Assembly: GCA_014803525.1 (NCBI GenBank)
Contig: JAAVBP010000006.1
Coordinates: 5,430-69,429, forward strand
Reading direction: 5' to 3'
DNA from: a bacterium
Lineage (GTDB): Bacteria > Pseudomonadota > Alphaproteobacteria > Rs-D84
DNA length: 64,000 nucleotides
Below the pieces are notes generated by a model. The model worked only from the letters and a program-made list of their open reading frames with translations, was not told where the DNA came from and made no database searches. Positions 1 through 64,000 of this stretch are shown one piece after another (position 1 is the first letter of the stretch; every line of letters begins with the position of its first letter). The position numbers and the translations under genes are program-made.

Positions 1-574
1 TCGAAACTTTGAACGCGTCCGTCGTCTGCAGCGCGATAACCATTCGCTTGATCTCATCAAAGTTACGCCCGGTTGATGCCGGATAGTACAGTATGGCGCG
101 AATAATGCCCGCCGGATCAATGATAAAAACCGCACGCACCGCATGTGTGCCCGATGCGTTTGGATGAATCATGCCGTACAGTTTTGCGACATGCATCCCA
201 ATATCATCAATTACAGGGAACGTTATTTCCATATTTTCCCAGTCACGCCATTTAATATGACGTATTGCATCAATCCATGCCAGATGTGATGAAACGCTGC
301 CAACCGACAGGCCGACCAAAACTGTGTTTAATTCGGCCAATTCATCTTGCAAGGCCTGGAATGCCATAAATTCAGATGTGCACACAGGTGTAAAGTCGGA
401 TGGGTGTGAAAATAGAACAACCCATTTGCCGGCAAAGTCCGCCGGAAAGTCTATCGGACCGTTTGTTGTCATTGCACTAAATTCCGGCGCCGGATCGCCA
501 ATCAGTGGCATTGTCGGTGTTGCGTCATCTGTATATTCTGCATCGCACGGACATATATCAAATAAATCATGCAT
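1..574 (-). CDS. Peroxiredoxin, Prx6 subfamily (3' end runs off window)
   Basis: Manual translation from ATG at 574 gives [10 protein letters not shown]...[10 protein letters not shown]...[21 protein letters not shown]. PVCTxE is the Prx6 motif. SD-like AAGGGAG upstream. Confidence 0.9.
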
Positions 575-764
575 GTTTTTCTCCCTTGGTTTTACATGGA
601 TATTTTATCATTTTGCTATCCAATACTGCACAGGAGTGACTTCCCAAGGCCCGTGTCGGGCAAAAGGATCGAAACAATAATTTACCCTTGATAAAATATC
701 TCAGTCGGGTAAAATATGGTGTTAAGTTATGAATATAGATACGAGAGAAAAAGGAAATAAAAAG

Positions 765-1043
765 ATGAAACGTTCGGATATTATACGTACTATACAGGTT
801 CAGTTCAAGCATATGCGCAGTGCTGATGCGGCGGCTATATTGGATACGGTGGCCCAGCATATGATCGATTCCGTTGCATCCGGAAATCGCATCGAAGTTC
901 GCGGCTTCGGCACTTTTCAACCGCGCGCCCGGGCGACCAAGGTTGGATATAACCCATGTACAGGTCAACCGATGCACTTGGACGCGGGAACAACCATATT
1001 GTTTAAACCCAGCCGCGAATTGACCAAAAAAATGAATGGATAA
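765..1043 (+). CDS. ihfB: HU/IHF family DNA-binding protein, IHF beta-like
   Basis: RIEVRGFGTF...NPxTG...FKPSREL motifs. AAGGA upstream of ATG 765. Confidence 0.75.
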   Translation: MKRSDIIRTIQVQFKHMRSADAAAILDTVAQHMIDSVASGNRIEVRGFGTFQPRARATKVGYNPCTGQPMHLDAGTTILFKPSRELTKKMNG

Positions 1044-1046
1044 AAA

Positions 1047-2768
1047 ATGTTATTCGGTAAAAGATCTGGAATTAAAAATCGTAATCGTGAACGCTATGAA
1101 CGGGTACGTCGTCTGATGTGGATTAAGTGCACGTCATGCGGAAAACTGGTTTATTACAAAGATTACAAAGACAATCACTATATTTGCCCAATGTGCGGAC
1201 GTGCATTCATCATGAATCCAAAGCAACGCTTTGATTTATTGTTTGATGATATGAAATGGGAAAAAATCGCACTGCCGACGGTGTCTGATGATCCACTGAA
1301 ATTCACAGACAGAAAAGCCTACAGCGATCGTTTGCAAGAAATGCGCGCCGAAACCGGTTGCAATGACGCAATCACAACCGCCGATGGCACAATCGGTGGA
1401 ATCCCATCAACGGTATGCGTGCTGAACGGTGACTTTATGATGGGGTCAATGGGGCGTGCGGCCGGCGATGGCATTGTGGCCAGTATTGAACATGCCATTG
1501 CTGAAAAGCGTCCATTCATAATGGTAACCAGCAGCGGCGGCGCCCGTATGCAGGAAAATATTTTGTCACTGATGCAAATGGCACGCACAACGGTTGCAGT
1601 AAATCGACTGCACGAAAATGGCATCCCATATATAGTATTATTAACAGATCCAACATACGGTGGCGTGACGGCATCGTTTGCGATGCTGGGCGATATTCAT
1701 ATCGCAGAAAAGGGTGCACGAATCGGATTTGCCGGTCGTCGCGTAATTGAACAAAATATTCGCGAAAAGCTGCCGTCTAACTTCCAGACAGCGGAATATT
1801 TGTACGAACACGGCATGGTTGACATGGTTGTGCCGCGCACGGAATTGCATGACACAATCGCAAAGATTTTGGCGGTGTTAACAAAACAAAAACACGATCC
1901 AAAAACAATCAATATCGCAACACCGGCATCTGATAACAAGCCTGCACGTGGTATGGGTGAAACGACGGCGTATAACAAGGTGTTGCTGGCGCGCAATGAA
2001 AACCGTCCACATTTTTTGGATTATATAAACGGTATTGTAGATGACTGGACATATCTGGCCGGGGACAGACTATATGCCGAAGATCCAGCCATGGGCAGTG
2101 GTATCGGATTTTGGCGCGGCATCCCGTCCGTGATTATTGGGCAAGAGCAGGGACGCGACATCGCAACCCGTCAAAAACATCGCTTTGGCATGGCGAATCC
2201 GGACGGATATCGCAAGGCACAGCGCATGATGCGATTGGCGGAAAAATTTAATCTGCCTGTTATATCGTTGTTTGATACGGCGGGTGCATTCGCCGGACGC
2301 GAGGGCGAAGAACGCGGCCAGTCCCAGGCGGTTGCATCATCAATTGCGGTTGGGTTGTCAATAAAGACACCATATATCGCCGTAAACGTAGGCCAGGGCG
2401 GTTCGGGCGGCGCGATTGCAATCGGTACTGGCGACCGCGTTTTAATGATGGAAAACGCAATTTATTCGGTTATTGCACCGGAATCTTGCGCCAGCATTCT
2501 GTGGAAGGATAACAAGTACAAGGCCGTCGCGGCCCAGGCAATGAAACTGACCGCGCGCGATATGGCCGATATGCATGTAATTGACCAGATTGTCGCAGAG
2601 CCCACCGGCGGTGCCCACACCGACTGGCAAAGTACAATGGAGTATTTAGCCGATGCGGTTGAAAAAAACATTCTTGAATTGCAACAGGTGGCGCCGGAAA
2701 CATTGCCGGCGGCGCGCGGTGAAAAATTCTTGAAAATGACACGTGATATAGAAGGCGCTACAAAATAA
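1047..2768 (+). CDS. accDA: Acetyl-CoA carboxylase carboxyltransferase, fused beta (AccD) and alpha (AccA) subunits
   Basis: N-half has the C4 zinc finger (WIKCTSC...CPMC), FMMGSMG, SSGGARMQE and PTYGGVTASF. C-half has GMANPDGYRKA, DTAGAF, GGSGGA and YSVIAPESCASILWK. Confidence 0.93.
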   Translation: MLFGKRSGIKNRNRERYERVRRLMWIKCTSCGKLVYYKDYKDNHYICPMCGRAFIMNPKQRFDLLFDDMKWEKIALPTVSDDPLKFTDRKAYSDRLQEMRAETGCNDAITTADGTIGGIPSTVCVLNGDFMMGSMGRAAGDGIVASIEHAIAEKRPFIMVTSSGGARMQENILSLMQMARTTVAVNRLHENGIPYIVLLTDPTYGGVTASFAMLGDIHIAEKGARIGFAGRRVIEQNIREKLPSNFQTAEYLYEHGMVDMVVPRTELHDTIAKILAVLTKQKHDPKTINIATPASDNKPARGMGETTAYNKVLLARNENRPHFLDYINGIVDDWTYLAGDRLYAEDPAMGSGIGFWRGIPSVIIGQEQGRDIATRQKHRFGMANPDGYRKAQRMMRLAEKFNLPVISLFDTAGAFAGREGEERGQSQAVASSIAVGLSIKTPYIAVNVGQGGSGGAIAIGTGDRVLMMENAIYSVIAPESCASILWKDNKYKAVAAQAMKLTARDMADMHVIDQIVAEPTGGAHTDWQSTMEYLADAVEKNILELQQVAPETLPAARGEKFLKMTRDIEGATK

Positions 2769-2793
2769 AAAATGCCCCAACTGGGGCATTTTA
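2768..2793 (+). terminator. Intrinsic terminator after accDA
   Basis: aatgcccca-ac-tggggcatt hairpin followed by a T-rich tract. Confidence 0.7.
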
Positions 2794-2805
2794 TTATTTT
2801 CGTGC

Positions 2806-2834
2806 TTGCAATTCATGCGCGTATTCTATATAAT
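2806..2834 (+). promoter_or_regulatory. Sigma70-type promoter of tRNA-Ser
   Basis: TTGCAA-17 nt-TATAAT. Confidence 0.7.
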
Positions 2835-2851
2835 AACACTCGCAACCACGC

Positions 2852-2940
2852 GGAGCGTTGGCAGAGTGGTAATGCAGCGGATTGCTAATCCGTGACCGTG
2901 TTATAGCGGTCCACAGGTTCGAGTCCTGTACGCTCCGCCA
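2852..2940 (+). tRNA. tRNA-Ser(GCT)
   Basis: Acceptor stem GGAGCGT/ACGCTCC, anticodon arm gcgga-ttGCTaa-tccgt, long variable arm, GGTTCGAGTCC T-arm, encoded CCA. Confidence 0.96.
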
Positions 2941-2994
2941 TTTTTTATACACCAAATGGTATAAAGAAATGGTGGAAGATAAAGGACGGATTGC

Positions 2995-4419
2995 ATGAAT
3001 ATCAGACTTTTTAATACAATGTCGCGCAAAATCGAAGAGTTTAAACCGCTGGTGCCGGGCCATGTTGGTATGTATTCATGCGGCCCAACCGTATACCACT
3101 ATGCGCATATCGGTAATCTGCGCAGTTTTGTTTTGGCCGATTTATTAAAGCGTATGTTTATTGAAAACGGGTATGCGGTAACAAGTGTCATGAACATCAC
3201 CGACGTGGGGCACCTAACCAGTGATGACGATGATTCCGGCGAAGACAAAATGGAAAAAGGCGCCGCCCGCGACAACAAGTCCGTTTGGGATATTGCAAAA
3301 TTCTATACCGATGAATTCCTGCGCGACAGTCATGACATGAACTTGATGGAACCAACCTATCGTCCGCGCGCAACAGATTATATACACGAACAGATTGAAC
3401 TGGTTCGCAAATTGGAAGAAATGGGATATACGTATGAAATCCCTGGCGATGGAATTTATTATGACACGTCCAAGTTTGCAAACTATGGCGCGTTAACCGG
3501 TGGGGCATTGGCAGGAAATCGCGCAGGGGCCCGTGTTGAATTTAATGATGCAAAACGAAATCCAACAGATTTTGCATTATGGAAATTTTCACCAACTGAT
3601 AAAAAACGCCAAATGGAATGGGACAGCCCATGGGGCGTTGGATTCCCCGGATGGCACGCAGAATGCAGCGCGATGTCGATGGCGCTGTTGGGCAATCATT
3701 TTGACATCCATACCGGCGGCATCGATTTATCACGCGTGCATCACGCAAACGAAATCGCGCAAAGCGAACCGATAACCGGCGCCCCATGGGTGAATTATTG
3801 GGTTCATTCCGAATTTCTGGTGGATAAAAGCGGCGAAAAAATGTCAAAGTCTAAGGGCGAGTTTCTGGCGCTTAATGTATTAAAAGACCGCGGGTTCGAT
3901 CCGATGGCATATCGATATATGCTGTTGTTGGGGCACTATCAATCACAACTGGCATTTTCATGGGATGCATTGGACGCGGCCGCCAATGGATATAAGAATA
4001 TCGTGCGCCGCGTTGCGGATATTATGACATCCGCAACAAATGATGTTGATCCAATAGCATTTGATACATGGCATGATAAAATCCTGGGGCCGATGTCGGA
4101 TAACATGAAAACGGCAGAAACGCTGGTTCAGGTTCAAGAATTGCTGCGTGACGACGCAGTAAATCCGGCAACGAAAATTGCGCTGTTTGAATTTATTGAT
4201 CGTCTGTTGGGATTGCAGTTCGTCGATCGTGCAAATAAGTTGCGCGAACTAGAAAACGTTGCCGTCCCGGCCGAGGTTCAGGCCTTGGCCGATGCACGTA
4301 CAGCCGCCAAAGCAGAAAAAGATTGGACGCGCGCAGATGCCCTGCGGGCGCAGATCGACTCTGCCGGATGGATGATATTAGACACCAAGGATGGCGCAAA
4401 ATTAATCAAAAAATCATAA
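2995..4419 (+). CDS. cysS: Cysteine--tRNA ligase
   Basis: CGPTVY-HIGN, DFALWK, GFPGWHAECSAM and KMSKS motifs. Confidence 0.97.
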   Translation: MNIRLFNTMSRKIEEFKPLVPGHVGMYSCGPTVYHYAHIGNLRSFVLADLLKRMFIENGYAVTSVMNITDVGHLTSDDDDSGEDKMEKGAARDNKSVWDIAKFYTDEFLRDSHDMNLMEPTYRPRATDYIHEQIELVRKLEEMGYTYEIPGDGIYYDTSKFANYGALTGGALAGNRAGARVEFNDAKRNPTDFALWKFSPTDKKRQMEWDSPWGVGFPGWHAECSAMSMALLGNHFDIHTGGIDLSRVHHANEIAQSEPITGAPWVNYWVHSEFLVDKSGEKMSKSKGEFLALNVLKDRGFDPMAYRYMLLLGHYQSQLAFSWDALDAAANGYKNIVRRVADIMTSATNDVDPIAFDTWHDKILGPMSDNMKTAETLVQVQELLRDDAVNPATKIALFEFIDRLLGLQFVDRANKLRELENVAVPAEVQALADARTAAKAEKDWTRADALRAQIDSAGWMILDTKDGAKLIKKS

Positions 4420-4534
4420 AATCAATATGCCCGGGAACGCCGGGCATTACAGTTTTGGAAAAAATATATAAAAAAATGGCTTGAAAACGGGGTGTTTTTC
4501 AGCTATATTCTCCCCAGAATCAAGAGGAACATTC

Positions 4535-5053
4535 ATGAATTATCCATATATGCCAAAGTCCACAGCACTGTGGTTGGTTGAAAATACAGCACTGACATTT
4601 GAACAAATTGCGGATTTCTGCGGTCTGCATGAGTTAGAGGTAAAAAACATCGCTGACGCCGAAACAACCAAGGTTCAGGGTTTGAATCCAATCTTGAACG
4701 GCCAGGTGACGCGCGAAGACATCGAAAGATGCGAAGCGGATCCGTCTGCGCGCCTTTCGCTGCGCGAGGAAATTGTGCTGGCACAAAAAGCCCAAAACAA
4801 AAGGGGCGTTGGATATACACCAAAATTGCATCGCCAAAATCGCCTTGGGGGGATTTTATGGATTATAAAGAATTATCCAGAATTAACCGACGGCCAAATT
4901 GCGCGTCTGATGCGCAGCACGAATCCAACCGTTGCATCCGTGCGCAACAAAACCCATAATTCATATTCAATTATTCAGATTCAAAGTCCAATCGTCTTAG
5001 GATTGGTATCTGAATCCGCGTTATATGAAGCGGTTGCCAAGGCAAAGAAATAA
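4535..5053 (+). CDS. trcR: DUF1013 family transcriptional regulator (TrcR-like)
   Basis: MPKSTALWLVENTALTFEQIADFCGLHELEV is the DUF1013 N-terminus. GAGGA SD before ATG 4535. TTGAAA-17-TATATT promoter at 4481-4509. Confidence 0.88.
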   Translation: MNYPYMPKSTALWLVENTALTFEQIADFCGLHELEVKNIADAETTKVQGLNPILNGQVTREDIERCEADPSARLSLREEIVLAQKAQNKRGVGYTPKLHRQNRLGGILWIIKNYPELTDGQIARLMRSTNPTVASVRNKTHNSYSIIQIQSPIVLGLVSESALYEAVAKAKK

Positions 5054-5084
5054 TAGATCATTTTTTTAATTCGGGGGTGCGCGC

Positions 5085-7166
5085 ATGGCGAAAAAATTAG
5101 ATGAAGCCACAAGACTGCTTATAGATTCATTGCCGGAGAACTTGCAAAAATTGGCAGTGTCCGCCGTTGATGTCGGCTATTTGTCACAAATGGATTTTAA
5201 CGCTGCGACCGAAGCAGATGAGATCCCAGACGAAGAACAGGACGAAGTGTTGGATTTCTTTCAACAAGACCTGGGGCTGGAAATCGTTGAATCTGATGCA
5301 TTCCCACAAAATATGGATAAATACTATGACGAGGATGATTCTGACGGTCCGCGCGATAAAACACGGAATTTATTAAATGCCGATGCAGAACAGGTTGACG
5401 TCAATGACGATGATTACGAACATTTTGCAAAGCAGTTGGAACGCAGCCAAACCGGCAGCTTGGTCTTAGGTGTCCAGGATTCCGTTCAATCATATCTGAA
5501 ACAAATTGGCACAGTCCAATTACTGACGGCCGCAGGCGAAGTTGCAATAGCACAGCGTATCGAGGCCGCGTCACGTCTGATGGTATATGGCCTGTGCGAA
5601 AGCCCGATGACAATTCAGGCAATGTTGGATTGGTATCAACAGTTGTTAAACGAAGACATTCGTCTGCGATATATCGTAAATCTGGAAGTAATGTATTCAT
5701 CTGACGCAGAACAAAAATCGCTGGCCGCATTGTCCGAAGCCTTAAAGTCCAAGGGTGTTGAACATGTAGATGAACTGGATGATGACGAATTAGACGACCT
5801 GGAAGAATCAACCGCAACCGATGAAGACGATGAAGATGACGAAGATTCAGAAGACGGAATAAAAAAAGAAGAAACCCCGCGCGGCACATCTGGCGTTCCA
5901 ATTCCAGTTATGGAAGAAGCATTGATGCCAATGGTCACGGAATTATTCGCCAAGATCAAAAAGATTTTCAACAGCATGCAAAAATTACAGGCAAAACGCT
6001 TGGAAAATCTTTTAACATCTTCGACACCAGACGAAGCATTGGAAAAGAAATATGCAAAAATGCGTCTGGAATTATTTGAACATGTCAGCAAAATTCGCCT
6101 GAACGATGACAGAAATGCAGAAATCCTGGAACGTCTGACCCAGCGTGATCAATTGTTAATGGGACTAGAAGGAAAATTATTGCGCCTTGCAATGGCAAAC
6201 AAGATAAAGCGCGAAGATTTCTTGGCCCAATATACAGGAAATGAATTAAACCGCAATTGGGTAAAAACTTTGGCAAAGTCCAAGAATCCCGTATGGGCGG
6301 CATTTGCAGAAAAACATGGCAATGATATTTTAAAAATCCAAGAGGATATAACCGCAATCGCCCAAGAAACCGGCCAGCCGACCGCCGAATATAAAAAGGT
6401 GGTTGAATTGGTTCGTCGCGGCCAGACCGAGGCCGCACGCGCCAAACGTGAAATGATCGAAGCAAACCTGCGTCTGGTCATCAAATTTGCTAAAAAGTCC
6501 AGTAACCGTGGATTGGGACTTGATTTTTCTGATCTGGTCCAGGATGGCAACATAGGTTTGATGAAAGCGGTTGATAAATTTGATTATCGTTTGGGTAATA
6601 AGTTTTCAACTTATGCCACAAACTGGATCCAGCAGGGCATTTCACGCAGCATCGCCGACCAGGCGCGCACAATTCGTATTCCTGTTCACATGATTGACAA
6701 CATACACAAGATCCAGCGTGCATCACGTCAATTTATGCATAAATATGGTCGCCAGCCGACCGCCGAAGAATTGTCCAAGATAATTTATCTGCCGGTGGAT
6801 AAGATACACAAGGCAATGAAGGTAAATCTGAAACCAATTTCATTAGAGGCCCCCGTTGGCACAGAAGACGACAGCAGCCGCATAGAAATCATCGCAGACG
6901 AAACTGCAAAAAATCCGTTCACTTCTGCGGCCCAGAAAAATCTGCGTAAAATCGTTACCCAGATTTTGTCAGAACTGGATCCAAAAGAAGAAACTGTTCT
7001 GCGTCAACGCTTTGGTATGAGCACCAATAAAACCAGCACCCTAGAAGAAGTTGGCGAATACATCGGTGTTACGCGTGAACGTATCCGCCAAATTGAACAA
7101 AAGGCCTTAACAAAATTAAAGCATCCAACACGCGCCAGAAAACTACGCAGTTTCTTGGAAGACTAA
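5085..7166 (+). CDS. rpoD: RNA polymerase primary sigma factor RpoD
   Basis: Region 1.2 ([12 protein letters not shown]), alphaproteobacterial non-conserved region, [40 protein letters not shown]. Confidence 0.96.
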
Positions 7167-7173
7167 TTGTTCG

Positions 7174-7200
7174 TTCCCGCCATTGCGGGAATATTTTATT
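7174..7200 (+). terminator. Intrinsic terminator after rpoD
   Basis: ttcccgc-catt-gcgggaa hairpin followed by tattttatt. Confidence 0.6.
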
Positions 7201-7214
7201 AAAAGGAACAACAT

Positions 7215-7814
7215 ATGAAAAAGACCGTTATATTTTGTACAGGACTGTCCGGCAGTGGAAAATCTTATTTTATACAAAATATGTTACCCACAGGACATTT
7301 TCATAAATTAATATCTGCGACAACACGGCCAATGCGCCCTGGCGAGGTTGATGGACGCGAATATTACTTTCGTGACGAAACATATTTTGACACCGAACCG
7401 TTGGCAACACGATTGTGGGTAAATCAGGCGCAATGGACCCCAGGCAAACCAAAATGGTTGTATGGTGTACCGGAATTTGAAATTCGCAATCATATGGACA
7501 CAAATATAGTATATGACGTGATTCAGCCAAAATATGCAGCCCAAATGCGTAACTGGTTTATAAACATGGGACTGGGGGATGAATATTTGTTTAAAGTTTT
7601 ATATTTTATTGCCCCAGAAAATAATTTTGATATTGCACAAAACCGTGCCAATATGCCAGACGATACAACAGTCCGCAAGGCAAATACATGTACGCCACTG
7701 GACTTTTTGCGTGCTGGGCTGGACATAGACTTTCTGGTTAAATGCAGCGCCGATGAGACAATAATCTCACCCAGGCTGCAAGCATTTTTGACCAAGATAG
7801 GTCGTAGACGTTAA
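7215..7814 (+). CDS. Divergent guanylate kinase-like P-loop protein
   Basis: GLSGSGKS P-loop and SATTRPMRPGEVDGREYYF Gmk signature. C-half is atypical. Ends GRRR. Confidence 0.75.
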   Translation: MKKTVIFCTGLSGSGKSYFIQNMLPTGHFHKLISATTRPMRPGEVDGREYYFRDETYFDTEPLATRLWVNQAQWTPGKPKWLYGVPEFEIRNHMDTNIVYDVIQPKYAAQMRNWFINMGLGDEYLFKVLYFIAPENNFDIAQNRANMPDDTTVRKANTCTPLDFLRAGLDIDFLVKCSADETIISPRLQAFLTKIGRRR

Positions 7815-7885
7815 TATTTTTTCTTTAAGATTTTTTTCTTATATGATAGGCTATGTACACTCACACAGGAGATGAGGAGTACGCA

Positions 7886-9460
7886 TTGAAATTCTATAAT
7901 TTCACATGGTCTGTCATAATATTTTTTTATCCAGTACCAGTATACGCCCAGTCATTTTATGGTGATACGTTTGGGGATGTTTTACACCTGGTTGAAGATG
8001 TATTTATATCAAAGACCGCAAGCCTATATACAAAACACATATACGCAGATACATCATTACAAATATACAACAATGGCAGTATCTATGGAGATTTGTTTAC
8101 ATGTAATGGGTGCGACATGCGTATACATTCCAACGGAGAAATTATCGGTCGCATACACGTGGCCCAGGACGCGACGCTGACACAAATAATAGAAACACCG
8201 GCCCAATTACGACAGTTGAATGTTGTGGGCAATTACTCTGTATTAATAAATAAAACATCTAATATCGCATGGCGCGACATCCAATATATTGCAAAATCAG
8301 CAGATAAAATAATCTTACATAATGCCGTTATAGATTTTTCCATATCTGACCTGCAAACTACTGCGCATAACAGCCCACAAATTGAACTGGTTGGCGAAAA
8401 TGAAATACATTTACATGATCTGGATGAATTCAATGACGTGACGATAATGAATAACATCACCGGCGATGGCACAATCAGATTAAATACAAATGTCCCCAAT
8501 AAGCTTTATGCCGCCTCAGCCACAATTGATAATGACACCTTGCATATTCACAAGATTCGCGAAACAGATTATTATAAAATACTTGGGACTGATATTGGGC
8601 AATATTTAAATTCACTGCGTCTATCAAATTCATCCGACAAATTAATCGCCAGACTGGATGCTGCACACACCATGGATGAGTTGCATCACATAATACATAA
8701 ATCTGTACGATTAAATCCGCGCCAATTAATTCAACCACTGGCGACCATTGCACAACATCGACGCGCCGCCGCAACAACTGATTATTATTCCAATGGATTG
8801 AATATTGCCACATCGCACATTGAACCATTTTATTTATCTGGTGACAATATATCAGCATATGGCGCAAACATAGATGTTGTGACGCCAATATCAAAATACG
8901 TACTGGGTGGAATAAACACTTTTATTGGCCAAGTAAATTTTAACGACCGCACCGATACAATAAATGGCACAGTATATGGAATAGGTGCATTTGCCCAATA
9001 CACAAACAGCGCATTTTATTCTATGACACAAATAGGCCACATCACAGGAAATTTTATAACGCCGGAAATTTATTATGCCGGCAAAACTTTTTATAATCCA
9101 AATGCAAACATTTCATACACAACCATTGATATCGGCCCGCACATAGTCAACACGTCTAATCTTCTTATCACGGCAACGCTTGGTGGCGAAATGGAATATT
9201 CAAGCATCACAGATCATAACGAATTCAAAAGCGCACTGCGGGGCGGAATTCTATCAAACATGACGCATCATGGCGTCGATCTGGTATACAATTATTTTAC
9301 ACATATGTCTTTGACAACAAACAGCGTGACACAAATCTCAATTGGAGTGTCTATAATGTCCGAACCGGATAATGTTGCAGGAAATATTGCCATATCACAC
9401 GTTAATGAAAACGGCGCGCCATCGTACCATGTGCGCGCCGGATTAAAATTTGGCTTTTAA
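7886..9460 (+). CDS. Secreted or outer-membrane protein, autotransporter-like
   Basis: Probable TTG start at 7886 after GAGGAG. Signal peptide ends VYA-Q. Beta-rich, with an amphipathic C-terminal strand ending in Phe (YHVRAGLKFGF). AT-rich. Confidence 0.6.
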   Translation: MKFYNFTWSVIIFFYPVPVYAQSFYGDTFGDVLHLVEDVFISKTASLYTKHIYADTSLQIYNNGSIYGDLFTCNGCDMRIHSNGEIIGRIHVAQDATLTQIIETPAQLRQLNVVGNYSVLINKTSNIAWRDIQYIAKSADKIILHNAVIDFSISDLQTTAHNSPQIELVGENEIHLHDLDEFNDVTIMNNITGDGTIRLNTNVPNKLYAASATIDNDTLHIHKIRETDYYKILGTDIGQYLNSLRLSNSSDKLIARLDAAHTMDELHHIIHKSVRLNPRQLIQPLATIAQHRRAAATTDYYSNGLNIATSHIEPFYLSGDNISAYGANIDVVTPISKYVLGGINTFIGQVNFNDRTDTINGTVYGIGAFAQYTNSAFYSMTQIGHITGNFITPEIYYAGKTFYNPNANISYTTIDIGPHIVNTSNLLITATLGGEMEYSSITDHNEFKSALRGGILSNMTHHGVDLVYNYFTHMSLTTNSVTQISIGVSIMSEPDNVAGNIAISHVNENGAPSYHVRAGLKFGF

Positions 9461-11415
9461 TTCAAATGTGCCTTTAATGCCGTATACACATGACCCAAAT
9501 CAGTTTTAATCAGTGTAGCTAGCAATTGTTCAGCATTATCCGCCTGGCGGGCACCGGCAATCACCTTATCAAAGCTGCGAACAAACTGCGTTGCCTGGGA
9601 ACGAAATACCGCATCTGATTTCAGCATATCGCGCACACGCTTCTTATCCGCCGCCACCATCATTTTCGCCAACCATTTCGAAAAAATGGTTTTATCCCCC
9701 GCATGATACTTTTTCCACACAACATCCGGAATATCCGCGCCCGTTGCACGCGTCAAATCAATTGCCTGTTCGTGCATTTTATCAAAGGCCTTTTCTGTCT
9801 GTTGCAAAAAATCTTTGCTGCTAATTGCACCAAAGGATTCTGTCGGCGCCGCCTTGATTGCATCCATCGGGGCCGAAGCACGTGCAACCATCATTTGCTT
9901 GTTCAATGTCTGCATGGTATTGACCGCCTTGGCATAATCAGACATTAAATCTATCATTTGCTGACGCGATTGTCCGGCCAGATCTTCCAACTTAATCGAA
10001 GAATCCGCTATTGTATCCATTGATTCCGCAACAGTATTGCGCATCAATGTTATTTTTTCATCCAAACTGGCAACGATTTTTTCCAGATTCGCACTGGTCT
10101 CGGCCGAATCACGCGACAAATCGGGCAGGGCCGCATAATACTTTTCTATCAATTCCGACAGCGGCTGCAACTGGGCCGTTGTTTCTGCAGACATCTTTAT
10201 AAGCCCCGCAGATTGCCCCGACAATTGTGTATGCGCAGTGTTCATTTCAATCAGTGTTTCGCGAACCCCCGTCGCCATTGCCCGCACCGATTCCGAGAAT
10301 GCACCGGCCGCAGTTTTTGTATTTTCAAGCGTTACATTTGCAACACCCGACACAGCTTTCAATTCTGATACGACACCTGTCGCAAACTCTTTTATTTCAC
10401 CATTAAACCGATTGGTTAGTGTGGCCAGTTCTGTCGATATGCCTTGGACTGAATTTTCCGTTACCGTCGCCGATGACATTAATGCCTCAACCGCATCGGT
10501 CAATTTGCGCAACTGTTTGTCAATCGATGCCTCGGCCAGACGCACCTGGCCCCCAACAACGTTTGCGGTATTGGTCAGAGTATTCATTTGTGCGGTCAAT
10601 TGTTTTTTCGACTGCTTGCCAAACGTATCCATCTTGGATAAATGCTCGCCAATTAGCGCATTGTTATTGGACATGGTGGATTCATACTCTGCCGCGGCGG
10701 ACTTTACAGCCGAAAAACCATCCGCCACAGATTGATTTAATTCTGTCAAAGCATTACGTATCTCCACCGACTTGTCAGATATATTTTGCATCTGGTTGGC
10801 ATTCTTATCAAATTCCGCCGACAAGTGTTCCGACAATTCGCGTCCCGACTCAACCCATCCATCGATCTGGGATTGAATATTCGAAACACGCTCAATAGTC
10901 GTTGCCGTCGTTTCATCTATACGTCCCAACATTTCGCCAACCACACCCGTAAACTGTGATGCGGCCTTATCAACCCCGGCCCATGATTCCGACTCCACAA
11001 TTTGCTTTAAGCCACCAACTGTGTTATCCAGTCGTTGTGACATTTGGGCGATCTTTTTTGTAGCATCGTCCGCCAGGGTCACCAATTGCTCGTTTTTTAA
11101 CTCTAGTTCTTCGCGTAATTTATTGGCGGCCGCAATTTGCCCATTCATGGTATCCGCCATTGTTTTAAAAGATCCCTCTATCTTGGATATTTCATCCGCC
11201 AGCATCACCTGTAAAACACGGGCGGCATCATGAACCTTGGCACGTTCCGGCCGCGTCATTAACTGCAGCAAAGACTGCATAACCTGTTGAGAACGTCGCG
11301 ACACAAAAAACAATCCACCCAACGCCAAAACCAACAATACACCCAATCCACACCCGGTAATCGCCAAAATCTGTATAAGTTTATTGGCAATCAATATGCT
11401 GTGATCCATTTCCAT
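9457..11415 (-). CDS. Membrane-anchored coiled-coil protein, TipN/GPR-like polar scaffold
   Basis: N-terminal TM helix, about 500 aa of apolipoprotein-like helical repeats, C-terminal VWKKYHAGDKTIFSKWL...FRSQATQFVRSFD...TDLGHVYTAL domain. Confidence 0.6.
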   Translation of the reverse strand: MEMDHSILIANKLIQILAITGCGLGVLLVLALGGLFFVSRRSQQVMQSLLQLMTRPERAKVHDAARVLQVMLADEISKIEGSFKTMADTMNGQIAAANKLREELELKNEQLVTLADDATKKIAQMSQRLDNTVGGLKQIVESESWAGVDKAASQFTGVVGEMLGRIDETTATTIERVSNIQSQIDGWVESGRELSEHLSAEFDKNANQMQNISDKSVEIRNALTELNQSVADGFSAVKSAAAEYESTMSNNNALIGEHLSKMDTFGKQSKKQLTAQMNTLTNTANVVGGQVRLAEASIDKQLRKLTDAVEALMSSATVTENSVQGISTELATLTNRFNGEIKEFATGVVSELKAVSGVANVTLENTKTAAGAFSESVRAMATGVRETLIEMNTAHTQLSGQSAGLIKMSAETTAQLQPLSELIEKYYAALPDLSRDSAETSANLEKIVASLDEKITLMRNTVAESMDTIADSSIKLEDLAGQSRQQMIDLMSDYAKAVNTMQTLNKQMMVARASAPMDAIKAAPTESFGAISSKDFLQQTEKAFDKMHEQAIDLTRATGADIPDVVWKKYHAGDKTIFSKWLAKMMVAADKKRVRDMLKSDAVFRSQATQFVRSFDKVIAGARQADNAEQLLATLIKTDLGHVYTALKAHLN

Positions 11416-11499
11416 CCCTGTACTCTCCACTATGCCTATATCGTTGTTGAAGTTATATGAAATATATACTAGAATATAAAACGTAAAGCAAGGGTATAA

Positions 11500-14097
11500 A
11501 TGGGACAAAAACGAACTCTTTCACCAGAACAAAATTTGGCCGCAGATCCATCTGAAAACATCTGGGTCCAGGCCAACGCCGGAACCGGAAAAACCAGCGT
11601 TCTGGTACAGCGTCTGCTGCGAATTCTATTTCGCACCCAAACGGATACGGGAATATTATGCCTAACATATACCAATGCCGCGGCGGGCGAAATGCGCAAT
11701 CGCATATTGCAAATGTTGCGTGGTTGGGCAATGGCATCAGACGAAGAATTGCGGGACATGCTGAACGGGATTGCGTTAAATCAGAATATATCCAATAATG
11801 ACATTCAGCACGCACGGGATATCTTTTTCCATTATATCGACAACCCGGATGTATTAAAGATAAAAACCATACACGGCTTTTGCGAGGAGATATTACATCG
11901 CTTTCCATTAGAGGCAGGCATAACACCCGCATGGACGCTGATCTCAGACGCAAATCAAAAGGTGTTACTGCAAGAAGCATTTGATAAAATGATAATGTCT
12001 GCAAATCTGGACCAACGTACATCCGATGCATTTACACATATAATCAATCGCGTCTCGGAATATTATATGCCAGATTTATTAAAAGAACTAACGGGACAAT
12101 ACAAAGCATTTTTTGACATAGAAAATATTGATAAATACAGAAAATATTTTATTGATACGACGCAAAGTTTTTTAAATTTACACCAAAGCAAAATGTTGAA
12201 TACAGATGCGGACGCACTGCAAAAAATCATAGAAAATGCTAAATCAGAGCAAAATTCACGAAAAAACCCGGCAAAATACCTGGACGAAATTATAACAAAA
12301 ACAAAATTATATATTGATAAATCTATAGATTTTGAAGAATACAAGTTTGCATACCTGACACAAAATTTAGAACCCAAAAAGGATATCGCAAAGAAAGATT
12401 ATCTGTCACAAGAACAGGAACGAGTATATTTACAGGCCCAAGCCCTGGTCAACAGGCAAATATACGAAGACAGTATCGCGTTTTTTGATTTGTCAGCCGC
12501 TTTTTTTAATTCGTATTCTGCATTAAAAAAGACGCATAACGCATTGGATTTTGACGATTTAATTTTATATACAAAACGTTTGTTCTCAAAACCAGACACA
12601 ATGGGATGGGTATTGTCCCAATTGGACTTATCCCTTAATCACATTCTTGTTGACGAAGCCCAAGATACCAGCCCCCAACAATGGGATATTCTAAGGATGA
12701 TGACAGGCGAATTCTTTACCGATGGTGACACCACCGCAAATCAGCATTCCATATTTGTCGTCGGCGACAGCAAACAATCCATATACGGATTCCAAGGTGC
12801 CGATCCAAACGCATTTGCCAGCAGCCGCAACCAAATAGCCACCCAGATACAAACAAACCTTCGCACAATACGAGAAGTGCCACTGGCGCAAAGTTTTCGT
12901 TCTGCATCGCCAATATTAGAAACTGTAGATAATTTCTTTGAGAACCAGGAAATTATCAATATATCAAACTTTTGTAACAGCCACCATAAATGCTTTCGTC
13001 AGAATGCGCACGGATTGGTTGAAATATATCCAGCTATATCAAAAAAAGAAACAAACCAAACAACCAATGATTACATCCGTATTATTGCAGACAAAATAAA
13101 GACTATTATCGAAGAAGGCATCTATTCAGCCAGCGACATAATGGTTTTAGTACAAAAACGCAAACCTTTTGCGGCACAATTGGTTTCAGAATTAAAAAAA
13201 CGCAGCATTGACGTTGCGGGCAGCGACAGAGTTATTCTGCCGGATTTTCCGGCCATCCGGGATTTGTTAAATCTGGTCAGATTCTGTATCAACCAGTCAG
13301 ATGACTACAGTTTATGCTGCGTATTAAAAAGCCCATTATACAGATTGACAGAAGCCGATATTTTTAATCTGTGCAAAATGCGCACAACCGCATCAAAATC
13401 TGATAATGAAACATCTGTATTTAATGCACTGCGATCAATTCGCCCCGATATTTACACAAACCTTAGTGCCATAATTGAATGGGCCGCCGATTTGGGACCA
13501 TATTCGTTTTTTACAAAAATCCTGGCACAGAATAATTCACGCAAAAAAATAATCGCAGCACTGGGTGAACAAGTGATCGACCCGTTAGAAGAATTTTTAA
13601 CAATATGCCTGGCATACGAAAGAACTCAGCCCGGAACAATGCGCCACTTTTTAAAATGGTTCATAACCGGCGACAGCGAAATAAAACGCGATATGGACAA
13701 AAACAATGGAGTGCGCGTTGTTACCGTTCACGGCAGTAAGGGATTAGAGGCACCAGTTGTATTTTTAATCGATACAACATCCATTCCAGAAACAGATAAA
13801 TTTTTAAAAATTCAACAAAGCGCATTACAAAACAACATGCCACCACCATGGATATGGATGCCCCGACGCGCCCCATCCGCACAATGCGACATCGCCATCG
13901 CCACAGATATGCGCGATAAGATTTCTGAATATTACAGATTATTGTACGTGGCAATGACTCGCGCCCGCGACAGATTATATATATACGGATATACATCAAA
14001 CAAAGCACCGCATATAGATTCGTGGCACGCGCGCCTGTGGAATGTTTTTTCCACCAACGACAGCCCACAACCCATAAGGATTACAAATGACCAATAA
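11500..14097 (+). CDS. addA: UvrD-family helicase, AddA helicase moiety (no nuclease domain)
   Basis: ANAGTGKT, LTYTNAAAGEM, TIHGFC, LVDEAQDTS, VGDSKQSIYGFQGA, TVHGSKGLE, RLLYVAMTRARDRL. Confidence 0.88.
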   Translation: MGQKRTLSPEQNLAADPSENIWVQANAGTGKTSVLVQRLLRILFRTQTDTGILCLTYTNAAAGEMRNRILQMLRGWAMASDEELRDMLNGIALNQNISNNDIQHARDIFFHYIDNPDVLKIKTIHGFCEEILHRFPLEAGITPAWTLISDANQKVLLQEAFDKMIMSANLDQRTSDAFTHIINRVSEYYMPDLLKELTGQYKAFFDIENIDKYRKYFIDTTQSFLNLHQSKMLNTDADALQKIIENAKSEQNSRKNPAKYLDEIITKTKLYIDKSIDFEEYKFAYLTQNLEPKKDIAKKDYLSQEQERVYLQAQALVNRQIYEDSIAFFDLSAAFFNSYSALKKTHNALDFDDLILYTKRLFSKPDTMGWVLSQLDLSLNHILVDEAQDTSPQQWDILRMMTGEFFTDGDTTANQHSIFVVGDSKQSIYGFQGADPNAFASSRNQIATQIQTNLRTIREVPLAQSFRSASPILETVDNFFENQEIINISNFCNSHHKCFRQNAHGLVEIYPAISKKETNQTTNDYIRIIADKIKTIIEEGIYSASDIMVLVQKRKPFAAQLVSELKKRSIDVAGSDRVILPDFPAIRDLLNLVRFCINQSDDYSLCCVLKSPLYRLTEADIFNLCKMRTTASKSDNETSVFNALRSIRPDIYTNLSAIIEWAADLGPYSFFTKILAQNNSRKKIIAALGEQVIDPLEEFLTICLAYERTQPGTMRHFLKWFITGDSEIKRDMDKNNGVRVVTVHGSKGLEAPVVFLIDTTSIPETDKFLKIQQSALQNNMPPPWIWMPRRAPSAQCDIAIATDMRDKISEYYRLLYVAMTRARDRLYIYGYTSNKAPHIDSWHARLWNVFSTNDSPQPIRITNDQ

Positions 14098-14506
14098 AAT
14101 TGCCGAACTAATACAATCGCGCCGCGCCCAACGACATGCCACAGATACCGGCACACGCGTACACGCAAAGTTACAGCACGCAACACGTGATACAATTGCA
14201 CCATATATAAAAAACTGCCCAAGGTTAGAGAAATATTTTATCCCAAATGCCAGAACAGAAGTTCCGATTGCAGGATTTATCGGTGACAAGTTTATCAGTC
14301 GCCGCATCGACAGAATGATTGTCGACAATGATACAAAAAAAATTCTTATATTGGATTATAAAACCGACATTAATCGCAATACTCATCGTCCAAAATACAT
14401 ATGCCAGTTACGCGAATATCGCAAATTGATCCAGATGATATATCCGGATTTTGACATTGAAACATCTATTTTGTGGACGCACGATTGGACATTGGAAAAA
14501 ATCTAA
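14087..14506 (+). CDS. Stand-alone RecB-family PD-(D/E)XK nuclease (AddA C-terminal domain)
   Basis: GTRVHAKLQ, EVPIAG, RIDRM, LDYKTD and QLREY motifs. Own AAGGA SD. Overlaps the helicase ORF by 11 nt. Confidence 0.85.
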   Translation: MTNKIAELIQSRRAQRHATDTGTRVHAKLQHATRDTIAPYIKNCPRLEKYFIPNARTEVPIAGFIGDKFISRRIDRMIVDNDTKKILILDYKTDINRNTHRPKYICQLREYRKLIQMIYPDFDIETSILWTHDWTLEKI

Positions 14507-14549
14507 AAAAAGCTTGAAGACACAACGGCACAACAGATATAATAATCGC

Positions 14550-16205
14550 ATGTTAACACGTTTAAGCATTTCAAATATCGTATTGATTGAACACCTGGAT
14601 TTGGATTTCGGCGCCGGGTTAAACATCTTAACAGGAGAAACAGGCGCGGGCAAAAGTATATTGATGGATTCGCTGGCGTTGGCACTGGGTGCCCGCAGTG
14701 ATGCCGCCCTGGTGCGCAGCGGCGCAGTTTCTGCTGCTGTTGTTGCAGAATTTGACAACGCACCGCGCGCGGCACGCACCATATTAGACGACGCCGGCAT
14801 AGAATTAGACGACGACACGTTAATTCTGCGCCGCACATTAAACGCCGACGGGAAAAGTCGCGCATGGATAAACGACAATCCTGTTTCAATAAAAACACTA
14901 AAAGCGGTCGGAGATGCATTGGTTGAAATTCACGGCCAGTTTGCCAACCATGCATTATTGGACGGTACAACACACTTAGGCGCATTGGACGACTTTGCCA
15001 CACGCAACACCCCGACATTTACAGACCTAGCCGCAAGAACACGTACCGCATATACCGAGTATCACACGGCAGAAAAACGCATGCGCGAACTGACCGATAT
15101 GCTGGAACGCGCGGCGGCCGAACGCGAATTTTTGGAACATAATGTCGCAGAATTAAGCACACTAAATGTTCAGCTTGGCGAGGAAGAAGATCTGGCCACA
15201 CAACGTATTGCGATGATGAACGCAGAAAAAGATGCCGCGATTTTATCTGATGCAAATGCGGCACTGAACGCCCGTGGCAACAGTTTGGATGCCCAAGTCT
15301 TTTCGGTCGCCCACATTTTGGAACACATAAAAACAGATCCTAATCCATATCAAGAACAGATTGATAAATTGTATGAGGTCGCGGAAACACTGTCGGACAT
15401 ATCGGCCGCATTGGCGCCGCATGATATGGACATCAGCGATCTGGAATCAATCGAAGAACGCCTGTTCGCAATTCGCGCCGCCGCGCGCAAGCATCGCGTA
15501 TCTGCGGATGAATTACCCGAAAAACTGGAACAAATGTCGGCACAATTAGCCATAATTGACAATTCAGATACAGAATTACAAAAGGTTAAAAATACATTAG
15601 TATCCGCGCGCACAACATTTGAAAAGTACGCGGCCGACTTGCACACCGCGCGCGTGACTGCGGCCGAAAAACTGCGTACACAAATACTGGCTGAACTGCC
15701 AGAACTAAAACTGGGGCAGGCGGATTTTATAGCAGACATCACAACCGGCGACGCATCCGCCACCGGTATGGACAACGTCACATTTATGATTAAAACAAAT
15801 CCTGGCATGCCGTTCGGTGCGTTACACAAAACCGCATCTGGCGGCGAATTAGCCCGTTTTATGCTGGCGCTTCGTGTTGTACTGGCCGGCGAAAACGATG
15901 CACTGACATTCGTATTTGATGAAATCGACACAGGTATCAGTGGCGCCACCGCCAGCGCGGTCGGCAGCCGCCTGCATCGTTTGGCGCTATCTGCCCAGGC
16001 ATTGGTTATTACACATTCTGCCCAGGTTGCAGGCTATGCTGACAAGCACTTTAAAATCAGCAAAAGCGTTGCAAACAATGTCACAACCACCAGTGTATGC
16101 GAAATATCGGATGCAGACCGCCTAAACGAAATTGCACGCATAATCAGCGGTGCAGAAATAACACCGGAATCATTAACAATGGCGCGCACATTAATGCACA
16201 ATTAA
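14550..16205 (+). CDS. recN: DNA repair protein RecN
   Basis: LTGETGAGKS, IHGQ, ASGGELARFMLAL, FDEIDTGISG, ITHSAQVA. Confidence 0.96.
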   Translation: MLTRLSISNIVLIEHLDLDFGAGLNILTGETGAGKSILMDSLALALGARSDAALVRSGAVSAAVVAEFDNAPRAARTILDDAGIELDDDTLILRRTLNADGKSRAWINDNPVSIKTLKAVGDALVEIHGQFANHALLDGTTHLGALDDFATRNTPTFTDLAARTRTAYTEYHTAEKRMRELTDMLERAAAEREFLEHNVAELSTLNVQLGEEEDLATQRIAMMNAEKDAAILSDANAALNARGNSLDAQVFSVAHILEHIKTDPNPYQEQIDKLYEVAETLSDISAALAPHDMDISDLESIEERLFAIRAAARKHRVSADELPEKLEQMSAQLAIIDNSDTELQKVKNTLVSARTTFEKYAADLHTARVTAAEKLRTQILAELPELKLGQADFIADITTGDASATGMDNVTFMIKTNPGMPFGALHKTASGGELARFMLALRVVLAGENDALTFVFDEIDTGISGATASAVGSRLHRLALSAQALVITHSAQVAGYADKHFKISKSVANNVTTTSVCEISDADRLNEIARIISGAEITPESLTMARTLMHN

Positions 16206-16230
16206 AAAAACGCCTATCGGGCGTTTTTTT
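16204..16230. terminator. Bidirectional terminator between recN and xseA
   Basis: A7-cgcc-tatcg-ggcg-T7. Confidence 0.75.
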
Positions 16231-17464
16231 ATACACCAATCACACCATCTGCGAATTCTATTGTCGCGGGTGCGGCGGATGTTGTGGCACTGCTGATAAT
16301 ATCGCCGTCTGAATCACGAACAATCGCGTATCCGCGACTAAGCACGCTTTTATAACTAAGCGAATTTAACATCTGGCCCATGTGAGAAACAGCCTGATTC
16401 AATGCCGCCATACTGTTTTGTAATACATTAGGAAATGTACGCATCATCTCCATTTTTTGATTTGCCGAATTTATTTTGGCCGACATTATTATATCCATAC
16501 TGCGTCCCAGGTCATCCAGACGCTGAGTTCGTTCCATAACCATCTGGCGCGGACTTTTAATCGAAATTGCGTCCAAACGCCCGCGCGCATTGGTTAAACG
16601 CGTTGTAAAATTAGTCGACATACGATGCCACAGATTATCCAAATCCTGGATCAATGACAGTTTGGTTGGCACAACAGTTTCTGCCGCACCGGTTGGCGTT
16701 GGCGCCCGAAAATCCGCCGCAAAATCAATCAACATCCAATCTGGTTCATGCCCAACACCGGATATCAACGGAATATGACTGGCCGCCGCCGCACGCACAA
16801 CAACTTCTTCGGAAAAGGGCAGTAAATCTTCCAATGCACCACCACCGCGCGCGACAATAATTACATCAACATTGTTCATGCGATTAAAGTATTCAATGCC
16901 GGCCGCAACCTCGGCCGCCGCAGTTGCACCCTGAACCGTTGCCGGATATAAAATAACATGCACCGGGAAACGTTCACGCAGACGATTTTGAATATCCTGG
17001 AATGCGGCACCGGTTGGACTGGTCACAACACCAACGCGCCGTGGCAAGCGTGGTAACGGCTTTTTCCGCGATGCATCAAACAGTCCCTCGGCCGCCAGTT
17101 TACGCTTGCGCTCTTCTAACATTTTTAAGATAGCGCCAGCGCCAGCCATCTCAATTTCACTTACTACAATCTGATAATTACTGCGCGCCGGGTATGTTGT
17201 AAAACGACCGGTAACAATAACCTCTAACCCATCTTCCAGCCTAAAATTCACCGGGGTACCGCGCCAAATAATAACAGATATCGCGGCGCCTGCATCCTTT
17301 ATCGTCATATACATATGTCCAGATGTGGCGCGCGTTATCTGCGACAATTCACCACGAATGCGAATACGTGGAAATGCGGTTTCTACAACACCCTTTAATA
17401 GCGCCGATGCATCAGTGACACTAAATACCGTATCTGGACTTACAAATGGTTCTGGCTTTTGCAT
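16229..17464 (-). CDS. xseA: Exodeoxyribonuclease VII large subunit
   Basis: SGHMY, VVTSPTGAA, ARGGG, SGVGHEPD, RAPTPTGAAE. Confidence 0.95.
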   Translation of the reverse strand: MQKPEPFVSPDTVFSVTDASALLKGVVETAFPRIRIRGELSQITRATSGHMYMTIKDAGAAISVIIWRGTPVNFRLEDGLEVIVTGRFTTYPARSNYQIVVSEIEMAGAGAILKMLEERKRKLAAEGLFDASRKKPLPRLPRRVGVVTSPTGAAFQDIQNRLRERFPVHVILYPATVQGATAAAEVAAGIEYFNRMNNVDVIIVARGGGALEDLLPFSEEVVVRAAAASHIPLISGVGHEPDWMLIDFAADFRAPTPTGAAETVVPTKLSLIQDLDNLWHRMSTNFTTRLTNARGRLDAISIKSPRQMVMERTQRLDDLGRSMDIIMSAKINSANQKMEMMRTFPNVLQNSMAALNQAVSHMGQMLNSLSYKSVLSRGYAIVRDSDGDIISSATTSAAPATIEFADGVIGV

Positions 17465-17467
17465 AAT

Positions 17468-17974
17468 TTAATCTTTCTCTATATTCTTTATCGCCTGCAT
17501 AAAATCTAATCCGGCCGCGTTTAAAAATCGTGTTATGGTATTCTTGGCGTCATAATCCATCTGGACCGGCCGTCCCAAATCATATGGAATATCCAATCCA
17601 TTATATGCATATTGATCAAATGTTAAGTCAAATATCGTATCACTTGGTGCATGCAAAATAAAAAAGTGCGGACCATACGTCCATATTTTATCTATGTACA
17701 TCAATTTCCAGTCAGAATTATTCATAATCGCCAGGAATGAAAAACTTGATGCGCGACAAAATCCATATGACGGATATGGAAACTTTTTATAATTATACCC
17801 AATCTCTGAATAAAAGGTATCATGCTGTACACGTCCCAATTTAAAACTGTCGCGAAATAACAGCGTCAAATTCTTTGCCTGCAAGCGTTCCCGCAGTGGC
17901 AAGTTCATACTCTCCAGCTTGCGCAACAGGCCCTGGGTAGCATTTTCATAGGCATTAAGGTTTTCTTTTTTCAT
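17468..17974 (-). CDS. Hypothetical protein with putative Cys-His-Asp (transglutaminase/papain-like) triad
   Basis: GFCRASS...GPHFF...IFDLTFDQY. Consensus leaderless promoter TTGAAA-17-TATAAT-7-ATG. Confidence 0.6.
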   Translation of the reverse strand: MKKENLNAYENATQGLLRKLESMNLPLRERLQAKNLTLLFRDSFKLGRVQHDTFYSEIGYNYKKFPYPSYGFCRASSFSFLAIMNNSDWKLMYIDKIWTYGPHFFILHAPSDTIFDLTFDQYAYNGLDIPYDLGRPVQMDYDAKNTITRFLNAAGLDFMQAIKNIEKD

Positions 17975-17995
17975 ACCGTGTATTATACCACAAGA

Positions 17996-19129
17996 TTATG
18001 TTCGTTTCAATTCTGTCAGTGGCCAGCGCGGACGGGGCGCAATTGGTTCTGTTACAACATTGCCTTCGCGATAATTTTCAATTCCCGCCCATGCAATCAT
18101 TGCACCATTATCCGTACACAGATTCATCGGCGGGGCCGCAAATGTCATATTGTGCGAGGCCGCTAATTCCTCCATCGCTGTGCGGATTGCGCTGTTTTTA
18201 GCAACGCCGCCGGCCACAACCAACGTCTGTGGCGACGCGGCACGCACACGCGCGTCACGCATCGCATGTTCCAGACGGTTTGTTATACAATCTACAACCG
18301 ATGCCTGGAACGAAGCACAGAAATCATTTATAAACGTATCTGAATAGGGCACATCAACACGTGATAAAAATGTACGCGCCGCTGTCTTTATACCACTGAA
18401 CGAAAAATCACACCCAGGCTTGTCACACAGTGGCCGAGGGAAATTAAACACATGCGGATTGCCATTTTTGGCCCGCGCATCCACCACCGGACCACCCGGA
18501 TAGTCCAAACCCAACATCTTGGCAACTTTGTCAAAAGCCTCGCCCGCACTGTCGTCCAGCGTTTGTCCAATCAATTCATAATCACCAACACCACGAACCA
18601 GTAATATCTGGCAATGTCCACCAGACGCCAGCATCAATAAATAAGGAAAGGGCACACCGGACGCTAAATCCGATCCATCAGCCGCCGCAGCATGCAGGCG
18701 CGGAACAAGTGCATGGCCCTCCAGATGATTTACAGCAACCAATGGTTTGCCCGCGCTCTGCGCGATGCCGGTCGCCGCCAACCAACCAACCAACACCCCG
18801 CCAATTAATCCCGGCCCAGCCGTTGCCGCAACAACATCAATATCATCAATTGTTTTGCCGGCCGCCGACAATGTCTGCGCAATCACCATATCAATCGCCA
18901 ATATATGCGCGCGTGCCGCCAATTCCGGCACAACGCCACCATATTTCTGATGCTCTGGAATTTGTGAATATATTATATGCGCCAACACATTTCGATTTGA
19001 ATCCACAATGGCCGCCGACGTTTCATCGCACGAAGATTCAATCCCCAGGCACAATATACCATCATCCGTCACCACGTCACCACGCAGCGCCCCCATATCC
19101 ATTTTTATAAGCGTTTCTTTATCATTCAT
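17996..19129 (-). CDS. tsaD: tRNA N6-adenosine threonylcarbamoyltransferase
   Basis: GIESSCDET, GGVVPELAARAH, NHLEGH, SGGH, GEAFDK, CTDNGAMIAW. Confidence 0.96.
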   Translation of the reverse strand: MNDKETLIKMDMGALRGDVVTDDGILCLGIESSCDETSAAIVDSNRNVLAHIIYSQIPEHQKYGGVVPELAARAHILAIDMVIAQTLSAAGKTIDDIDVVAATAGPGLIGGVLVGWLAATGIAQSAGKPLVAVNHLEGHALVPRLHAAAADGSDLASGVPFPYLLMLASGGHCQILLVRGVGDYELIGQTLDDSAGEAFDKVAKMLGLDYPGGPVVDARAKNGNPHVFNFPRPLCDKPGCDFSFSGIKTAARTFLSRVDVPYSDTFINDFCASFQASVVDCITNRLEHAMRDARVRAASPQTLVVAGGVAKNSAIRTAMEELAASHNMTFAAPPMNLCTDNGAMIAWAGIENYREGNVVTEPIAPRPRWPLTELKRT

Positions 19130-19818
19130 TTTATCTTCACCAACGATATACCGATATTATTCTTCATCTTTTTGCGCATTTCAAGATATTGTGTAAAGCT
19201 GTCATCAACAACACCACGCCCCGTTGACGCATGCCGCAGCACATGACCGCCCGGCAATAAGAACCCCATATGTACAACCGCAATATCTGTTGCCATTTTT
19301 TTATCATCACGCGGCGCGACAATAAACAAAACAATCAGCGGATCTTTATTTTTTATCGAATCTATATTTTCGTATGCAATATATTCAATCGATACATCAG
19401 CCGGCGCCGTATCTATATCCATGCCGTGTGAAACTCGCGCCCACGCACGTTTATCAATGCGTACAAACCGCATAGATGTTGTGCCATATTCACTACTAAC
19501 ATTTTGGACCAGCGTCGCATTATTTTGCAACCAATCCGTCTCAATAAAATGATTACGCATACGCCAATCGACACGTCCGTCGGCATATCTGATTTTTGTT
19601 AATTTATTTTCATCGCCGCCCGCTAAAACCGTTTCCACAAACGTCGTACAATCAAACGCATCAAAACGAATCAAAGGATCCGGATCATAGCCGGACGCTT
19701 CCCCCAATGGATCTAATATGTATTTTGCACCCAGATATTCATCCCCAATATTATATGCACGGGGCGCATTAAAAACGCACCCCGCCATAAAAAACGAAAA
19801 CACCAACCGTTTAAACAA
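19126..19818 (-). CDS. DUF1460 family peptidoglycan amidase (NlpC/P60-like), secreted
   Basis: FDCTTFVETVLA, RNHFIETDWL, HMGF and LRHAS motifs. N-terminal signal peptide. Confidence 0.8.
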   Translation of the reverse strand: MFKRLVFSFFMAGCVFNAPRAYNIGDEYLGAKYILDPLGEASGYDPDPLIRFDAFDCTTFVETVLAGGDENKLTKIRYADGRVDWRMRNHFIETDWLQNNATLVQNVSSEYGTTSMRFVRIDKRAWARVSHGMDIDTAPADVSIEYIAYENIDSIKNKDPLIVLFIVAPRDDKKMATDIAVVHMGFLLPGGHVLRHASTGRGVVDDSFTQYLEMRKKMKNNIGISLVKIK

Positions 19819-19820
19819 TT

Positions 19821-20129
19821 TTATAAATTATCCTTCATCTGGATTCCAGTATAACACAATGACGCCGCATCACGCACCGCCATTTCGCCAGAATCTGGCA
19901 ACGTCGCGATTTTATCAATACATTGAACCACCAATTCTGCGTTGTCATCCGTTCCCGTTAATATTTTTGCCGCCGCAATTCGACGTTCCAATGGTGCCGC
20001 CGGCCACTTTTTTAATGTCACAGATTCCAGGTTTTCTGAACGCTGACTGGTTGTTATAAAAATCACAAACACCAAAATCAGTGCCGCAATTCCAATAAAT
20101 ATTTTCAAATATTTTTTTATAAAGCGCAT
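19821..20129 (-). CDS. Small membrane-anchored hypothetical protein
   Basis: AGGAGGAG SD, N-terminal TM helix, two Cys. Confidence 0.7.
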   Translation of the reverse strand: MRFIKKYLKIFIGIAALILVFVIFITTSQRSENLESVTLKKWPAAPLERRIAAAKILTGTDDNAELVVQCIDKIATLPDSGEMAVRDAASLCYTGIQMKDNL

Positions 20130-20153
20130 ATTCTCCTCCTGTTTTAAAATATA

Positions 20154-20501
20154 CTATTCACATCGAACCAGCCATAAATCATAATCCGGATGCTGTAATG
20201 GATTATTGCCTGGTTCATTACGGCTCATCCAGCCACTATAGAATGTTTTATCCTGGGCAACCTCTATGAACATAAAGAAATCTTCTGCCTGAAAGGGATC
20301 GGTCTGTTTACAGCTGCGCACCGTTAATTTTAATTTTTCAAAATCCGCACGCTGTCCCACCGGTACACGCAATGAATATGCCTTGCCGGCGGCCTTATTC
20401 ATAACACGTACGACCGCGGTCCCGCGATCGACATAGGCATCTGCGCGTGCTACCCCCAGAATTGCCAACGCAGATACAAAAATACATACTAATTTCTTCA
20501 T
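20154..20501 (-). CDS. DUF2155 family secreted protein
   Basis: VRVMNKAAG...VRSC...YSGWM...PLQHPDYDLWLVRC. Start MKK at 20501 after TTGACA-17-TAATAT-7. Confidence 0.85.
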   Translation of the reverse strand: MKKLVCIFVSALAILGVARADAYVDRGTAVVRVMNKAAGKAYSLRVPVGQRADFEKLKLTVRSCKQTDPFQAEDFFMFIEVAQDKTFYSGWMSRNEPGNNPLQHPDYDLWLVRCE

Positions 20502-20585
20502 ACCAACTATATTAACGCCGACGTTCCCAGATGTCAAACCATAAAGCAGTTGACAAGCGAAATATCTTATGGCAAGATATACCAT

Positions 20586-21512
20586 ATGTTACATAAACAA
20601 CAAAACGTCTTATACAATATTCAGCATAGCAATAATCCGCATCAAGCAGAAAATAATGTCGTAGAATGCGACATCCTTGCAACACTGTTCAAAGATGTGC
20701 AGTTTTCTGAATGTTGCGCACTGGCCGGCGGCAGCACATTGACAATGTCGTATAATATACTGCAACGCAGCAATAATGATATAGATTTAGCCATAACTAA
20801 CTTTAGAACCATAGACAGCTTTACCGGTCGGTTTGAAAAACAGGTGAACAAATTTAGATCTGCCTTTCGCAAGTATTTATTCGGCCCGATATACGAACAG
20901 GTAACAGATATATTATCAGGATATGGTGACATAACCGTCCTGACCGACCCGAAATATATCCAAAACAAACAAACGCCCCAGGCCGCATTGCACATACTTT
21001 ACCCATCTATGATTAGCAGCACCTCGGGACATATATGTTTGGAATTCTCGCCACGCAAGTATTCCCCGGATACAATAGTCCAACAGCCCATCGTCGTGCC
21101 ATATACAAACACAAAAACAATCCCCATTCCGACAGTTCGGCTGGAACAAACTTTTTGGGACAAAATATACGCACTGCACACATATTCGACCGTCCAAAAT
21201 TTATATATAAGACCAACAATATCACGACACTATTATGACGTGGCGTGTATTGCAAAGCATATAAACCTTCCTGATACAAAACATATGCTGCAAAACACCG
21301 CAGATTATCTGGCCCGACATTCAATGCGCAATATTCTGCGTCCAAACGACCTAAGCGATCTGCAGCTGGTCCCCAGTGGCGATTTATATATTGCAATACA
21401 GCAAGATTACAATACAATTAGCAGCAAAGGCATCTTGCCATGCGGCCAATGGGACCAAATTATGAATACATTAACCGAACTGGAAAATAAATTCCGACAA
21501 ACACAAAGGTAA
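20586..21512 (+). CDS. AbiEii-family nucleotidyltransferase (type IV TA toxin-like)
   Basis: LAGGSTL...QRSNNDIDL, EQTFWDK and SRHYYDV motifs. TTGACA-17-CAAGAT-7-ATG(20586). Ends QTQR. Confidence 0.8.
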   Translation: MLHKQQNVLYNIQHSNNPHQAENNVVECDILATLFKDVQFSECCALAGGSTLTMSYNILQRSNNDIDLAITNFRTIDSFTGRFEKQVNKFRSAFRKYLFGPIYEQVTDILSGYGDITVLTDPKYIQNKQTPQAALHILYPSMISSTSGHICLEFSPRKYSPDTIVQQPIVVPYTNTKTIPIPTVRLEQTFWDKIYALHTYSTVQNLYIRPTISRHYYDVACIAKHINLPDTKHMLQNTADYLARHSMRNILRPNDLSDLQLVPSGDLYIAIQQDYNTISSKGILPCGQWDQIMNTLTELENKFRQTQR

Positions 21513-21516
21513 CAGC

Positions 21517-22032
21517 ATGCCGAAATTTGTATTTTCTGATCCACATTTTTTTTCCGAACGTATAATCATCAACTGTCGTCGGCCGTTTTCGTCGATCTCA
21601 GAAATGAACAAAACAATTATACACAGATATAATGAAGTAATAAGCAAGCATGATCGCTGCTATTGGTTGGGCGACGTTATGTATGGCGCCACAAAAGATA
21701 AAGTGCGCGCAATTTTATCCCAAATGCATGGCAGAAAAGATTTAATCTTGGGCAATCATGATCGCAATCATTCGGCAACATGGTGGCGCGACGCAGGTTT
21801 CGACACGGTCTTTGAACACCCAATATATCTTGCCGAAGAATATATAATGTTGTCACATGAACCGTTATTGGAATTTAGATATACAACCCCAACCGTAAAC
21901 ATCCACGGTCATACGCACAATATTAATTTGCCATACCAAAATTTCATAAATGTATGTGTAGAACAAACAAATTACAGACCAGTCCCGTTATGTAATCCAT
22001 TCTTGATCAAGAAACGTGAATTTGAACGTTAA
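21517..22032 (+). CDS. Calcineurin-like metallophosphoesterase
   Basis: SDPHF, LGDV, GNHD, SHEP, HGHTH and NVCVE motifs. Ends EFER. Confidence 0.9.
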   Translation: MPKFVFSDPHFFSERIIINCRRPFSSISEMNKTIIHRYNEVISKHDRCYWLGDVMYGATKDKVRAILSQMHGRKDLILGNHDRNHSATWWRDAGFDTVFEHPIYLAEEYIMLSHEPLLEFRYTTPTVNIHGHTHNINLPYQNFINVCVEQTNYRPVPLCNPFLIKKREFER

Positions 22033-22057
22033 AAAAGTCCCGTTTCCGGGACTTTTT
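22031..22057. terminator. Bidirectional terminator
   Basis: A6-gtcccg-tttc-cgggac-T5 between convergent genes. Confidence 0.75.
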
Positions 22058-22076
22058 ATTATTCGAAACAAACATA

Positions 22077-22469
22077 TTATTTGTTTGCATTCTTTTCAGC
22101 AGATGTCGCCGCCAAGTCTTCAACGATACGTGCCTTTTTACCAGACAGACCGCGCAAGAAGAACAATTTAGCACGACGAACACGACCGATACGTGTCTTT
22201 TCGATTTTTTCGATCGCCGGGCTGTACAGCGGGAATTTACGTTCCACACCAACGCCATATGATTCACGACGAACCGTGAATGACGCGTTGTTGCCATTGC
22301 CACCATCACGTGCGATAACAACACCTTCGAACACCTGGATACGGAATTTATCGCCATCCTTGATTTTGACGTGTACTTTCAGTGTATCACCCGCCTTGAA
22401 ATTCGGGATATTTTTATCGCCTTTCAGTTTTGCTACCTGTGCTTCTTCGATTTTCTTAATAATGCTCAT
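22077..22469 (-). CDS. rplS: 50S ribosomal protein L19
   Basis: [32 protein letters not shown]. Confidence 0.97.
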
Positions 22470-22472
22470 TTT

Positions 22473-23153
22473 TTACTTTTCCTTTATTAAGTCCGGACGA
22501 CGCTCTTTTGTTATTTCGTCCGATTGTTGTTTCCGCCACCGTTCGATATTGCCGTGGTGACCGGACAGCAGGACTTCTGGGACATTTCGTCCACGCCATA
22601 CTGACGGGCGGGTGTATAACGGCCATTCCAGCCCCCCGATTTCAAAACTCTCAGCAGCGGTTGCCTCTGGTCCGCCACCGACCACATTATCTATCAGTCT
22701 GACCGTGCTGTCAACAAAAACTTGCGCGGCAATTTCACCACCCGACAGGATGTAATCACCAATAGATAATTCCATTATATCATATTCTTCAACGATTCGC
22801 TGATCAATTCCTTCGTACCGACCACAGAGCAGGGTGTACGTCGCGTCTTTATCCGCCGCAAAGCCGCGAACCATGCGCTGTTGCAGCGTGGGGCCGCGCG
22901 GTGAAAAATATATCACTTTACCGCGATTTTTGATAGAATCCAGCGCCGCACCCAAAACATCCGGCCGCATAACCATACCTTTGCCGCCACCGAATTGTTC
23001 GTCATCAACACTGCCATAGCTGTTGATGGCAAAGTCACGAATGTTTATGACGTCATATGTCCAGATGCCCTTATCCAGCGCGCGACCAACAACCCCGGCA
23101 CCAAGCGTCCCTGGAAACATTTCTGGAAAAATTGTCAGGATATTAAAGTGCAT
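22473..23153 (-). CDS. trmD: tRNA (guanine-N1)-methyltransferase
   Basis: VDDEQFGGGKGM, CGRYEGID, SIGDYILSGGE, VPEVLLSGHH. Confidence 0.97.
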   Translation of the reverse strand: MHFNILTIFPEMFPGTLGAGVVGRALDKGIWTYDVINIRDFAINSYGSVDDEQFGGGKGMVMRPDVLGAALDSIKNRGKVIYFSPRGPTLQQRMVRGFAADKDATYTLLCGRYEGIDQRIVEEYDIMELSIGDYILSGGEIAAQVFVDSTVRLIDNVVGGGPEATAAESFEIGGLEWPLYTRPSVWRGRNVPEVLLSGHHGNIERWRKQQSDEITKERRPDLIKEK

Positions 23154-23157
23154 GCAA

Positions 23158-23388
23158 TTATCTCGACTTGTGCTGACATTTATCGCAAATATTTTTAATC
23201 AATTTTTTTGGATTGCAATATAATGATTCCTCAAAGAAGATATGCTTACAATCATCTTGAATCACAACCACATATTTTATATCTAACTCTTTTGCGTATG
23301 TGAACGCTGGACAACGATCACCCGACGGACACTTTACAGACGCGAACGGTTCTGAATCATCAAAATACAGTTTTCTATTTTCCATCAT
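23158..23388 (-). CDS. Cys-rich microprotein (family A), ends HKSR
   Basis: Fills the operon gap with 1-4 nt spacers. C-x5-CP...ICDKC pattern shared with its neighbour. Confidence 0.65.
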   Translation of the reverse strand: MMENRKLYFDDSEPFASVKCPSGDRCPAFTYAKELDIKYVVVIQDDCKHIFFEESLYCNPKKLIKNICDKCQHKSR

Positions 23389-23389
23389 T

Positions 23390-23626
23390 TTATCTTGCCT
23401 TTACGTTACAATTCATACACAGTTCCATTATCTCTGCCTTCAAATGACGTGTCTGACCAATAACAGTCCCGATATTAATACATTGCCCAGCAACCGAAGC
23501 ACACACATACCCGGCACCAGATGAATATCTTTTCTGTTGCAACATGGTATAGACTGGGCAATTCAAAACCGGAATATCGCATTCCACAGTTGCCAAACCA
23601 CGATTATTAACAATAAATTCTTTCAT
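23390..23626 (-). CDS. Cys-rich microprotein (family A), ends VKAR
   Basis: Starts 1 nt after the rimM stop. C-x6-CP...LCMNC pattern. Confidence 0.65.
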   Translation of the reverse strand: MKEFIVNNRGLATVECDIPVLNCPVYTMLQQKRYSSGAGYVCASVAGQCINIGTVIGQTRHLKAEIMELCMNCNVKAR

Positions 23627-23627
23627 T

Positions 23628-24092
23628 TTAACCAACCACTATCTTTTTTGCGTCCATATCAACATCGGCACCAATAAACGACACCATGTCACCATTTTCA
23701 AGTTCGATAATATCACCGGCACCAAAGTTCTGAAAGCACACAACGCGACCAATATTTTCGCCCGCGCGCACAACATCAAAACCAATCAAATCCGCCTGAT
23801 AATATTCGCCGTCACGCACCGCGGGCAGGGCATCGCGCGATATAAAGAGTTCTGTGCCACGCAAAGCCTCCACCGCGGTACGGTCTGCATAACCATTTAT
23901 CCGCGCAATAATCACATCGGACGTTGGATTTAAGCGCCGCACAAACTTAAAGTCGGCGGCCGCAAACTTATCACTTTCCACAGAAAGCACGGCAAAATCC
24001 ATCGGTGATGCAGTGTATGTTTGCACGCGCACTTCGCCCCGGATACCCTGGGGCGCAACAATTTTCCCGATCAAGATTTTTTTATCGTCCAT
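23628..24092 (-). CDS. rimM: Ribosome maturation factor RimM
   Basis: GKIVAPQGIRGEV, EYYQADLIG, NFGAGDIIE. Start MDDKK at 24092. Confidence 0.93.
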   Translation of the reverse strand: MDDKKILIGKIVAPQGIRGEVRVQTYTASPMDFAVLSVESDKFAAADFKFVRRLNPTSDVIIARINGYADRTAVEALRGTELFISRDALPAVRDGEYYQADLIGFDVVRAGENIGRVVCFQNFGAGDIIELENGDMVSFIGADVDMDAKKIVVG

Positions 24093-24094
24093 TT

Positions 24095-24289
24095 TTATCT
24101 CTGTTTTTGCGCAGCCAGACACCGTGGACACAAGTCTTTCTTGCACGGGCACCGGTCCGTCCCAGTTCTGAAAGTTGTAAGTTCACCCGATTCCAGTGCT
24201 AATTTCATCTGGCGATAAAATTCGTCCAGTTCATATTGTAAATCGCATTTGATATTTGCATTATATGAACAAAATGTGCGATTTGCCAT
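24095..24289 (-). CDS. Cys-rich microprotein (family B), ends QKQR
   Basis: CSYNANIKC...CPCKKDLCPRCLAAQKQR. Paralogous to the upstream neighbour. Confidence 0.65.
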   Translation of the reverse strand: MANRTFCSYNANIKCDLQYELDEFYRQMKLALESGELTTFRTGTDRCPCKKDLCPRCLAAQKQR

Positions 24290-24295
24290 AATTAT

Positions 24296-24535
24296 CTACC
24301 TTTGCTTTTGTTGTGCGGCCAGATACCGCGGACAACCATTTGGGTCCAGTATGCATTTCTGCGGCCAATCCGCGTTATGCGGGAACGCCATCCCGGGACG
24401 CCACGCCAGTGCCAAAGCAACAAATATATTTACCATGTCATCATGGGTGCACAGTATGCGATTATCATATTTACAATGACAATCCGCCGAGCGCCCCCAA
24501 TCATACGGAGAATAAATCACTTTTTTAGTATACAT
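24296..24535 (-). CDS. Cys-rich microprotein (family B), ends QKQR
   Basis: CKYDNRILC...CILDPNGCPRYLAAQQKQR. Probable start MYTKK at 24535. Confidence 0.6.
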   Translation of the reverse strand: MYTKKVIYSPYDWGRSADCHCKYDNRILCTHDDMVNIFVALALAWRPGMAFPHNADWPQKCILDPNGCPRYLAAQQKQR

Positions 24536-24561
24536 ACCGACACACCATATGCCATTAAACA

Positions 24562-24586
24562 ATTGCCCGGGATGGGCCCGGGCAAT
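24562..24586 (-). terminator. Strong hairpin immediately after rpsP (attenuator or processing site)
   Basis: attgcccggg-atggg-cccgggcaat, a perfect 10-bp stem with a weak U-tract. Confidence 0.55.
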
Positions 24587-24593
24587 CATTATA

Positions 24594-24992
24594 TTATTCC
24601 GCAGATTCTGCCGGGGCCTCGGCTGCCGCTTTGGCGGCTTCTGCTGCCTTGGCCTGTTTTTCTGCCTTGTCCTTAATCTTCATCTGGGTCTTTTCAGACT
24701 GCAGGTGTTTTTTTGTCTGAACCGGAACGGCTTTCTTTGCAACCAAGCCCGCGTTCGCCAAGAATTTGTAAACGCGATCTGACGGTTTTGCACCCTTGGC
24801 CATCCAAGCCTTAACTTCTTCGACCTTCAGAACAACGCGCTTGTCGCTGTCTTTGGCCTGCATCGGGTCGTATTTACCAACAACCTCTAAAACGTTACCG
24901 GAATTACGCGCATTGCGGGAATCCGTCACAACGATGTGATAATACGGACGTTTTTTTGCACCATAGCGCGCCAAACGAATAACTGTTGCCAT
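24594..24992 (-). CDS. rpsP: 30S ribosomal protein S16
   Basis: IRLARYGAKKRPYYHIVVTDSR, GAKPSDRV. Confidence 0.97.
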   Translation of the reverse strand: MATVIRLARYGAKKRPYYHIVVTDSRNARNSGNVLEVVGKYDPMQAKDSDKRVVLKVEEVKAWMAKGAKPSDRVYKFLANAGLVAKKAVPVQTKKHLQSEKTQMKIKDKAEKQAKAAEAAKAAAEAPAESAE

Positions 24993-25032
24993 TTCTTGTA
25001 CTCCTTGTATAAATTAACTCTACACCAAAACC

Positions 25033-25102
25033 GCCATCAAGAGCGAGCACTCGCCGGTTGATGTTCCACACGCATACTGCGAACTGGATTTATTTTGATG
25101 GC
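25033..25102 (-). promoter_or_regulatory. Structured 5' leader of rpsP
   Basis: gccatcaa/ttgatggc stem enclosing two hairpins, downstream of a TTGACT-17-CATAAT promoter (about 25125-25153, minus strand). Confidence 0.5.
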
Positions 25103-25227
25103 AATCTTTGGGATTTGCAACCATATTATGTACTACATTTTGTCAAAAGTCAAATATTTTCATCCAAGTACTTTCCGACATACCGCCGGTTAACTTTTTC
25201 CTCCATCTCTCTTATTCTCTTTTCACT

Positions 25228-25256
25228 AAAAAAATCCCCCGAACGGGGGATTTTTT
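25228..25256 (-). terminator. Terminator after the GDH gene
   Basis: atccccc-gaac-gggggat flanked by A and T tracts. Confidence 0.75.
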
Positions 25257-25260
25257 GTTT

Positions 25261-26514
25261 TTAGCACCATCCGCGTAGTTGCATTGCGGTTGCAACGCGC
25301 TTGATAGAGTGCATGTATGCCGCCTCGCGCATTGTGACGTTGTATTCTGTTTTGATTTTATAGATTGCGTCAAATGCGTCTTTCATCGCAATTTCTTCTT
25401 TTTGTTCAACTTCGTCTTCGCCCCAGTAATAGCCATAACGATTCTGAACCCATTCAAAGTAAGAAACCGTAACACCACCGGCGTTGGCCAGAATATCCGG
25501 TACAACCATAACACCTTTGGCATTCAAGATTTCTTCACCATCGATTGTGGTCGGACCGTTTGCACCTTCGACCACCAATGGCGCCTTGATCAGCGGCGCT
25601 GTTTCTTTGGTAATTGTGTTTTCCATCGCACACGGCGACATAACATCAACATCCAAAGACCAGAACTGTTCCGCACTTATTTCAGATGCACCCGGAAAAC
25701 CCTTAACACTGCCTTTGTTATCAGCCTTGTACTGCATCAATGCATCAACATCGATACCGTTTTCATTAAACAGAATCGCATTCCATTCAGCAATGGCAAC
25801 AATTTTTGCCCCCATATCACGGCTGCATTTTGCGGTAAAGCTGCCCACGTTTCCAAAGCCCTGGATTGCAATCTTGGCGCCTTTCATATCCTTGCCCTGG
25901 GTCTGCAGCGCCTTGGCAATAACAATGGAAATCCCAAGTCCAGTTGCACGCGTACGTCCCTTGGACCCCGCCAACTCGACCGGCTTGCCGGTGAATGTAC
26001 CGAACGATGCCTCGCCCGATAATTTTATATATTCATCAATCATCCAAGACATAATCTGACCGTTGGTGTTAACGTCGGGGGCCGGCACGTCGCGCTTTTC
26101 ACCCAAAATCGGATAAATTGCATCAACATACGCACGGCACAGGCGTTCCAGCTCACCAGTCGACAATTCTTTTGGATCAACGATAATGCCGCCTTTGCCA
26201 CCGCCATACGGAATACCGGTAACGGCGCATTTGAACGTCATCCAAATGGACAGGGCGGCAACCTCGTCCCGCGATACCATCGGATGGAAACGAACACCAC
26301 CCTTGGACGGACCGATTGCCGTATTATGCTGTGCACGAAATCCAGTAAACACCTTGATTGTGCCATCATCCATTTTAACAGGTATCGAAACTTCAAACAT
26401 ACGCTGCGGATTTTTCAGAATTTCATACACATCAGATTTTAACCCCAGTTTGTCGCACGCCACTTTTACCCGACGCTGGGCGGCCAACAGAGGATTTAAA
26501 TTTTCACCACTCAT
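25261..26514 (-). CDS. gdhA: Glutamate dehydrogenase (Glu/Leu/Phe/Val family, clostridial GluD-like)
   Basis: GPSKGGVRF, PYGGGKGG, DVPAPDV, QGFGNVG, EGANGP, NAGGVTVSYFEWVQN. Confidence 0.93.
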   Translation of the reverse strand: MSGENLNPLLAAQRRVKVACDKLGLKSDVYEILKNPQRMFEVSIPVKMDDGTIKVFTGFRAQHNTAIGPSKGGVRFHPMVSRDEVAALSIWMTFKCAVTGIPYGGGKGGIIVDPKELSTGELERLCRAYVDAIYPILGEKRDVPAPDVNTNGQIMSWMIDEYIKLSGEASFGTFTGKPVELAGSKGRTRATGLGISIVIAKALQTQGKDMKGAKIAIQGFGNVGSFTAKCSRDMGAKIVAIAEWNAILFNENGIDVDALMQYKADNKGSVKGFPGASEISAEQFWSLDVDVMSPCAMENTITKETAPLIKAPLVVEGANGPTTIDGEEILNAKGVMVVPDILANAGGVTVSYFEWVQNRYGYYWGEDEVEQKEEIAMKDAFDAIYKIKTEYNVTMREAAYMHSIKRVATAMQLRGWC

Positions 26515-26641
26515 GATTTACTCCCTTTGATAGGTGATATTGAACACGAAACAATATAACAGTATAAGAGTTTCCCAAACAAAAGCACGAACTTTTTAAA
26601 CTGGACTTTTGTATAGAAATAGTATAGAATGCTCACCGCAT

Positions 26642-26715
26642 GCGGGCATGGTATAATGGTAGCACGTCAGCTTCCCAAGCTGAAGACGAGGGTTCGATTC
26701 CCTTTGCCCGCACCA
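26642..26715 (+). tRNA. tRNA-Gly(CCC)
   Basis: GCGGGCA/TGCCCGC acceptor, tcagc-ttCCCaa-gctga anticodon arm, GGTTCGATTCC, CCA. Promoter TGGACT-17-TAGAAT at 26602-26630. Confidence 0.96.
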
Positions 26716-26721
26716 AGAATC

Positions 26722-26749
26722 AAATCGGCCTTGCGCCGATTTTATTTTT
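26722..26749 (+). terminator. Terminator after tRNA-Gly
   Basis: aaatcggc-cttgc-gccgattt followed by a T-tract. Confidence 0.7.
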
Positions 26750-26754
26750 GGATT

Positions 26755-26866
26755 GTGGCGACGGAATTGAACCCGACAGAGTCGCGCCAGCGACGAAGGG
26801 TTCGGAACGCAGCGCGGCGACAGCCAAGGTAGTGCCCGATCAATACCGTGATAGGTCCGGGATTAT
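26755..26866. repeat. GC-rich palindromic element downstream of tRNA-Gly
   Basis: ggaattgaaccc is complementary to the tRNA T-arm. Nested hairpin gaaccc...gtcgc-gcca-gcgac...gggttc. Confidence 0.4.
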
Positions 26867-26867
26867 C

Positions 26868-27983
26868 TTAATATTCTTTTACTGGTATCTGCAACAATTG
26901 CTTTGGATAAATCAAATCTGGATTTTCGATATTATTACGTTCGGCAATCATACTAAACAATATTCCACGGCGCAAAAAATTACGCGCAATAATCCACAAA
27001 CAATCACCACGACGAACAGTATAGAAAGTATCATCATCACCAGTCATTTCCGGCATCGTAAAAGTATGCTTAATCGTTGCAACCGTACGCCCATCACCAT
27101 CATGCAGACGCACCGCCAATGTATATTCACGCCCCGGAACCAATTCACCTACATCCGCGCCCAGTCCAAAATGACGATGATCAGAGACGCGTGCAAACCC
27201 TATGTACTTATCATCCAATGTCAATGACACACGCAAACGCGGCAACGCATCACCCGTTACAACAATACGCCCCGTGTCCAAATAGTCTATTTTTGATACA
27301 ACCAAATCACCATCATGCAATTTTGTCGGCGCCTGCAACAATGTACTGCCATCCGGTGTAATTAATAAAGAAACAGAATTTTTATACCCATGTTCCGACA
27401 CGTATATGAATACTTTATCTTCTGATTTCATATCGGGATTTACACCCAACAGACTAATTGTATAATTCCCAGGACGCAACGGATGTATCGGTGCATAAAC
27501 AAATTCGCCATCATTGTCCGTGCGCTCGGTCGCAACAATCTTGCCATTCAGAACAATTGAAATATTTTGCTGGGGCTGACCACGCCCGGCAACAACAATA
27601 TTTCCATCTGGCTCAATCCGGACAATATCAAATGATGGACCATGATCAACATCCACCGAACGCACCACCGGTTCCGGAACCGCCGGAATAACAATCACCG
27701 TATGTGATGTTGTACGCAAAAACATAACCCATATCGCAATAACGATAACCACCAATGCACAAATTATCGGGAACCAATACGCACACAGGCCACGACGTAT
27801 ATTTTGCGAACGCGCGGGCGCAACTTCATCTTTTTTTTGGGCAGGGCGGGCAAATATATTCAGCGTATGCAGGAAACGCTGCGCGAATGCACGTCTGTTT
27901 TCCATCCAAGAATTTTGTTGCGCAATCGCATTATCAATCAATTCATCTGTGCTGCGTTTTATTTTTGTCTTTTTCTTTGCCAT
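26868..27983 (-). CDS. Membrane-anchored Ig-like + LysM peptidoglycan-binding protein
   Basis: TM helix, PSFDIVRIEPDG domain, C-terminal LysM (TVRRGDCLWIIA...NPDLIYP). Confidence 0.88.
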   Translation of the reverse strand: MAKKKTKIKRSTDELIDNAIAQQNSWMENRRAFAQRFLHTLNIFARPAQKKDEVAPARSQNIRRGLCAYWFPIICALVVIVIAIWVMFLRTTSHTVIVIPAVPEPVVRSVDVDHGPSFDIVRIEPDGNIVVAGRGQPQQNISIVLNGKIVATERTDNDGEFVYAPIHPLRPGNYTISLLGVNPDMKSEDKVFIYVSEHGYKNSVSLLITPDGSTLLQAPTKLHDGDLVVSKIDYLDTGRIVVTGDALPRLRVSLTLDDKYIGFARVSDHRHFGLGADVGELVPGREYTLAVRLHDGDGRTVATIKHTFTMPEMTGDDDTFYTVRRGDCLWIIARNFLRRGILFSMIAERNNIENPDLIYPKQLLQIPVKEY

Positions 27984-28093
27984 AATTTAAATCTCCGAAA
28001 AAACTTTAACACCTAGACAAATTATTACAAAAGTTGTTTCTTTGTCAACCCAAATATGTTATAATCCAACAGCAAAAAAGAGGAATATAGAAA

Positions 28094-29182
28094 ATGAGCA
28101 ACAAAAAAAGAATTGGTATTATGACCACTGGCGGTGATTGCAGTGGCCTGAACACAGTAATCCAGCGCGTTGTCCGTGGCGCAGGCATGCGAGGTTGGTC
28201 CGTTATTGGTATTCGTGGTGGAACGGACGGCTTGTATTGCACCCCGGCGGACGCTATTGAATTAACAAACGAAAATACACCTGTTGAATTGTCACGCATA
28301 TCAGGCAGCGTCCTGCACAACGGCAGTGACGGCGCAATGAATTTTGAAAAGGCCGCAACCCAGGGTATTTTACCAGAATATGTGGAACGTCTGCATAAAA
28401 ACTTGGCAGATTTGAATTTGGATACACTGATTTTAATTGGCGGCAACGGCAGTATGTCTTTGGCATGGAGTTTCAAAGAAATGTACACCGGCGTTAAATT
28501 GGTATGCGTTCCAAAAACAATTGATATGGATGTGCCATTAACCGATGCAACAATCGGTTTTAACACCGCCGCACAACAGTTAACAAATTTCTGCGACCAA
28601 TTAATCCTTAGCGCACGCAGCCATCATCGCTGGTTCGTCGTTCAGGCAATGGGCCGTGATTGCGGCAAATTAGCATTAGAAGCAGGCGTTGCCACAGGTG
28701 CCACCGCAATATTAATGCCCGAAATAAAATTCAATGTGGAAAATTTAATCGAACACATTAAAAATGCCCCAACAGATTACGGTATTGTAATCGTATCCGA
28801 AGGCGTATCATTGCGTGGCCATTCTGGCAAAGCAGCCGAAATGATCGCGCGCCAGCTGTCTGCGGCCGGTATTGTATGCCGCGCAGAATACCCCGAACAT
28901 TTCCAGCGTGCAGGAGATACAACAGTGACAGACCGTGTAATTGCCGCATCAATGGCGGACTGCGCATTACATGCAATTGAAAACAATGAAACATACGTTA
29001 TGACCGCAATGGAAAACGGCGAATGCAAAACTATCGCACTGGCCGAATTCTTTAACCATGGCGATTTGATTCCGGACCCACACATTCCTGGCGTCCAAAC
29101 ATCAAATGCATATGTCGAACCAGACGACCCGTTATTGCACGTGGCGCGCGACCTGGGCGCATATATTGGTGAAGTTAAATAA
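28094..29182 (+). CDS. pfkA: 6-phosphofructokinase
   Basis: TTGGDCSGLN, IGGNGS (Gly at the ATP-type position), PKTID, MGRDCG. Confidence 0.9.
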   Translation: MSNKKRIGIMTTGGDCSGLNTVIQRVVRGAGMRGWSVIGIRGGTDGLYCTPADAIELTNENTPVELSRISGSVLHNGSDGAMNFEKAATQGILPEYVERLHKNLADLNLDTLILIGGNGSMSLAWSFKEMYTGVKLVCVPKTIDMDVPLTDATIGFNTAAQQLTNFCDQLILSARSHHRWFVVQAMGRDCGKLALEAGVATGATAILMPEIKFNVENLIEHIKNAPTDYGIVIVSEGVSLRGHSGKAAEMIARQLSAAGIVCRAEYPEHFQRAGDTTVTDRVIAASMADCALHAIENNETYVMTAMENGECKTIALAEFFNHGDLIPDPHIPGVQTSNAYVEPDDPLLHVARDLGAYIGEVK

Positions 29183-29228
29183 TCCCCGTCGCAAGCGAAG
29201 GGGAACAGGTACCAAACCCAGCACGAAT

Positions 29229-29262
29229 AAAAAAATCCCCGGCGAATGCCGGGGGATTTTTT
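29229..29262. terminator. Bidirectional terminator pfkA/dnaK
   Basis: A-tract-tccccggc-gaat-gccggggg-T-tract. Confidence 0.75.
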
Positions 29263-29263
29263 G

Positions 29264-31162
29264 TTACTTCTTTTCAGAAAAGTCTGCGTCGACGGTGCCA
29301 TCTTCGTTCGGCTTTTTCTCGTCGCCTGCGGAGGCAGCATTCTGTTCGGCCTGGGCCGCTTTATAAACCGCTTCGCCCAATTTCATTGCCTTGTCGGTCA
29401 ATGCGTCTGTTTTTTCTTTCAAAGATTCTGCCGTTGCATCTGCCTTGGCCAGTTCATCGGACAAAGCCTTTTTAGCATCTTCAATCGCCTGTTTCTCATC
29501 GGCGCTGATTTTATCGCCGTGTTCTTTCAGGGATTTTTCGATACCGAACACCGCAGCCTCGGCGTTATTTTTTGCTTCGGCCAAGGCGCGCTTTTTCTTG
29601 TCCGCCTCTGCATTTGCGGCCGCTTCATCCACCATCTTTTTGATGTCTTCTTCGGACAGACCACCGTCAGACTTAATAGAAATCGCCTGTTCTTTACCCG
29701 TGCCCTTGTCTTTTGCCGATACGTGTACGATACCGTTTGCGTCAATATCAAAAGATACTTCAATCTGCGGCATGCCGCGCGGGGCAGGGGCGATACCTTC
29801 CAAATTAAACTGGCCCAGCAATTTGTTATCTGCCGCCATATCACGTTCACCCTGGAATACACGGATTGTCACAGCCGACTGATTATCTTCGGCGGTTGAG
29901 AATACCTGGGACTTCTTGGTCGGGATTGTTGTATTACGGTCGATCAAGCGGGTAAATACACCACCCAATGTTTCAATTCCCAAAGACAGCGGTGTTACGT
30001 CCAGCAACAGAACATCTTTCACATCACCTTTCAGAACACCACCCTGAATCGCGGCACCATCGGCCACAACTTCGTCCGGGTTCACACCCTTGTGCGGGTC
30101 ACGACCAAAGAATTCTTTAACAACCTCGGCAACCTTTGGCATACGTGTCTGGCCACCGACCAAGATTACTTCGTTAATCTGGGATTTATCAATACCGGCG
30201 TCTTTCAACGCTTTCTTGCACGGTTCAATTGTGCGCTGAATCAAGTCATCGACCAGTGATTCCAATTTAGCACGTGTAAGCGTTGTATTAAAGTGTTTCG
30301 GACCGGTTGCGTCCGCTGTCAAATATGGCAGGTTGATATCGGTTGATGTCTTGGACGACAATTCAATCTTTGCTTTTTCCGCGGCTTCCTTCAAACGCTG
30401 TAACGCCAATTTATCGTTCTTTAAATCGATACCGGTTTGTGCCTTGAATTCAGAAATCAAGTATTCCAAAATACGCGCGTCAAAGTCGGAACCACCCAAC
30501 TGAGTATCACCATTTGTAGATTTTACTTCAAACACGCCATCAACGATTTCCAAAATAGAAACGTCGAATGTACCACCACCCAGGTCATATACGGCAACGA
30601 TACCATTCTTGTCCTTTTCCAGACCATACGCCAATGCGGCGGCCGTCGGTTCATTAACGATACGCAATACATTCAGACCCGCGATACGACCGGCGTCTTT
30701 GGTTGCCTGGCGCTGAGAATCATTAAAATATGCCGGTACCGTGATAACCGCATCGGTCACCGGTTCGCCTAAATAGGTTTCGGCATCTTTCTTTAACTTT
30801 GCCAAAATCATCGCCGAAATCTGGGACGGGGCATATTTTTTCCCCTCCATTTCAACCCATGCATCGCCATTATCGCCACGAACGATTTTATATGGTACAC
30901 GTGCGGCAATTTCTTTGACGACCGGACTGTCATAACGCAGGCCCATCAAACGTTTAATTTCATAAATTGTGTTTTCAGGATTGGTTACCGCCTGGTTCTT
31001 GGCCGTGATACCAACCAACTGTTCGCCATTCGGCGTCAATGCAACAACCGATGGTGTTGTGCGTTGCCCTTCGGCATTTTCGATAATTTTCGGGTCATTT
31101 CCATCCATAAAGGCCATGGCGGAATTAGTTGTACCCAAATCGATACCTAATACTTTTCCCAT
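29264..31162 (-). CDS. dnaK: Chaperone DnaK
   Basis: [39 protein letters not shown]. Confidence 0.98.
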
Positions 31163-31245
31163 TTTTTCACTCCTTGTAAACTCTGTTTGCCTCAGATATA
31201 GTGAACACGAAAAAGCATTTCAAGGCCACAGGAATAAAATAATAC

Positions 31246-31275
31246 AAAAAAATCGCCCAAAAAGATGGGCGATTT
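31246..31275 (-). terminator. Terminator after rplY
   Basis: aatcgccca...tgggcgatt with an A7 tract (U-tract on the minus strand). Confidence 0.7.
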
Positions 31276-31294
31276 AATATTGCACATGCAAATA

Positions 31295-31906
31295 TTATTT
31301 CTTGGCCGGTGCCGCAGCCGCAGGTTTCGACGCATCTGCTTCTTCTGGCATTTTACCACCAATGGTAACGAACGCCAATTCTGCCTGATGCAGACCCAAT
31401 TCAATACCCGCCGGCAATACCAAATCAGTACCGTGAACCACATCACCAATGGTGAGTGTCGCCAAATCAATTGTGATCTTTTCCGGCATCGCATCAACCA
31501 AACCGCGCAAAGCAACCTTGCGTACCGCAAAGTTCAATACACCGCCCAGTTTCAAGCCCTTAGAAGTTTCAGCATTGATAACTTCGACCGGAACAACAAC
31601 GTTAACCGGATTTTTAACATCGATACGTTTAAAGTCCGCATGAACAACCGCATCACTTACCGGATGATACTGAATATCCATCAACATGGCGTCTTCTGTG
31701 CCATTCGGTGTTTTGATCTGGAACAGTTTTGTGCGCAGAGACGGACGTTTCAACAACATGTCGAAATCATGACCGTTCAGTTCGATCGCAACAGGCGCCT
31801 TTTTTTCGCCATAGATAACAGCGGGGATATTCTTGTTATTGCGGATGCCGCGGCTGGCCCCCTTGCCAACGCGCGCGCGAATTTCTGCATTTAATTCAAT
31901 TGCCAT
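31295..31906 (-). CDS. rplY: 50S ribosomal protein L25/CTC
   Basis: GKGASRGIR...IPAVIYG, QYHPV...HADF, GLKLGGVL. Confidence 0.95.
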   Translation of the reverse strand: MAIELNAEIRARVGKGASRGIRNNKNIPAVIYGEKKAPVAIELNGHDFDMLLKRPSLRTKLFQIKTPNGTEDAMLMDIQYHPVSDAVVHADFKRIDVKNPVNVVVPVEVINAETSKGLKLGGVLNFAVRKVALRGLVDAMPEKITIDLATLTIGDVVHGTDLVLPAGIELGLHQAELAFVTIGGKMPEEADASKPAAAAPAKK

Positions 31907-32073
31907 TTTAAATCCTTTTATAGCATATTTGTTTTTTCACTACGCGACCTCCAAGGGTGCCGCGCCGGGCCAATTATTTATTAAATCCTATGAAAAATCA
32001 AGTTTTTTATTCACATAAATATTGACATTAATGCATTTTAGTATAAATTACAACACAACAAGAGGACAAAAAC

Positions 32074-32898
32074 ATGTTTAAAGGCGAATTTAAGTTCGAT
32101 TTAAATAACGCACTTGACCGGGGACCGTTCTATTTTCCCCAGTACGAACAAGCGTACTGTATCACAAATGAACCAATCGAAGAATGGTTAAAATTAACAC
32201 CCGTCAAAAATCCGCGCGTTTTAACCGTTGCCGCATCGGGCGACCAGCCACTGATGTACGCCGCACACGGTGCGTCGCATGTCGATACATTTGATTTGAC
32301 ACTGAACGCATGTGTAATGTTGGACTTTAAAACATCTGCACTGCAACAACTAAACTTTTCTCAATACTTAGACACAGTCCAGGAATTAAGACACCTGGAT
32401 ATGCTGGCGGCGTCCGAAAATACCATTCGCGTCGTTAGTAATATGCCGCCCCGTACGCGCGCGCTTATGCAAAAAATAATCCGGCACCGCCCAAATGCAT
32501 TCCAGCGCGATATGGATGATGACACCGTATTCCCGTCAAATGAAAACACGTACGCAAAAATGCAACGCGCCACAACAAAGCCCTTTGAGTTTATATGGGC
32601 AAATCTGATGAACGTGCATAATTATATTGATGGAAAGTACGACATCATAAACACATCGAATATTTTTGAGCACTATATAGGCCACGGCAGACTGCCGGCT
32701 GATATAAAAGAAACAATTGAAACCCTGTGGCCACACTTAAATATTGGCGGTTATATCCTGTGCACAACACTATGGCCAACGGTTCCAGATGCACTGAAAC
32801 GCTTTCCAACAACCTGGGCCAAGATTGGCGCCAATATTTCAATACCCAAGAATATAGATTCAAAGTGGACACCCATCATTATTCAAAAAACGAGATAG
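32074..32898 (+). CDS. DUF3419/BtaA-like SAM-dependent methyltransferase-fold protein, paralog 1
   Basis: TNEPI, VLTVAASGDQ, DTFD, YDIINTSNIFE, LNIGG. Ends QKTR. Confidence 0.65.
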   Translation: MFKGEFKFDLNNALDRGPFYFPQYEQAYCITNEPIEEWLKLTPVKNPRVLTVAASGDQPLMYAAHGASHVDTFDLTLNACVMLDFKTSALQQLNFSQYLDTVQELRHLDMLAASENTIRVVSNMPPRTRALMQKIIRHRPNAFQRDMDDDTVFPSNENTYAKMQRATTKPFEFIWANLMNVHNYIDGKYDIINTSNIFEHYIGHGRLPADIKETIETLWPHLNIGGYILCTTLWPTVPDALKRFPTTWAKIGANISIPKNIDSKWTPIIIQKTR

Positions 32899-32903
32899 AA
32901 ATT

Positions 32904-33770
32904 ATGACAACATTCAAAGGTGATTTTACATTCAATTTACAGCGCGCATTAACAGCATATTATGATCCCATGTATGTTAATGCATACCCGACAACAAACG
33001 AACCGATTGAGCAATGGATCCCTTTGATGCCAATAAAAAATCCACGTGTTTTAACCGTCGCGGCATCCGGCGATCAGCCGTTATTGCATGCCGCCACCGG
33101 CGCATCACATATTGACACATTTGACTTAACAATCAATGCCTGCGCGATTATGGATTTTAAAACAGCCGCGCTGCAACAATTGAATCATTCTGAATATTTG
33201 GAAACAATCCATTTATTAAAACACCTGGATGGCATGAATTCTTTCATCTTCTATAACAAGGACGTCAGTGATTTTATAAAAAATTCATTTATACAAATCG
33301 TTAATAACATGCCGGACCGCACACAAGAATTGATGTACCATTTGATATACCAGCGCCCCGACGCCATGCAGCGTGACAGTGACTTTACACGAACATTTCC
33401 AACCAATCCAGAACTGTATAACAAGATACAACAAACCACTAAAAAACCATTTAATTTCATATGGGCTGATTTAATGAATGTATCAAATTATATCGAGGAT
33501 AAATACGATATAATAAATACATCAAATATTTTTGAACACTATATGTATGATCGCCACCATACCAAGGCCGATATCTATATCACCATAAAAAAGCTGTGGC
33601 CACATTTAAACCCGGGCGGTTATCTGCTATGTACAGCCGCCGCCCCTAAAACAATACTGTATTACCAAGGGTTGGAAGAAGTATTATTTGATATGAATGG
33701 TGACATTTCGTTCCCAAGCGTACCAAAAGATAATGCTTTTTATCCAATTCTTATCCAAAAGACGCGTTAG
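32904..33770 (+). CDS. DUF3419/BtaA-like SAM-dependent methyltransferase-fold protein, paralog 2
   Basis: Same motifs as paralog 1. Start ATG 32904 aligns with the paralog N-terminus (FKGxFxF). Ends QKTR. Confidence 0.65.
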   Translation: MTTFKGDFTFNLQRALTAYYDPMYVNAYPTTNEPIEQWIPLMPIKNPRVLTVAASGDQPLLHAATGASHIDTFDLTINACAIMDFKTAALQQLNHSEYLETIHLLKHLDGMNSFIFYNKDVSDFIKNSFIQIVNNMPDRTQELMYHLIYQRPDAMQRDSDFTRTFPTNPELYNKIQQTTKKPFNFIWADLMNVSNYIEDKYDIINTSNIFEHYMYDRHHTKADIYITIKKLWPHLNPGGYLLCTAAAPKTILYYQGLEEVLFDMNGDISFPSVPKDNAFYPILIQKTR

Positions 33771-34315
33771 CCCCCGCGATACCGCAAAATCATAAAACGT
33801 GCCCGTCCATATTGTTTATCGCGCAGAATTTCCCATGCCGCGTCATCCGGCAGGACAGACACCGGGGCATCTTGCTCCCACACAACGATCGCACCCGGAC
33901 GCGCAACGGCCGCAATTTTGCGAACAAGCGCCACACCCAAATCCGCATCAGCATAGGGCGGGTCAATAAAAATCAAATCTGCATCCGCACCAAACCGCGC
34001 AGCAACCGACAGTGCATCACCGGCGACCACACTGGCGCGCGAACCGATATTCAGCGCCGCCAGATTCGCACGCACGGTTGCCGGATTAATATCTGTAAAC
34101 ACCACACAACAATCCCCCCAGCGCGACAGGCATTCAATACCGAACGCACCAGATCCCGCAAAAGCATCCCAAACGTGGGTCGCCCGCACATCCAGTGACG
34201 ACATCATATTAAACAGCGCAATTCGCGCGCGATTCTGGGTCGGGCGGGCACCCGCGGGCAGGCGTAATTTACGCCCACGAAAATCACCCGAAATAATTTG
34301 CAATTTTGAATCCAT
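33767..34315 (-). CDS. rsmD: 16S rRNA m2G966 methyltransferase
   Basis: IISGDFRGRKL, RPT, DAFAGSGAFGIE, IFIDPPY. Confidence 0.92.
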   Translation of the reverse strand: MDSKLQIISGDFRGRKLRLPAGARPTQNRARIALFNMMSSLDVRATHVWDAFAGSGAFGIECLSRWGDCCVVFTDINPATVRANLAALNIGSRASVVAGDALSVAARFGADADLIFIDPPYADADLGVALVRKIAAVARPGAIVVWEQDAPVSVLPDDAAWEILRDKQYGRARFMILRYRGG

Positions 34316-34332
34316 ACCGTATACTTTATCAT

Positions 34333-34782
34333 ATGGATTTCATGAAACAAACTTTAATTTTAGCGCGTCGTGCCGCCGAACATGGTGACGTACCAATCGG
34401 CGCCGTAATTGTTCGTAATGGCAAAATTATTGCACGTGGCGAAAATAGGGTGCAATTAAAACGAAATCCAACACTGCATGCAGAAATTGTTGCTATAAAT
34501 CGCGCCTGCAAAAAACTGGGGCAAAAATTCTTGGACGACTGCGATATTTATGTATCACTGGAACCATGCGCCATGTGTGCAACTGCAATATCATTTGCAC
34601 GCATTCGGCATATTTATTTTGCGGCCACCGACCAAAAGGGCGGCGGCATCACCGCAAACGCACGCGTGTTTGATACCGACCGACACCTGTGGCACCCGGA
34701 AATTACACAAGTCCCAGAATACGCGGATGCATCGGCCGAAATGCTGCGCGATTTTTTCCGTGCACGTCGCAAGAAAAACTAA
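34333..34782 (+). CDS. tadA: tRNA adenosine deaminase
   Basis: VPIGAV, HAE, LEPCAMC. Confidence 0.88.
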   Translation: MDFMKQTLILARRAAEHGDVPIGAVIVRNGKIIARGENRVQLKRNPTLHAEIVAINRACKKLGQKFLDDCDIYVSLEPCAMCATAISFARIRHIYFAATDQKGGGITANARVFDTDRHLWHPEITQVPEYADASAEMLRDFFRARRKKN

Positions 34783-35903
34783 ATATCCACATCCATATTG
34801 CATATAGACAGAACCTGGCCCTGATATTTGACGCGCAGATGACCACATTGTTGTTCGGTACTGTCACCATAAAATATATTCCCACCGAACCGCATCTTTA
34901 AACTGTGCGGGGTTCGCGGCACCGTGCGCAGATATAAATTATAATTATCCGAAAAACGCAGCACACGCCCGCAATCCAGCACATCATCAGATCCAGCCGG
35001 CGAATAGGGTGCAAATCCATCGGTTGCCACCGCACAGACCGCCGCGCCATTTGCCCCGACATAATCATCCATATCCATCATCGGCCCGCATTCAAATTTA
35101 CCAGTCCCAATGTTTGTTAAAAATTTACCAGTCACCAAATCCAGCATTCCGCATTCATCCCGCACAGAATCATATACCGGGATCAATTCCAGCACTTTGT
35201 CATCATTGCGCCATTGTGTAAACGAAAAGATCTTTAATGCGTCATGTGGCCATTTGACACTGCCGTCATAACGCAACTCTGCGAACAAATATCCGGGCAG
35301 TCCAACATTAAATTCCCCGGGATTTGAATATATTGTTTCCCCATCCAAAATCCAGTCACCATGCCGAACTTCCACAATATGCTTAACATTTATACTCCAC
35401 TCCCCCTTGTGTTCAGTCATCGGATGATAATCATTATATCTGATATAGGCAAAATTTGTATAACCATTCAACCAGTAGTGCCTATCACTACTATTGGCCC
35501 CGAACAACACATTATCACCCTTGATGGAGTCTGTTTCAAAAATCAGTTCCGTATCAATATCAGAACCTAAAATAATCCCGGTGTCTATATACTGGGTGCC
35601 TGTGCTTTTTAAATATTCTATGCGATGAAATCGATCCTGCATATCATAAAACACCGGTATCACACCCGGACAATAAGAATTTTCAGGACACGTCGCCATG
35701 GCCACACCCGCCACAGGAACATATTTTCCAACATCCGTTATTAAATAGCAATCGTTTATGCTGCTGGCATTCGGCAAACTGAATGGATACGCGGCCGGAC
35801 ATGATGCGCATATATCCCCAATAACATATTCACCAATATCACAATCTGCGGCCTGGGCAGATACACAAAACAATATTGATAAAGAAAACACCAATCGCTT
35901 CAT
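34779..35903 (-). CDS. Secreted Cys-rich surface protein with phage-tail-like lectin-type domain
   Basis: Signal peptide MKRLV...AQA. CPxxY/CPENSYCPG motifs. EYLKSTGTQYIDTG...LIPV...DLVTGKF..N.GTG.F domain. Confidence 0.65.
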   Translation of the reverse strand: MKRLVFSLSILFCVSAQAADCDIGEYVIGDICASCPAAYPFSLPNASSINDCYLITDVGKYVPVAGVAMATCPENSYCPGVIPVFYDMQDRFHRIEYLKSTGTQYIDTGIILGSDIDTELIFETDSIKGDNVLFGANSSDRHYWLNGYTNFAYIRYNDYHPMTEHKGEWSINVKHIVEVRHGDWILDGETIYSNPGEFNVGLPGYLFAELRYDGSVKWPHDALKIFSFTQWRNDDKVLELIPVYDSVRDECGMLDLVTGKFLTNIGTGKFECGPMMDMDDYVGANGAAVCAVATDGFAPYSPAGSDDVLDCGRVLRFSDNYNLYLRTVPRTPHSLKMRFGGNIFYGDSTEQQCGHLRVKYQGQVLSICNMDVDI

Positions 35904-35955
35904 TTTTACACCCAGGCCGCCAGCCCAACCAATAAATCTATATTTTCTAGATTTT

Positions 35956-38187
<2,232 letters not shown>

Positions 38188-38288
38188 GATGCATAAAAAT
38201 TAGAACATTTGAAAAAAAATAACAACAGTTTTTTATAGTGTTACATACCTAATATTTACAACAGATTGTTTTTATATAATTCTGTGAA

Positions 38289-38363
38289 CATAGGGGGCGA
38301 TGGTAACACCCCACTTTACCAAAGGGCAACGGAACTATTCGCTTGTTGACACACCCCCATATG
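38289..38363 (+). ncRNA. Candidate structured RNA motif, copy 1
   Basis: P1 ggggg/ccccc, P2 tggtaa/ttacca, core ccaaagggcaacggaactattcgcttgttgacac (38319-38352). TATAAT at 38275-38280. Confidence 0.45.
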
Positions 38364-38555
38364 CATCATTATCACACGACATTTATAAATTATCTATGGG
38401 AACGTTATCTTTTCTTAAAAGATGCATTAATATATTGATTTAAAAATCGATTTGTGCAAGACTGCGGCTGAATCCAATGGGAATTGGGTTCGGGGCTGTG
38501 GTGGCCCACAGGCGCGGCATATCCATAAAATATGTCGTCAAACTACCCCGACTCT

Positions 38556-38636
38556 GTCGGGGAGCCGTTTGCTATATAACAAGGCATAACGCCCAAAGGC
38601 AACGGAACATTCGCTTGTTGACACCAACTCCCCGAC
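38556..38636 (+). ncRNA. Candidate structured RNA motif, copy 2 (5' leader of the LRR protein gene)
   Basis: P1 gtcggggag/ctccccgac, P2 cgtttgc/gcataacg, core ccaaaggcaacggaacattcgcttgttgacac (38593-38624). Confidence 0.5.
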
Positions 38637-38695
38637 CGCCAGTATCCCATGGCGGTTAATTTGTTTTATCCGGCAAATTTGATTCGGAGGGAAAA

Positions 38696-41668
38696 ATGAA
38701 AAAGCTGTTGTTTGCAATATTGTTCACATTCTGTGGCATAACACACTGTGCACACGCCGCTCAAATGATAAATGTTGAATATATCCATTTGCTGATTGAA
38801 CAAAAATGGGGCCTCTCGATTCCATACAATCCAAGTGTCATGAACCCAAAGGTTGCGGCAAATATGGAATACTTGCTAGGGATGGTAGATATCACGAATA
38901 AAAAACTAAACAGTACAGCAACGACAGATTATCTGCACAGTGAATATGCAACAAAATATGCGGCCGACACCGTTGCAGCAATTGATGCGACCGATCGCTT
39001 GGTTAAGATAGAACCAAAGTTCTGGGTCACGACCACCGCCGACACGGCCATCTTTGAATTTACGATGTCGGCCGCCGGTACATTTATGGTTGATTGGGGT
39101 GATGGAACCAAGGATATAATCAAACGCCGGGATACGACGGTCGAAACATACAGCCACACATACAATGTCGCCGGCACATACACCATTGCTATGGGTGGCC
39201 GCGCCATGGAATATAGTACAGAAGTGTATACTGCCCCCATTTCATTTGCTAATAATAAAAATGTTGCGGGGATTTCTGGTCATTTGGGGCATATATTTGG
39301 AACAATTGATGATGGGTCAAAATTTGGCCAGCAACCGGTATTTTCCAGTGTGTTTTTGAACAATACAAATTTAAGTGGCACCATTCCCGAAGAATTATTC
39401 GATGGCGTACATGGCCGAACAGTTCTTGGTATGTTTAACGGCACGTTTAATGGATGCGCAAACCTGACGGGGCACATACCGGGAAAGCTGTTCGCGGGCA
39501 TATCTGGTGCGCCACAGGTAAATATATTTTTTAATACTTTTTATGGCTGCAAAGGACTTGAAGGATCGATCCCCGAAGATTTATTTGCCGGCATCAAAGG
39601 AAAACCACGACTAAGAGCATTTGCGCACACATTCCTAAATTGCAGCGGTTTAACAGGCTCAATACCAGAGCAGTTATTTGCTGGGATTACAGGAACCCCA
39701 GCGGAAACTATGTTTGGTGGCACATTTCAGGGATGCACAGGATTGAGCGGTAACATTCCAGATAATCTGTTTGCCGGGATAAAAGGTGCTCCCGCCGACA
39801 GCATGTTTGGCAATACATTTTATGGATGCAGCGGTCTGACGGGACCGATTCCCGAAAACCTGTTTGCGGATATATCCGGCGCGCCAGCAGAGAGTATGTT
39901 TATCGCCACATTTAATGGGTGCAGTGGGCTAACCGGTTCCATTCCAGAAAAACTATTTGCTGGGATATCCGGCGCCCCGGCAGATTCGATGTTCCAGGAA
40001 ACATTTGACCGTTGCACCGGATTGACAGGTTCTATTCCGGAAAAGTTATTTGCCGGAATATCGGGCGCCCCGGCAGAGAGTATGTTTCATAGCACATTTG
40101 AACGTTGCACCGGATTGACCGGTACCATTCCAGAAAAGTTATTTGCAGGAATATCTGGCAAACCGGCAAATGCTATGTTTTGGGATACATTTAACCGAGA
40201 CGAGAATCTGACCGGGTCAATCCCAGAGAATCTATTTTCAGGGATCGTGGGCGCGCCTGCCGAACACATGTTTGGATTTACATTTTATGGATGCAGTGGC
40301 CTAACCGGTTCAATACCGGCTGGATTGTTTAGTGGGATATCCGGCCATTATATACCAGAGGCATTTCAAAGAACATTTAGCTATACCAGCAGATTAAGTG
40401 GTTGCATACCAGACGCCTTGTTTGCGGGTATTAACGATGCAGATTTGACAGACATTATACAATCCGATGAACCATTTTTTGAATCTGGTGTGACACAATA
40501 TTTATGCTCTGTTTTGGCCCCCAAATTTTTTGTAACAACGACCAGTGACACAAAAACATTTGAATTTAACGTGACGGCCGACGGCATATTTAATATCGAT
40601 TGGGGCGATGGCACATCGGAAGTAAATCAACACATAAACACCGATAAAACCACATATTCACATACATATACAACCCCGGGTGAATATAAAATTGGCATTG
40701 GCGGTCATGCGACAGAATACGCCTCAAACGCCCGCAATTATTCTGTGATATCATTTGCAGAAAATAAAAACGTGGCGGGCATTGATGGGTCGCTTGGCGC
40801 AATATTCTCAACTATTGATGGCGAGACCCCGAACCAGCGCCAACCCAGATTCTATCAAACATTTTACAACTGCACCAACCTGACCAGTGCGATTCCAGAA
40901 AACCTGTTTTCGGGGATATCCGGCGCCCCGGCATCCGGCATGTTTAGCGGCACTTTTGAAAAGACCGGATTAACCGGATCTATACCGGCAGGGCTGTTTG
41001 CAGATATACGCGGCGAACCATCCACGCAGCTCTTTTATCATACTTTTGAGGACTGCAAAGGTTTAACCGGCGAAATCCCTGCGAATTTGTTTGCCGGAAT
41101 ACATGGCGCCCCATCAAACCAGTTGTTTTATGCCGCATTCAGGGGTTGCAGTAATCTTAGCGGCCAAATACCAGAAAGCCTGTTCGCAGGCATCCAAGGC
41201 ACCCCAGCCGAAGGCATGTTTAACAGCACATTTTTTAATTGCAGCAAATTAACAGGCAGCATCCCGGCAAAACTGTTCGCCGGAATATCGGGCGCCCCGA
41301 AAAAAGATATGTTCCGTGATACATTTTTTAGTTGCAGTGGCCTGACCGGCGCAATACCTGAAAAATTATTTGCGGGGATATCAGGTGTGCCGGCAGAATA
41401 TATGTTTCATCGCACATTCCACAGTTGTCGTGGTCTAACATCGATTCCCGCAAACCTGTTCGGTGATATATCTGGCCCAGCCCAATCAAATATGTTTAGC
41501 AGCATGTTTTTTGCTTGCAAGGGGCTGACCGGACCGTCTGCACGGATAAACGGTAAATACCTGTATGAAATATGGCCAGACTCAGCCGACGATCAGGTTG
41601 GCAGCTGTTATACCAACGATACGGAACTGGATGACTATGCCAACATTCCAGAAATCTGGAAACAGTAA
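38696..41668 (+). CDS. Secreted surface protein: 2 x [PKD-like domain + 31-aa leucine-rich repeat array]
   Basis: Signal peptide, GGAGG SD, DWGDGT...SHTY...GxY twice, about 20 repeats of FxxTFxGCxxLTGxIPExLFAGIxGAPAxxM. Confidence 0.85.
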   Translation: MKKLLFAILFTFCGITHCAHAAQMINVEYIHLLIEQKWGLSIPYNPSVMNPKVAANMEYLLGMVDITNKKLNSTATTDYLHSEYATKYAADTVAAIDATDRLVKIEPKFWVTTTADTAIFEFTMSAAGTFMVDWGDGTKDIIKRRDTTVETYSHTYNVAGTYTIAMGGRAMEYSTEVYTAPISFANNKNVAGISGHLGHIFGTIDDGSKFGQQPVFSSVFLNNTNLSGTIPEELFDGVHGRTVLGMFNGTFNGCANLTGHIPGKLFAGISGAPQVNIFFNTFYGCKGLEGSIPEDLFAGIKGKPRLRAFAHTFLNCSGLTGSIPEQLFAGITGTPAETMFGGTFQGCTGLSGNIPDNLFAGIKGAPADSMFGNTFYGCSGLTGPIPENLFADISGAPAESMFIATFNGCSGLTGSIPEKLFAGISGAPADSMFQETFDRCTGLTGSIPEKLFAGISGAPAESMFHSTFERCTGLTGTIPEKLFAGISGKPANAMFWDTFNRDENLTGSIPENLFSGIVGAPAEHMFGFTFYGCSGLTGSIPAGLFSGISGHYIPEAFQRTFSYTSRLSGCIPDALFAGINDADLTDIIQSDEPFFESGVTQYLCSVLAPKFFVTTTSDTKTFEFNVTADGIFNIDWGDGTSEVNQHINTDKTTYSHTYTTPGEYKIGIGGHATEYASNARNYSVISFAENKNVAGIDGSLGAIFSTIDGETPNQRQPRFYQTFYNCTNLTSAIPENLFSGISGAPASGMFSGTFEKTGLTGSIPAGLFADIRGEPSTQLFYHTFEDCKGLTGEIPANLFAGIHGAPSNQLFYAAFRGCSNLSGQIPESLFAGIQGTPAEGMFNSTFFNCSKLTGSIPAKLFAGISGAPKKDMFRDTFFSCSGLTGAIPEKLFAGISGVPAEYMFHRTFHSCRGLTSIPANLFGDISGPAQSNMFSSMFFACKGLTGPSARINGKYLYEIWPDSADDQVGSCYTNDTELDDYANIPEIWKQ

Positions 41669-41671
41669 TAT

Positions 41672-41699
41672 AAAAAATCCCCCATTTGGGGGATTTTTT
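41672..41699. terminator. Bidirectional terminator
   Basis: A6-tccccc-attt-ggggga-T6. Confidence 0.75.
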
Positions 41700-41700
41700 A

Positions 41701-43188
41701 TTAATCAATCAATGATTTTCCTGTCATATCCGTCGGCACCGGCACACCGACCAGCTTTAACACCGTTGGCGCAATATCGGCCAATCCACCATCATGCGCC
41801 GTATGTTCATCATTTGACACAACAATAAAGTTTACCGGGTTTGTAGTATGCGCCGTCCAAGGCAGGTTATTTTCATTATCCCACAGCTTTTCTGCATTAC
41901 CATGGTCGGCCGTAATCAACACCGTACCACCCAATTCAAGCACCGCCGGCACCAAACGCGACAATTGGCCATCCAATGTTTCCATGGCTTTGATGGTGGC
42001 GGATTCACTGCCTGTGTGCCCAACCATATCACCGTTGGCATAATTCAAAATAACAACATCAAATTCCCCCAGTCGCGGCAACAGGGCATCTGTAATCTCT
42101 ATCGCAGACATTTCCGGTTTCATATCAAATGTAGCAACATTTGGGGATGCAATCAAAACCTTGTCCGAATTTGGAAAATCAATATTGCGTTCCGCATCAA
42201 AGAAATACGTAACATGATTGTACTTTTCGGTTTCTGCAATACGCAACTGAGACTTGCCGGCCGCCGACAACACATCCCCCAGTGTATTTAACACCGCCAT
42301 ATCCGGCAGTAACGCAGGACAGTGTTCATTCAACCCCTCGCCATACTGGGAAAAGCACAACATACGCGCCCCCGTTTTCAGCATTGAGCGCACAATTTGA
42401 CGGGCGCGGTCACTGCGGTAATTTCCGAACAAGAAACCATCCCGATCCGTGATTTTCACATCACCATCAATCACAATCGGTTTAATAAATTCATCTGTTT
42501 CACCACGACCATACGCATCCGCCAAGGCCGCATCAATTGTTGGCGCATGAAATTCAGATTCCGCACACGCAATTGCATTGAACGCCAGTTCGGTTCGATC
42601 CATATTCTGGTTACGATCCATTGCATAATAACGCCCCGACAGCGTTCCGAAAAACGCGCGCCCATCCGCCAGATATTGCGACAATGCGTCCTGTATCTTT
42701 TTGATATATTCCGGTGCCGACTGGGGCAGGGTATCACGCCCATCGGCGATAAAGTGAATGCATACGCGCAACCCAGCATTCAATACACGGCGCATAATTA
42801 ACAGCATATCATCCAAATTAGAATGCACACGCCCATCCGACATCATACCGGCAAAATGAACAATGCCACCACGTGCCCGAACATCGGTTATAAATTCACC
42901 AAGGGCTGGATTTTCATCCCAATTTTCCACCTCAAACCGGCGCAAGAACTGGTTCACAACACGGCCGGCCCCCATTGTTATGTGTCCAACCTCTGAATTA
43001 CCCATGGTACCATACGGCAATCCGACGGCCGGCCCACTGGCATCTAGGACCGAATGCGGATATGTTGCCAGTAATTTATCAAAGAACGGCATACGCGCCA
43101 TCGCCACGGCATTATGTACGGTATCCGGGTTTATTCCGACACCATCCATAATGCATAAAACAACAGGTTTTGTCATATTTTCCCCCAT
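41701..43188 (-). CDS. gpmI: 2,3-bisphosphoglycerate-independent phosphoglycerate mutase
   Basis: MGNSEVGH, DGRD, GRYYAMDR, AETEKY, NYANGDMVGH, TADHGNAE. Confidence 0.96.
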   Translation of the reverse strand: MGENMTKPVVLCIMDGVGINPDTVHNAVAMARMPFFDKLLATYPHSVLDASGPAVGLPYGTMGNSEVGHITMGAGRVVNQFLRRFEVENWDENPALGEFITDVRARGGIVHFAGMMSDGRVHSNLDDMLLIMRRVLNAGLRVCIHFIADGRDTLPQSAPEYIKKIQDALSQYLADGRAFFGTLSGRYYAMDRNQNMDRTELAFNAIACAESEFHAPTIDAALADAYGRGETDEFIKPIVIDGDVKITDRDGFLFGNYRSDRARQIVRSMLKTGARMLCFSQYGEGLNEHCPALLPDMAVLNTLGDVLSAAGKSQLRIAETEKYNHVTYFFDAERNIDFPNSDKVLIASPNVATFDMKPEMSAIEITDALLPRLGEFDVVILNYANGDMVGHTGSESATIKAMETLDGQLSRLVPAVLELGGTVLITADHGNAEKLWDNENNLPWTAHTTNPVNFIVVSNDEHTAHDGGLADIAPTVLKLVGVPVPTDMTGKSLID

Positions 43189-43309
43189 ATTTTCATATTA
43201 CCACACCAGATTATCACATCAGTTTTTTCATTGCAAAAGAAAAAGAAAAATTGTATAAATAGGATAAATATCTTATTATTAATCACGTGATAGATTGGAG
43301 AGTTAACAA

Positions 43310-43723
43310 ATGAGTGGCAGAGCCTTTACCCCCACTGCGGTAGATGAACATCTGGGCCAACGATTACAGTTGCGACGCACCATGATGGGATTATCCCAAA
43401 AGGATTTGGCCAAAAAGTGCGGAATAACATTTCAACAGATTCAAAAATACGAAACTGCAGGAAATCGTATATCTGCTGCACGCCTGTTTGAACTTAGCAC
43501 TCTGTTGGAAACACCGGTTTCGTTCTTTTTTACCGGCCTGCCGGGTAATATGCCCGAAGAAACACGCAGCGGTCGCCCCATCCGTGTAGCCGAGCCAACA
43601 TCCACAGATCCATTAGGCAAAAATGAATCTCTGCAACTGATAAATCTGTATTGGAAATTACCAAACGACGAAACCCGCCAGACAGTTATGAAATTATTAA
43701 AAACACTAAACGGCATGCAATAA
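43310..43723 (+). CDS. XRE-family HTH transcriptional regulator
   Basis: VDEHLGQRL...GLSQKDLA...ITFQQIQKYETAGNRISAARL. Confidence 0.92.
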   Translation: MSGRAFTPTAVDEHLGQRLQLRRTMMGLSQKDLAKKCGITFQQIQKYETAGNRISAARLFELSTLLETPVSFFFTGLPGNMPEETRSGRPIRVAEPTSTDPLGKNESLQLINLYWKLPNDETRQTVMKLLKTLNGMQ

Positions 43724-43742
43724 AATCATATTCCCAAAAGAC

Positions 43743-43766
43743 AAATCCCGCAAACGCGGGATTTTT
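43743..43766. terminator. Bidirectional terminator
   Basis: aaatcccgc-aaac-gcgggattt. Confidence 0.7.
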
Positions 43767-43785
43767 ATTACTTTGATCTACTTCA

Positions 43786-46128
43786 TTACTGGGGTATATA
43801 ACATATACCGTTTTCATAATATCCGTCCAGACGCGTACACTGCATCGCGTACCATTCATCCTCAAACACACATTCATCACGAACAGTGTCATACTTTGCC
43901 ATATCAGCCCCATATGCCTCACACTGGACCATTTTACTGTTTACAACACATTTCCCCAGCCCCGTGCGATTTGTGTCCCCCGCAAAGACCGTACTATAGA
44001 ATGTCCCCAACAAATTATCCTTGGTGTAACTGTTATATTTCGCATGATCTGCCGAAAACCAATATCCATATGAGTCTTCACAAACATCCCTCAGCTGGTA
44101 ATCCAGTTCTTCTTTTACATCTGTCATGATTTTTCTTACCGTGGCCACGGTTTCAGCATTTGATTGATAATCCGCACCACAATACTGTGCCGCCCAACCA
44201 TTAATCGTTGTCTGCAAATCCGTTTCCACCATCAGTCGGCACTTCCACGGATACCCCATATCACCAGTCGCAGGCGTACACATATCTTTCAGTTTATTTT
44301 CCAATGCGGTCTGACATCCTTCGGCAACACGTACATTATCAACCGTATCAACAAAACTTAACAACGATTGCAGGCCGCATGTTTTACCAGTGGCCGCGGC
44401 AACTCGACCAGTTCTGGTATCGATCACGCAACCATCCGTATCACCATACAATGCCGCACATGCTGTAACCTTGTCCGCACACATATCACGCGCAGCCGAC
44501 GCCGCCATTGCGCCTGAATATTGCGCCGTTGTATTATCAGAACTTTTCAGTGCACCAGACTGGGTGCTGTAACATTCCGACATCGTGCTAACACACGACA
44601 TTTTGACTTCTTCGATTTTTGCATCTTGGGCTTGGGCAATTTCGATAATGGCATTGCGTTTAAATTCCGTCCACACAATATCAGACAGATCACGACAAGA
44701 ATCCAAAGCGGTCGTCGCAAACATCTTTTTGTCATCCAGGAATTTGCTAAAACTCGGATTTGCACCAACAACATCAGCCGAACCATCCAATATGATTTGT
44801 TCTGTTAATTTAAACAGTCGTGGCGAATAAATCGGTTCACCATTAACATCGATATATACACCACTGTAATCCAAGCATTTTTTATAGTTTGCACCACACG
44901 CAGTTTCCTGGGTTATTGCGGTCTTTACTTTATCTAAACACTCATTCACATCGGCCGAATTATGCGCGCGATATTCATCCAGACGCGCATCACGCAACAT
45001 CTTCTCTGCCTGACGCACAGTGTTGGCGACCGCCTCACGCTGACTGTTTATTTTCTTTTCATACGCATTACAGTCCTGGGTTATCATGATGCCATATGAA
45101 CTGCGTGCCATGGTCAGAACGGCATTATTATCGCACGATTCCTCAACTGCTTTTAAACATGCGGCATTTGCAGAATCAAACAGTTTTTGTCCCTCAAGAC
45201 TGCTTAAATCCTGGGTTGATGTACTAAATATGGAATTACCACCACCAGACCAGATATCATCCATATCGGCCGAAAAATCAACATTGATCAATCCTAACGA
45301 TTCAGACACATTCGATGCCGTTGCCTTTTTCTTGCCCGATAACAAATCACCAATTTCATTCAGCGCCGCCTGTGCCGCCGACGTGTCTTTTTTTATCGCA
45401 GCCTCGCCAACTGTGGCGGTGTACATCGCATTAACCTCTGCCGCGGTCTTATCCACCGCATTCAGATTTGTATCTTCAAACCGCATCAACAGCGTCTTAG
45501 CCTGATCCAAGGCGGCCTCTGTATCGCGAAACTCGGTAAACTTGGCACTGCAGAAACAGCGGCGATATGTATCATTTGCCTTGGCACAAAATTGATCCAT
45601 ACATGTCGCATACGCCTCGCGACAGGTGGCATATCCACCACCAATTTTGGACACATCATCAAACACCGCCGTCGCACGTGCGGTTGCCGCACGTGAAACA
45701 TTTGCCGTGGCCGTGCCGCCACGCGTTGATGATTGTGATGTGGCGGCACGCACAACGTTACTTGATGCCGCACGCCCCACAGATGCTGGTATAACTGTAC
45801 CGGTTGTTGCACGAACGCCGCTACGACCAGATGTTACACTGCGACCGGATACTGCGGCACGCGATATGTTAGACTGTGCACGCGTCGCCTGGGCGGCATT
45901 TGTGCGCCGCGTGGCCGCACGAGAAACAGTATTTTTTGTATCCGACAATTCCGATGTACCCGCACGCTGCGCATCACCGCGCGCAGACGCGGCACCGACA
46001 CCCGACGTACGCGGATTTGGGGCCTGGGCTGCACGCACAACCCCAGCGGCCAACAATGCCATCACAATAAATGAAACCTTTAAAAATCGCCCTGAATGAT
46101 TAACCAAGTCTATTTCTCTCTGATGCAT
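43786..46128 (-). CDS. Large secreted Cys-rich protein with R/A/S/T low-complexity N-terminus
   Basis: Signal-like hydrophobic stretch, repeated xRAA motifs, then a helical Cys-rich body (CREAYATCMDQFC...RRCFCS). Confidence 0.75.
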   Translation of the reverse strand: MHQREIDLVNHSGRFLKVSFIVMALLAAGVVRAAQAPNPRTSGVGAASARGDAQRAGTSELSDTKNTVSRAATRRTNAAQATRAQSNISRAAVSGRSVTSGRSGVRATTGTVIPASVGRAASSNVVRAATSQSSTRGGTATANVSRAATARATAVFDDVSKIGGGYATCREAYATCMDQFCAKANDTYRRCFCSAKFTEFRDTEAALDQAKTLLMRFEDTNLNAVDKTAAEVNAMYTATVGEAAIKKDTSAAQAALNEIGDLLSGKKKATASNVSESLGLINVDFSADMDDIWSGGGNSIFSTSTQDLSSLEGQKLFDSANAACLKAVEESCDNNAVLTMARSSYGIMITQDCNAYEKKINSQREAVANTVRQAEKMLRDARLDEYRAHNSADVNECLDKVKTAITQETACGANYKKCLDYSGVYIDVNGEPIYSPRLFKLTEQIILDGSADVVGANPSFSKFLDDKKMFATTALDSCRDLSDIVWTEFKRNAIIEIAQAQDAKIEEVKMSCVSTMSECYSTQSGALKSSDNTTAQYSGAMAASAARDMCADKVTACAALYGDTDGCVIDTRTGRVAAATGKTCGLQSLLSFVDTVDNVRVAEGCQTALENKLKDMCTPATGDMGYPWKCRLMVETDLQTTINGWAAQYCGADYQSNAETVATVRKIMTDVKEELDYQLRDVCEDSYGYWFSADHAKYNSYTKDNLLGTFYSTVFAGDTNRTGLGKCVVNSKMVQCEAYGADMAKYDTVRDECVFEDEWYAMQCTRLDGYYENGICYIPQ

Positions 46129-46165
46129 TCTACCATATTTTCCGGAACAGAATCAATACCGAATT

Positions 46166-46774
46166 TTATTCAATACAGCAATTAACCTTGTCCTTAACCC
46201 AATCTGTCATCCGACGGACGACCGATTTTGATTTGTTGCCGACATCGACATGAATTTCATCCGTTTTCAGCCGACACGCATCTGCAACGCTTGTATAAAA
46301 ATCCGGCACAGCAACCTGAACACCCGACAAATCAATAATATTCATATTAATTCCCCAGAACAATGAATACAGCTCATACGCCTTGTCCAACATTGCATAT
46401 GCATCGGTCTTGTTTCCCGCCCCCAGCGCCTTGGTACCAACTTCTATCAATCGCATGGACGCCGCTAACAAATGTTTAGACACACACCATACTCCATCAT
46501 TTTCACCCGTTGACTTTTGCACAATACGCCCCATCAATTCTTTGCGCATTTCGCGGACAGCATTAACCATATCATAAAAATCCGTCTTGTTCGTTTTGGC
46601 ACCACTGAAAAAGAAATGTTCTTCTAACGCAATCAGATTCATTAACGCAATCGACAAATCTTGATCCGCCGATAAATCCAGTGCATTTACCTTTTTGGCA
46701 TCATCTGCCGCCGCCACCATCTGTCCCAGTGTTAATTTCTGTTGTGCGGATTTTTTTGTGCTTTTGCGTTGCAT
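46166..46774 (-). CDS. Conserved-looking helical hypothetical protein
   Basis: AGGAG SD. DLSIALMNLIALEEHFFFS...VWCVSKHLLAASMRL...YSLFWG, C-terminal NCCIE. Confidence 0.75.
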   Translation of the reverse strand: MQRKSTKKSAQQKLTLGQMVAAADDAKKVNALDLSADQDLSIALMNLIALEEHFFFSGAKTNKTDFYDMVNAVREMRKELMGRIVQKSTGENDGVWCVSKHLLAASMRLIEVGTKALGAGNKTDAYAMLDKAYELYSLFWGINMNIIDLSGVQVAVPDFYTSVADACRLKTDEIHVDVGNKSKSVVRRMTDWVKDKVNCCIE

Positions 46775-46823
46775 AGCTTTTTCTCCTGTTGATCATCAGC
46801 GTACAAAATACGCATCCACCTGG

Positions 46824-47672
46824 TCAATATGATTTTACAACACCGCGCATATGCGCACTGCGCGCGCGGGGATTTTGCGCCAATTCATCCGCCGTCGGCA
46901 CCCGTGACGCAATTGACGCAAATGGCGCCGATGCAATTTGCGGCATACGCGGATCACCGGGCGTCGTTGTCCATGCACGAAATGTATTCTTTACAATTCT
47001 ATCTTCTAACGAATGAAACGTAACACATATGCATTTACCATGCGCCCGCAACAGGTTTGGCACCGCCCCCAAGGCACGCTCAACTTCGCCCATTTCATCA
47101 TTCACCGCAATACGCAGCGCTTGGAACACCGGCGCAACATCACGCGGATTATAAATCAATTCTTTTAATTCCATTGTGGTTTGCGGGCGTGCATCCTTGA
47201 TTGCATGTGCCAAGACAGTCGCCTTTTTAATATCGCCATAATCACGCAAAATTCGGGCCAATTCCGACACATCCGCGCCCGCAATCAAATCCGCCGCCGA
47301 CATGCCATCCGCCGACATACGCATATCCAGCGGCCCGTTTGCCCGAAATGAAAATCCGCGTTCTGGAATATCAATCTGCATTGACGAAATCCCCAAATCA
47401 AATATGATGGCATCATATTTGCCATCCAATTCTGCCATCGCAGAAAAAGGGCGGGGCACAAATGTAAAACGATCGCCATATTCAGCCGCCAGCGCCTTGG
47501 CGTCCGCCGCCACATTCGGATCGCGATCAAACGCGGTAACATTTGCACCACGTGCCAAAAACGCGCGCGAATATCCACCTGCACCAAATGTCGCATCAAT
47601 AACATTCCGTCCACAAATATCCCCCAATGCAGCCAACACCGTATCCAATAAAACAGGCACATGCTTTGTCAT
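46824..47672 (-). CDS. rsmH: 16S rRNA m4C1402 methyltransferase
   Basis: HVPVLL, DATFGAGGYS, DLGISSMQID, FQALRIAVNDE, NPRARSA. ATGA overlap with the dnaE stop. Confidence 0.95.
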   Translation of the reverse strand: MTKHVPVLLDTVLAALGDICGRNVIDATFGAGGYSRAFLARGANVTAFDRDPNVAADAKALAAEYGDRFTFVPRPFSAMAELDGKYDAIIFDLGISSMQIDIPERGFSFRANGPLDMRMSADGMSAADLIAGADVSELARILRDYGDIKKATVLAHAIKDARPQTTMELKELIYNPRDVAPVFQALRIAVNDEMGEVERALGAVPNLLRAHGKCICVTFHSLEDRIVKNTFRAWTTTPGDPRMPQIASAPFASIASRVPTADELAQNPRARSAHMRGVVKSY

Positions 47673-50600
47673 TCGATTTCCACCTTTACCCCAAGTGCCA
47701 TCAAATCCGCCGCCGTTGTCGCCCCCAACGTCACCCCCCCTGGCAGTGCCAATGACGCCACCTTGCCCCCGGAATGCAGGTTCAAGACCACACGCACATG
47801 ACCACGTTGCAACGCCCCCAGCGCCTTTTTCACATCGGGCAGCACCGCACCATCCCAAACATCCAATGTTATCCTGTTTGCAATTTTTGCCACCCACTGG
47901 TTCAGGGGTGTAATTGAATCAACAAAAATTGAAACCCGATCATCACGTGCAGACGTTTTCCCAGAAATTATTACAACCGTATCATTTGATAAAATCTGGG
48001 CAAATGTCGCCGCACTGTCACCAAATGCGACCGCATCAATATTACCATAACTGTCGGTGGCGGCGATGGTGATCATTTCTTTGCCCGTCTTGGTACGGCG
48101 ACGCGAAAACGCCCCCGCATTCGCCGCAATCTGAACAGATTTTCTGTCGCCCATTTTTTCCAATGTCGCACTGGTGGCCAATCCCGCACGTGCAATCAAA
48201 TGCTTGTACTGATCCAAAGGATGTGCCGAAATATAGAACCCCAATGCCGACAATTCATTCTCCAAACGCTGGGAAAAAGTCCACGGCGGTGTATTCGGCA
48301 AATTCTTGCGCAGACGATCTTCGGTAACATCATCTTCGACCGTATTCGCAAACAGCGACAGCATATTTGCCCCATCGCGCGATTTAGATGCATAAGACAG
48401 AATGGCATCCGCATTCATATATATTGCCGCGCGATTTGCCTCCAGCGAATCCAGAACCCCAACCTTTGCAAAGGCCTCCAATATTCGCTTGTTAACAATT
48501 GACGCACAACGCTTTGCAAAATCTGTCAGATTCTTGAATTTACCATTTGCATTACGTTCGGCAACAATTGCATCGGTCGCCGCTGTTCCAACTCCCTTGA
48601 TCGCGGCCAGACCATATACGATTTTTCCATCTTGAACCGTGAACAAGGATTCGCTTTTATTAATATCAGGCGCAACAATTTGGATATTAAAGTTGGATTT
48701 TGCATCGTCCACAAAGACCGCCAATTGATCCGTATCATTCAAATTACTGGACATTGATGCAGCCAAAAATTCTGGTGTATAATTCGCCTTGAGATACGCA
48801 CACTGGTTCGCAACAATGGAATACGCAATCGCATGCGATTTGTTAAATGCATACTTTGCAAATTCTTTAAACTTTTCCCACAGATCCTTGGCCGTGGCAC
48901 GATCCAGCGTTCCTTCTTTTTCGCACCCGATATAGAACTTTTCTTCCAGCTCATCCAACATCTTGATGATTTTTTTACCCATTGCCTTGCGCACGTTGTC
49001 CGATTGACCACGGGTAAATCCCGCCAACACACGCGTCAACTGCATAACCTGTTCCTGGTATACAATAATACCGTATGTTTCTTTTAGAATTGGAATTGCA
49101 CGCTCGTGCACATATTCAATTTCTTCTTCACCATGCATACGTGCGATAAATTGCGGAATAAATGCAATTGGCCCCGGACGGTTTAACGCATTCAATGCCG
49201 AGATTTCCAAAAAGCTGGTTGGGTGCATTTTACGCAGTGTTTGTTGAACAAACGGGGCATCAAATTGGAATATACCTTCGGTCAACCCCGCCTGCCATAA
49301 TTTCATAGTCTTGTCATCATCAGTTGGAATTTTATCAAGATCAATATTGATCCCGCGTGTCTGTTGTATCAGACGTGTTGCATACTTTAACACAACCAGC
49401 GTTTCCAACCCCAAAAAGTCGAACTTAATCAGTCCCGCCGATTCCAGATAATGCCCGTCAAACTGACATGACGGCAACGGGTTCGCAGGATCGCGATACA
49501 CCGGTGCGATTTTGGTCGTCGGTCGGTCACCAATAACAACACCACATGCATGCTGGCCCAAATTTCGCAGTGATCCTTCTAATTCCTGGGCTACATGCAC
49601 AACCTTATTCATATCTTCATCGTTGTCCAGGATTTCCTGAATTTCATGCGAACCTTCGACCGCATCTTTCAATGTCTTGGCATCCTGGGGGATCAGTTTT
49701 GACAACCGATCAGATTTAGAATAGGGCATCCCATACACGCGTCCAATATCACGAATGGCGCCGCGTGCCTGTAAACTGCCGAATGTGATAATGCGACACA
49801 CAGAATCATGCCCATATTTATCACAGATATACGCCAGCACGCGTTCGATACCGGTGGGCTCAAAATCCACGTCAAAATCGGGCATCGATATTCGGTCCGG
49901 GTTCAAGAAACGCTCAAACAGCAGACCATATTTCAACGGATCGACATGCGTAATCCCCAGTGCCCATGCCACAATGGACCCCGCCCCCGAACCACGACCC
50001 GGGCCGGTTAAAACGTCGTTATTCCGACACCATTCGATATAGTCCGCAACAATCAGGAAATATCCCGGGAACCCCATACCAATAATAACATTCAGTTCAA
50101 ATTCTGCCTGTTCGTAATATGGTTTAGTATCGGTAATATTATGCTGTTTTAACCGCTCGGCCAGGCCATTCATAGTATTATCGCGCAGCATTTGACACTC
50201 GGCCTCTAAATCATCACCAAATCGCGGCAACAACGGTTTTTCATGCACATTTACCATAAATCCACAGCGCTGCGCGATTATAACGCTGTTTTCTATCGCC
50301 TCTGGCAGGTCGGAAAATATTTCCGCCATCTCGGCCGGTGATTTAAAATATTGTTCTGATGATTTGCGGGTGCGTGACGGATCAATAACCTTGGTCTGGC
50401 CCAGAACACAGGCCAGAGCATCTGCCGCCTCATAGTCGGTATTCGACGCAAAACATACATCATTTGTCGCAACGATCGGAATATTCAATTCTTCGGCAAT
50501 CTTTAAAAATCCCGGTTCCGTCTTTATCTCTGACTCCAACCCATGGCGCTGAATTTCAATATAAAAGCGATCACTAAATATACCTTGCAACTTTTGAGCA

Positions 50601-51079
50601 TAGCTGTGCGCTGTCTCATCCTGGCCATTTAATATGGCCATGCCAATTGGCCCGGTATGCGCACCGGACAAGCAGATAAGACCATCCGCGTGCGATGCCA
50701 ATTCATCCCATGTAATGTACGGCCCCAAATGGTGATTATCACCGCGCATATACATAATCCGATTAAGCTCGCACAGGTTCAGATACCCGCCGTGATTCTG
50801 GGCCAACAAGACTATTTTAGACAGCGATTCTGTGCGCAGTATTTTCGGATCCGCCGTATGGTGATTTAACGATATTTCAATACCGATAATCGGCTGTAAT
50901 TTATTCTTTGGCATAACGTCGGAAAATTCCGCCGCCCCCGACATTAAATTAGTATCGGTCAGCGCACACGCCGTGACGCCCGCCGCCGCACACAAACCCG
51001 GGATTGCCTTTAATGTTAATGTTCCGGCCCCAACCGAAAACCGCGAATGAACACGAAGATGAATAAATTGATTTTCCAT
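47669..51079 (-). CDS. dnaE: DNA polymerase III subunit alpha
   Basis: PHP domain (HLRVHS), GRGSGAGS, FERFLNPDRISMPDFDVDF, KFDFLGL, YAFNKSHA. Confidence 0.97.
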   Translation of the reverse strand: MENQFIHLRVHSRFSVGAGTLTLKAIPGLCAAAGVTACALTDTNLMSGAAEFSDVMPKNKLQPIIGIEISLNHHTADPKILRTESLSKIVLLAQNHGGYLNLCELNRIMYMRGDNHHLGPYITWDELASHADGLICLSGAHTGPIGMAILNGQDETAHSYAQKLQGIFSDRFYIEIQRHGLESEIKTEPGFLKIAEELNIPIVATNDVCFASNTDYEAADALACVLGQTKVIDPSRTRKSSEQYFKSPAEMAEIFSDLPEAIENSVIIAQRCGFMVNVHEKPLLPRFGDDLEAECQMLRDNTMNGLAERLKQHNITDTKPYYEQAEFELNVIIGMGFPGYFLIVADYIEWCRNNDVLTGPGRGSGAGSIVAWALGITHVDPLKYGLLFERFLNPDRISMPDFDVDFEPTGIERVLAYICDKYGHDSVCRIITFGSLQARGAIRDIGRVYGMPYSKSDRLSKLIPQDAKTLKDAVEGSHEIQEILDNDEDMNKVVHVAQELEGSLRNLGQHACGVVIGDRPTTKIAPVYRDPANPLPSCQFDGHYLESAGLIKFDFLGLETLVVLKYATRLIQQTRGINIDLDKIPTDDDKTMKLWQAGLTEGIFQFDAPFVQQTLRKMHPTSFLEISALNALNRPGPIAFIPQFIARMHGEEEIEYVHERAIPILKETYGIIVYQEQVMQLTRVLAGFTRGQSDNVRKAMGKKIIKMLDELEEKFYIGCEKEGTLDRATAKDLWEKFKEFAKYAFNKSHAIAYSIVANQCAYLKANYTPEFLAASMSSNLNDTDQLAVFVDDAKSNFNIQIVAPDINKSESLFTVQDGKIVYGLAAIKGVGTAATDAIVAERNANGKFKNLTDFAKRCASIVNKRILEAFAKVGVLDSLEANRAAIYMNADAILSYASKSRDGANMLSLFANTVEDDVTEDRLRKNLPNTPPWTFSQRLENELSALGFYISAHPLDQYKHLIARAGLATSATLEKMGDRKSVQIAANAGAFSRRRTKTGKEMITIAATDSYGNIDAVAFGDSAATFAQILSNDTVVIISGKTSARDDRVSIFVDSITPLNQWVAKIANRITLDVWDGAVLPDVKKALGALQRGHVRVVLNLHSGGKVASLALPGGVTLGATTAADLMALGVKVEIE

Positions 51080-51199
51080 GCGTGATACAATAGCAAAAAA
51101 CACACGGGCAGGGCAACTGGATATTTACCTAAAAAACATAGTTTTTGTTTGACCTTTAATAAAATCTGTCTATCATAAAAACAACCAAAAGGACACAAT

Positions 51200-51550
51200 A
51201 TGGAACGCCTAATCGTTAAAGAATTAAAAGAACTGATAAACAGATCCATTGTATCGGTTACTGAAATAGGTAAAGACAGTTCACAAATAACGATACAAAC
51301 GCCGCTTGTATCTTTTAGCATAACAAATCAATATAATCGCTATTACACATTGAAATATTATACATTTGAAATGTGGGGCAACAAGAGAATTAGAAAGGAA
51401 GATGTTCGCTTTCCAAAGCTGTCAAATGATGCTACACACGAACTGACGGATTTGGCGATGGCGCGTTACCAAGAATATTTTCAAAACAGCCAGCCTGGTC
51501 AGGTGGCACTGTACGACGCACTGTTGAAAATTAATCAACGCACCAGATAA
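51200..51550 (+). CDS. Hypothetical protein, ends QRTR
   Basis: AAAGGA SD, TTGACC-16-TATCAT promoter, own terminator at 51580-51603. Confidence 0.7.
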   Translation: MERLIVKELKELINRSIVSVTEIGKDSSQITIQTPLVSFSITNQYNRYYTLKYYTFEMWGNKRIRKEDVRFPKLSNDATHELTDLAMARYQEYFQNSQPGQVALYDALLKINQRTR

Positions 51551-51608
51551 TCAAACGTATACAACAAATACATTCACAGCGCGGCATATCGCCGCGTTTT
51601 TTTATTTA

Positions 51609-51645
51609 CTGGATTGCTGCGGTCACTGTGATCCCTCGCAATGAC
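51609..51645. repeat. Short palindromic element (GGATTGC...CTCGCAATGAC type)
   Basis: ctggattgctgcggtcactgtgatccctcgcaatgac, resembling the half-site of widespread REP/RPE-like repeats. Confidence 0.45.
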
Positions 51646-51727
51646 AAAAATACCTATTGCCCCCGCCCGCGGCGGCGGGAATCAGTCTTCGACTTATCCA
51701 AACTATGCACTCTGAAAACTGCACACT

Positions 51728-51757
51728 AAAAACGCCCCAAAAGGGGCGATTTTTTTT
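51728..51757. terminator. Terminator downstream of the 51762-52148 ORF
   Basis: aaaaacgcccc-aaaa-ggggcg-a-T8. Confidence 0.65.
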
Positions 51758-51761
51758 ACAA

Positions 51762-52148
51762 TTAACGACCACTTGCGTGTCGCGTCATTTCATGCCATTC
51801 TTCAATTTGTTTGGCACTTTTACCATTTATCTTTTTTATCTCATTATAAAACATGCCAACACCTTTCAGTTTATTTTGCCGATATGTGTTGGCATAAGTT
51901 ATTTTATCACCGGGCTGAGCGTAATTATAATAACCAACCGTTTCTTCTTTCCAGTCATAAAACTGTATAACACGGTCGGCAATTTTATCCCCGTTCAAAT
52001 CAACAAAAATCTCATAATTTGACTTGTACAGAACAGTACCGGTTTCATCATCTTTATGGTCTATCACATAGTAAGCACCAAACGTCGCAGCACATGCAGC
52101 AGCAAGCGACGACCACAATACAAACTCAATTCCAATTTTATTTGCCAT
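51762..52148 (-). CDS. Hypothetical protein with N-terminal hydrophobic helix, ends ASGR
   Basis: AAAGGA SD before ATG 52148. DLNGDKIAD EF-hand-like loop. Confidence 0.7.
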   Translation of the reverse strand: MANKIGIEFVLWSSLAAACAATFGAYYVIDHKDDETGTVLYKSNYEIFVDLNGDKIADRVIQFYDWKEETVGYYNYAQPGDKITYANTYRQNKLKGVGMFYNEIKKINGKSAKQIEEWHEMTRHASGR

Positions 52149-52211
52149 TACTGATTCCTTTACCAGCAACAAATACTAATCCTAAAAACAATTGTTGTCA
52201 ACAATGATGAC

Positions 52212-52243
52212 AAAAAAAATCGCCCCAATCGGGGCAATTTTTT
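52212..52243 (-). terminator. Terminator after secA
   Basis: A8-tcgcccc-aatc-ggggcaa-T-tract. Confidence 0.65.
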
Positions 52244-54858
52244 TAGTTCAGCTTGCCATGGCAATGCTTGTACTTTAAGCCAGATCCACACGGGCAGGGC
52301 GCATTACGACGCGACGCCGCCGCGGCACCATCCTGGTTCAGTGCCGCGTCATGTTCGGCCTGTTCCTGGCGACGTGCCTCTACGTTTTCACGCGTCAACT
52401 CCATCCGACAGATATATGCCACCGACATAATCTTGAAATTCTTGATGGTATTTTTAAACAGTTCCAATGCCTCGCGCTTATATTCATACAGCGGATTTTT
52501 CTGGGCATATCCACGCAGGCCGATTGACATCTGCAGATAATCCATCTGTTGCAAGTGACGTTTCCACACCGCATCCAATGCACCCAGCATCATCTGACGC
52601 GATGCCATCTGCATCATTTCATTTCCATATTTTGATGATTGCGCATCAAAACGACGCATGGCCAGATTATACAGAATCTCGTACGCCTTGCGTTCCGATA
52701 TCGACTCGTCCGTCTTCCAGTTTTCAATATCGGTAATATCCAATGCAAACGTTCGCAGCATTGCGTCATGAATGCCCGCCAAATTCCAATCCATCGGATG
52801 CGACTTTTCCGGGATATGATTTTCACAGATCATTTCCACGACGTCGCCGATTAATTCACGCGACAGCGATGTCAAATCTTCGGACGTCATCAAATCATCA
52901 CGTTGTTTATAAACAACGCCACGCTGTTCATTCATAACATCATCGTATTTCAGCAATTCTTTACGTGATTCAAAATAGCGTGCCTCAACCCGCTTTTGCG
53001 CTTTCTCTAACGCTTTGGTTATCCACGGATGCGTAATTGCCTCGCCCGGCTTCAGGCCCAATGACGTCAGCATTCCATCCAGACGCGATGCACCGAATAT
53101 ACGCATCAAATCATCATCCAACGCCAAAAAGAATTTGGAATCACCCGGATCACCCTGGCGACCGGCACGCCCGCGCAGCTGGTTATCAATACGGCGCGAT
53201 TCATGACGTTCCGTACCAATTACATACAAACCGCCAACATCCAAGACCAGTTTTTTATTCGCCTCTATCCGATCATAGATTTCTTTTTTCTTTTCTTCAA
53301 AATCTGGCGCGGCCGGATCCAATTCCGCAATCAAATCTTCGGCATTACCACCCAGTTTAATATCAGTACCGCGACCCGCCATGTTTGTCGCAATGGTAAC
53401 CGCACCAGGTGAACCCGCCTGGGATACAATTTTCGCCTCAGACTCGTGCTGTTTTGCATTCAGAACCGCCGGATCAATCCCAAGCGCCGAGCGCACAACC
53501 GCCGCCAATTCTTCGGACTTTTCGATCGATACAGTACCAACCAAGACCGGCTGTTTACGATCAATACATTCCTTGATTTGCTTAATAATCGCGGCGTATT
53601 TTTCATCTTTGTTGCGATATATTTCGTCATGATGATCAACGCGCGCAACCGGGCGATTTGTCGGAATAGATACCACACGCAGGTTATAGATTTCTTCGAA
53701 CTCGGCCGCCTCGGTCATCGCCGTCCCTGTCATACCAGACAACATTGGATACAGACGAAACAGGTTTTGATACGAAATGCTGGACACCGTCTGATTTTCA
53801 GGCTGAACCGTTACATGTTCCTTGGCCTCGATCGCCTGGTGCAGTCCCTTGCCAAAGCGACGTCCCGACATCACACGCCCCGTAAATTCATCAACGATCA
53901 GAATTTCGCCACCACGCACAACATAATTTACGTTTTTCTGATACAGGTGATGCGCCAACAGAGACTGTTGAATATGCATAACCAACGCGGCATTCTCTGA
54001 CGCATACAGATTGTCACCAACAAGCAAACCCGAATCCTTTAACAGGCGTGTTGCAGTATCAACACCACCTTCCGTTAATGTAACATGGCGGTCTTTTTCA
54101 TCTTTTTTATAGTCCGAAGGTCCCAATTGCGCAACAACCGCATCAACCTTGGCATACAGTTCACTGGTGTCTTCGGCCGGACCGGATATAATCAGGGGGG
54201 TGCGTGCCTCGTCAATCAAGATACTGTCCACTTCGTCAACAATGGCAAAGAACAGAGGGCGCAAAACCTGCTGATCTTTCGAGAATTTCATATTATCGCG
54301 CAGATAGTCAAAGCCCAGCTCTGAATTTGTGACATACGTGATATCGCACGCATATGCCGCACGACGTTCATCGTCGGACATATCATGTTGAATAATACCA
54401 ATGGATAGCCCCAAAAATTTATACACGCGGCCCATCCATTCGGCGTCACGCGCCGCCAGGTAATCGTTCACCGTAATCAGGTGCGCACCCTTGCCATGCA
54501 ATGCCTTTAAGAACAGTGCCAACGTCGCAACTAATGTCTTACCTTCACCGGTGCGCATTTCTGCAATCTGGCCATTGGTTAAAACCATACCGCCAATCAT
54601 CTGGACATTAAAGTGACGCATACCGACGGCGCGGATTGCACCTTCGCGCACCAGGGCAAATGCATCCGGCAGGATATCTTTTTCTTTCTCGCCATTTGCC
54701 AAACGCTGACGCAGCGCGACCGTTTGCGCACGCAGTTCTTCGTCACTCATTGCGTGGTATTTCGGTTCTAAATCATTAATCAGGGAAACGGTTTTATCAT
54801 ACGACTTTACCAATCTGTCGTTTGCGTTGCCCAAAATCTTACCAATAACGTTTAACAT
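52243..54858 (-). CDS. secA: Preprotein translocase subunit SecA
   Basis: MRTGEGKT, GFDYLRDN, VDEVDSILIDEART, ATNMAGRGTDI, QLRGRAGRQGDPG, SEC-C motif CPCGSGLKYKHCH. Confidence 0.98.
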   Translation of the reverse strand: MLNVIGKILGNANDRLVKSYDKTVSLINDLEPKYHAMSDEELRAQTVALRQRLANGEKEKDILPDAFALVREGAIRAVGMRHFNVQMIGGMVLTNGQIAEMRTGEGKTLVATLALFLKALHGKGAHLITVNDYLAARDAEWMGRVYKFLGLSIGIIQHDMSDDERRAAYACDITYVTNSELGFDYLRDNMKFSKDQQVLRPLFFAIVDEVDSILIDEARTPLIISGPAEDTSELYAKVDAVVAQLGPSDYKKDEKDRHVTLTEGGVDTATRLLKDSGLLVGDNLYASENAALVMHIQQSLLAHHLYQKNVNYVVRGGEILIVDEFTGRVMSGRRFGKGLHQAIEAKEHVTVQPENQTVSSISYQNLFRLYPMLSGMTGTAMTEAAEFEEIYNLRVVSIPTNRPVARVDHHDEIYRNKDEKYAAIIKQIKECIDRKQPVLVGTVSIEKSEELAAVVRSALGIDPAVLNAKQHESEAKIVSQAGSPGAVTIATNMAGRGTDIKLGGNAEDLIAELDPAAPDFEEKKKEIYDRIEANKKLVLDVGGLYVIGTERHESRRIDNQLRGRAGRQGDPGDSKFFLALDDDLMRIFGASRLDGMLTSLGLKPGEAITHPWITKALEKAQKRVEARYFESRKELLKYDDVMNEQRGVVYKQRDDLMTSEDLTSLSRELIGDVVEMICENHIPEKSHPMDWNLAGIHDAMLRTFALDITDIENWKTDESISERKAYEILYNLAMRRFDAQSSKYGNEMMQMASRQMMLGALDAVWKRHLQQMDYLQMSIGLRGYAQKNPLYEYKREALELFKNTIKNFKIMSVAYICRMELTRENVEARRQEQAEHDAALNQDGAAAASRRNAPCPCGSGLKYKHCHGKLN

Positions 54859-54996
54859 TTCCTTTTTCCTTATTATTTCCCCCGGACGATAGCAATTTTG
54901 TGCCTTGCGGTCAAGGTACTTTATGATATAATGCAACTGCACGGACATACAAGTCCCCGGTCACAAGAAAGTTTTCATAAAATGGAGAGATGCATA

Positions 54997-55209
54997 ATGA
55001 AAGAACACGCGCAAGCTTTAAACCCGTCCGACATAACCAGCGAAGTCTTCATTATTGCCCCGACACAAATTGAATATATTTCCCGCCTGTTCGCAGACAG
55101 TGTTGCCGACACTATGAACATGCGGACATTTGCCCCGAAAATCCGCCAAATTGCAACAGAATCATTACGTCGCGCATTAACATCCGCACGTCATATGGGC
55201 GAAAAATAA
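54997..55209 (+). CDS. Small hypothetical protein
   Basis: GGAG SD before ATG 54997. Occupies the gap between secA and rnpB. Confidence 0.45.
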   Translation: MKEHAQALNPSDITSEVFIIAPTQIEYISRLFADSVADTMNMRTFAPKIRQIATESLRRALTSARHMGEK

Positions 55210-55253
55210 TTTCGTTTGAATTTTCATAAAATACTGATAGAATACCACGCGTA

Positions 55254-55569
55254 AGATGCGCAGGACATAGCTGGCTCGCAAGAGCTGGAGGAAAGTCCGG
55301 ACTGCACGGGACAGCATACCGGTTAACGGCCGGGCGGGGTGACCCGACGATCAGAGGAACAGTGACGAATCGATTAAGTTCGAGTGAAACGGCCAATCTC
55401 TATGTGCAGCAACTTCAAATAGGCCCCCAATGACAGTCCCAGGAGGGGGCGGGTAGAAGGCTTGACGGCCATGGGAACATGGTTCGCAGACTAATTATGT
55501 CCACTACCCGGGCGTGGTTGTGAAAAGACTGGGCCCGTGGCAGGACAGAATCCGGCTTATCGTGCATCT
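55254..55569 (+). ncRNA. rnpB: RNase P RNA
   Basis: GAGGAAAGTCCGG and ACAGAATCCGGCTTA conserved regions, P1 agatgcgc/gtgcatct, P6 gggac/gtccc. Promoter upstream and terminator at 55574-55602. Confidence 0.95.
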
Positions 55570-55686
55570 GCACGCCGCCCCCGCGGGGGCGGTTGTTTTT
55601 TTGATCCCCCTCCCACGATGGCAAAATCTAGACCGAGCTCAGCACAGCTAACTTTTTCACTAAAAATCCCGCCATCCGGCGGGATT

Positions 55687-56442
55687 TTACATAACCTTAC
55701 CCTGGGTCGGATAAAAGGTCAGCTGTATCTTTTCCCACTTGGCAAATTCGTTCACCGGCAGCATGCTAAAAGGCTGACACACGTCAATTGCCGTGCGGAT
55801 TGTATCCAAGACATAGGCCAGCGTCGGATCTGTTTCCGCGGCGGCCGCCCCTTCGAACCAAACATCACGCACCGTGCCATTCTGGCGCATAGTTAAATGT
55901 GCAACCGCACGTATATTTTCCAATCCCGGCCGCGTTGTATCAATGGCCCAGCAACGTGTCATCGCAACGCGCAACGCATCAACCACCGATATAGTCAGCG
56001 TCCGATCCAGCGACACTGTTTCACGATTCACGCGCACAACCGTCTTTTTACGCGGCGCAGGTATGTCATCTGGTTTAGCATCCGCTTTGGGCGTTGGCTT
56101 TTCCACCTCTGTCGCCGGATTATCATTTGCAATCGGATCCACCATACTGGGTGTGTCCATTGGCACGGGCGCTGGTGCGGGTGGCACTTCCTCCACTTTC
56201 TGTGGCGGTTCTTCCTGCTGTTCCGGCTCTGACGGTGCAGATGTGTTATACAGACGCGTTTCATCAACCGACACCTTTACCGCATTTAAATCTATTTCCA
56301 TAATTTCAACACGGTCCGGCGCGACCAATTGGGCACGGTCAATCACCAGCGCGAACGACGTCAGCAATATCGCCACCAATGCCAAATGCCCACCAACCGA
56401 CATCAACATGTTTTCTGATGAAAATTGATTAAACCTAGCCAT
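55687..56442 (-). CDS. tolA: TolA/TonB-like energy transducer
   Basis: N-terminal TM with SxxxH, Pro/Glu-rich linker, C-terminal RCW...AIDVCQPF...WEKIQLTFYP domain, operon position. Confidence 0.75.
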   Translation of the reverse strand: MARFNQFSSENMLMSVGGHLALVAILLTSFALVIDRAQLVAPDRVEIMEIDLNAVKVSVDETRLYNTSAPSEPEQQEEPPQKVEEVPPAPAPVPMDTPSMVDPIANDNPATEVEKPTPKADAKPDDIPAPRKKTVVRVNRETVSLDRTLTISVVDALRVAMTRCWAIDTTRPGLENIRAVAHLTMRQNGTVRDVWFEGAAAAETDPTLAYVLDTIRTAIDVCQPFSMLPVNEFAKWEKIQLTFYPTQGKVM

Positions 56443-56448
56443 AGTGTT

Positions 56449-56853
56449 TTATTTCTTGCCCATCTGTGTACGCAGGCCAACACGCTGGAATCCCGCGTCT
56501 TTTAAACTGCCCATAACGGACATTACCGCACCATAGTCGGCATGTTGATCACCGTTTATCATAATGGTCAATTGCGGATTTTCCCCGCGCATGGCAATCG
56601 CACGTTTTACAACATTGTCGCGCGACATCTGCTCTTTACCAATATAGTAACGCCCGGCCGCGTCAACACTGATTTGTATTGCATGGTCATTGCCCGTCAG
56701 TGATGAATTACCGGCATGTGGCAAGTCCAAGTCAATACCCGCCGTCATCATGGGTGTGGTTACCATAAACACCGCCAGCAACACCGTCATGATATCAATC
56801 ATGGGCGTCAGCGATATTACGGCATCTGAATTTCTGCGTCTGGATCTAGACAT
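56449..56853 (-). CDS. tolR: TolR/ExbD
   Basis: LTPMIDIMTVLLAVFMVTTP, GDQHADYG, AGFQRVGL. Confidence 0.85.
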   Translation of the reverse strand: MSRSRRRNSDAVISLTPMIDIMTVLLAVFMVTTPMMTAGIDLDLPHAGNSSLTGNDHAIQISVDAAGRYYIGKEQMSRDNVVKRAIAMRGENPQLTIMINGDQHADYGAVMSVMGSLKDAGFQRVGLRTQMGKK

Positions 56854-56870
56854 CTTGGCATGCCCCCGTA

Positions 56871-57365
56871 TTATTTCTTAGACCGTTTTGCATGCGCGGC
56901 ATATTTCAAGGAATCATACAGCGCATCCGCACGCTTGGTAAAATATTGATACGCAATCGCCGCCGGCACCGCCGCAATCAGCCCCAGCGCAGTTGTCCCC
57001 AGCGCAGTTGCCAAACCCGGCGCAATAACGCCGATGGATACAGACTGGTTCACGCCAATCGACGCAAAGGAATCCATAACACCCCAAATTGTACCAAACA
57101 ATCCCACAAACGGCGCAACATATGACACCATGGACAAGAACCACAAATTCTTATCATACGGGCGCAGCACACGATCCAGTTCAACATCAATATCGATGTT
57201 TTCATCAATCTTAACCGGTGTATGCGGTTGTGCGCGCCACAGGCGAATTTTCTCTATAATAATCGCCCAGGACATAACACTGCCCGCAATCAGCATCAGC
57301 GATATCGCCAGCGTCATCAAATCCCCGCTGGTAAACAGCGATAATAATGAAAAGTTATTTGTCAT
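56871..57365 (-). CDS. tolQ: TolQ/ExbB proton channel (shortened)
   Basis: APFVGLFGTIWG, IAPGLATAL.TTALGL.AAVPA. Confidence 0.85.
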   Translation of the reverse strand: MTNNFSLLSLFTSGDLMTLAISLMLIAGSVMSWAIIIEKIRLWRAQPHTPVKIDENIDIDVELDRVLRPYDKNLWFLSMVSYVAPFVGLFGTIWGVMDSFASIGVNQSVSIGVIAPGLATALGTTALGLIAAVPAAIAYQYFTKRADALYDSLKYAAHAKRSKK

Positions 57366-57392
57366 TTTTCCCCTTCCTTTTCTTTCCTTATT

Positions 57393-57773
57393 TTAACTTG
57401 CGAGCGCATCAAGTATCGATTCCGGAATACGTTTCGGCCGCATATTATTCCCCAGATACGCAATCTTGATGTTCATTATAGCACAAACATCATCACCTTT
57501 CACGAACTTTTGTTCAATATCCATCGATGCAGCGCCAATTTCTGTGATAACGCTTTCCACAACGAAATCATCGCCCAAGCGTAATGGCTGCAAATACCGC
57601 ACCGACAATTCCCGCACAACAAAGCCCAAATCGCCATCCGGGAACACCACCCCACGCAGCCAATGCATACGGGCGCGTTCGGCAATTTCTATATATCGGC
57701 CATGATATACAATACCGCCCGCGTCTGTATCGGCATAGGCAATTGAAAATGGAAATTTATGCGTGCGTGACAT
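57393..57773 (-). CDS. ybgC: YbgC-family acyl-CoA thioesterase
   Basis: YADTDAGGIVYHGRY...ERAR. Canonical position before tolQ. Confidence 0.9.
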   Translation of the reverse strand: MSRTHKFPFSIAYADTDAGGIVYHGRYIEIAERARMHWLRGVVFPDGDLGFVVRELSVRYLQPLRLGDDFVVESVITEIGAASMDIEQKFVKGDDVCAIMNIKIAYLGNNMRPKRIPESILDALAS

Positions 57774-57774
57774 T

Positions 57775-58221
57775 TTATCTAACCTTTTGCATAAAGCGCG
57801 GCGGTATCTTTGACGGCTGGAACTGAAACAATCCTATATCACGCCGCAATATATTCAGATACAACTCTTCCACATACTCGCGTTCATCTTCATCTGTTAT
57901 AATCAGAGTATTACAATCCTTCTTTAACTGCTTAATCGCATCAGAATCCGTCGCAGCAATTCCGCCCCGACTGCGCATAAAATCTACATATTTCACAAAC
58001 GGTACAACCTGGGGCATTTGTGACAAGTCCATATCATAATGCACAGATATGAAATCATAAAAATCTTTCATATCTGCAACATCATCCCTATTACCCAATT
58101 CACGCTGAAATCCATAACGAAATTTGTTATAGCCCAGCGCCTTTATACCAAAAGTGCGACACTTGCGCGTCCACCCCGTTGGATACGGTATAAACACCCG
58201 TGATGTATGTATATTTATCAT
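57775..58221 (-). CDS. Hypothetical protein inserted between ruvB and ybgC, ends QKVR
   Basis: AAGGGGG SD, fills the operon gap. Confidence 0.7.
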   Translation of the reverse strand: MINIHTSRVFIPYPTGWTRKCRTFGIKALGYNKFRYGFQRELGNRDDVADMKDFYDFISVHYDMDLSQMPQVVPFVKYVDFMRSRGGIAATDSDAIKQLKKDCNTLIITDEDEREYVEELYLNILRRDIGLFQFQPSKIPPRFMQKVR

Positions 58222-58241
58222 GATGCTGCCCCCTTGTTTGC

Positions 58242-59231
58242 TTATTTCACCAACCCCAAATGTGCATAGCCTGCCTCGGTTACAATGCGACCGCGGGGCG
58301 TGCGCTGAATAAAGCCCAGTTGCATCAGATACGGCTCTATTACATCTTCTATAGTATCCGCGGGCTCTGACAATGCCGCCGCCAGGTTTTCAATTCCAAC
58401 CGGGCCGCCGGCATAGTGCCGAATAATCGTCGTCATATACTCACGATCAATTTGATCCAGACCGCATTCATCAATATGTAATTGGAATAGGGTCGTCTTG
58501 ATAGTGTCACTCGAAATTTCCCGCTTGTCAAGTGCGCCCGCAAAATCGCGTGCACGTTTTAGCAATCTGTTCGCAATACGCGGCGTGCCACGCGACGCCC
58601 GCGCCAGCATTAACGCCCCCGCATCATCAATCGGCGCACCAAGAATCCGCGCACTGCGTGAAATAATTTTGGCCAAATCTTCCGGCGAATAAAAAGTCAG
58701 GCGCAAATCAATACCAAAACGGTCACGCAGAGGATTCGACAGCAATCCCGTCCGCGTCGTCGCACCCACCAACGTAAACGGGGGCAGGTCGATGCGAACG
58801 CTTTTTGCGCTGGGCCCTTCGCCCAGCATGATGTCCAGCTTAAAATCCTCCATCGCGGAATAGAGCACTTCTTCAATCGCGGTCGGCAAACGATGAATCT
58901 CATCAATAAACAGAACATCCATCGGTTCCAGCGCGGTAAGTATCGCCGCCAAATCGCCTTGCTTGGTCAGCATCGGCGCCGCCGTTGCACGGAAATTTGT
59001 ACCCAATTCATTTGCAACAATATGTGCCAGCGTCGTTTTACCCAGCCCCGGCGGCCCATACAGCAAAACATGGTCCATCGCCTCGCCGCGGCCCCGCGCA
59101 CCAGATATAAACACCGATAAATTTTGTTTCAGACTTTCATGTCCGATAAAGTCCGACAAGCTACGCGGGCGAATTGACGCAGAAATATCGTCCGGAATAT
59201 TCGCATCTAAAAAGCGCTCTGATGTATTCAT
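58242..59231 (-). CDS. ruvB: Holliday junction branch migration helicase RuvB
   Basis: [43 protein letters not shown]. Confidence 0.97.
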
Positions 59232-59232
59232 A

Positions 59233-59892
59233 TTATAACAACTTATCTTCTGCATTTTCACGACCAACATAGGCCTTTAGGTCATTATACATCTGGCGCA
59301 GGTCGGCCGGCGCACTGTAATTCGCATCAGCATTTTTTACACGGATTGTTTCCAGGTCTATCTGGGCCTGCTTTTTCAAAACCTGGGTCAGGTGCCCCGC
59401 AAACGCGCGCGCATCATCAGATTCCGCCGCACCCTGCAACAATAACCCACGATTTGGACGCGGTGATAAAAATGCAAAATCCGACACGGACGCATCCGGC
59501 GAAACCAGCGCAAAGCCGGAAACCTCTGGCCGACGCATCATCGCCTGGAGCACATACCACGCACCCAGCCCATGACCTGCCAACCATATTTTATCACTAT
59601 CCTCATTATGATTTTGAATCCAATCAATTACCGTCGCAATATCCAGCATATTGTCTGCCGTCGTACCAACCGCACCCTCGGAATCATTTACACCACGATA
59701 ATTAAACCGAACAACGGAAAATCCAATATCCATAAATGCACGAAACATTGCATATGACACACGGTCGTTCATATGATATTTCTGGCGCGGATTCCCCGAC
59801 AATATAACCGCCAACGGCGCCGCCGGCGTGGCCGATTTATGATATACGGCATGCAATTTGCCGGATTCGCCTGTTATTATGATATCAACCAT
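59233..59892 (-). CDS. Alpha/beta hydrolase-fold protein (Atu1826-like) lacking catalytic residues
   Basis: RFNYRGV..SEG, MRRPE and DFAFLSP match the family. Nucleophile elbow reads GHGLG. Confidence 0.8.
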
Positions 59893-60030
59893 GCGTTCCA
59901 CCTTTTCTTATGTATTTCAGTCATACTTATAGAACAAAAGCATTTCCATTTTCAATAAAAATATTTTTGCTTTGACACGCATGCGCTAAATGTTCTAATA
60001 TTTCAGCACGAGAGGATAAAAGGCTTTGAT

Positions 60031-60954
60031 ATGTCTAGATTTATTTTAATGACCATTTTTGCATTTTTATACACGACCACCGCGATGGCGTACGAGGATG
60101 CAATGATTGACAATTTTCAGACGATATATACCGAAACCCCGGTTCAGTCTTATTATGCATATCCGGACGATCCGAACTTTATCCCGGAAACCGAGTTTAT
60201 GAACCGCGCAGACAGTCTGAACTATGACCAAACAATTTTAGACGCCCAGGCGGCGGAATACTATGCACATCCCGGCGTATCATTTGCATCGCGCCCCATG
60301 GTGATATGCCGCGACTTTGGTTGCACGCGCCTGAACGACAAAATAACACGCACATTTTTGTTTAACAGCATTGCAAACATGTTCATGATGAATTCGCATT
60401 CACGCGTATATATATGCGAGGCCGACCCATTCTCGCGCGATTGTCTGCAATCTGGAATTTCCTTTCCGGTACGCAGCGGTATCGCAAACGCAATGGTAAA
60501 GATACCAAAGGCAACAATATCCCAGGTAAACATTTCAACTGGCATGTCCAAGGCAACAGTTGGTATGACATATGAATTCTTGGTAAACGGAATTGACCGC
60601 CGATGCGAACCAACCGTTATGGATATCGTAATTCCGATTAATTCACAGGCAACACTGTCCAATCGTGAATTTGCCTGTAACATGACCAGCGACGGGATGA
60701 CAAATGTTTCCCTGATGGTAAATATCGACTATATCGATTTGGACTATGGTATTATGGGTGGGTATTATTCACTGGGGCTGCAGGGGCCAACAACCGGCGG
60801 CGGCACTGGATACGCACTGTTCAAAACAGAATTCACAACAAATGGTATGAAGTTCCGGACCGCAATAGACAGCAACACAGAATCAAACGGCGTCGGCAAT
60901 GCCGTACGCACGATTCAGCCGGGCGAATATGCAGTCGAACCAATGCAGAAATAA
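60031..60954 (+). CDS. Secreted hypothetical protein with six Cys
   Basis: Signal peptide ending AMA. Stop overlaps the response regulator start (TAATG). Confidence 0.7.
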   Translation: MSRFILMTIFAFLYTTTAMAYEDAMIDNFQTIYTETPVQSYYAYPDDPNFIPETEFMNRADSLNYDQTILDAQAAEYYAHPGVSFASRPMVICRDFGCTRLNDKITRTFLFNSIANMFMMNSHSRVYICEADPFSRDCLQSGISFPVRSGIANAMVKIPKATISQVNISTGMSKATVGMTYEFLVNGIDRRCEPTVMDIVIPINSQATLSNREFACNMTSDGMTNVSLMVNIDYIDLDYGIMGGYYSLGLQGPTTGGGTGYALFKTEFTTNGMKFRTAIDSNTESNGVGNAVRTIQPGEYAVEPMQK

Positions 60955-61616
60955 TGGATAAAACTGTTCTTATTATTGATGATGATGAAATGTTGCGACG
61001 CACATTGGCCGCTGGTCTACGGGCCGAAGGCTTTGACGTAATCGGTGCAGAATCTGCCATGCACGCATCAAAAATTTTAGAAAAAATGCACGTTGCTGCC
61101 ATCGTTCTGGATCGCATGATGGTGGGCCAAGATGGGTTGAGCTTTCTGATCAATTTGCGCGCAACGGGTGACACAACGCCCGTTATAATGCTTACCGCGC
61201 TCAGTGGGCCCGAAAACGCAATCGCTGGCTTATCGGGTGGCGCGAATGATTATCTGGCAAAGCCATTCCAAATGAAAGAATTGATTTTGCGTCTAAACAA
61301 TATAATGAAAAACAACCCCAGCACAGGCCCATCCTTGCCACCGGGCTTGATATTCACAGATGGGGAATTTTTTATTCAAACGGATAACACACCGGCGCGC
61401 GCGCTGGCACTGTCTGGCGAAGAAAAACGCCTGTTGTCGCGTTTAACATCACCAATTGGCAATATTGCACCTGCCGCGCCCATGGTAGCAAAACGCTTGC
61501 GTACGAAATTAAATAGTGTATTATCGCATATAGACATAATCACAATTCGCGGGCATGGTTACAAAATTGTCACCAATACACCCGTGATAATAACAAAAAA
61601 CAAGGATACGGTATGA
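60954..61616 (+). CDS. OmpR-family response regulator
   Basis: IIDDD, VLDRMM, IMLTA, DYLAKPF receiver motifs. Shortened winged helix ending TIRGHGY. Confidence 0.9.
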   Translation: MDKTVLIIDDDEMLRRTLAAGLRAEGFDVIGAESAMHASKILEKMHVAAIVLDRMMVGQDGLSFLINLRATGDTTPVIMLTALSGPENAIAGLSGGANDYLAKPFQMKELILRLNNIMKNNPSTGPSLPPGLIFTDGEFFIQTDNTPARALALSGEEKRLLSRLTSPIGNIAPAAPMVAKRLRTKLNSVLSHIDIITIRGHGYKIVTNTPVIITKNKDTV

Positions 61617-62893
61617 CCATAATTCCACGCAGCTTTCTTTGGCGTACAATTTTAATGATTTTAATACCGCTTGTTGTGGCATTGACCATTGTTGCCAATG
61701 TATTTTTCGGCAATCACTGGGACCGCGTACATGCAACCCTGGCACGCGGTCTGGCGGGCGAGGTTGCGACAATGATGGACTTTATGGACACAGGCAACAC
61801 CACTGCGACCCAGGCAATGGCAGAGCGTATTGGTATAAACGTCACTGTAAACGATCATCTGAACCGCCCAAAACATAATGACAATGATTCTATAGAGGCA
61901 GGCCCATTGGCCCACGAGTTATCACGTCGTGTTAATCGGCCATCATCGGTATACATAGACAAAGGCAAACGCCTGATATTTATCGATATCCCGACCCGTG
62001 ACGGCAAAATTGCCACATTCGCAACAACGCTGTACAGGATTTATTCCACCAGCACAGAGGTATTTTTGATCTGGTTACTGGGGTCACTGTTGATTGTGTC
62101 GGTATTGATCACACCGTTTATTATCATTCACACACGCAGCATTCGCAGAATTGCACGTGCGGCGTCCCGATTTGGCCGCGGATTGGATGCACCGGGATTT
62201 GAGCCAACCGGATCCAAAGAAATACGCGAAGCTGCCGGCGCAATGATAAAGATGAAAGAACGCCTGGACCGCTATAACAGAACCCGCACAGACATGCTAA
62301 ACGCGGTCAGCCACGACCTAAAGGCGCCATTGACCCGCATGCGTTTAGGGGTCGAAACAGGTGCCGCAAATAAAAAAGATCTGTTGCGCGACATCGACAG
62401 AATGACAGAAATGGTAAACGGATATCTGGCGTTTGCGCGTGGTGAAACACCAGAAATAGAGCAGGCAACCGAACTGCCAGCGATGCTGACGCGTCTGGCA
62501 CGCGATGCGGCACCATCTAAAAAGATTATCACAGAATTTCCGGATACCCCCGCACAATTCTATGCGCATCCGATGGCATTGGCCCAGGCATTTGGCAACA
62601 TCATCGAAAACGCGGCCAGATATTCGAATAAGAAAATCAAAATAACCGAAATCGATGAGCCAGAACAGGTAGAGGTTATTATTGAGGATGACGGCCCAGG
62701 CATTCCGGACGATAAAAAGCGTGACGCAATGCGCCCATTTGTGCGCCTGGATGAATCCCGCAGTGCCGACACAGGCGGCACGGGGTTGGGCCTGTCTATT
62801 GCGCAGACAGCGATTGAAAATCACGGTGGTCAATTGTTTCTGGAAGACAGCGAACTGGGCGGCCTGCGTGTAAGAGTTGTTTTACCGATATAA
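61613..62893 (+). CDS. EnvZ-like sensor histidine kinase
   Basis: Two TMs, HAMP, SHDLKAPLTR H-box, NAARY, DDGPGI, GTGLGLSI. Confidence 0.93.
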   Translation: MTIIPRSFLWRTILMILIPLVVALTIVANVFFGNHWDRVHATLARGLAGEVATMMDFMDTGNTTATQAMAERIGINVTVNDHLNRPKHNDNDSIEAGPLAHELSRRVNRPSSVYIDKGKRLIFIDIPTRDGKIATFATTLYRIYSTSTEVFLIWLLGSLLIVSVLITPFIIIHTRSIRRIARAASRFGRGLDAPGFEPTGSKEIREAAGAMIKMKERLDRYNRTRTDMLNAVSHDLKAPLTRMRLGVETGAANKKDLLRDIDRMTEMVNGYLAFARGETPEIEQATELPAMLTRLARDAAPSKKIITEFPDTPAQFYAHPMALAQAFGNIIENAARYSNKKIKITEIDEPEQVEVIIEDDGPGIPDDKKRDAMRPFVRLDESRSADTGGTGLGLSIAQTAIENHGGQLFLEDSELGGLRVRVVLPI

Positions 62894-62908
62894 TGGATGT
62901 TATAAAAA

Positions 62909-64000
62909 ATGAATTTATATAAATATGTATCTGATGCAATTAATGAAAAATTGGGAACTGCTGTAAACCTGGAAACGCCACGCAATCGTGAATTCGGGGA
63001 CTTTTCAACCAACGCCGCAATGGTTATGGCAAAGGGCGCCGGGAAAAATCCGCGTTCATTGGCGGCAGAATTGTTGCCCCAAATAGCAGATCTTGATTTT
63101 GTGGCCGACGCATCAATTGCAGGCCCAGGTTTCATTAATATAAAATTAAAAGATGATTTTATTTGGCACGCGGCAAAAGATGCAACAAAAATCACCCAGC
63201 CGACACAGCTGGCCATCGATATGGATTACGGTTCTTACAATGTTGCAAAATCATTGCATATTGGGCATCTGCGCACATCCATTGTCGGCGACACATTGAA
63301 CCGCGTGGCCCGTTTTTTAGGTCACAGAACGGTTTCTTATAATCATATTGGCGACTGGGGTCGTCCAATGGGTCTGGTTATTGCACATATAGAAAGCCTG
63401 CATCCGGATTGGCCTTTTTTTGAGCCAGATTTTGACGCAGAAAAAATCAACCAGGCCGACTATCAGATAACCGCAGCGGAATTGGACACATACTATCCGA
63501 CAGCATCTGCACGTGGGAAAGAAGATCCGGAATTCTTAGATCATGCCCGCAAAATCACCGCCGACCTGCAGAACGGACATCCGGGCTATACCGCACTGTA
63601 CAATTTGTTTTTGGCGGTATCGCTGGATATGATGGACGGCATAATAAACAAGCTGAACATGATGCCGTTTGATAAGACGCTGGGCGAACGCAATGCATCA
63701 ATGCATCTGGACGTGGTTGAAAAAATGTTGCGTGATCGCAACTTACTGACCCTGAGTGATGGCGCAGAAATTGTAACCGTGCGTCGCGACACTGATTCCG
63801 AGCCAATGCCGCCGTTTATGTTCTATAACTCACGCGGGGCCGACACTTACGAGGCAACAGATCTGGCCGCAATATGGTACCGTAAAACGAACGACAACCC
63901 GGATAAAATATGGTATCTAACAGATGCGCGTCAACAGTTGCACTTTAAACAGGTATTCCGCGTGGCGGAAATGTTGGATCTGTTTCCAACAGAAAATTTG
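62909..64000 (+). CDS. argS: Arginine--tRNA ligase (3' end runs off window)
   Basis: Manual translation gives FGDFSTN...GPGFINI...NVAKSLHIGHLR...NHIGDWG. Confidence 0.93.
   Translation, partial: MNLYKYVSDAINEKLGTAVNLETPRNREFGDFSTNAAMVMAKGAGKNPRSLAAELLPQIADLDFVADASIAGPGFINIKLKDDFIWHAAKDATKITQPTQLAIDMDYGSYNVAKSLHIGHLRTSIVGDTLNRVARFLGHRTVSYNHIGDWGRPMGLVIAHIESLHPDWPFFEPDFDAEKINQADYQITAAELDTYYPTASARGKEDPEFLDHARKITADLQNGHPGYTALYNLFLAVSLDMMDGIINKLNMMPFDKTLGERNASMHLDVVEKMLRDRNLLTLSDGAEIVTVRRDTDSEPMPPFMFYNSRGADTYEATDLAAIWYRKTNDNPDKIWYLTDARQQLHFKQVFRVAEMLDLFPTENL

Follow-up and report, generated by a model that had tools for sequence, protein, structure and literature searches.

The window, which denotes the whole stretch of 64,000 nucleotides analysed, contains twelve open reading frames (ORFs) whose products terminate in Arg (Table 1). 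Using gene calls from a home-made dicodon caller, which are distinct from a standard annotation, together with direct translation, the twelve C-termini flagged in a preliminary description of this DNA were all reproduced, with a terminal Arg in 12/12 ORFs and in 0/47 of the other called genes. The codon usage reported for the last residue (four CGT, six AGA and two AGG) and the presence of Gln at position -4 in seven of the twelve ORFs were likewise recovered. Fifty-eight genes were retained by the caller, of which eleven are Arg-ending and 47 are not; the twelfth Arg-ending ORF (24296-24589) has a coding score below the caller threshold, and an uncalled ORF (34779-36119) ends in Ile. For the classification of genes, those common to another family of the order were considered core, with the remainder divided into genus-level genes and orphans.

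Table 1. Arg-ending ORFs of the window (G003 and G022 are genomes of the same and of another family of the order, respectively)
Feature	Position	Strand	Last six residues	Longer end	Last codon and stop	Remarks
Guanylate-kinase-like P-loop protein, 199 aa	7215..7814	+	KIGRRR		CGT TAA	genus-level gene
AbiEii-family nucleotidyltransferase, 308 aa	20586..21512	+	FRQTQR		AGG TAA	orphan vs G003 and G022
Possible metallophosphoesterase, 171 aa	21517..22032	+	KREFER		CGT TAA	orphan; terminator-like hairpin 3'
76-aa protein, 6 Cys, between rimM and trmD	23158..23388	-	CQHKSR	CDKCQHKSR	AGA TAA	no Pfam family
81-aa protein, 6 Cys, between rimM and trmD	23390..23635	-	CNVKAR	CMNCNVKAR	AGA TAA	no Pfam family
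64-aa Cys-rich protein between rpsP and rimM	24095..24289	-	AAQKQR	CPRCLAAQKQR	AGA TAA	no Pfam family
97-aa Cys-rich ORF between rpsP and rimM	24296..24589	-	AQQKQR	CPRYLAAQQKQR	AGG TAG	no Pfam family
DUF3419-like class I methyltransferase-fold protein, 274 aa	32074..32898	+	IIQKTR	PIIIQKTR	AGA TAG	
Paralog of 32074, 288 aa	32904..33770	+	LIQKTR	PILIQKTR	CGT TAG	convergent gene downstream
116-aa protein, no known family	51200..51550	+	INQRTR		AGA TAA	orphan; terminator-like hairpin 3'
136-aa protein, N-terminal hydrophobic segment	51762..52172	-	RHASGR		CGT TAA	terminator-like hairpin 3'
148-aa protein, no known family	57775..58221	-	FMQKVR		AGA TAA	

The product of ORF 7215 matches the Pfam Guanylate_kin family (E=1.4e-7), and its tail is not conserved, with the 73%-identical G003 ortholog ending in ..KLQH. 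ORF 20586 belongs to the AbiEii family (PF08843, E=8e-19, 69 bits against a curated cut-off of 22.5); the same FRQTQR end is found in its closest homolog (46% identity), while six homologs sharing 33-36% identity end in KINSL, KLKTL, KLKTI or ..TVHNC, with Leu or Ile as the last residue in five of the six. ORF 21517 shows a weak match to Metallophos_2 (E=0.003), under the curated cut-off. Among the three paralog pairs previously proposed, that of ORFs 32074 and 32904 is clear (53% identity, E=2e-103) and that of 24095 and 24296 is supported (34% identity over 62 aa, E=2e-4), while the similarity between 23158 and 23390 is weak (23% identity, E=0.05) and, together with the same Cys spacing, suggests that the latter is likely a distant paralog of the former. 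ORFs of the 23158 kind occur at the rimM-trmD position in genus g1 only. The Cys-rich ORFs inserted in the rpsP operon resemble members of one or two families that evolve fast and have basic tails. A single protein, 98% identical, was matched by ORF 51200 among 5.8 billion clusters. The G003 ortholog of ORF 51762 (30% identity) ends in ..IPYSR and also employs CGT, and that of ORF 57775 (39% identity) ends in ..RLKQR with the codon CGG; the latter ORF has a match at E<=0.001 in only one of 60 other genomes of the family.

Both members of the pair 32074 and 32904 exceed the Pfam cut-off for DUF3419 (PF11899; 30.6 and 31.3 bits, respectively, against 28.2). In the AF2 model of the former (pLDDT 95.3) the last strand comprises residues 266-272 (TPIIIQK), and the top Foldseek matches are SAM methyltransferases (probability 1.00). 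According to this model, the final beta-strand of the methyltransferase fold includes the Gln and Lys of the tail. The best structural matches of the pair among the class I SAM methyltransferases are MnmM, rRNA methylases and NNMT, while the pair itself forms a separate subfamily, represented solely by proteins from metagenomes, in which a conserved P-I-I-I-Q-K-T-R end has its Q-K within the last strand. The database homologs of ORF 32074 end in Q-K-x-R in 39/50 cases and in Arg in 44/50. The tail of the AbiEii protein is thus lineage-specific, in line with the earlier proposal, which is weakened by the DUF3419-like pair, where the ending is shared by most homologs, and by ORF 7215, where it is not retained in the G003 ortholog.

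The frequency of Arg ends in the window (11/58) differs from that in the genome as a whole (115/1105) with p=0.035 only. The eleven called Arg-enders all fall among the 18 non-core genes of the window, as compared to 15.2% of the non-core genes elsewhere (p=1e-5), and when the three paralog pairs are collapsed Arg ends are present in 8/15 non-core genes (p=6.5e-4). Genome-wide, terminal Arg occurs in 19/526 core genes (3.6%), 41/295 genus-level genes (13.9%) and 55/284 orphans (19.4%; p=2.6e-13), so that the difference between accessory and core genes on which the preliminary description had made its case depend is borne out. This split stands when only genes of at least 100 aa and with a score of at least 40 are considered (17/477 core, 29/213 genus-level and 28/143 orphans). 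Terminal Arg is depleted (0.6x) in conserved genes and enriched approximately 3-4x in lineage-specific ones. Spurious ORFs cannot yield this pattern, since the ORFs rejected by the caller (n=3907, at least 60 aa) end in Arg in 9.8% and in Lys in 4.3% of cases. Furthermore, Arg-enders tend to be neighbours: 22 Arg-Arg pairs are adjacent, where 12.3 would be expected (p=0.0015).

Equivalent splits are observed in three further genomes of the same family: G003 (22/522 core versus 39/283 genus-level and 26/136 orphans; p=3e-9), G060 (400 kb; 7/249 core versus 17/160 non-core, p=0.002) and G046 (400 kb; 9/234 versus 20/145, p=6e-4). No Arg-end excess was found in the whole genome of G022 (14/527 core and 12/444 non-core, 2.7% in both) or in a 120-kb sample of G019 (2/62 core and 3/68 non-core), which belong to two other families. 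The share of non-core genes ending in Arg climbs with genomic G+C, from 2.7% at 30% G+C to 10.6% at 36% and 14-17% at 46-50%. The family harbouring the trait consists of small-genome gut Alphaproteobacteria of the order Rs-D84, with Candidatus Enterousia as the nearest named relative.

Across all 1105 genes, both Lys (284 genes, 4.4-4.5x the protein body) and Arg (115 genes, 1.9x) are over-represented as the last residue. The Arg codons AGA and CGA, which account for 6.8% and 7.0% of Arg codons overall, make up 36.5% and 25.2% at the last position (10.3x and 6.9x enrichment, respectively), with AGG enriched only about 1.3x and CGT and CGC depleted. An A occupies the third position of the last codon in 55% of genes, as compared to 25% of codons in gene bodies, and an A-rich island surrounds the stops (-3 to +7). 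The Arg-end signal is thus in part the known bacterial last-codon bias towards AAA, AGA, CGA and NNA codons. However, CGT and CGC together rise from 0.16x at the ends of core genes to 1.07-1.55x in non-core genes, and AGA and CGA from 4.3x to 9-10.7x; as both groups are higher in non-core ends, an amino-acid effect lies atop the NNA effect. The effect is independent of any ribosome-binding site downstream, with Arg ends in 30/209 non-core genes preceding a convergent gene, 23/116 with a same-strand start within 15 nt and 42/242 otherwise.

Conservation of the last residue was assessed in non-core ortholog pairs between the genome under study (G000) and G003. The orthologs of 37 Arg-enders end in Arg in 25 cases (68%) and in Lys in six, while Lys-enders have switched to Arg in 3/62 pairs. 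Identity in the Arg-ender pairs is 68% at -1 against 19-38% at positions -2 to -12; in 146 pairs ending in neither Arg nor Lys it is 56% at -1 and 42-56% at the neighbouring positions. The codon differs in 17/25 Arg-Arg pairs, with the eight identical cases comparing to approximately six expected by chance. Arg-enders make up 20/44 of the pairs with an identity under 50%, 11/89 of those at 50-70% and 6/112 of the most similar ones (70% or more), and are thus most frequent among the fastest-evolving pairs; in this class Arg ends outnumber Lys ends (20 versus 9). Terminal Arg is thus selected at the protein level, and represents neither a DNA motif nor one shared homologous tail; the ortholog, codon and gene-context counts agree in this with the earlier view that selection acts on the protein rather than on a DNA site or a downstream Shine-Dalgarno sequence.

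In the tails of Arg-enders, position -3 is commonly basic and positions -2 and -4 are commonly occupied by Gln, Asn, Ser or Thr; the alternation of basic residues begins with -1 and -3 and extends in part to -5 and -7. The enrichment of Gln at -4 noted in the window extends genome-wide (20/115 Arg-enders in 19 BLAST families, where internal Arg contexts predict 3.7; p=1e-9), as does that of Lys at -3 (27/115 in 24 BLAST families, against 5.8 expected; p=2e-11). The mean net charge of non-core Arg-enders is +0.40 over positions -5 to -2, +0.42 over -10 to -6 and -0.01 over -20 to -11. As described for the window, most carriers lack an N-terminal hydrophobic segment: Arg ends occur in 68/312 soluble-like non-core proteins (21.8%) and 20/187 membrane- or signal-like ones (10.7%; p=0.0015), with similar values in G003 (47/211 and 17/161), and this difference is seen for Arg only, being absent for Lys. 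A Pfam match above the curated cut-off is lacking for 16 of 20 Arg-enders tested. The Arg-enders are thus mostly soluble, fast-evolving proteins without Pfam families.

The best reading of these data, favoured tentatively and with slightly less than even confidence, is that terminal Arg acts as a selected C-terminal cap. Two layers are superimposed: the bias of the last codon towards AAA, AGA, CGA and other NNA codons that is known for bacteria generally, and, in this family, the carriage and retention of terminal Arg by fast-evolving, lineage-specific and mostly soluble proteins. The last residue and free carboxyl end would set the cytoplasmic fate of young, weakly constrained proteins, with the steady-state level of Arg-enders governed by C-terminus-dependent proteolysis, ribosome release or both, and terminal Arg may represent a lineage-amplified form of the universal basic-end preference, serving as a protective cap with a putative reader. 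That conservation is so sharply confined to the final residue is consistent with recognition of the C-terminus by such a reader. A plain cap satisfied by any basic residue is insufficient, given the excess of Arg over Lys in the fastest-evolving class, the few switches between the two residues and the situation in M. pneumoniae, where the last residue alters protein level and degradation and Lys gives the highest expression (Weber et al. 2020, Mol Syst Biol, PMC7246954). Counting against the cap is the absence of the trait from G022 and from the 120 kb of G019, genomes which should share the housekeeping proteases and release factors. The same applies to the solubility of the carriers: across the last ten positions the general basic bias is stronger in membrane proteins, with a similar pattern at -1 (PMC7246954), yet here soluble-like non-core proteins end in Arg twice as often as membrane- or signal-like ones. 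In an origin at the level of translation, termination would be delayed by a rare Arg codon (AGA or CGA) directly ahead of the stop, which would tune or couple translation or else trigger tmRNA tagging that keeps foreign or young products low; this would agree with the over-use of these two codons at the last position and with the A-rich island around the stops. Rare Arg codons before stops were reportedly described as determinants of SsrA tagging in E. coli by Hayes, Bose and Sauer in 2002. The translational origin is nonetheless highly improbable, as Arg is kept between orthologs although any of its six codons may be used, with the common CGT and CGC among them; ends in these two rise 7-10 fold from core to non-core genes, and a termination effect should not depend on protein solubility; furthermore, no tmRNA was detected by ARAGORN in the 27 contigs of the incomplete assembly.

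The main rival to the cap is an export tag, as the preliminary description had proposed, in which [KR]-x-R-COOH in a polar setting of Gln, Asn, Ser or Thr would be a family-specific signal read by VirD4 or another adaptor, so that in each genome approximately 70-100 soluble, fast-evolving proteins, or about one fifth of the soluble lineage-specific ones, would be delivered into a partner cell via VirB/VirD4. The search for a secretion system suggested at the time did uncover, outside the window, genes for a VirB/VirD4 type IV system, with VirB4, VirD4, a VirB11-like ATPase, VirB8, VirB9 and VirB10 above the Pfam cut-offs, and the presence of such genes in a genome of roughly 1 Mb speaks for export. 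So do the effector-like nature of the carriers (lineage-specific, fast-evolving, soluble, without N-terminal hydrophobic segment and mostly without Pfam match), their clustering, the retention of Arg itself rather than Lys between orthologs, the lineage-specific AbiEii tail and the proposal that Rs-D84 bacteria depend on partner cells (PMC12306168). However, the expected co-occurrence breaks down, as VirB4 and VirD4 are present in 5/5 genomes searched, including G022, the sole whole outgroup genome, which has no Arg-end excess. Conservation is limited to the last residue, with the net charge raised only over the last ten or so, the Gln and Lys in the tail of the methyltransferase pair belong to its fold, clear effector-type domains of the ankyrin or Sel1 kind were not detected and TrbL/VirB6 was not found by Pfam search of the genome. 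Export is considered rather doubtful. That Arg ends are a by-product without dedicated function, arising from the universal end bias, tandem paralogs, structural C-terminal strands and a rise in G+C by which fast-evolving genes settle on Arg while conserved genes keep ancestral Lys, is also judged unlikely. The ratio Arg/(Arg+Lys) of non-core genes is close at the terminus and in the body in most genomes (0.42/0.45 in G000, 0.44/0.46 in G003, 0.25/0.26 in G060 and 0.38/0.51 in G046), with 0.08-0.13 at the termini of core genes in every genome, and the climb with G+C, the three paralog pairs of the window, the structural, family-wide DUF3419-like tail and the few families behind the Cys-rich ORFs of the rpsP operon all point the same way. 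Set against this, Arg codons are near-random between orthologs, yet Arg has changed to Lys in only 6/37 pairs and Lys to Arg in 3/62, which indicates that Arg and Lys are not exchanged neutrally. In addition, the terminal Arg is retained 2-3x better than its neighbours, Gln(-4) and Lys(-3) recur in many separate BLAST families and the soluble bias is specific to Arg.

The preference for a basic last residue, known across bacteria, has been treated as uniform, weak and related to expression. In the present case the proteome is sharply divided by it. Terminal Arg is avoided by conserved genes but present in as many as 45% of the lineage-specific proteins that evolve fastest, where selection holds it as the rest of the tail changes; the setting is a single family of an uncultured lineage for which a life at the expense of partner cells has been proposed. 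As a stability cap, it would illustrate how the cell comes to tolerate young proteins; as an export tag, it would make an effector repertoire legible from the genome sequence of an organism not yet grown. Either way, it provides a simple, testable marker for a protein class otherwise without annotation.

C-terminal degrons and anti-degrons, such as the ClpX C-motifs, are recognised by cytoplasmic proteases through the last few residues and the free carboxyl end; recognition of this kind would account for conservation confined to -1, although we know of no bacterial reader specific for terminal Arg. Known VirB/VirD4 signals are spread over some 20-40 residues and, to our knowledge, do not need Arg as the very last residue, and the Agrobacterium signal has an alternating R-x-R consensus, which the alternating basic residues observed here resemble. 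Unlike these signals, only the last residue is strongly conserved here, and the trait does not co-occur with the type IV system across families. The Agrobacterium VirB/VirD4 substrates carry an Arg-rich C-terminal translocation signal (Vergunst et al. 2005, cited in PMC8525350), and the likeness lies in the C-terminal position, the use of Arg over Lys and the presence of a VirB/VirD4-type system. In the survey of 1,582 genomes by Weber et al. (PMC7246954), Lys and Arg are enriched 2.32x and 1.76x at -1, among Arg codons only CGA, AGA and AGG are strongly enriched at the end, NNA codons are favoured, and the bias is given as qualitatively independent of functional category. The present genome resembles this account in its Lys and Arg ends, mainly encoded by CGA and AGA, its NNA codons and the signs of selection specific to -1. 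In contrast to what that survey leads one to expect, the Arg bias differs here between classes of protein and is weaker in membrane- or signal-like ones. Unlike the universal bias as presented in that survey, Arg is depleted in conserved ends and enriched in lineage-specific ones, with a peak in the fastest-evolving proteins, and the Arg ends favour soluble proteins and are limited to one family of the order.

The preliminary description of the window had proposed that a terminal Arg, often as Q-x-x-R, marks accessory ORFs as candidate substrates of an export system such as VirB/VirD4. The order Rs-D84, to which the source genome (1.08 Mb in 27 contigs, 46% G+C) probably belongs, comprises gut bacteria with genomes below ~1 Mb and a probable dependence on partner cells, according to a published account (PMC12306168). 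Genes were called with a home-made dicodon-score caller trained on 425 ORFs that were 300 aa or longer, which yielded 1105 genes that together span 88% of the genome; the C-termini are robust because stop positions are independent of start choice. Using tblastn against two whole genomes, G003 (945 kb) from the same genus and G022 (931 kb) from another family of the order (f5), these genes were classified as core (match in G022, n=526, a class resting on this single outgroup genome), genus (match in G003 only, n=295) or orphan (match in neither, n=284). Arg was the last residue of 115/1105 proteins (10.4%), Lys of 284 (25.7%) and Glu of 106. In the comparison that the preliminary description had proposed, the association with accessory genes extends to the genome as a whole, with Arg ends in 19/526 core (3.6%), 41/295 genus (13.9%) and 55/284 orphan genes (19.4%; p=2.6e-13), and it persists when only genes of 100 aa or more that score at least 40 are counted (17/477, 29/213 and 28/143, respectively). 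Q-x-x-R ends occur in one core, ten genus and nine orphan genes. The Arg content of protein bodies is lower in non-core than in core genes. Spurious ORFs were rejected as a source of the effect, as it is kept in the high-confidence subset; ORFs rejected by the caller end in Arg in 9.8% and in Lys in 4.3% of cases.

Within the window, 11/58 called genes end in Arg and 47/58 in another residue, which is only mildly unusual against the genome-wide rate (p=0.035). Among its non-core genes, 11/18 have an Arg end, compared to 15.2% of those in the rest of the genome (p=1e-5), or 8/15 once paralog pairs are collapsed (p=6.5e-4). Our own calls and translation reproduced all twelve tails and terminal codons, with Gln at position -4 (counted back from the last residue, -1) in 7/12; the twelfth ORF, a paralog of ORF 24095, falls under the coding-score threshold. 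Elsewhere in the assembly, contigs C26 and C27 contain only non-core genes, are phage-like in appearance and have duplicated genes in common, while contigs C12 and C14 have a G+C content of 37-39% against 46% for the genome; all four may be mobile or mis-binned. The gene ends of C26 (6 Lys and 6 Arg among 43) are unlike those of the rest of the genome and this contig may be foreign, and it was therefore dropped as a test case.

The split recurs in G003 (22/522 core, 39/283 genus-level and 26/136 other genes; p=3e-9) and, between core and non-core genes, in 400-kb samples of G060 (36% G+C; 7/249 vs 17/160) and G046 (9/234 vs 20/145), which represent two further genera within the family, although the relatives compared are not independent of one another. 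No split was found in G022 (30% G+C; 14/527 vs 12/444) or in a 120-kb sample of G019, from family f2 (2/62 vs 3/68), one whole genome and 120 kb being the extent of sequence that defines the family boundary of the trait. In G022, Phe ends are more common in non-core than in core genes (12.4% vs 7.0%), and Arg shows no excess.

Selection on the protein, rather than on a DNA site or a downstream Shine-Dalgarno (SD) sequence, had been suggested for these ends, and both codon usage and ortholog comparison uphold this. From core to non-core genes every Arg codon group rises at the last position, CGT+CGC from 0.16x to 1.07-1.55x and AGA+CGA from 4.3x to 9-10.7x. The set of 747 reciprocal best hits between the source genome and G003 includes 37 non-core proteins ending in Arg, whose orthologs end in Arg in 25, Lys in six and another residue in six cases. 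Identity in these pairs is 68% at -1 and 19-38% at -2 to -12, while in 146 proteins ending in neither Arg nor Lys the last position (56%) is similar to its neighbours (42-56%). The Arg codon differs in 17/25 Arg-Arg pairs; thus synonymous sites are nearly randomised while the residue is retained. Exchange with Lys is rare in both directions, with a change from Lys to Arg in 3/62 pairs. Overlap with a downstream SD was rejected as the cause, given that Arg ends make up 14.4% of non-core genes preceding convergent genes, 19.8% of those tightly coupled to the next gene and 17.4% of the remainder. Gene-end DNA motifs or repeats were likewise discarded, the downstream sequences being unlike and the codons varying among paralogs and orthologs. 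Origin of a Q-K-x-R tail by stop loss, with TAA changed to CAA ahead of A-rich 3' sequence, fails to explain conservation of the last Arg. Codons for Gln at -4 (CAA 13, CAG 7) lie slightly above the roughly even CAA:CAG usage of gene bodies.

The Arg ends are embedded in a recognisable tail. Relative to expectation from internal Arg residues, there is an excess of Gln at -4 (20 vs 3.7; 19 BLAST families), Lys at -3 (27 vs 5.8; 24 BLAST families) and Ser, Thr or Gln at -2 (42 vs 16), and proteins ending in Lys lack a comparable Gln enrichment (15 vs 9.4). At -2, 32% of the tails have Ser/Thr and 18% Gln/Asn; Lys/Arg fills position -3 in 39% and Gln/Asn position -4 in 28%, and further in, at -8 to -10, hydrophobic residues make up 41-48%. 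An N-terminal motif search yielded three weak positions and nothing more. Proteins with Arg ends are concentrated among the fastest-evolving ones, accounting for 20/44, 11/89 and 6/112 non-core ortholog pairs with <50%, 50-70% and >=70% identity, respectively (core pairs: 0/10, 2/58 and 14/434). Under a crude hydrophobicity classification, they are more frequent among soluble-like proteins than among proteins bearing a hydrophobic N-terminal segment or a membrane span, both in the source genome (non-core, >=60 aa; 68/312 vs 20/187, p=0.0015) and in G003 (47/211 vs 17/161); Lys ends in non-core proteins of >=60 aa show no such difference. Pfam searches with 20 of the 46 listed non-core proteins with Arg ends (110-420 aa, outside the window) gave nothing above the curated cut-off, or chance-level matches, for 16/20. 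Neighbouring pairs of Arg-ending genes are in excess (22 vs 12.3 ± 3.2 expected), and this clustering probably reflects in part diverged tandem paralogy. Together, these data establish that the terminal position of young soluble proteins is under a lineage-specific, Arg-specific constraint acting at the protein level.

Features of the window and a similar ORF elsewhere in the genome (ORFs with Arg ends are named by their lower coordinate)
Feature	Coordinates	Strand	Pfam result	Remarks
ORF 7215			guanylate-kinase-like P-loop	G003 ortholog without Arg end
ORF 20586			AbiEii	orphan vs G003 and G022
ORF 21517			metallophosphoesterase, sub-threshold match only	orphan vs G003 and G022
ORF 23158			none	Cys-rich
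ORF 23390			none	Cys-rich
ORF 24095			none	Cys-rich
ORF 24296	24296-24589		none	Cys-rich
ORF 32074			DUF3419
ORF 32904			DUF3419
ORF 51200			none	sole database match near-identical
ORF 51762			none	G003 ortholog (30% identity): tail differs, Arg end kept
ORF 57775			none	G003 ortholog (39% identity): tail differs, Arg end kept
AbiEii-family gene and possible metallophosphoesterase	20586-22032			second gene follows after 4 nt
rpsP-rimM-trmD operon	22473-24992	-		contains the four Cys-rich ORFs
446-aa ORF	34779-36119	-	none	dropped by caller; overlaps 5' end of the 743-aa gene by ~160 nt
743-aa gene	35956-38187
59-aa orphan ORF	G000:C2:48415-48594 (source genome, contig C2)			ends ..AQKKR; inside a gene run conserved with G022; resembles the rpsP-operon insertions

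Of the protein families suggested for the twelve ORFs, Pfam supports the AbiEii, P-loop and DUF3419 assignments and gives a sub-threshold match for the phosphoesterase. For the DUF3419-like pair, 44 of 50 database homologs end in Arg and 39 share the Q-K-x-R end, and in the confidently predicted structure (pLDDT 95.3) the segment T-P-I-I-I-Q-K forms the last strand of the methyltransferase fold, followed by T-R alone; in this pair, the Q-K of the tail is structural and inherited. For AbiEii, the closest homolog has the same FRQTQR end and six homologs with 33-36% identity have other tails, 5/6 ending in Leu or Ile; its polar Arg end is therefore lineage-specific. A scan of thirty operon loci showed that, in members of the genus, rpsP, rimM and trmD are separated by one to four small ORFs, most of them Cys-rich, which differ in number and sequence among species. 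Across the nineteen genus loci, seventeen of which yielded ORFs, Arg is the last residue of 24 of the 47 gap ORFs and Lys of 13; two entries in this list are likely rimM genes, and a few others are short and of doubtful status. In the other families of the order sampled, 11/11 loci have the three genes directly adjacent, without insertions.

Several explanations for the constraint were weighed. A C-terminus-dependent effect on protein fate, in which a terminal Arg would act as a protective cap, is tentatively ranked first because it extends a measured phenomenon and fits the focus on a single residue; it explains poorly the choice of Arg over Lys and the absence of the trait from two other families. 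An export tag would account for both the class of carriers and the specificity for Arg, and a secretion system is indeed encoded, with VirB4, VirD4, a VirB11-like ATPase, VirB8, VirB9 and VirB10 on other contigs, so the export reading is not refuted by lack of a compatible apparatus. These genes occupy four or more scattered sites (VirB8/9/10; VirB4; VirD4; VirB11-like) on contigs C1, C2 and C4, with conservation extending to another family of the order. However, VirB4 and VirD4 were found in 5/5 genomes, including the trait-free G022, so that having the system is no predictor of Arg ends; having failed the one co-occurrence test run, the export reading is considered rather unlikely. Profile searches of the source genome found no TrbL/VirB6 match, domain searches found two sub-threshold ankyrin matches and no Sel1, and a family-specific acidic C-terminal tail on VirD4 was dismissed after comparison of four proteins revealed no pattern.

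A by-product of composition and paralogy, with which the similarity of Arg/Lys ratios at the ends and in the bodies of proteins agrees, is slightly less probable still and is at odds with the ortholog comparison. A pure translation effect is improbable, being contradicted by the codon turnover and the dependence on solubility. No sign of an altered genetic code or a missing tRNA was found: the Arg tRNAs form a normal set (ACG x2, CCG, CCT, TCT), and TrmD matches were free of internal stops in 29/30 genomes. ARAGORN detected 47 tRNAs and no tmRNA in the 27 contigs; the tmRNA gene may be unassembled, or an overlooked two-piece form.

The amino-acid effect is superimposed on a codon bias. AGA and CGA make up 36.5% and 25.2% of terminal Arg codons (6.8% and 7.0% genome-wide), while the share of CGT+CGC falls from 73% of Arg codons genome-wide to 23% at the last position. 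A is the third base of the last codon in 55% of genes, compared to 25% of codons in gene bodies; TAA accounts for 75% of stops (829/1105), and an A-rich island spans -3 to +7 around the stops of the whole genome. In a study of 1,582 bacterial genomes, Lys and Arg are enriched 2.32x and 1.76x at the last position, only CGA, AGA and AGG are strongly enriched among terminal Arg codons and NNA codons are favoured (PMC7246954). The last-codon bias of the source genome agrees with this published general bias, and part of the Arg-end signal noted in the window is therefore ordinary.

Follow-up and report, generated by a model that had tools for sequence, protein, structure and literature searches.

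Why should the same 33-nt core occur twice in the gap ahead of a gene for a likely surface protein, and what kind of element does it belong to? The gap lies within the window, by which we mean the whole stretch of 64,000 nucleotides that was analysed, in a host genome of 1.08 Mb in 27 contigs. On one side it is bounded by a divergent DNA topoisomerase IV / gyrase subunit A gene (35956..38187, reverse strand; ORF list, with Pfam matches PF00521 and PF03989), which we take to be parC. On the other side is the gene for a 990-aa protein (38696..41668, forward strand; ORF list and Pfam), likely a surface protein and one of a large paralogous family, with a Shine-Dalgarno-like GGAGGG at 38686..38691 on the same strand. 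The protein has a signal-peptide-like N-terminus (judged by eye), 31-residue LRR-like repeats and two weak PKD-like segments (Pfam, with PKD below the cut-off); PDB sequences gave no match to it and NCBIfam weak short matches only. Elsewhere the window holds an RNase P class A RNA (55252-55575), two tRNAs (26642-26712 and 2852-2937) and, at 32074-33770, two tandem paralogous ORFs of 274 and 347 aa (ORF caller) that look methyltransferase-like by eye.

An earlier note on this DNA placed the core in a repeated three-way junction and took it for an undescribed cis-regulatory RNA, a riboswitch or protein-binding leader controlling an adhesin, with the first copy possibly a free-standing decoy small RNA. 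The repeat itself is real: the core lies at 38319-38352 (copy 1) and 38593-38624 (copy 2), giving two matches against none in 100 shuffles, and the copies differ by two single-base insertions, both in copy 1. The two competing partners described for GTCGGGG(AG) at 38556 are present as well, at 38546-38552 and 38628-38636, as is the terminator-like hairpin at 38634-38657 with its T-rich tail. The TATAAT is present too, at 38275; it has no normally spaced -35, and a consensus scan called no forward-strand promoter here. The hairpin caacgg/ttgttg proposed within the core is predicted in copy 1 and not in copy 2. For copy 2 the proposed fold has to be replaced: the minimum free energy (MFE) structure pairs CCGTTTGC (38565-72) with GGCAACGG (38598-605) and not with GCATAACG, and across 30 family members the helix of CCGTTTGC and GGCAACGG covaries, with double changes in 5/5 pairs. 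No third copy of the core exists in the 1.08-Mb genome. With up to three mismatches it is found in 2/61 genomes, intact only in close subtypes; the exact core has no match in metagenome contigs and two in genome contigs, one being a relative's full leader and the other an unrelated planctomycete sequence.

What does recur is the sequence around copy 2. A search of the host genome with the whole gap matched homologs of 38457-38670, not of the core, and an iterated profile brought these to 11 full paralogs and two partial ones. A second leader subfamily adds 13 further copies, one of which is the partial match on contig C25 (contig:position, C2:189, C4:44647, C4:118732, C4:170419, C4:170914, C5:21904, C5:33820, C5:47277, C5:61277, C14:10067, C20:7256, C22:15445 and C25:7198). 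By blastn the leader is present in 98/121 genomes of the genus, and a covariance model finds its 3' domain in 33/41 genomes of the order. In each of the 11 full copies, a hairpin opens the leader a few bases past a -10-like box, and a terminator-like hairpin closes it. A sense ORF of at least 100 aa starts within 100 nt of 7/11 host-genome copies, and a looser sense-gene test is passed by 38/40 held-out copies, these being the 40 listed of 48 matches in three other genomes (G081, G132 and G096). The random orientation relative to genes that would have pointed to a MITE or IS end was not seen; family copies are strand-consistent with the genes behind them, which are mutually unrelated by eye, many having signal-peptide-like starts. 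For comparisons across members, a 36-member set leaves out five partial or duplicate loci, alignment A1 six near-duplicates, and alignment A2 the window copy and the copy at C5:42948. A GC-rich palindromic, REP-like repeat family, separate from the leader, also occurs in the host genome (C2:9408, C2:58255, C4:89517, C4:103059, C4:156019, C4:171400, C5:192, C5:42161 and C5:42318).

Judged by comparison with these homologs, copy 2 forms the 3' portion of a leader of about 205 nt (38469-38669) that runs from a promoter-like site to a predicted intrinsic terminator, all on the forward strand; the structured element reaches about 85 nt further 5' (38469-38555) than had been described. The putative promoter, at 38435..38463, consists of TTGATT, a 17-nt spacer and AAGACT, a weak -10. 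It is recognized by homology to related cassettes, since the consensus scan does not call it, and the stretch travels with the leader, having homologs upstream of the copy at C6:1422 and of four leaders in relatives (L007, L016, L022 and L034). The leader opens with a hairpin, P1 (38469..38492; fold prediction and covariation), that has a GGGA loop; this loop and the 3' arm of P1 have complements in the 5' arm and loop of the terminator. A second hairpin, P2 (38493..38507), holds in its loop a predicted target word, a1 (UGGUG, 38499-38503), directly followed by a second, b1 (ACAGGCG, 38508..38514). P3 (38514..38538), short in the subtype of copy 2, and a linker, CCCCGAC (38546..38552), come next; the linker is able to sequester the 5' strand of the domain that follows, in a helix with double changes in 5/7 pairs. 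This domain, at 38555..38640, is sRNA-Xcc1/C4-like by fold, covariation and a score of 74.2 bits on a model of the family. It comprises a closing stem (38556-64/38628-36), the arm of CCGTTTGC and GGCAACGG (38565-72/38598-605), a hairpin (38606-19) carrying the word b' (CGCUUGU, 38612-18) and a junction strand with the word a' (CACCA, 38622-26), and it has in this way the layout of sRNA-Xcc1: closing stem, arm with internal loop, second hairpin and 3' junction strand. The terminator-like hairpin (38634-38657) with its T-rich tail (together 38634..38669) overlaps the closing stem of the domain by 3 nt. Only 7/36 copies, the window copy among them, have a tRNA-like NCCA end after the stem.

The earlier idea that both copies of the core form one covarying three-way junction holds for copy 2 alone. 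On a family covariance model built without either copy, copy 2 scores the 74.2 bits given above and copy 1 scores 5.8 bits (E 3.2), which is within noise. The family sequences nonetheless carry not one fold but two. In fold A a long zipper (b1:b', a1:a' and GGGG:CCCC) is accompanied by the linker hairpin; in fold B the three-way-junction domain is closed and a' and b' are exposed. Over 30 sequences, fold A (zipper plus terminator) is 94.2% paired with double changes in 32/47 pairs, among them 5/6 of the a helix and 5/5 of the b helix, and fold B has double changes in 20/31 pairs, among them 6/9 of the closing stem, counts that overstate, because the structures were drawn from the same 30 sequences and kin are not independent. 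Both folds exceed all 500 shuffles and all slid controls. As far as comparison of sequences can show it, two mutually exclusive folds are thus conserved. This much of the earlier note is borne out: the LRR gene is preceded by a structured, cis-placed and unlisted leader that has a terminator and pairings excluding one another. A search of the region against Rfam returned no family at the gathering score and no useful match at E<=10.

The same alignment speaks to what the core is. The leader has the build of an expression platform with exclusive terminator and antiterminator pairings, and this layout would suit a metabolite- or protein-sensing riboswitch with the 33-nt core as aptamer and copy 1 as decoy. 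An internal-loop motif in the domain arm is conserved and could bind something, and a second messenger would be in keeping with the many copies that stand ahead of likely surface proteins. That motif is, however, the sole conserved loop or junction part. The core is not conserved in the family and survives intact in close subtypes alone. Variability peaks in its loop and junction words, and these change together with two upstream sites, which points to antisense addressing rather than to a binding pocket. The seemingly unrelated downstream genes, the lack of an Rfam riboswitch match and the absence of the family fold from copy 1 also stand against this reading, and we regard it as very unlikely. 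The c-di-GMP, c-di-AMP, FMN and yybP riboswitch classes, considered as candidates, were dropped by eye and had no Rfam support.

The two upstream sites are a1 and b1. Within each leader, the hairpin-loop word b' and the junction word a' are complementary to b1 and a1, the window pairs being UGGUG:CACCA for a1:a' and ACAGGCG:CGCUUGU for b1:b'. Among the 11 paralogs, own pairings score a mean of 6.9 against 3.9 for foreign ones at a1:a' and 7.8 against 3.7 at b1:b' (each reached in 0 of 100000 permutations), the own b site is the best in 11/11, and in the three held-out genomes the own upstream sites are best in 15/15, 11/12 and 12/13 cases (38/40 together; 0 of 20000 permutations each), although all permutation counts overstate because kin are not independent. 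The second subfamily behaves alike, with own upstream sites best in 10/13. Such codes are not fully private, as some paralogs have an a word in common and foreign pairs score 13 or more in 24/210, 9/132 and 14/156 cases; the weakest code among the 11 paralogs is that of the window copy (5 + 7 pairs). By the same comparisons, the 33-nt core is this copy's address, and it differs in each paralog. A corresponding code is restricted to the upstream side: for a2/b2 sites downstream, own pairings in the host genome score 10.18 and foreign ones 10.15, and three other genomes gave no significant difference.

The reading we favour, with reasonable though limited confidence, is that copy 2 is a C4/sRNA-Xcc1-like domain, the leader likely being an antisense-controlled transcription attenuator of the LRR gene and copy 1 likely a leftover. 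Where the cell contains no matching RNA, the zipper would assemble as the leader is transcribed and extend into the terminator arm as that arm emerges, which would result in read-through. From transcripts that do terminate, the domain would be released as a stable small RNA, cut by RNase P if the analogy with c4 holds. The freed RNA could then bind a1 and b1 on new transcripts of the same code and block the zipper, so that the terminator forms. Each code would in this way have an OFF state of its own that sustains itself, like that of the CI RNA of P4. The direction of the switch is inferred, by analogy and from the folding of growing transcripts rather than from equilibrium energies. In the growing window transcript the zipper is in place by 38626, and when the transcript ends at 38651 the MFE structure carries it on into the terminator arm; with the 3' arm of the terminator transcribed as well, the terminator prevails. 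The pairing of the P1 loop and 3' arm with the terminator is copy-specific (177 of 100000 permutations in the host genome, 47 of 100000 among 32 distinct members); for the P1 loop and terminator loop alone, no copy specificity was found in the host genome (13683 of 100000).

The equilibrium energies show neither a switch nor its direction, since blocking a1 and b1 moves few paralogs, and both ways. With these sites free the terminator forms in 10/11 paralogs; blocking them raises it in the copy at C7:42510 only (from 0.0 to 0.8-0.9), lowers it in two others (on C24 and at C4:71422) and does not move the window copy from 0.95. Neither copy 1 nor copy 2 gained from cofolding, by a method that cannot model loop-loop contacts. 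Fold A is the MFE structure or within 0.6 kcal/mol of it in 11/11 precursors and fold B is worse by 3.5-21 kcal/mol in all 11, which leaves the first production of free RNA unexplained. These energies, with the near-independence of the equilibrium terminator probability from a1 and b1 and the lack of a2/b2 sites, would suit a zipper that acts in cis only, masking the small RNA in its precursor or setting a folding race, and any RNA released would hit other targets. The agent that flips the switch would then be a protein, polymerase speed, temperature or the RNA of an incoming mobile element; the attenuating Brt1 leader of Bartonella is reported to be heme-responsive (PMC8070961, in the part available), and relatives have intact stand-alone domains for which no matching leader was found. 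Yet a helix working in cis needs no presentation of words in a hairpin loop and a junction, and fold B is kept with covarying pairs; the RF02221 members that show the full c4 layout have this fold too. The presence of many codes per genome also fits selection against cross-talk in trans. On balance we judge cis-only action unlikely.

Antisense control by the leader's own domain being the reading preferred here, the place of copy 1 has to be considered. Copy 1 (38284..38402, forward strand) is probably a truncated leader remnant and has the same loop word as copy 2. Between its -10-like TATAAT (38275..38280) and TGAAC, the sequence at which leaders of the family begin, there are 4 nt, and a TATAAT is found at the same position in relatives that have a full leader in this parC-divergent slot (L103, L107 and L108). 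A closing stem of 9 pairs is predicted (38289-38297/38354-38363), followed by a decayed terminator and an old ribosome-site tail (38367-38402). The tail aligns to the terminator and ribosome-site region of a leader in a relative (L007; 0 of 500 shuffles), and same-code leaders in four public sequencing runs continue into exactly this tail. Among the public runs listed, none is an RNA data set and none contains more than 0.09 of the sequence words; the four examined cover conserved leader parts only, none of them copy 1. For the 5' half of copy 1, likeness to the P2/b1 region of two leaders in relatives (L023 and L103; 85 of 500 shuffles) and to the 5' halves of domains (87 of 500) is not significant. 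Together these comparisons suggest that copy 1 is probably a decayed, truncated earlier copy of the same cassette. Two further observations concern this region. The old ribosome-site tail at 38395-38401 is complementary to the copy 2 terminator loop (38645-38651); with this tail, in a transcript from the upstream TATAAT, the terminator is predicted to form with a probability of 0.6 instead of 0.96. In the donor cassette the loop may in addition serve as an anti-SD. A lone 5' piece (P1 and P2, no domain), the counterpart of copy 1, is found in the host genome at C4:150491-150541, and it is possibly another relic or a target-only site.

Could copy 1 still work, as a stand-alone antisense RNA with a promoter of its own that locks the leader of copy 2 through the shared b' word? 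It has its own TATAAT, a core nearly identical to that of copy 2 despite different flanks, a surviving closing stem and a mutated terminator 3' arm among neighbouring bases that are kept. Relatives, too, have four intact units of the domain alone, two of them at the parC-divergent slot: L096 and L152 in genome G130, and L097/L133 and L139 in genome G003. Each of these has its own TATAAT-like -10 box and no terminator, and they head tandem arrays of two full leaders. They do not fully match their neighbours' codes, however, and strict patterns for the cognate targets of three of them (all except L096) found none in the two genomes; the pattern matches, five of which were read, were the RNA itself or coding or unrelated DNA. 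Against the family model copy 1 itself reaches only 5.8 bits; it has a broken a' word and a b' that is predicted to be mostly paired, and in a long transcript no cis pairing of this b' with b1 is predicted (probability <=0.002). None of the 40 held-out domains of the window's subfamily stands alone, and neither the slot in 29 relatives nor the metagenome scan yielded a second example of copy 1. A lock by copy 1 is accordingly doubtful in our view, and the decoy small RNA of the earlier note, considering the broken junction word, the loop word that is predicted to be buried and the decayed terminator and ribosome-site tail behind it, is weak as well.

The surroundings of the leader vary. From its contents in 29 relatives, the gap upstream of parC is a variable slot in the genus, with a full leader in 3/29 (L103, L107 and L108). 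The relative closest at parC (L092) has there an LRR-family gene and a segment flanked by inverted repeats. Another conserved, structured-looking leader occupies the slot in 7/29 relatives (L100, L104, L106, L109, L112, L115 and L116); its signature is absent from the host genome. That slot and downstream gene change between relatives, that same-code cassettes precede other genes in the four public runs and that members occur on two viral-collection contigs would all fit a small cassette, mobile or REP/MITE-like, that does not regulate its neighbour. Against this stand the strand-specific order of promoter, leader, terminator and gene, in the 7/11 host-genome and 38/40 held-out copies noted above, and the compensatory changes that keep two folds. 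Mobility and regulation are in any case not exclusive, and a cassette without effect is the least probable of the readings considered. Of the two leaders on viral-collection contigs (L244 and L245), one adjoins a long divergent ORF and the other precedes a Gly/Pro-rich, exported-looking protein; a blastn search of a phage collection gave no match.

The paralogs of the LRR gene offer a further comparison for an attenuator at this position. Among 22 LRR-family starts examined in the host genome, a segment flanked by inverted repeats is found in one orientation at 16 (for example C1:29584, C8:12611 and C3:10157), in the other at three (C10:12046, C22:4708 and C9:58371) and in neither at three, the window gene being one of the last; of the other 21 starts, 19 have it. 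The segments, of 70-85 bp between imperfect inverted repeats of about 18 bp, lie directly before the ribosome site and are likely invertible promoters. The leader stands where paralogs have this likely invertible promoter, a position that fits an on/off role.

A broader reading, which we offer tentatively as one that could be right but on balance probably is not, is that a phage immunity RNA has been domesticated into a heritable switch made of RNA only. At least 24 leaders would each be locked OFF by their own cut RNA through a private two-word code, interchangeable with an invertible promoter at the same surface-protein family; stand-alone domains, perhaps copy 1 among them, would be locks in trans, and sRNA-Xcc1 would be a c4-type immunity RNA and not a virulence small RNA. 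If true, a phage antisense-immunity device would now be a general-purpose regulator in gut Alphaproteobacteria with tiny genomes, providing control of surface proteins resembling phase variation without DNA rearrangement, as well as a natural set of near-orthogonal RNA switches. It would also give a concrete mechanism for sRNA-Xcc1, whose mode of action is unstated in those portions of the literature that were covered. The repeat that was originally flagged would then be the smaller part of the story, copy 1 being probably a scar.

How the family relates to known RNAs can be asked most directly of sRNA-Xcc1 (RF02221). The expectation that the element would match no known Rfam family holds at the cut-off and gives way below it: six of the 11 paralogs give full-length alignments to RF02221 (87 model positions) with 26.7-43.6 bits, against a cut-off of 53, and neither window copy matches. 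A genome-wide search with RF02221 gave four matches, all on 3' domains of the family, and the models RF01695 (C4) and RF03163 (c4-a1b1) found nothing significant in the genome. Copy 2 is, on these comparisons, a distant relative of sRNA-Xcc1 and not a member by score; the kinship is distant, as the family model R1 recovers only 2/30 RF02221 loci. These 30 loci are the best of a phylum search (L061-L090), 24 of them over the cut-off, and among them the own upstream a1/b1 sites are best in 24/30 and the own downstream sites, near the ribosome site, in 17/30 (each 0 of 100000 permutations). Five of six proteins downstream of RF02221 loci, picked by eye, are of the Bro-N/P22-antirepressor or Rha type, one of them below the curated cut-off. 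It appears from this that RF02221 loci have the full c4 layout and that the family described here has only its upstream half, with a terminator in place of a2/b2. The two share the three-way-junction fold, the arm-loop motif and the upstream a1/b1 code, but RF02221 loci often come with a2/b2 and antirepressor-type genes, whereas in the family a terminator is present, the 5' leader is longer and the genes are of host type. sRNA-Xcc1 has been treated as a trans-acting virulence small RNA (PMC12189769, as far as the text was available). The openly available literature covered contains no description of this leader family or of an Xcc1 code.

In phage P1, according to the accessible parts of the source, the loops a' and b' of the c4 RNA bind their target sites after processing by RNase P, with b' covering the ribosome site (PMC5320573); in c4 systems such as those of P1 and P7, a1 occupies a hairpin loop and b1 follows directly on the 3' side (PMC2864571, in the part available). 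Our family is alike in that its leader contains a small folded RNA with two single-stranded words, that variable words set specificity (PMC5320573, PMC2864571, within the same parts) and that a1 is likewise found in a hairpin loop and directly followed by b1. It differs in having no match to the c4 models, no a2/b2 and no downstream antirepressor, the 990-aa LRR/PKD-like protein standing there instead, and in having an intrinsic terminator; both words vary in the family, and there are at least 24 chromosomal copies in a 1.08-Mb genome. Lacking a2/b2, the family would have no rho-type or ribosome-blocking step as in c4. The closest working logic is that of the CI RNA of P4, a processed leader antisense RNA that pairs with seqA and seqC and prematurely terminates its own operon (PMC4825925, from the part available). 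This likeness is one of design; the family has no downstream target like seqC, and its processing and action in trans are putative.

Two groups of chromosomal RNAs are also comparable, within the portions of the reports that could be consulted. Brt1-9 of Bartonella are multi-copy alphaproteobacterial RNAs of about 200 nt with an attenuating end hairpin before a gene and a link to adhesin control (PMC5387305, PMC8070961); in Brt1, a leader of approximately 200 nt, it is the 3' hairpin that attenuates the gene behind it (PMC8070961). They differ, in a comparison made by description only, in preceding HTH genes exclusively and in being 74-100% alike (PMC5387305). The Group 1 C4-like small RNAs of Acinetobacter baumannii share with our family the presence of many chromosomal C4-type RNAs per genome, processing from longer transcripts and variable a' words, but they match the C4 motif, and the portion of the report available describes no self-address coupled to a terminator (PMC5320573). 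Set against these systems and judged from sequence, the leader follows the antisense design of c4 and CI, with a putative intrinsic terminator where their downstream sites would be.
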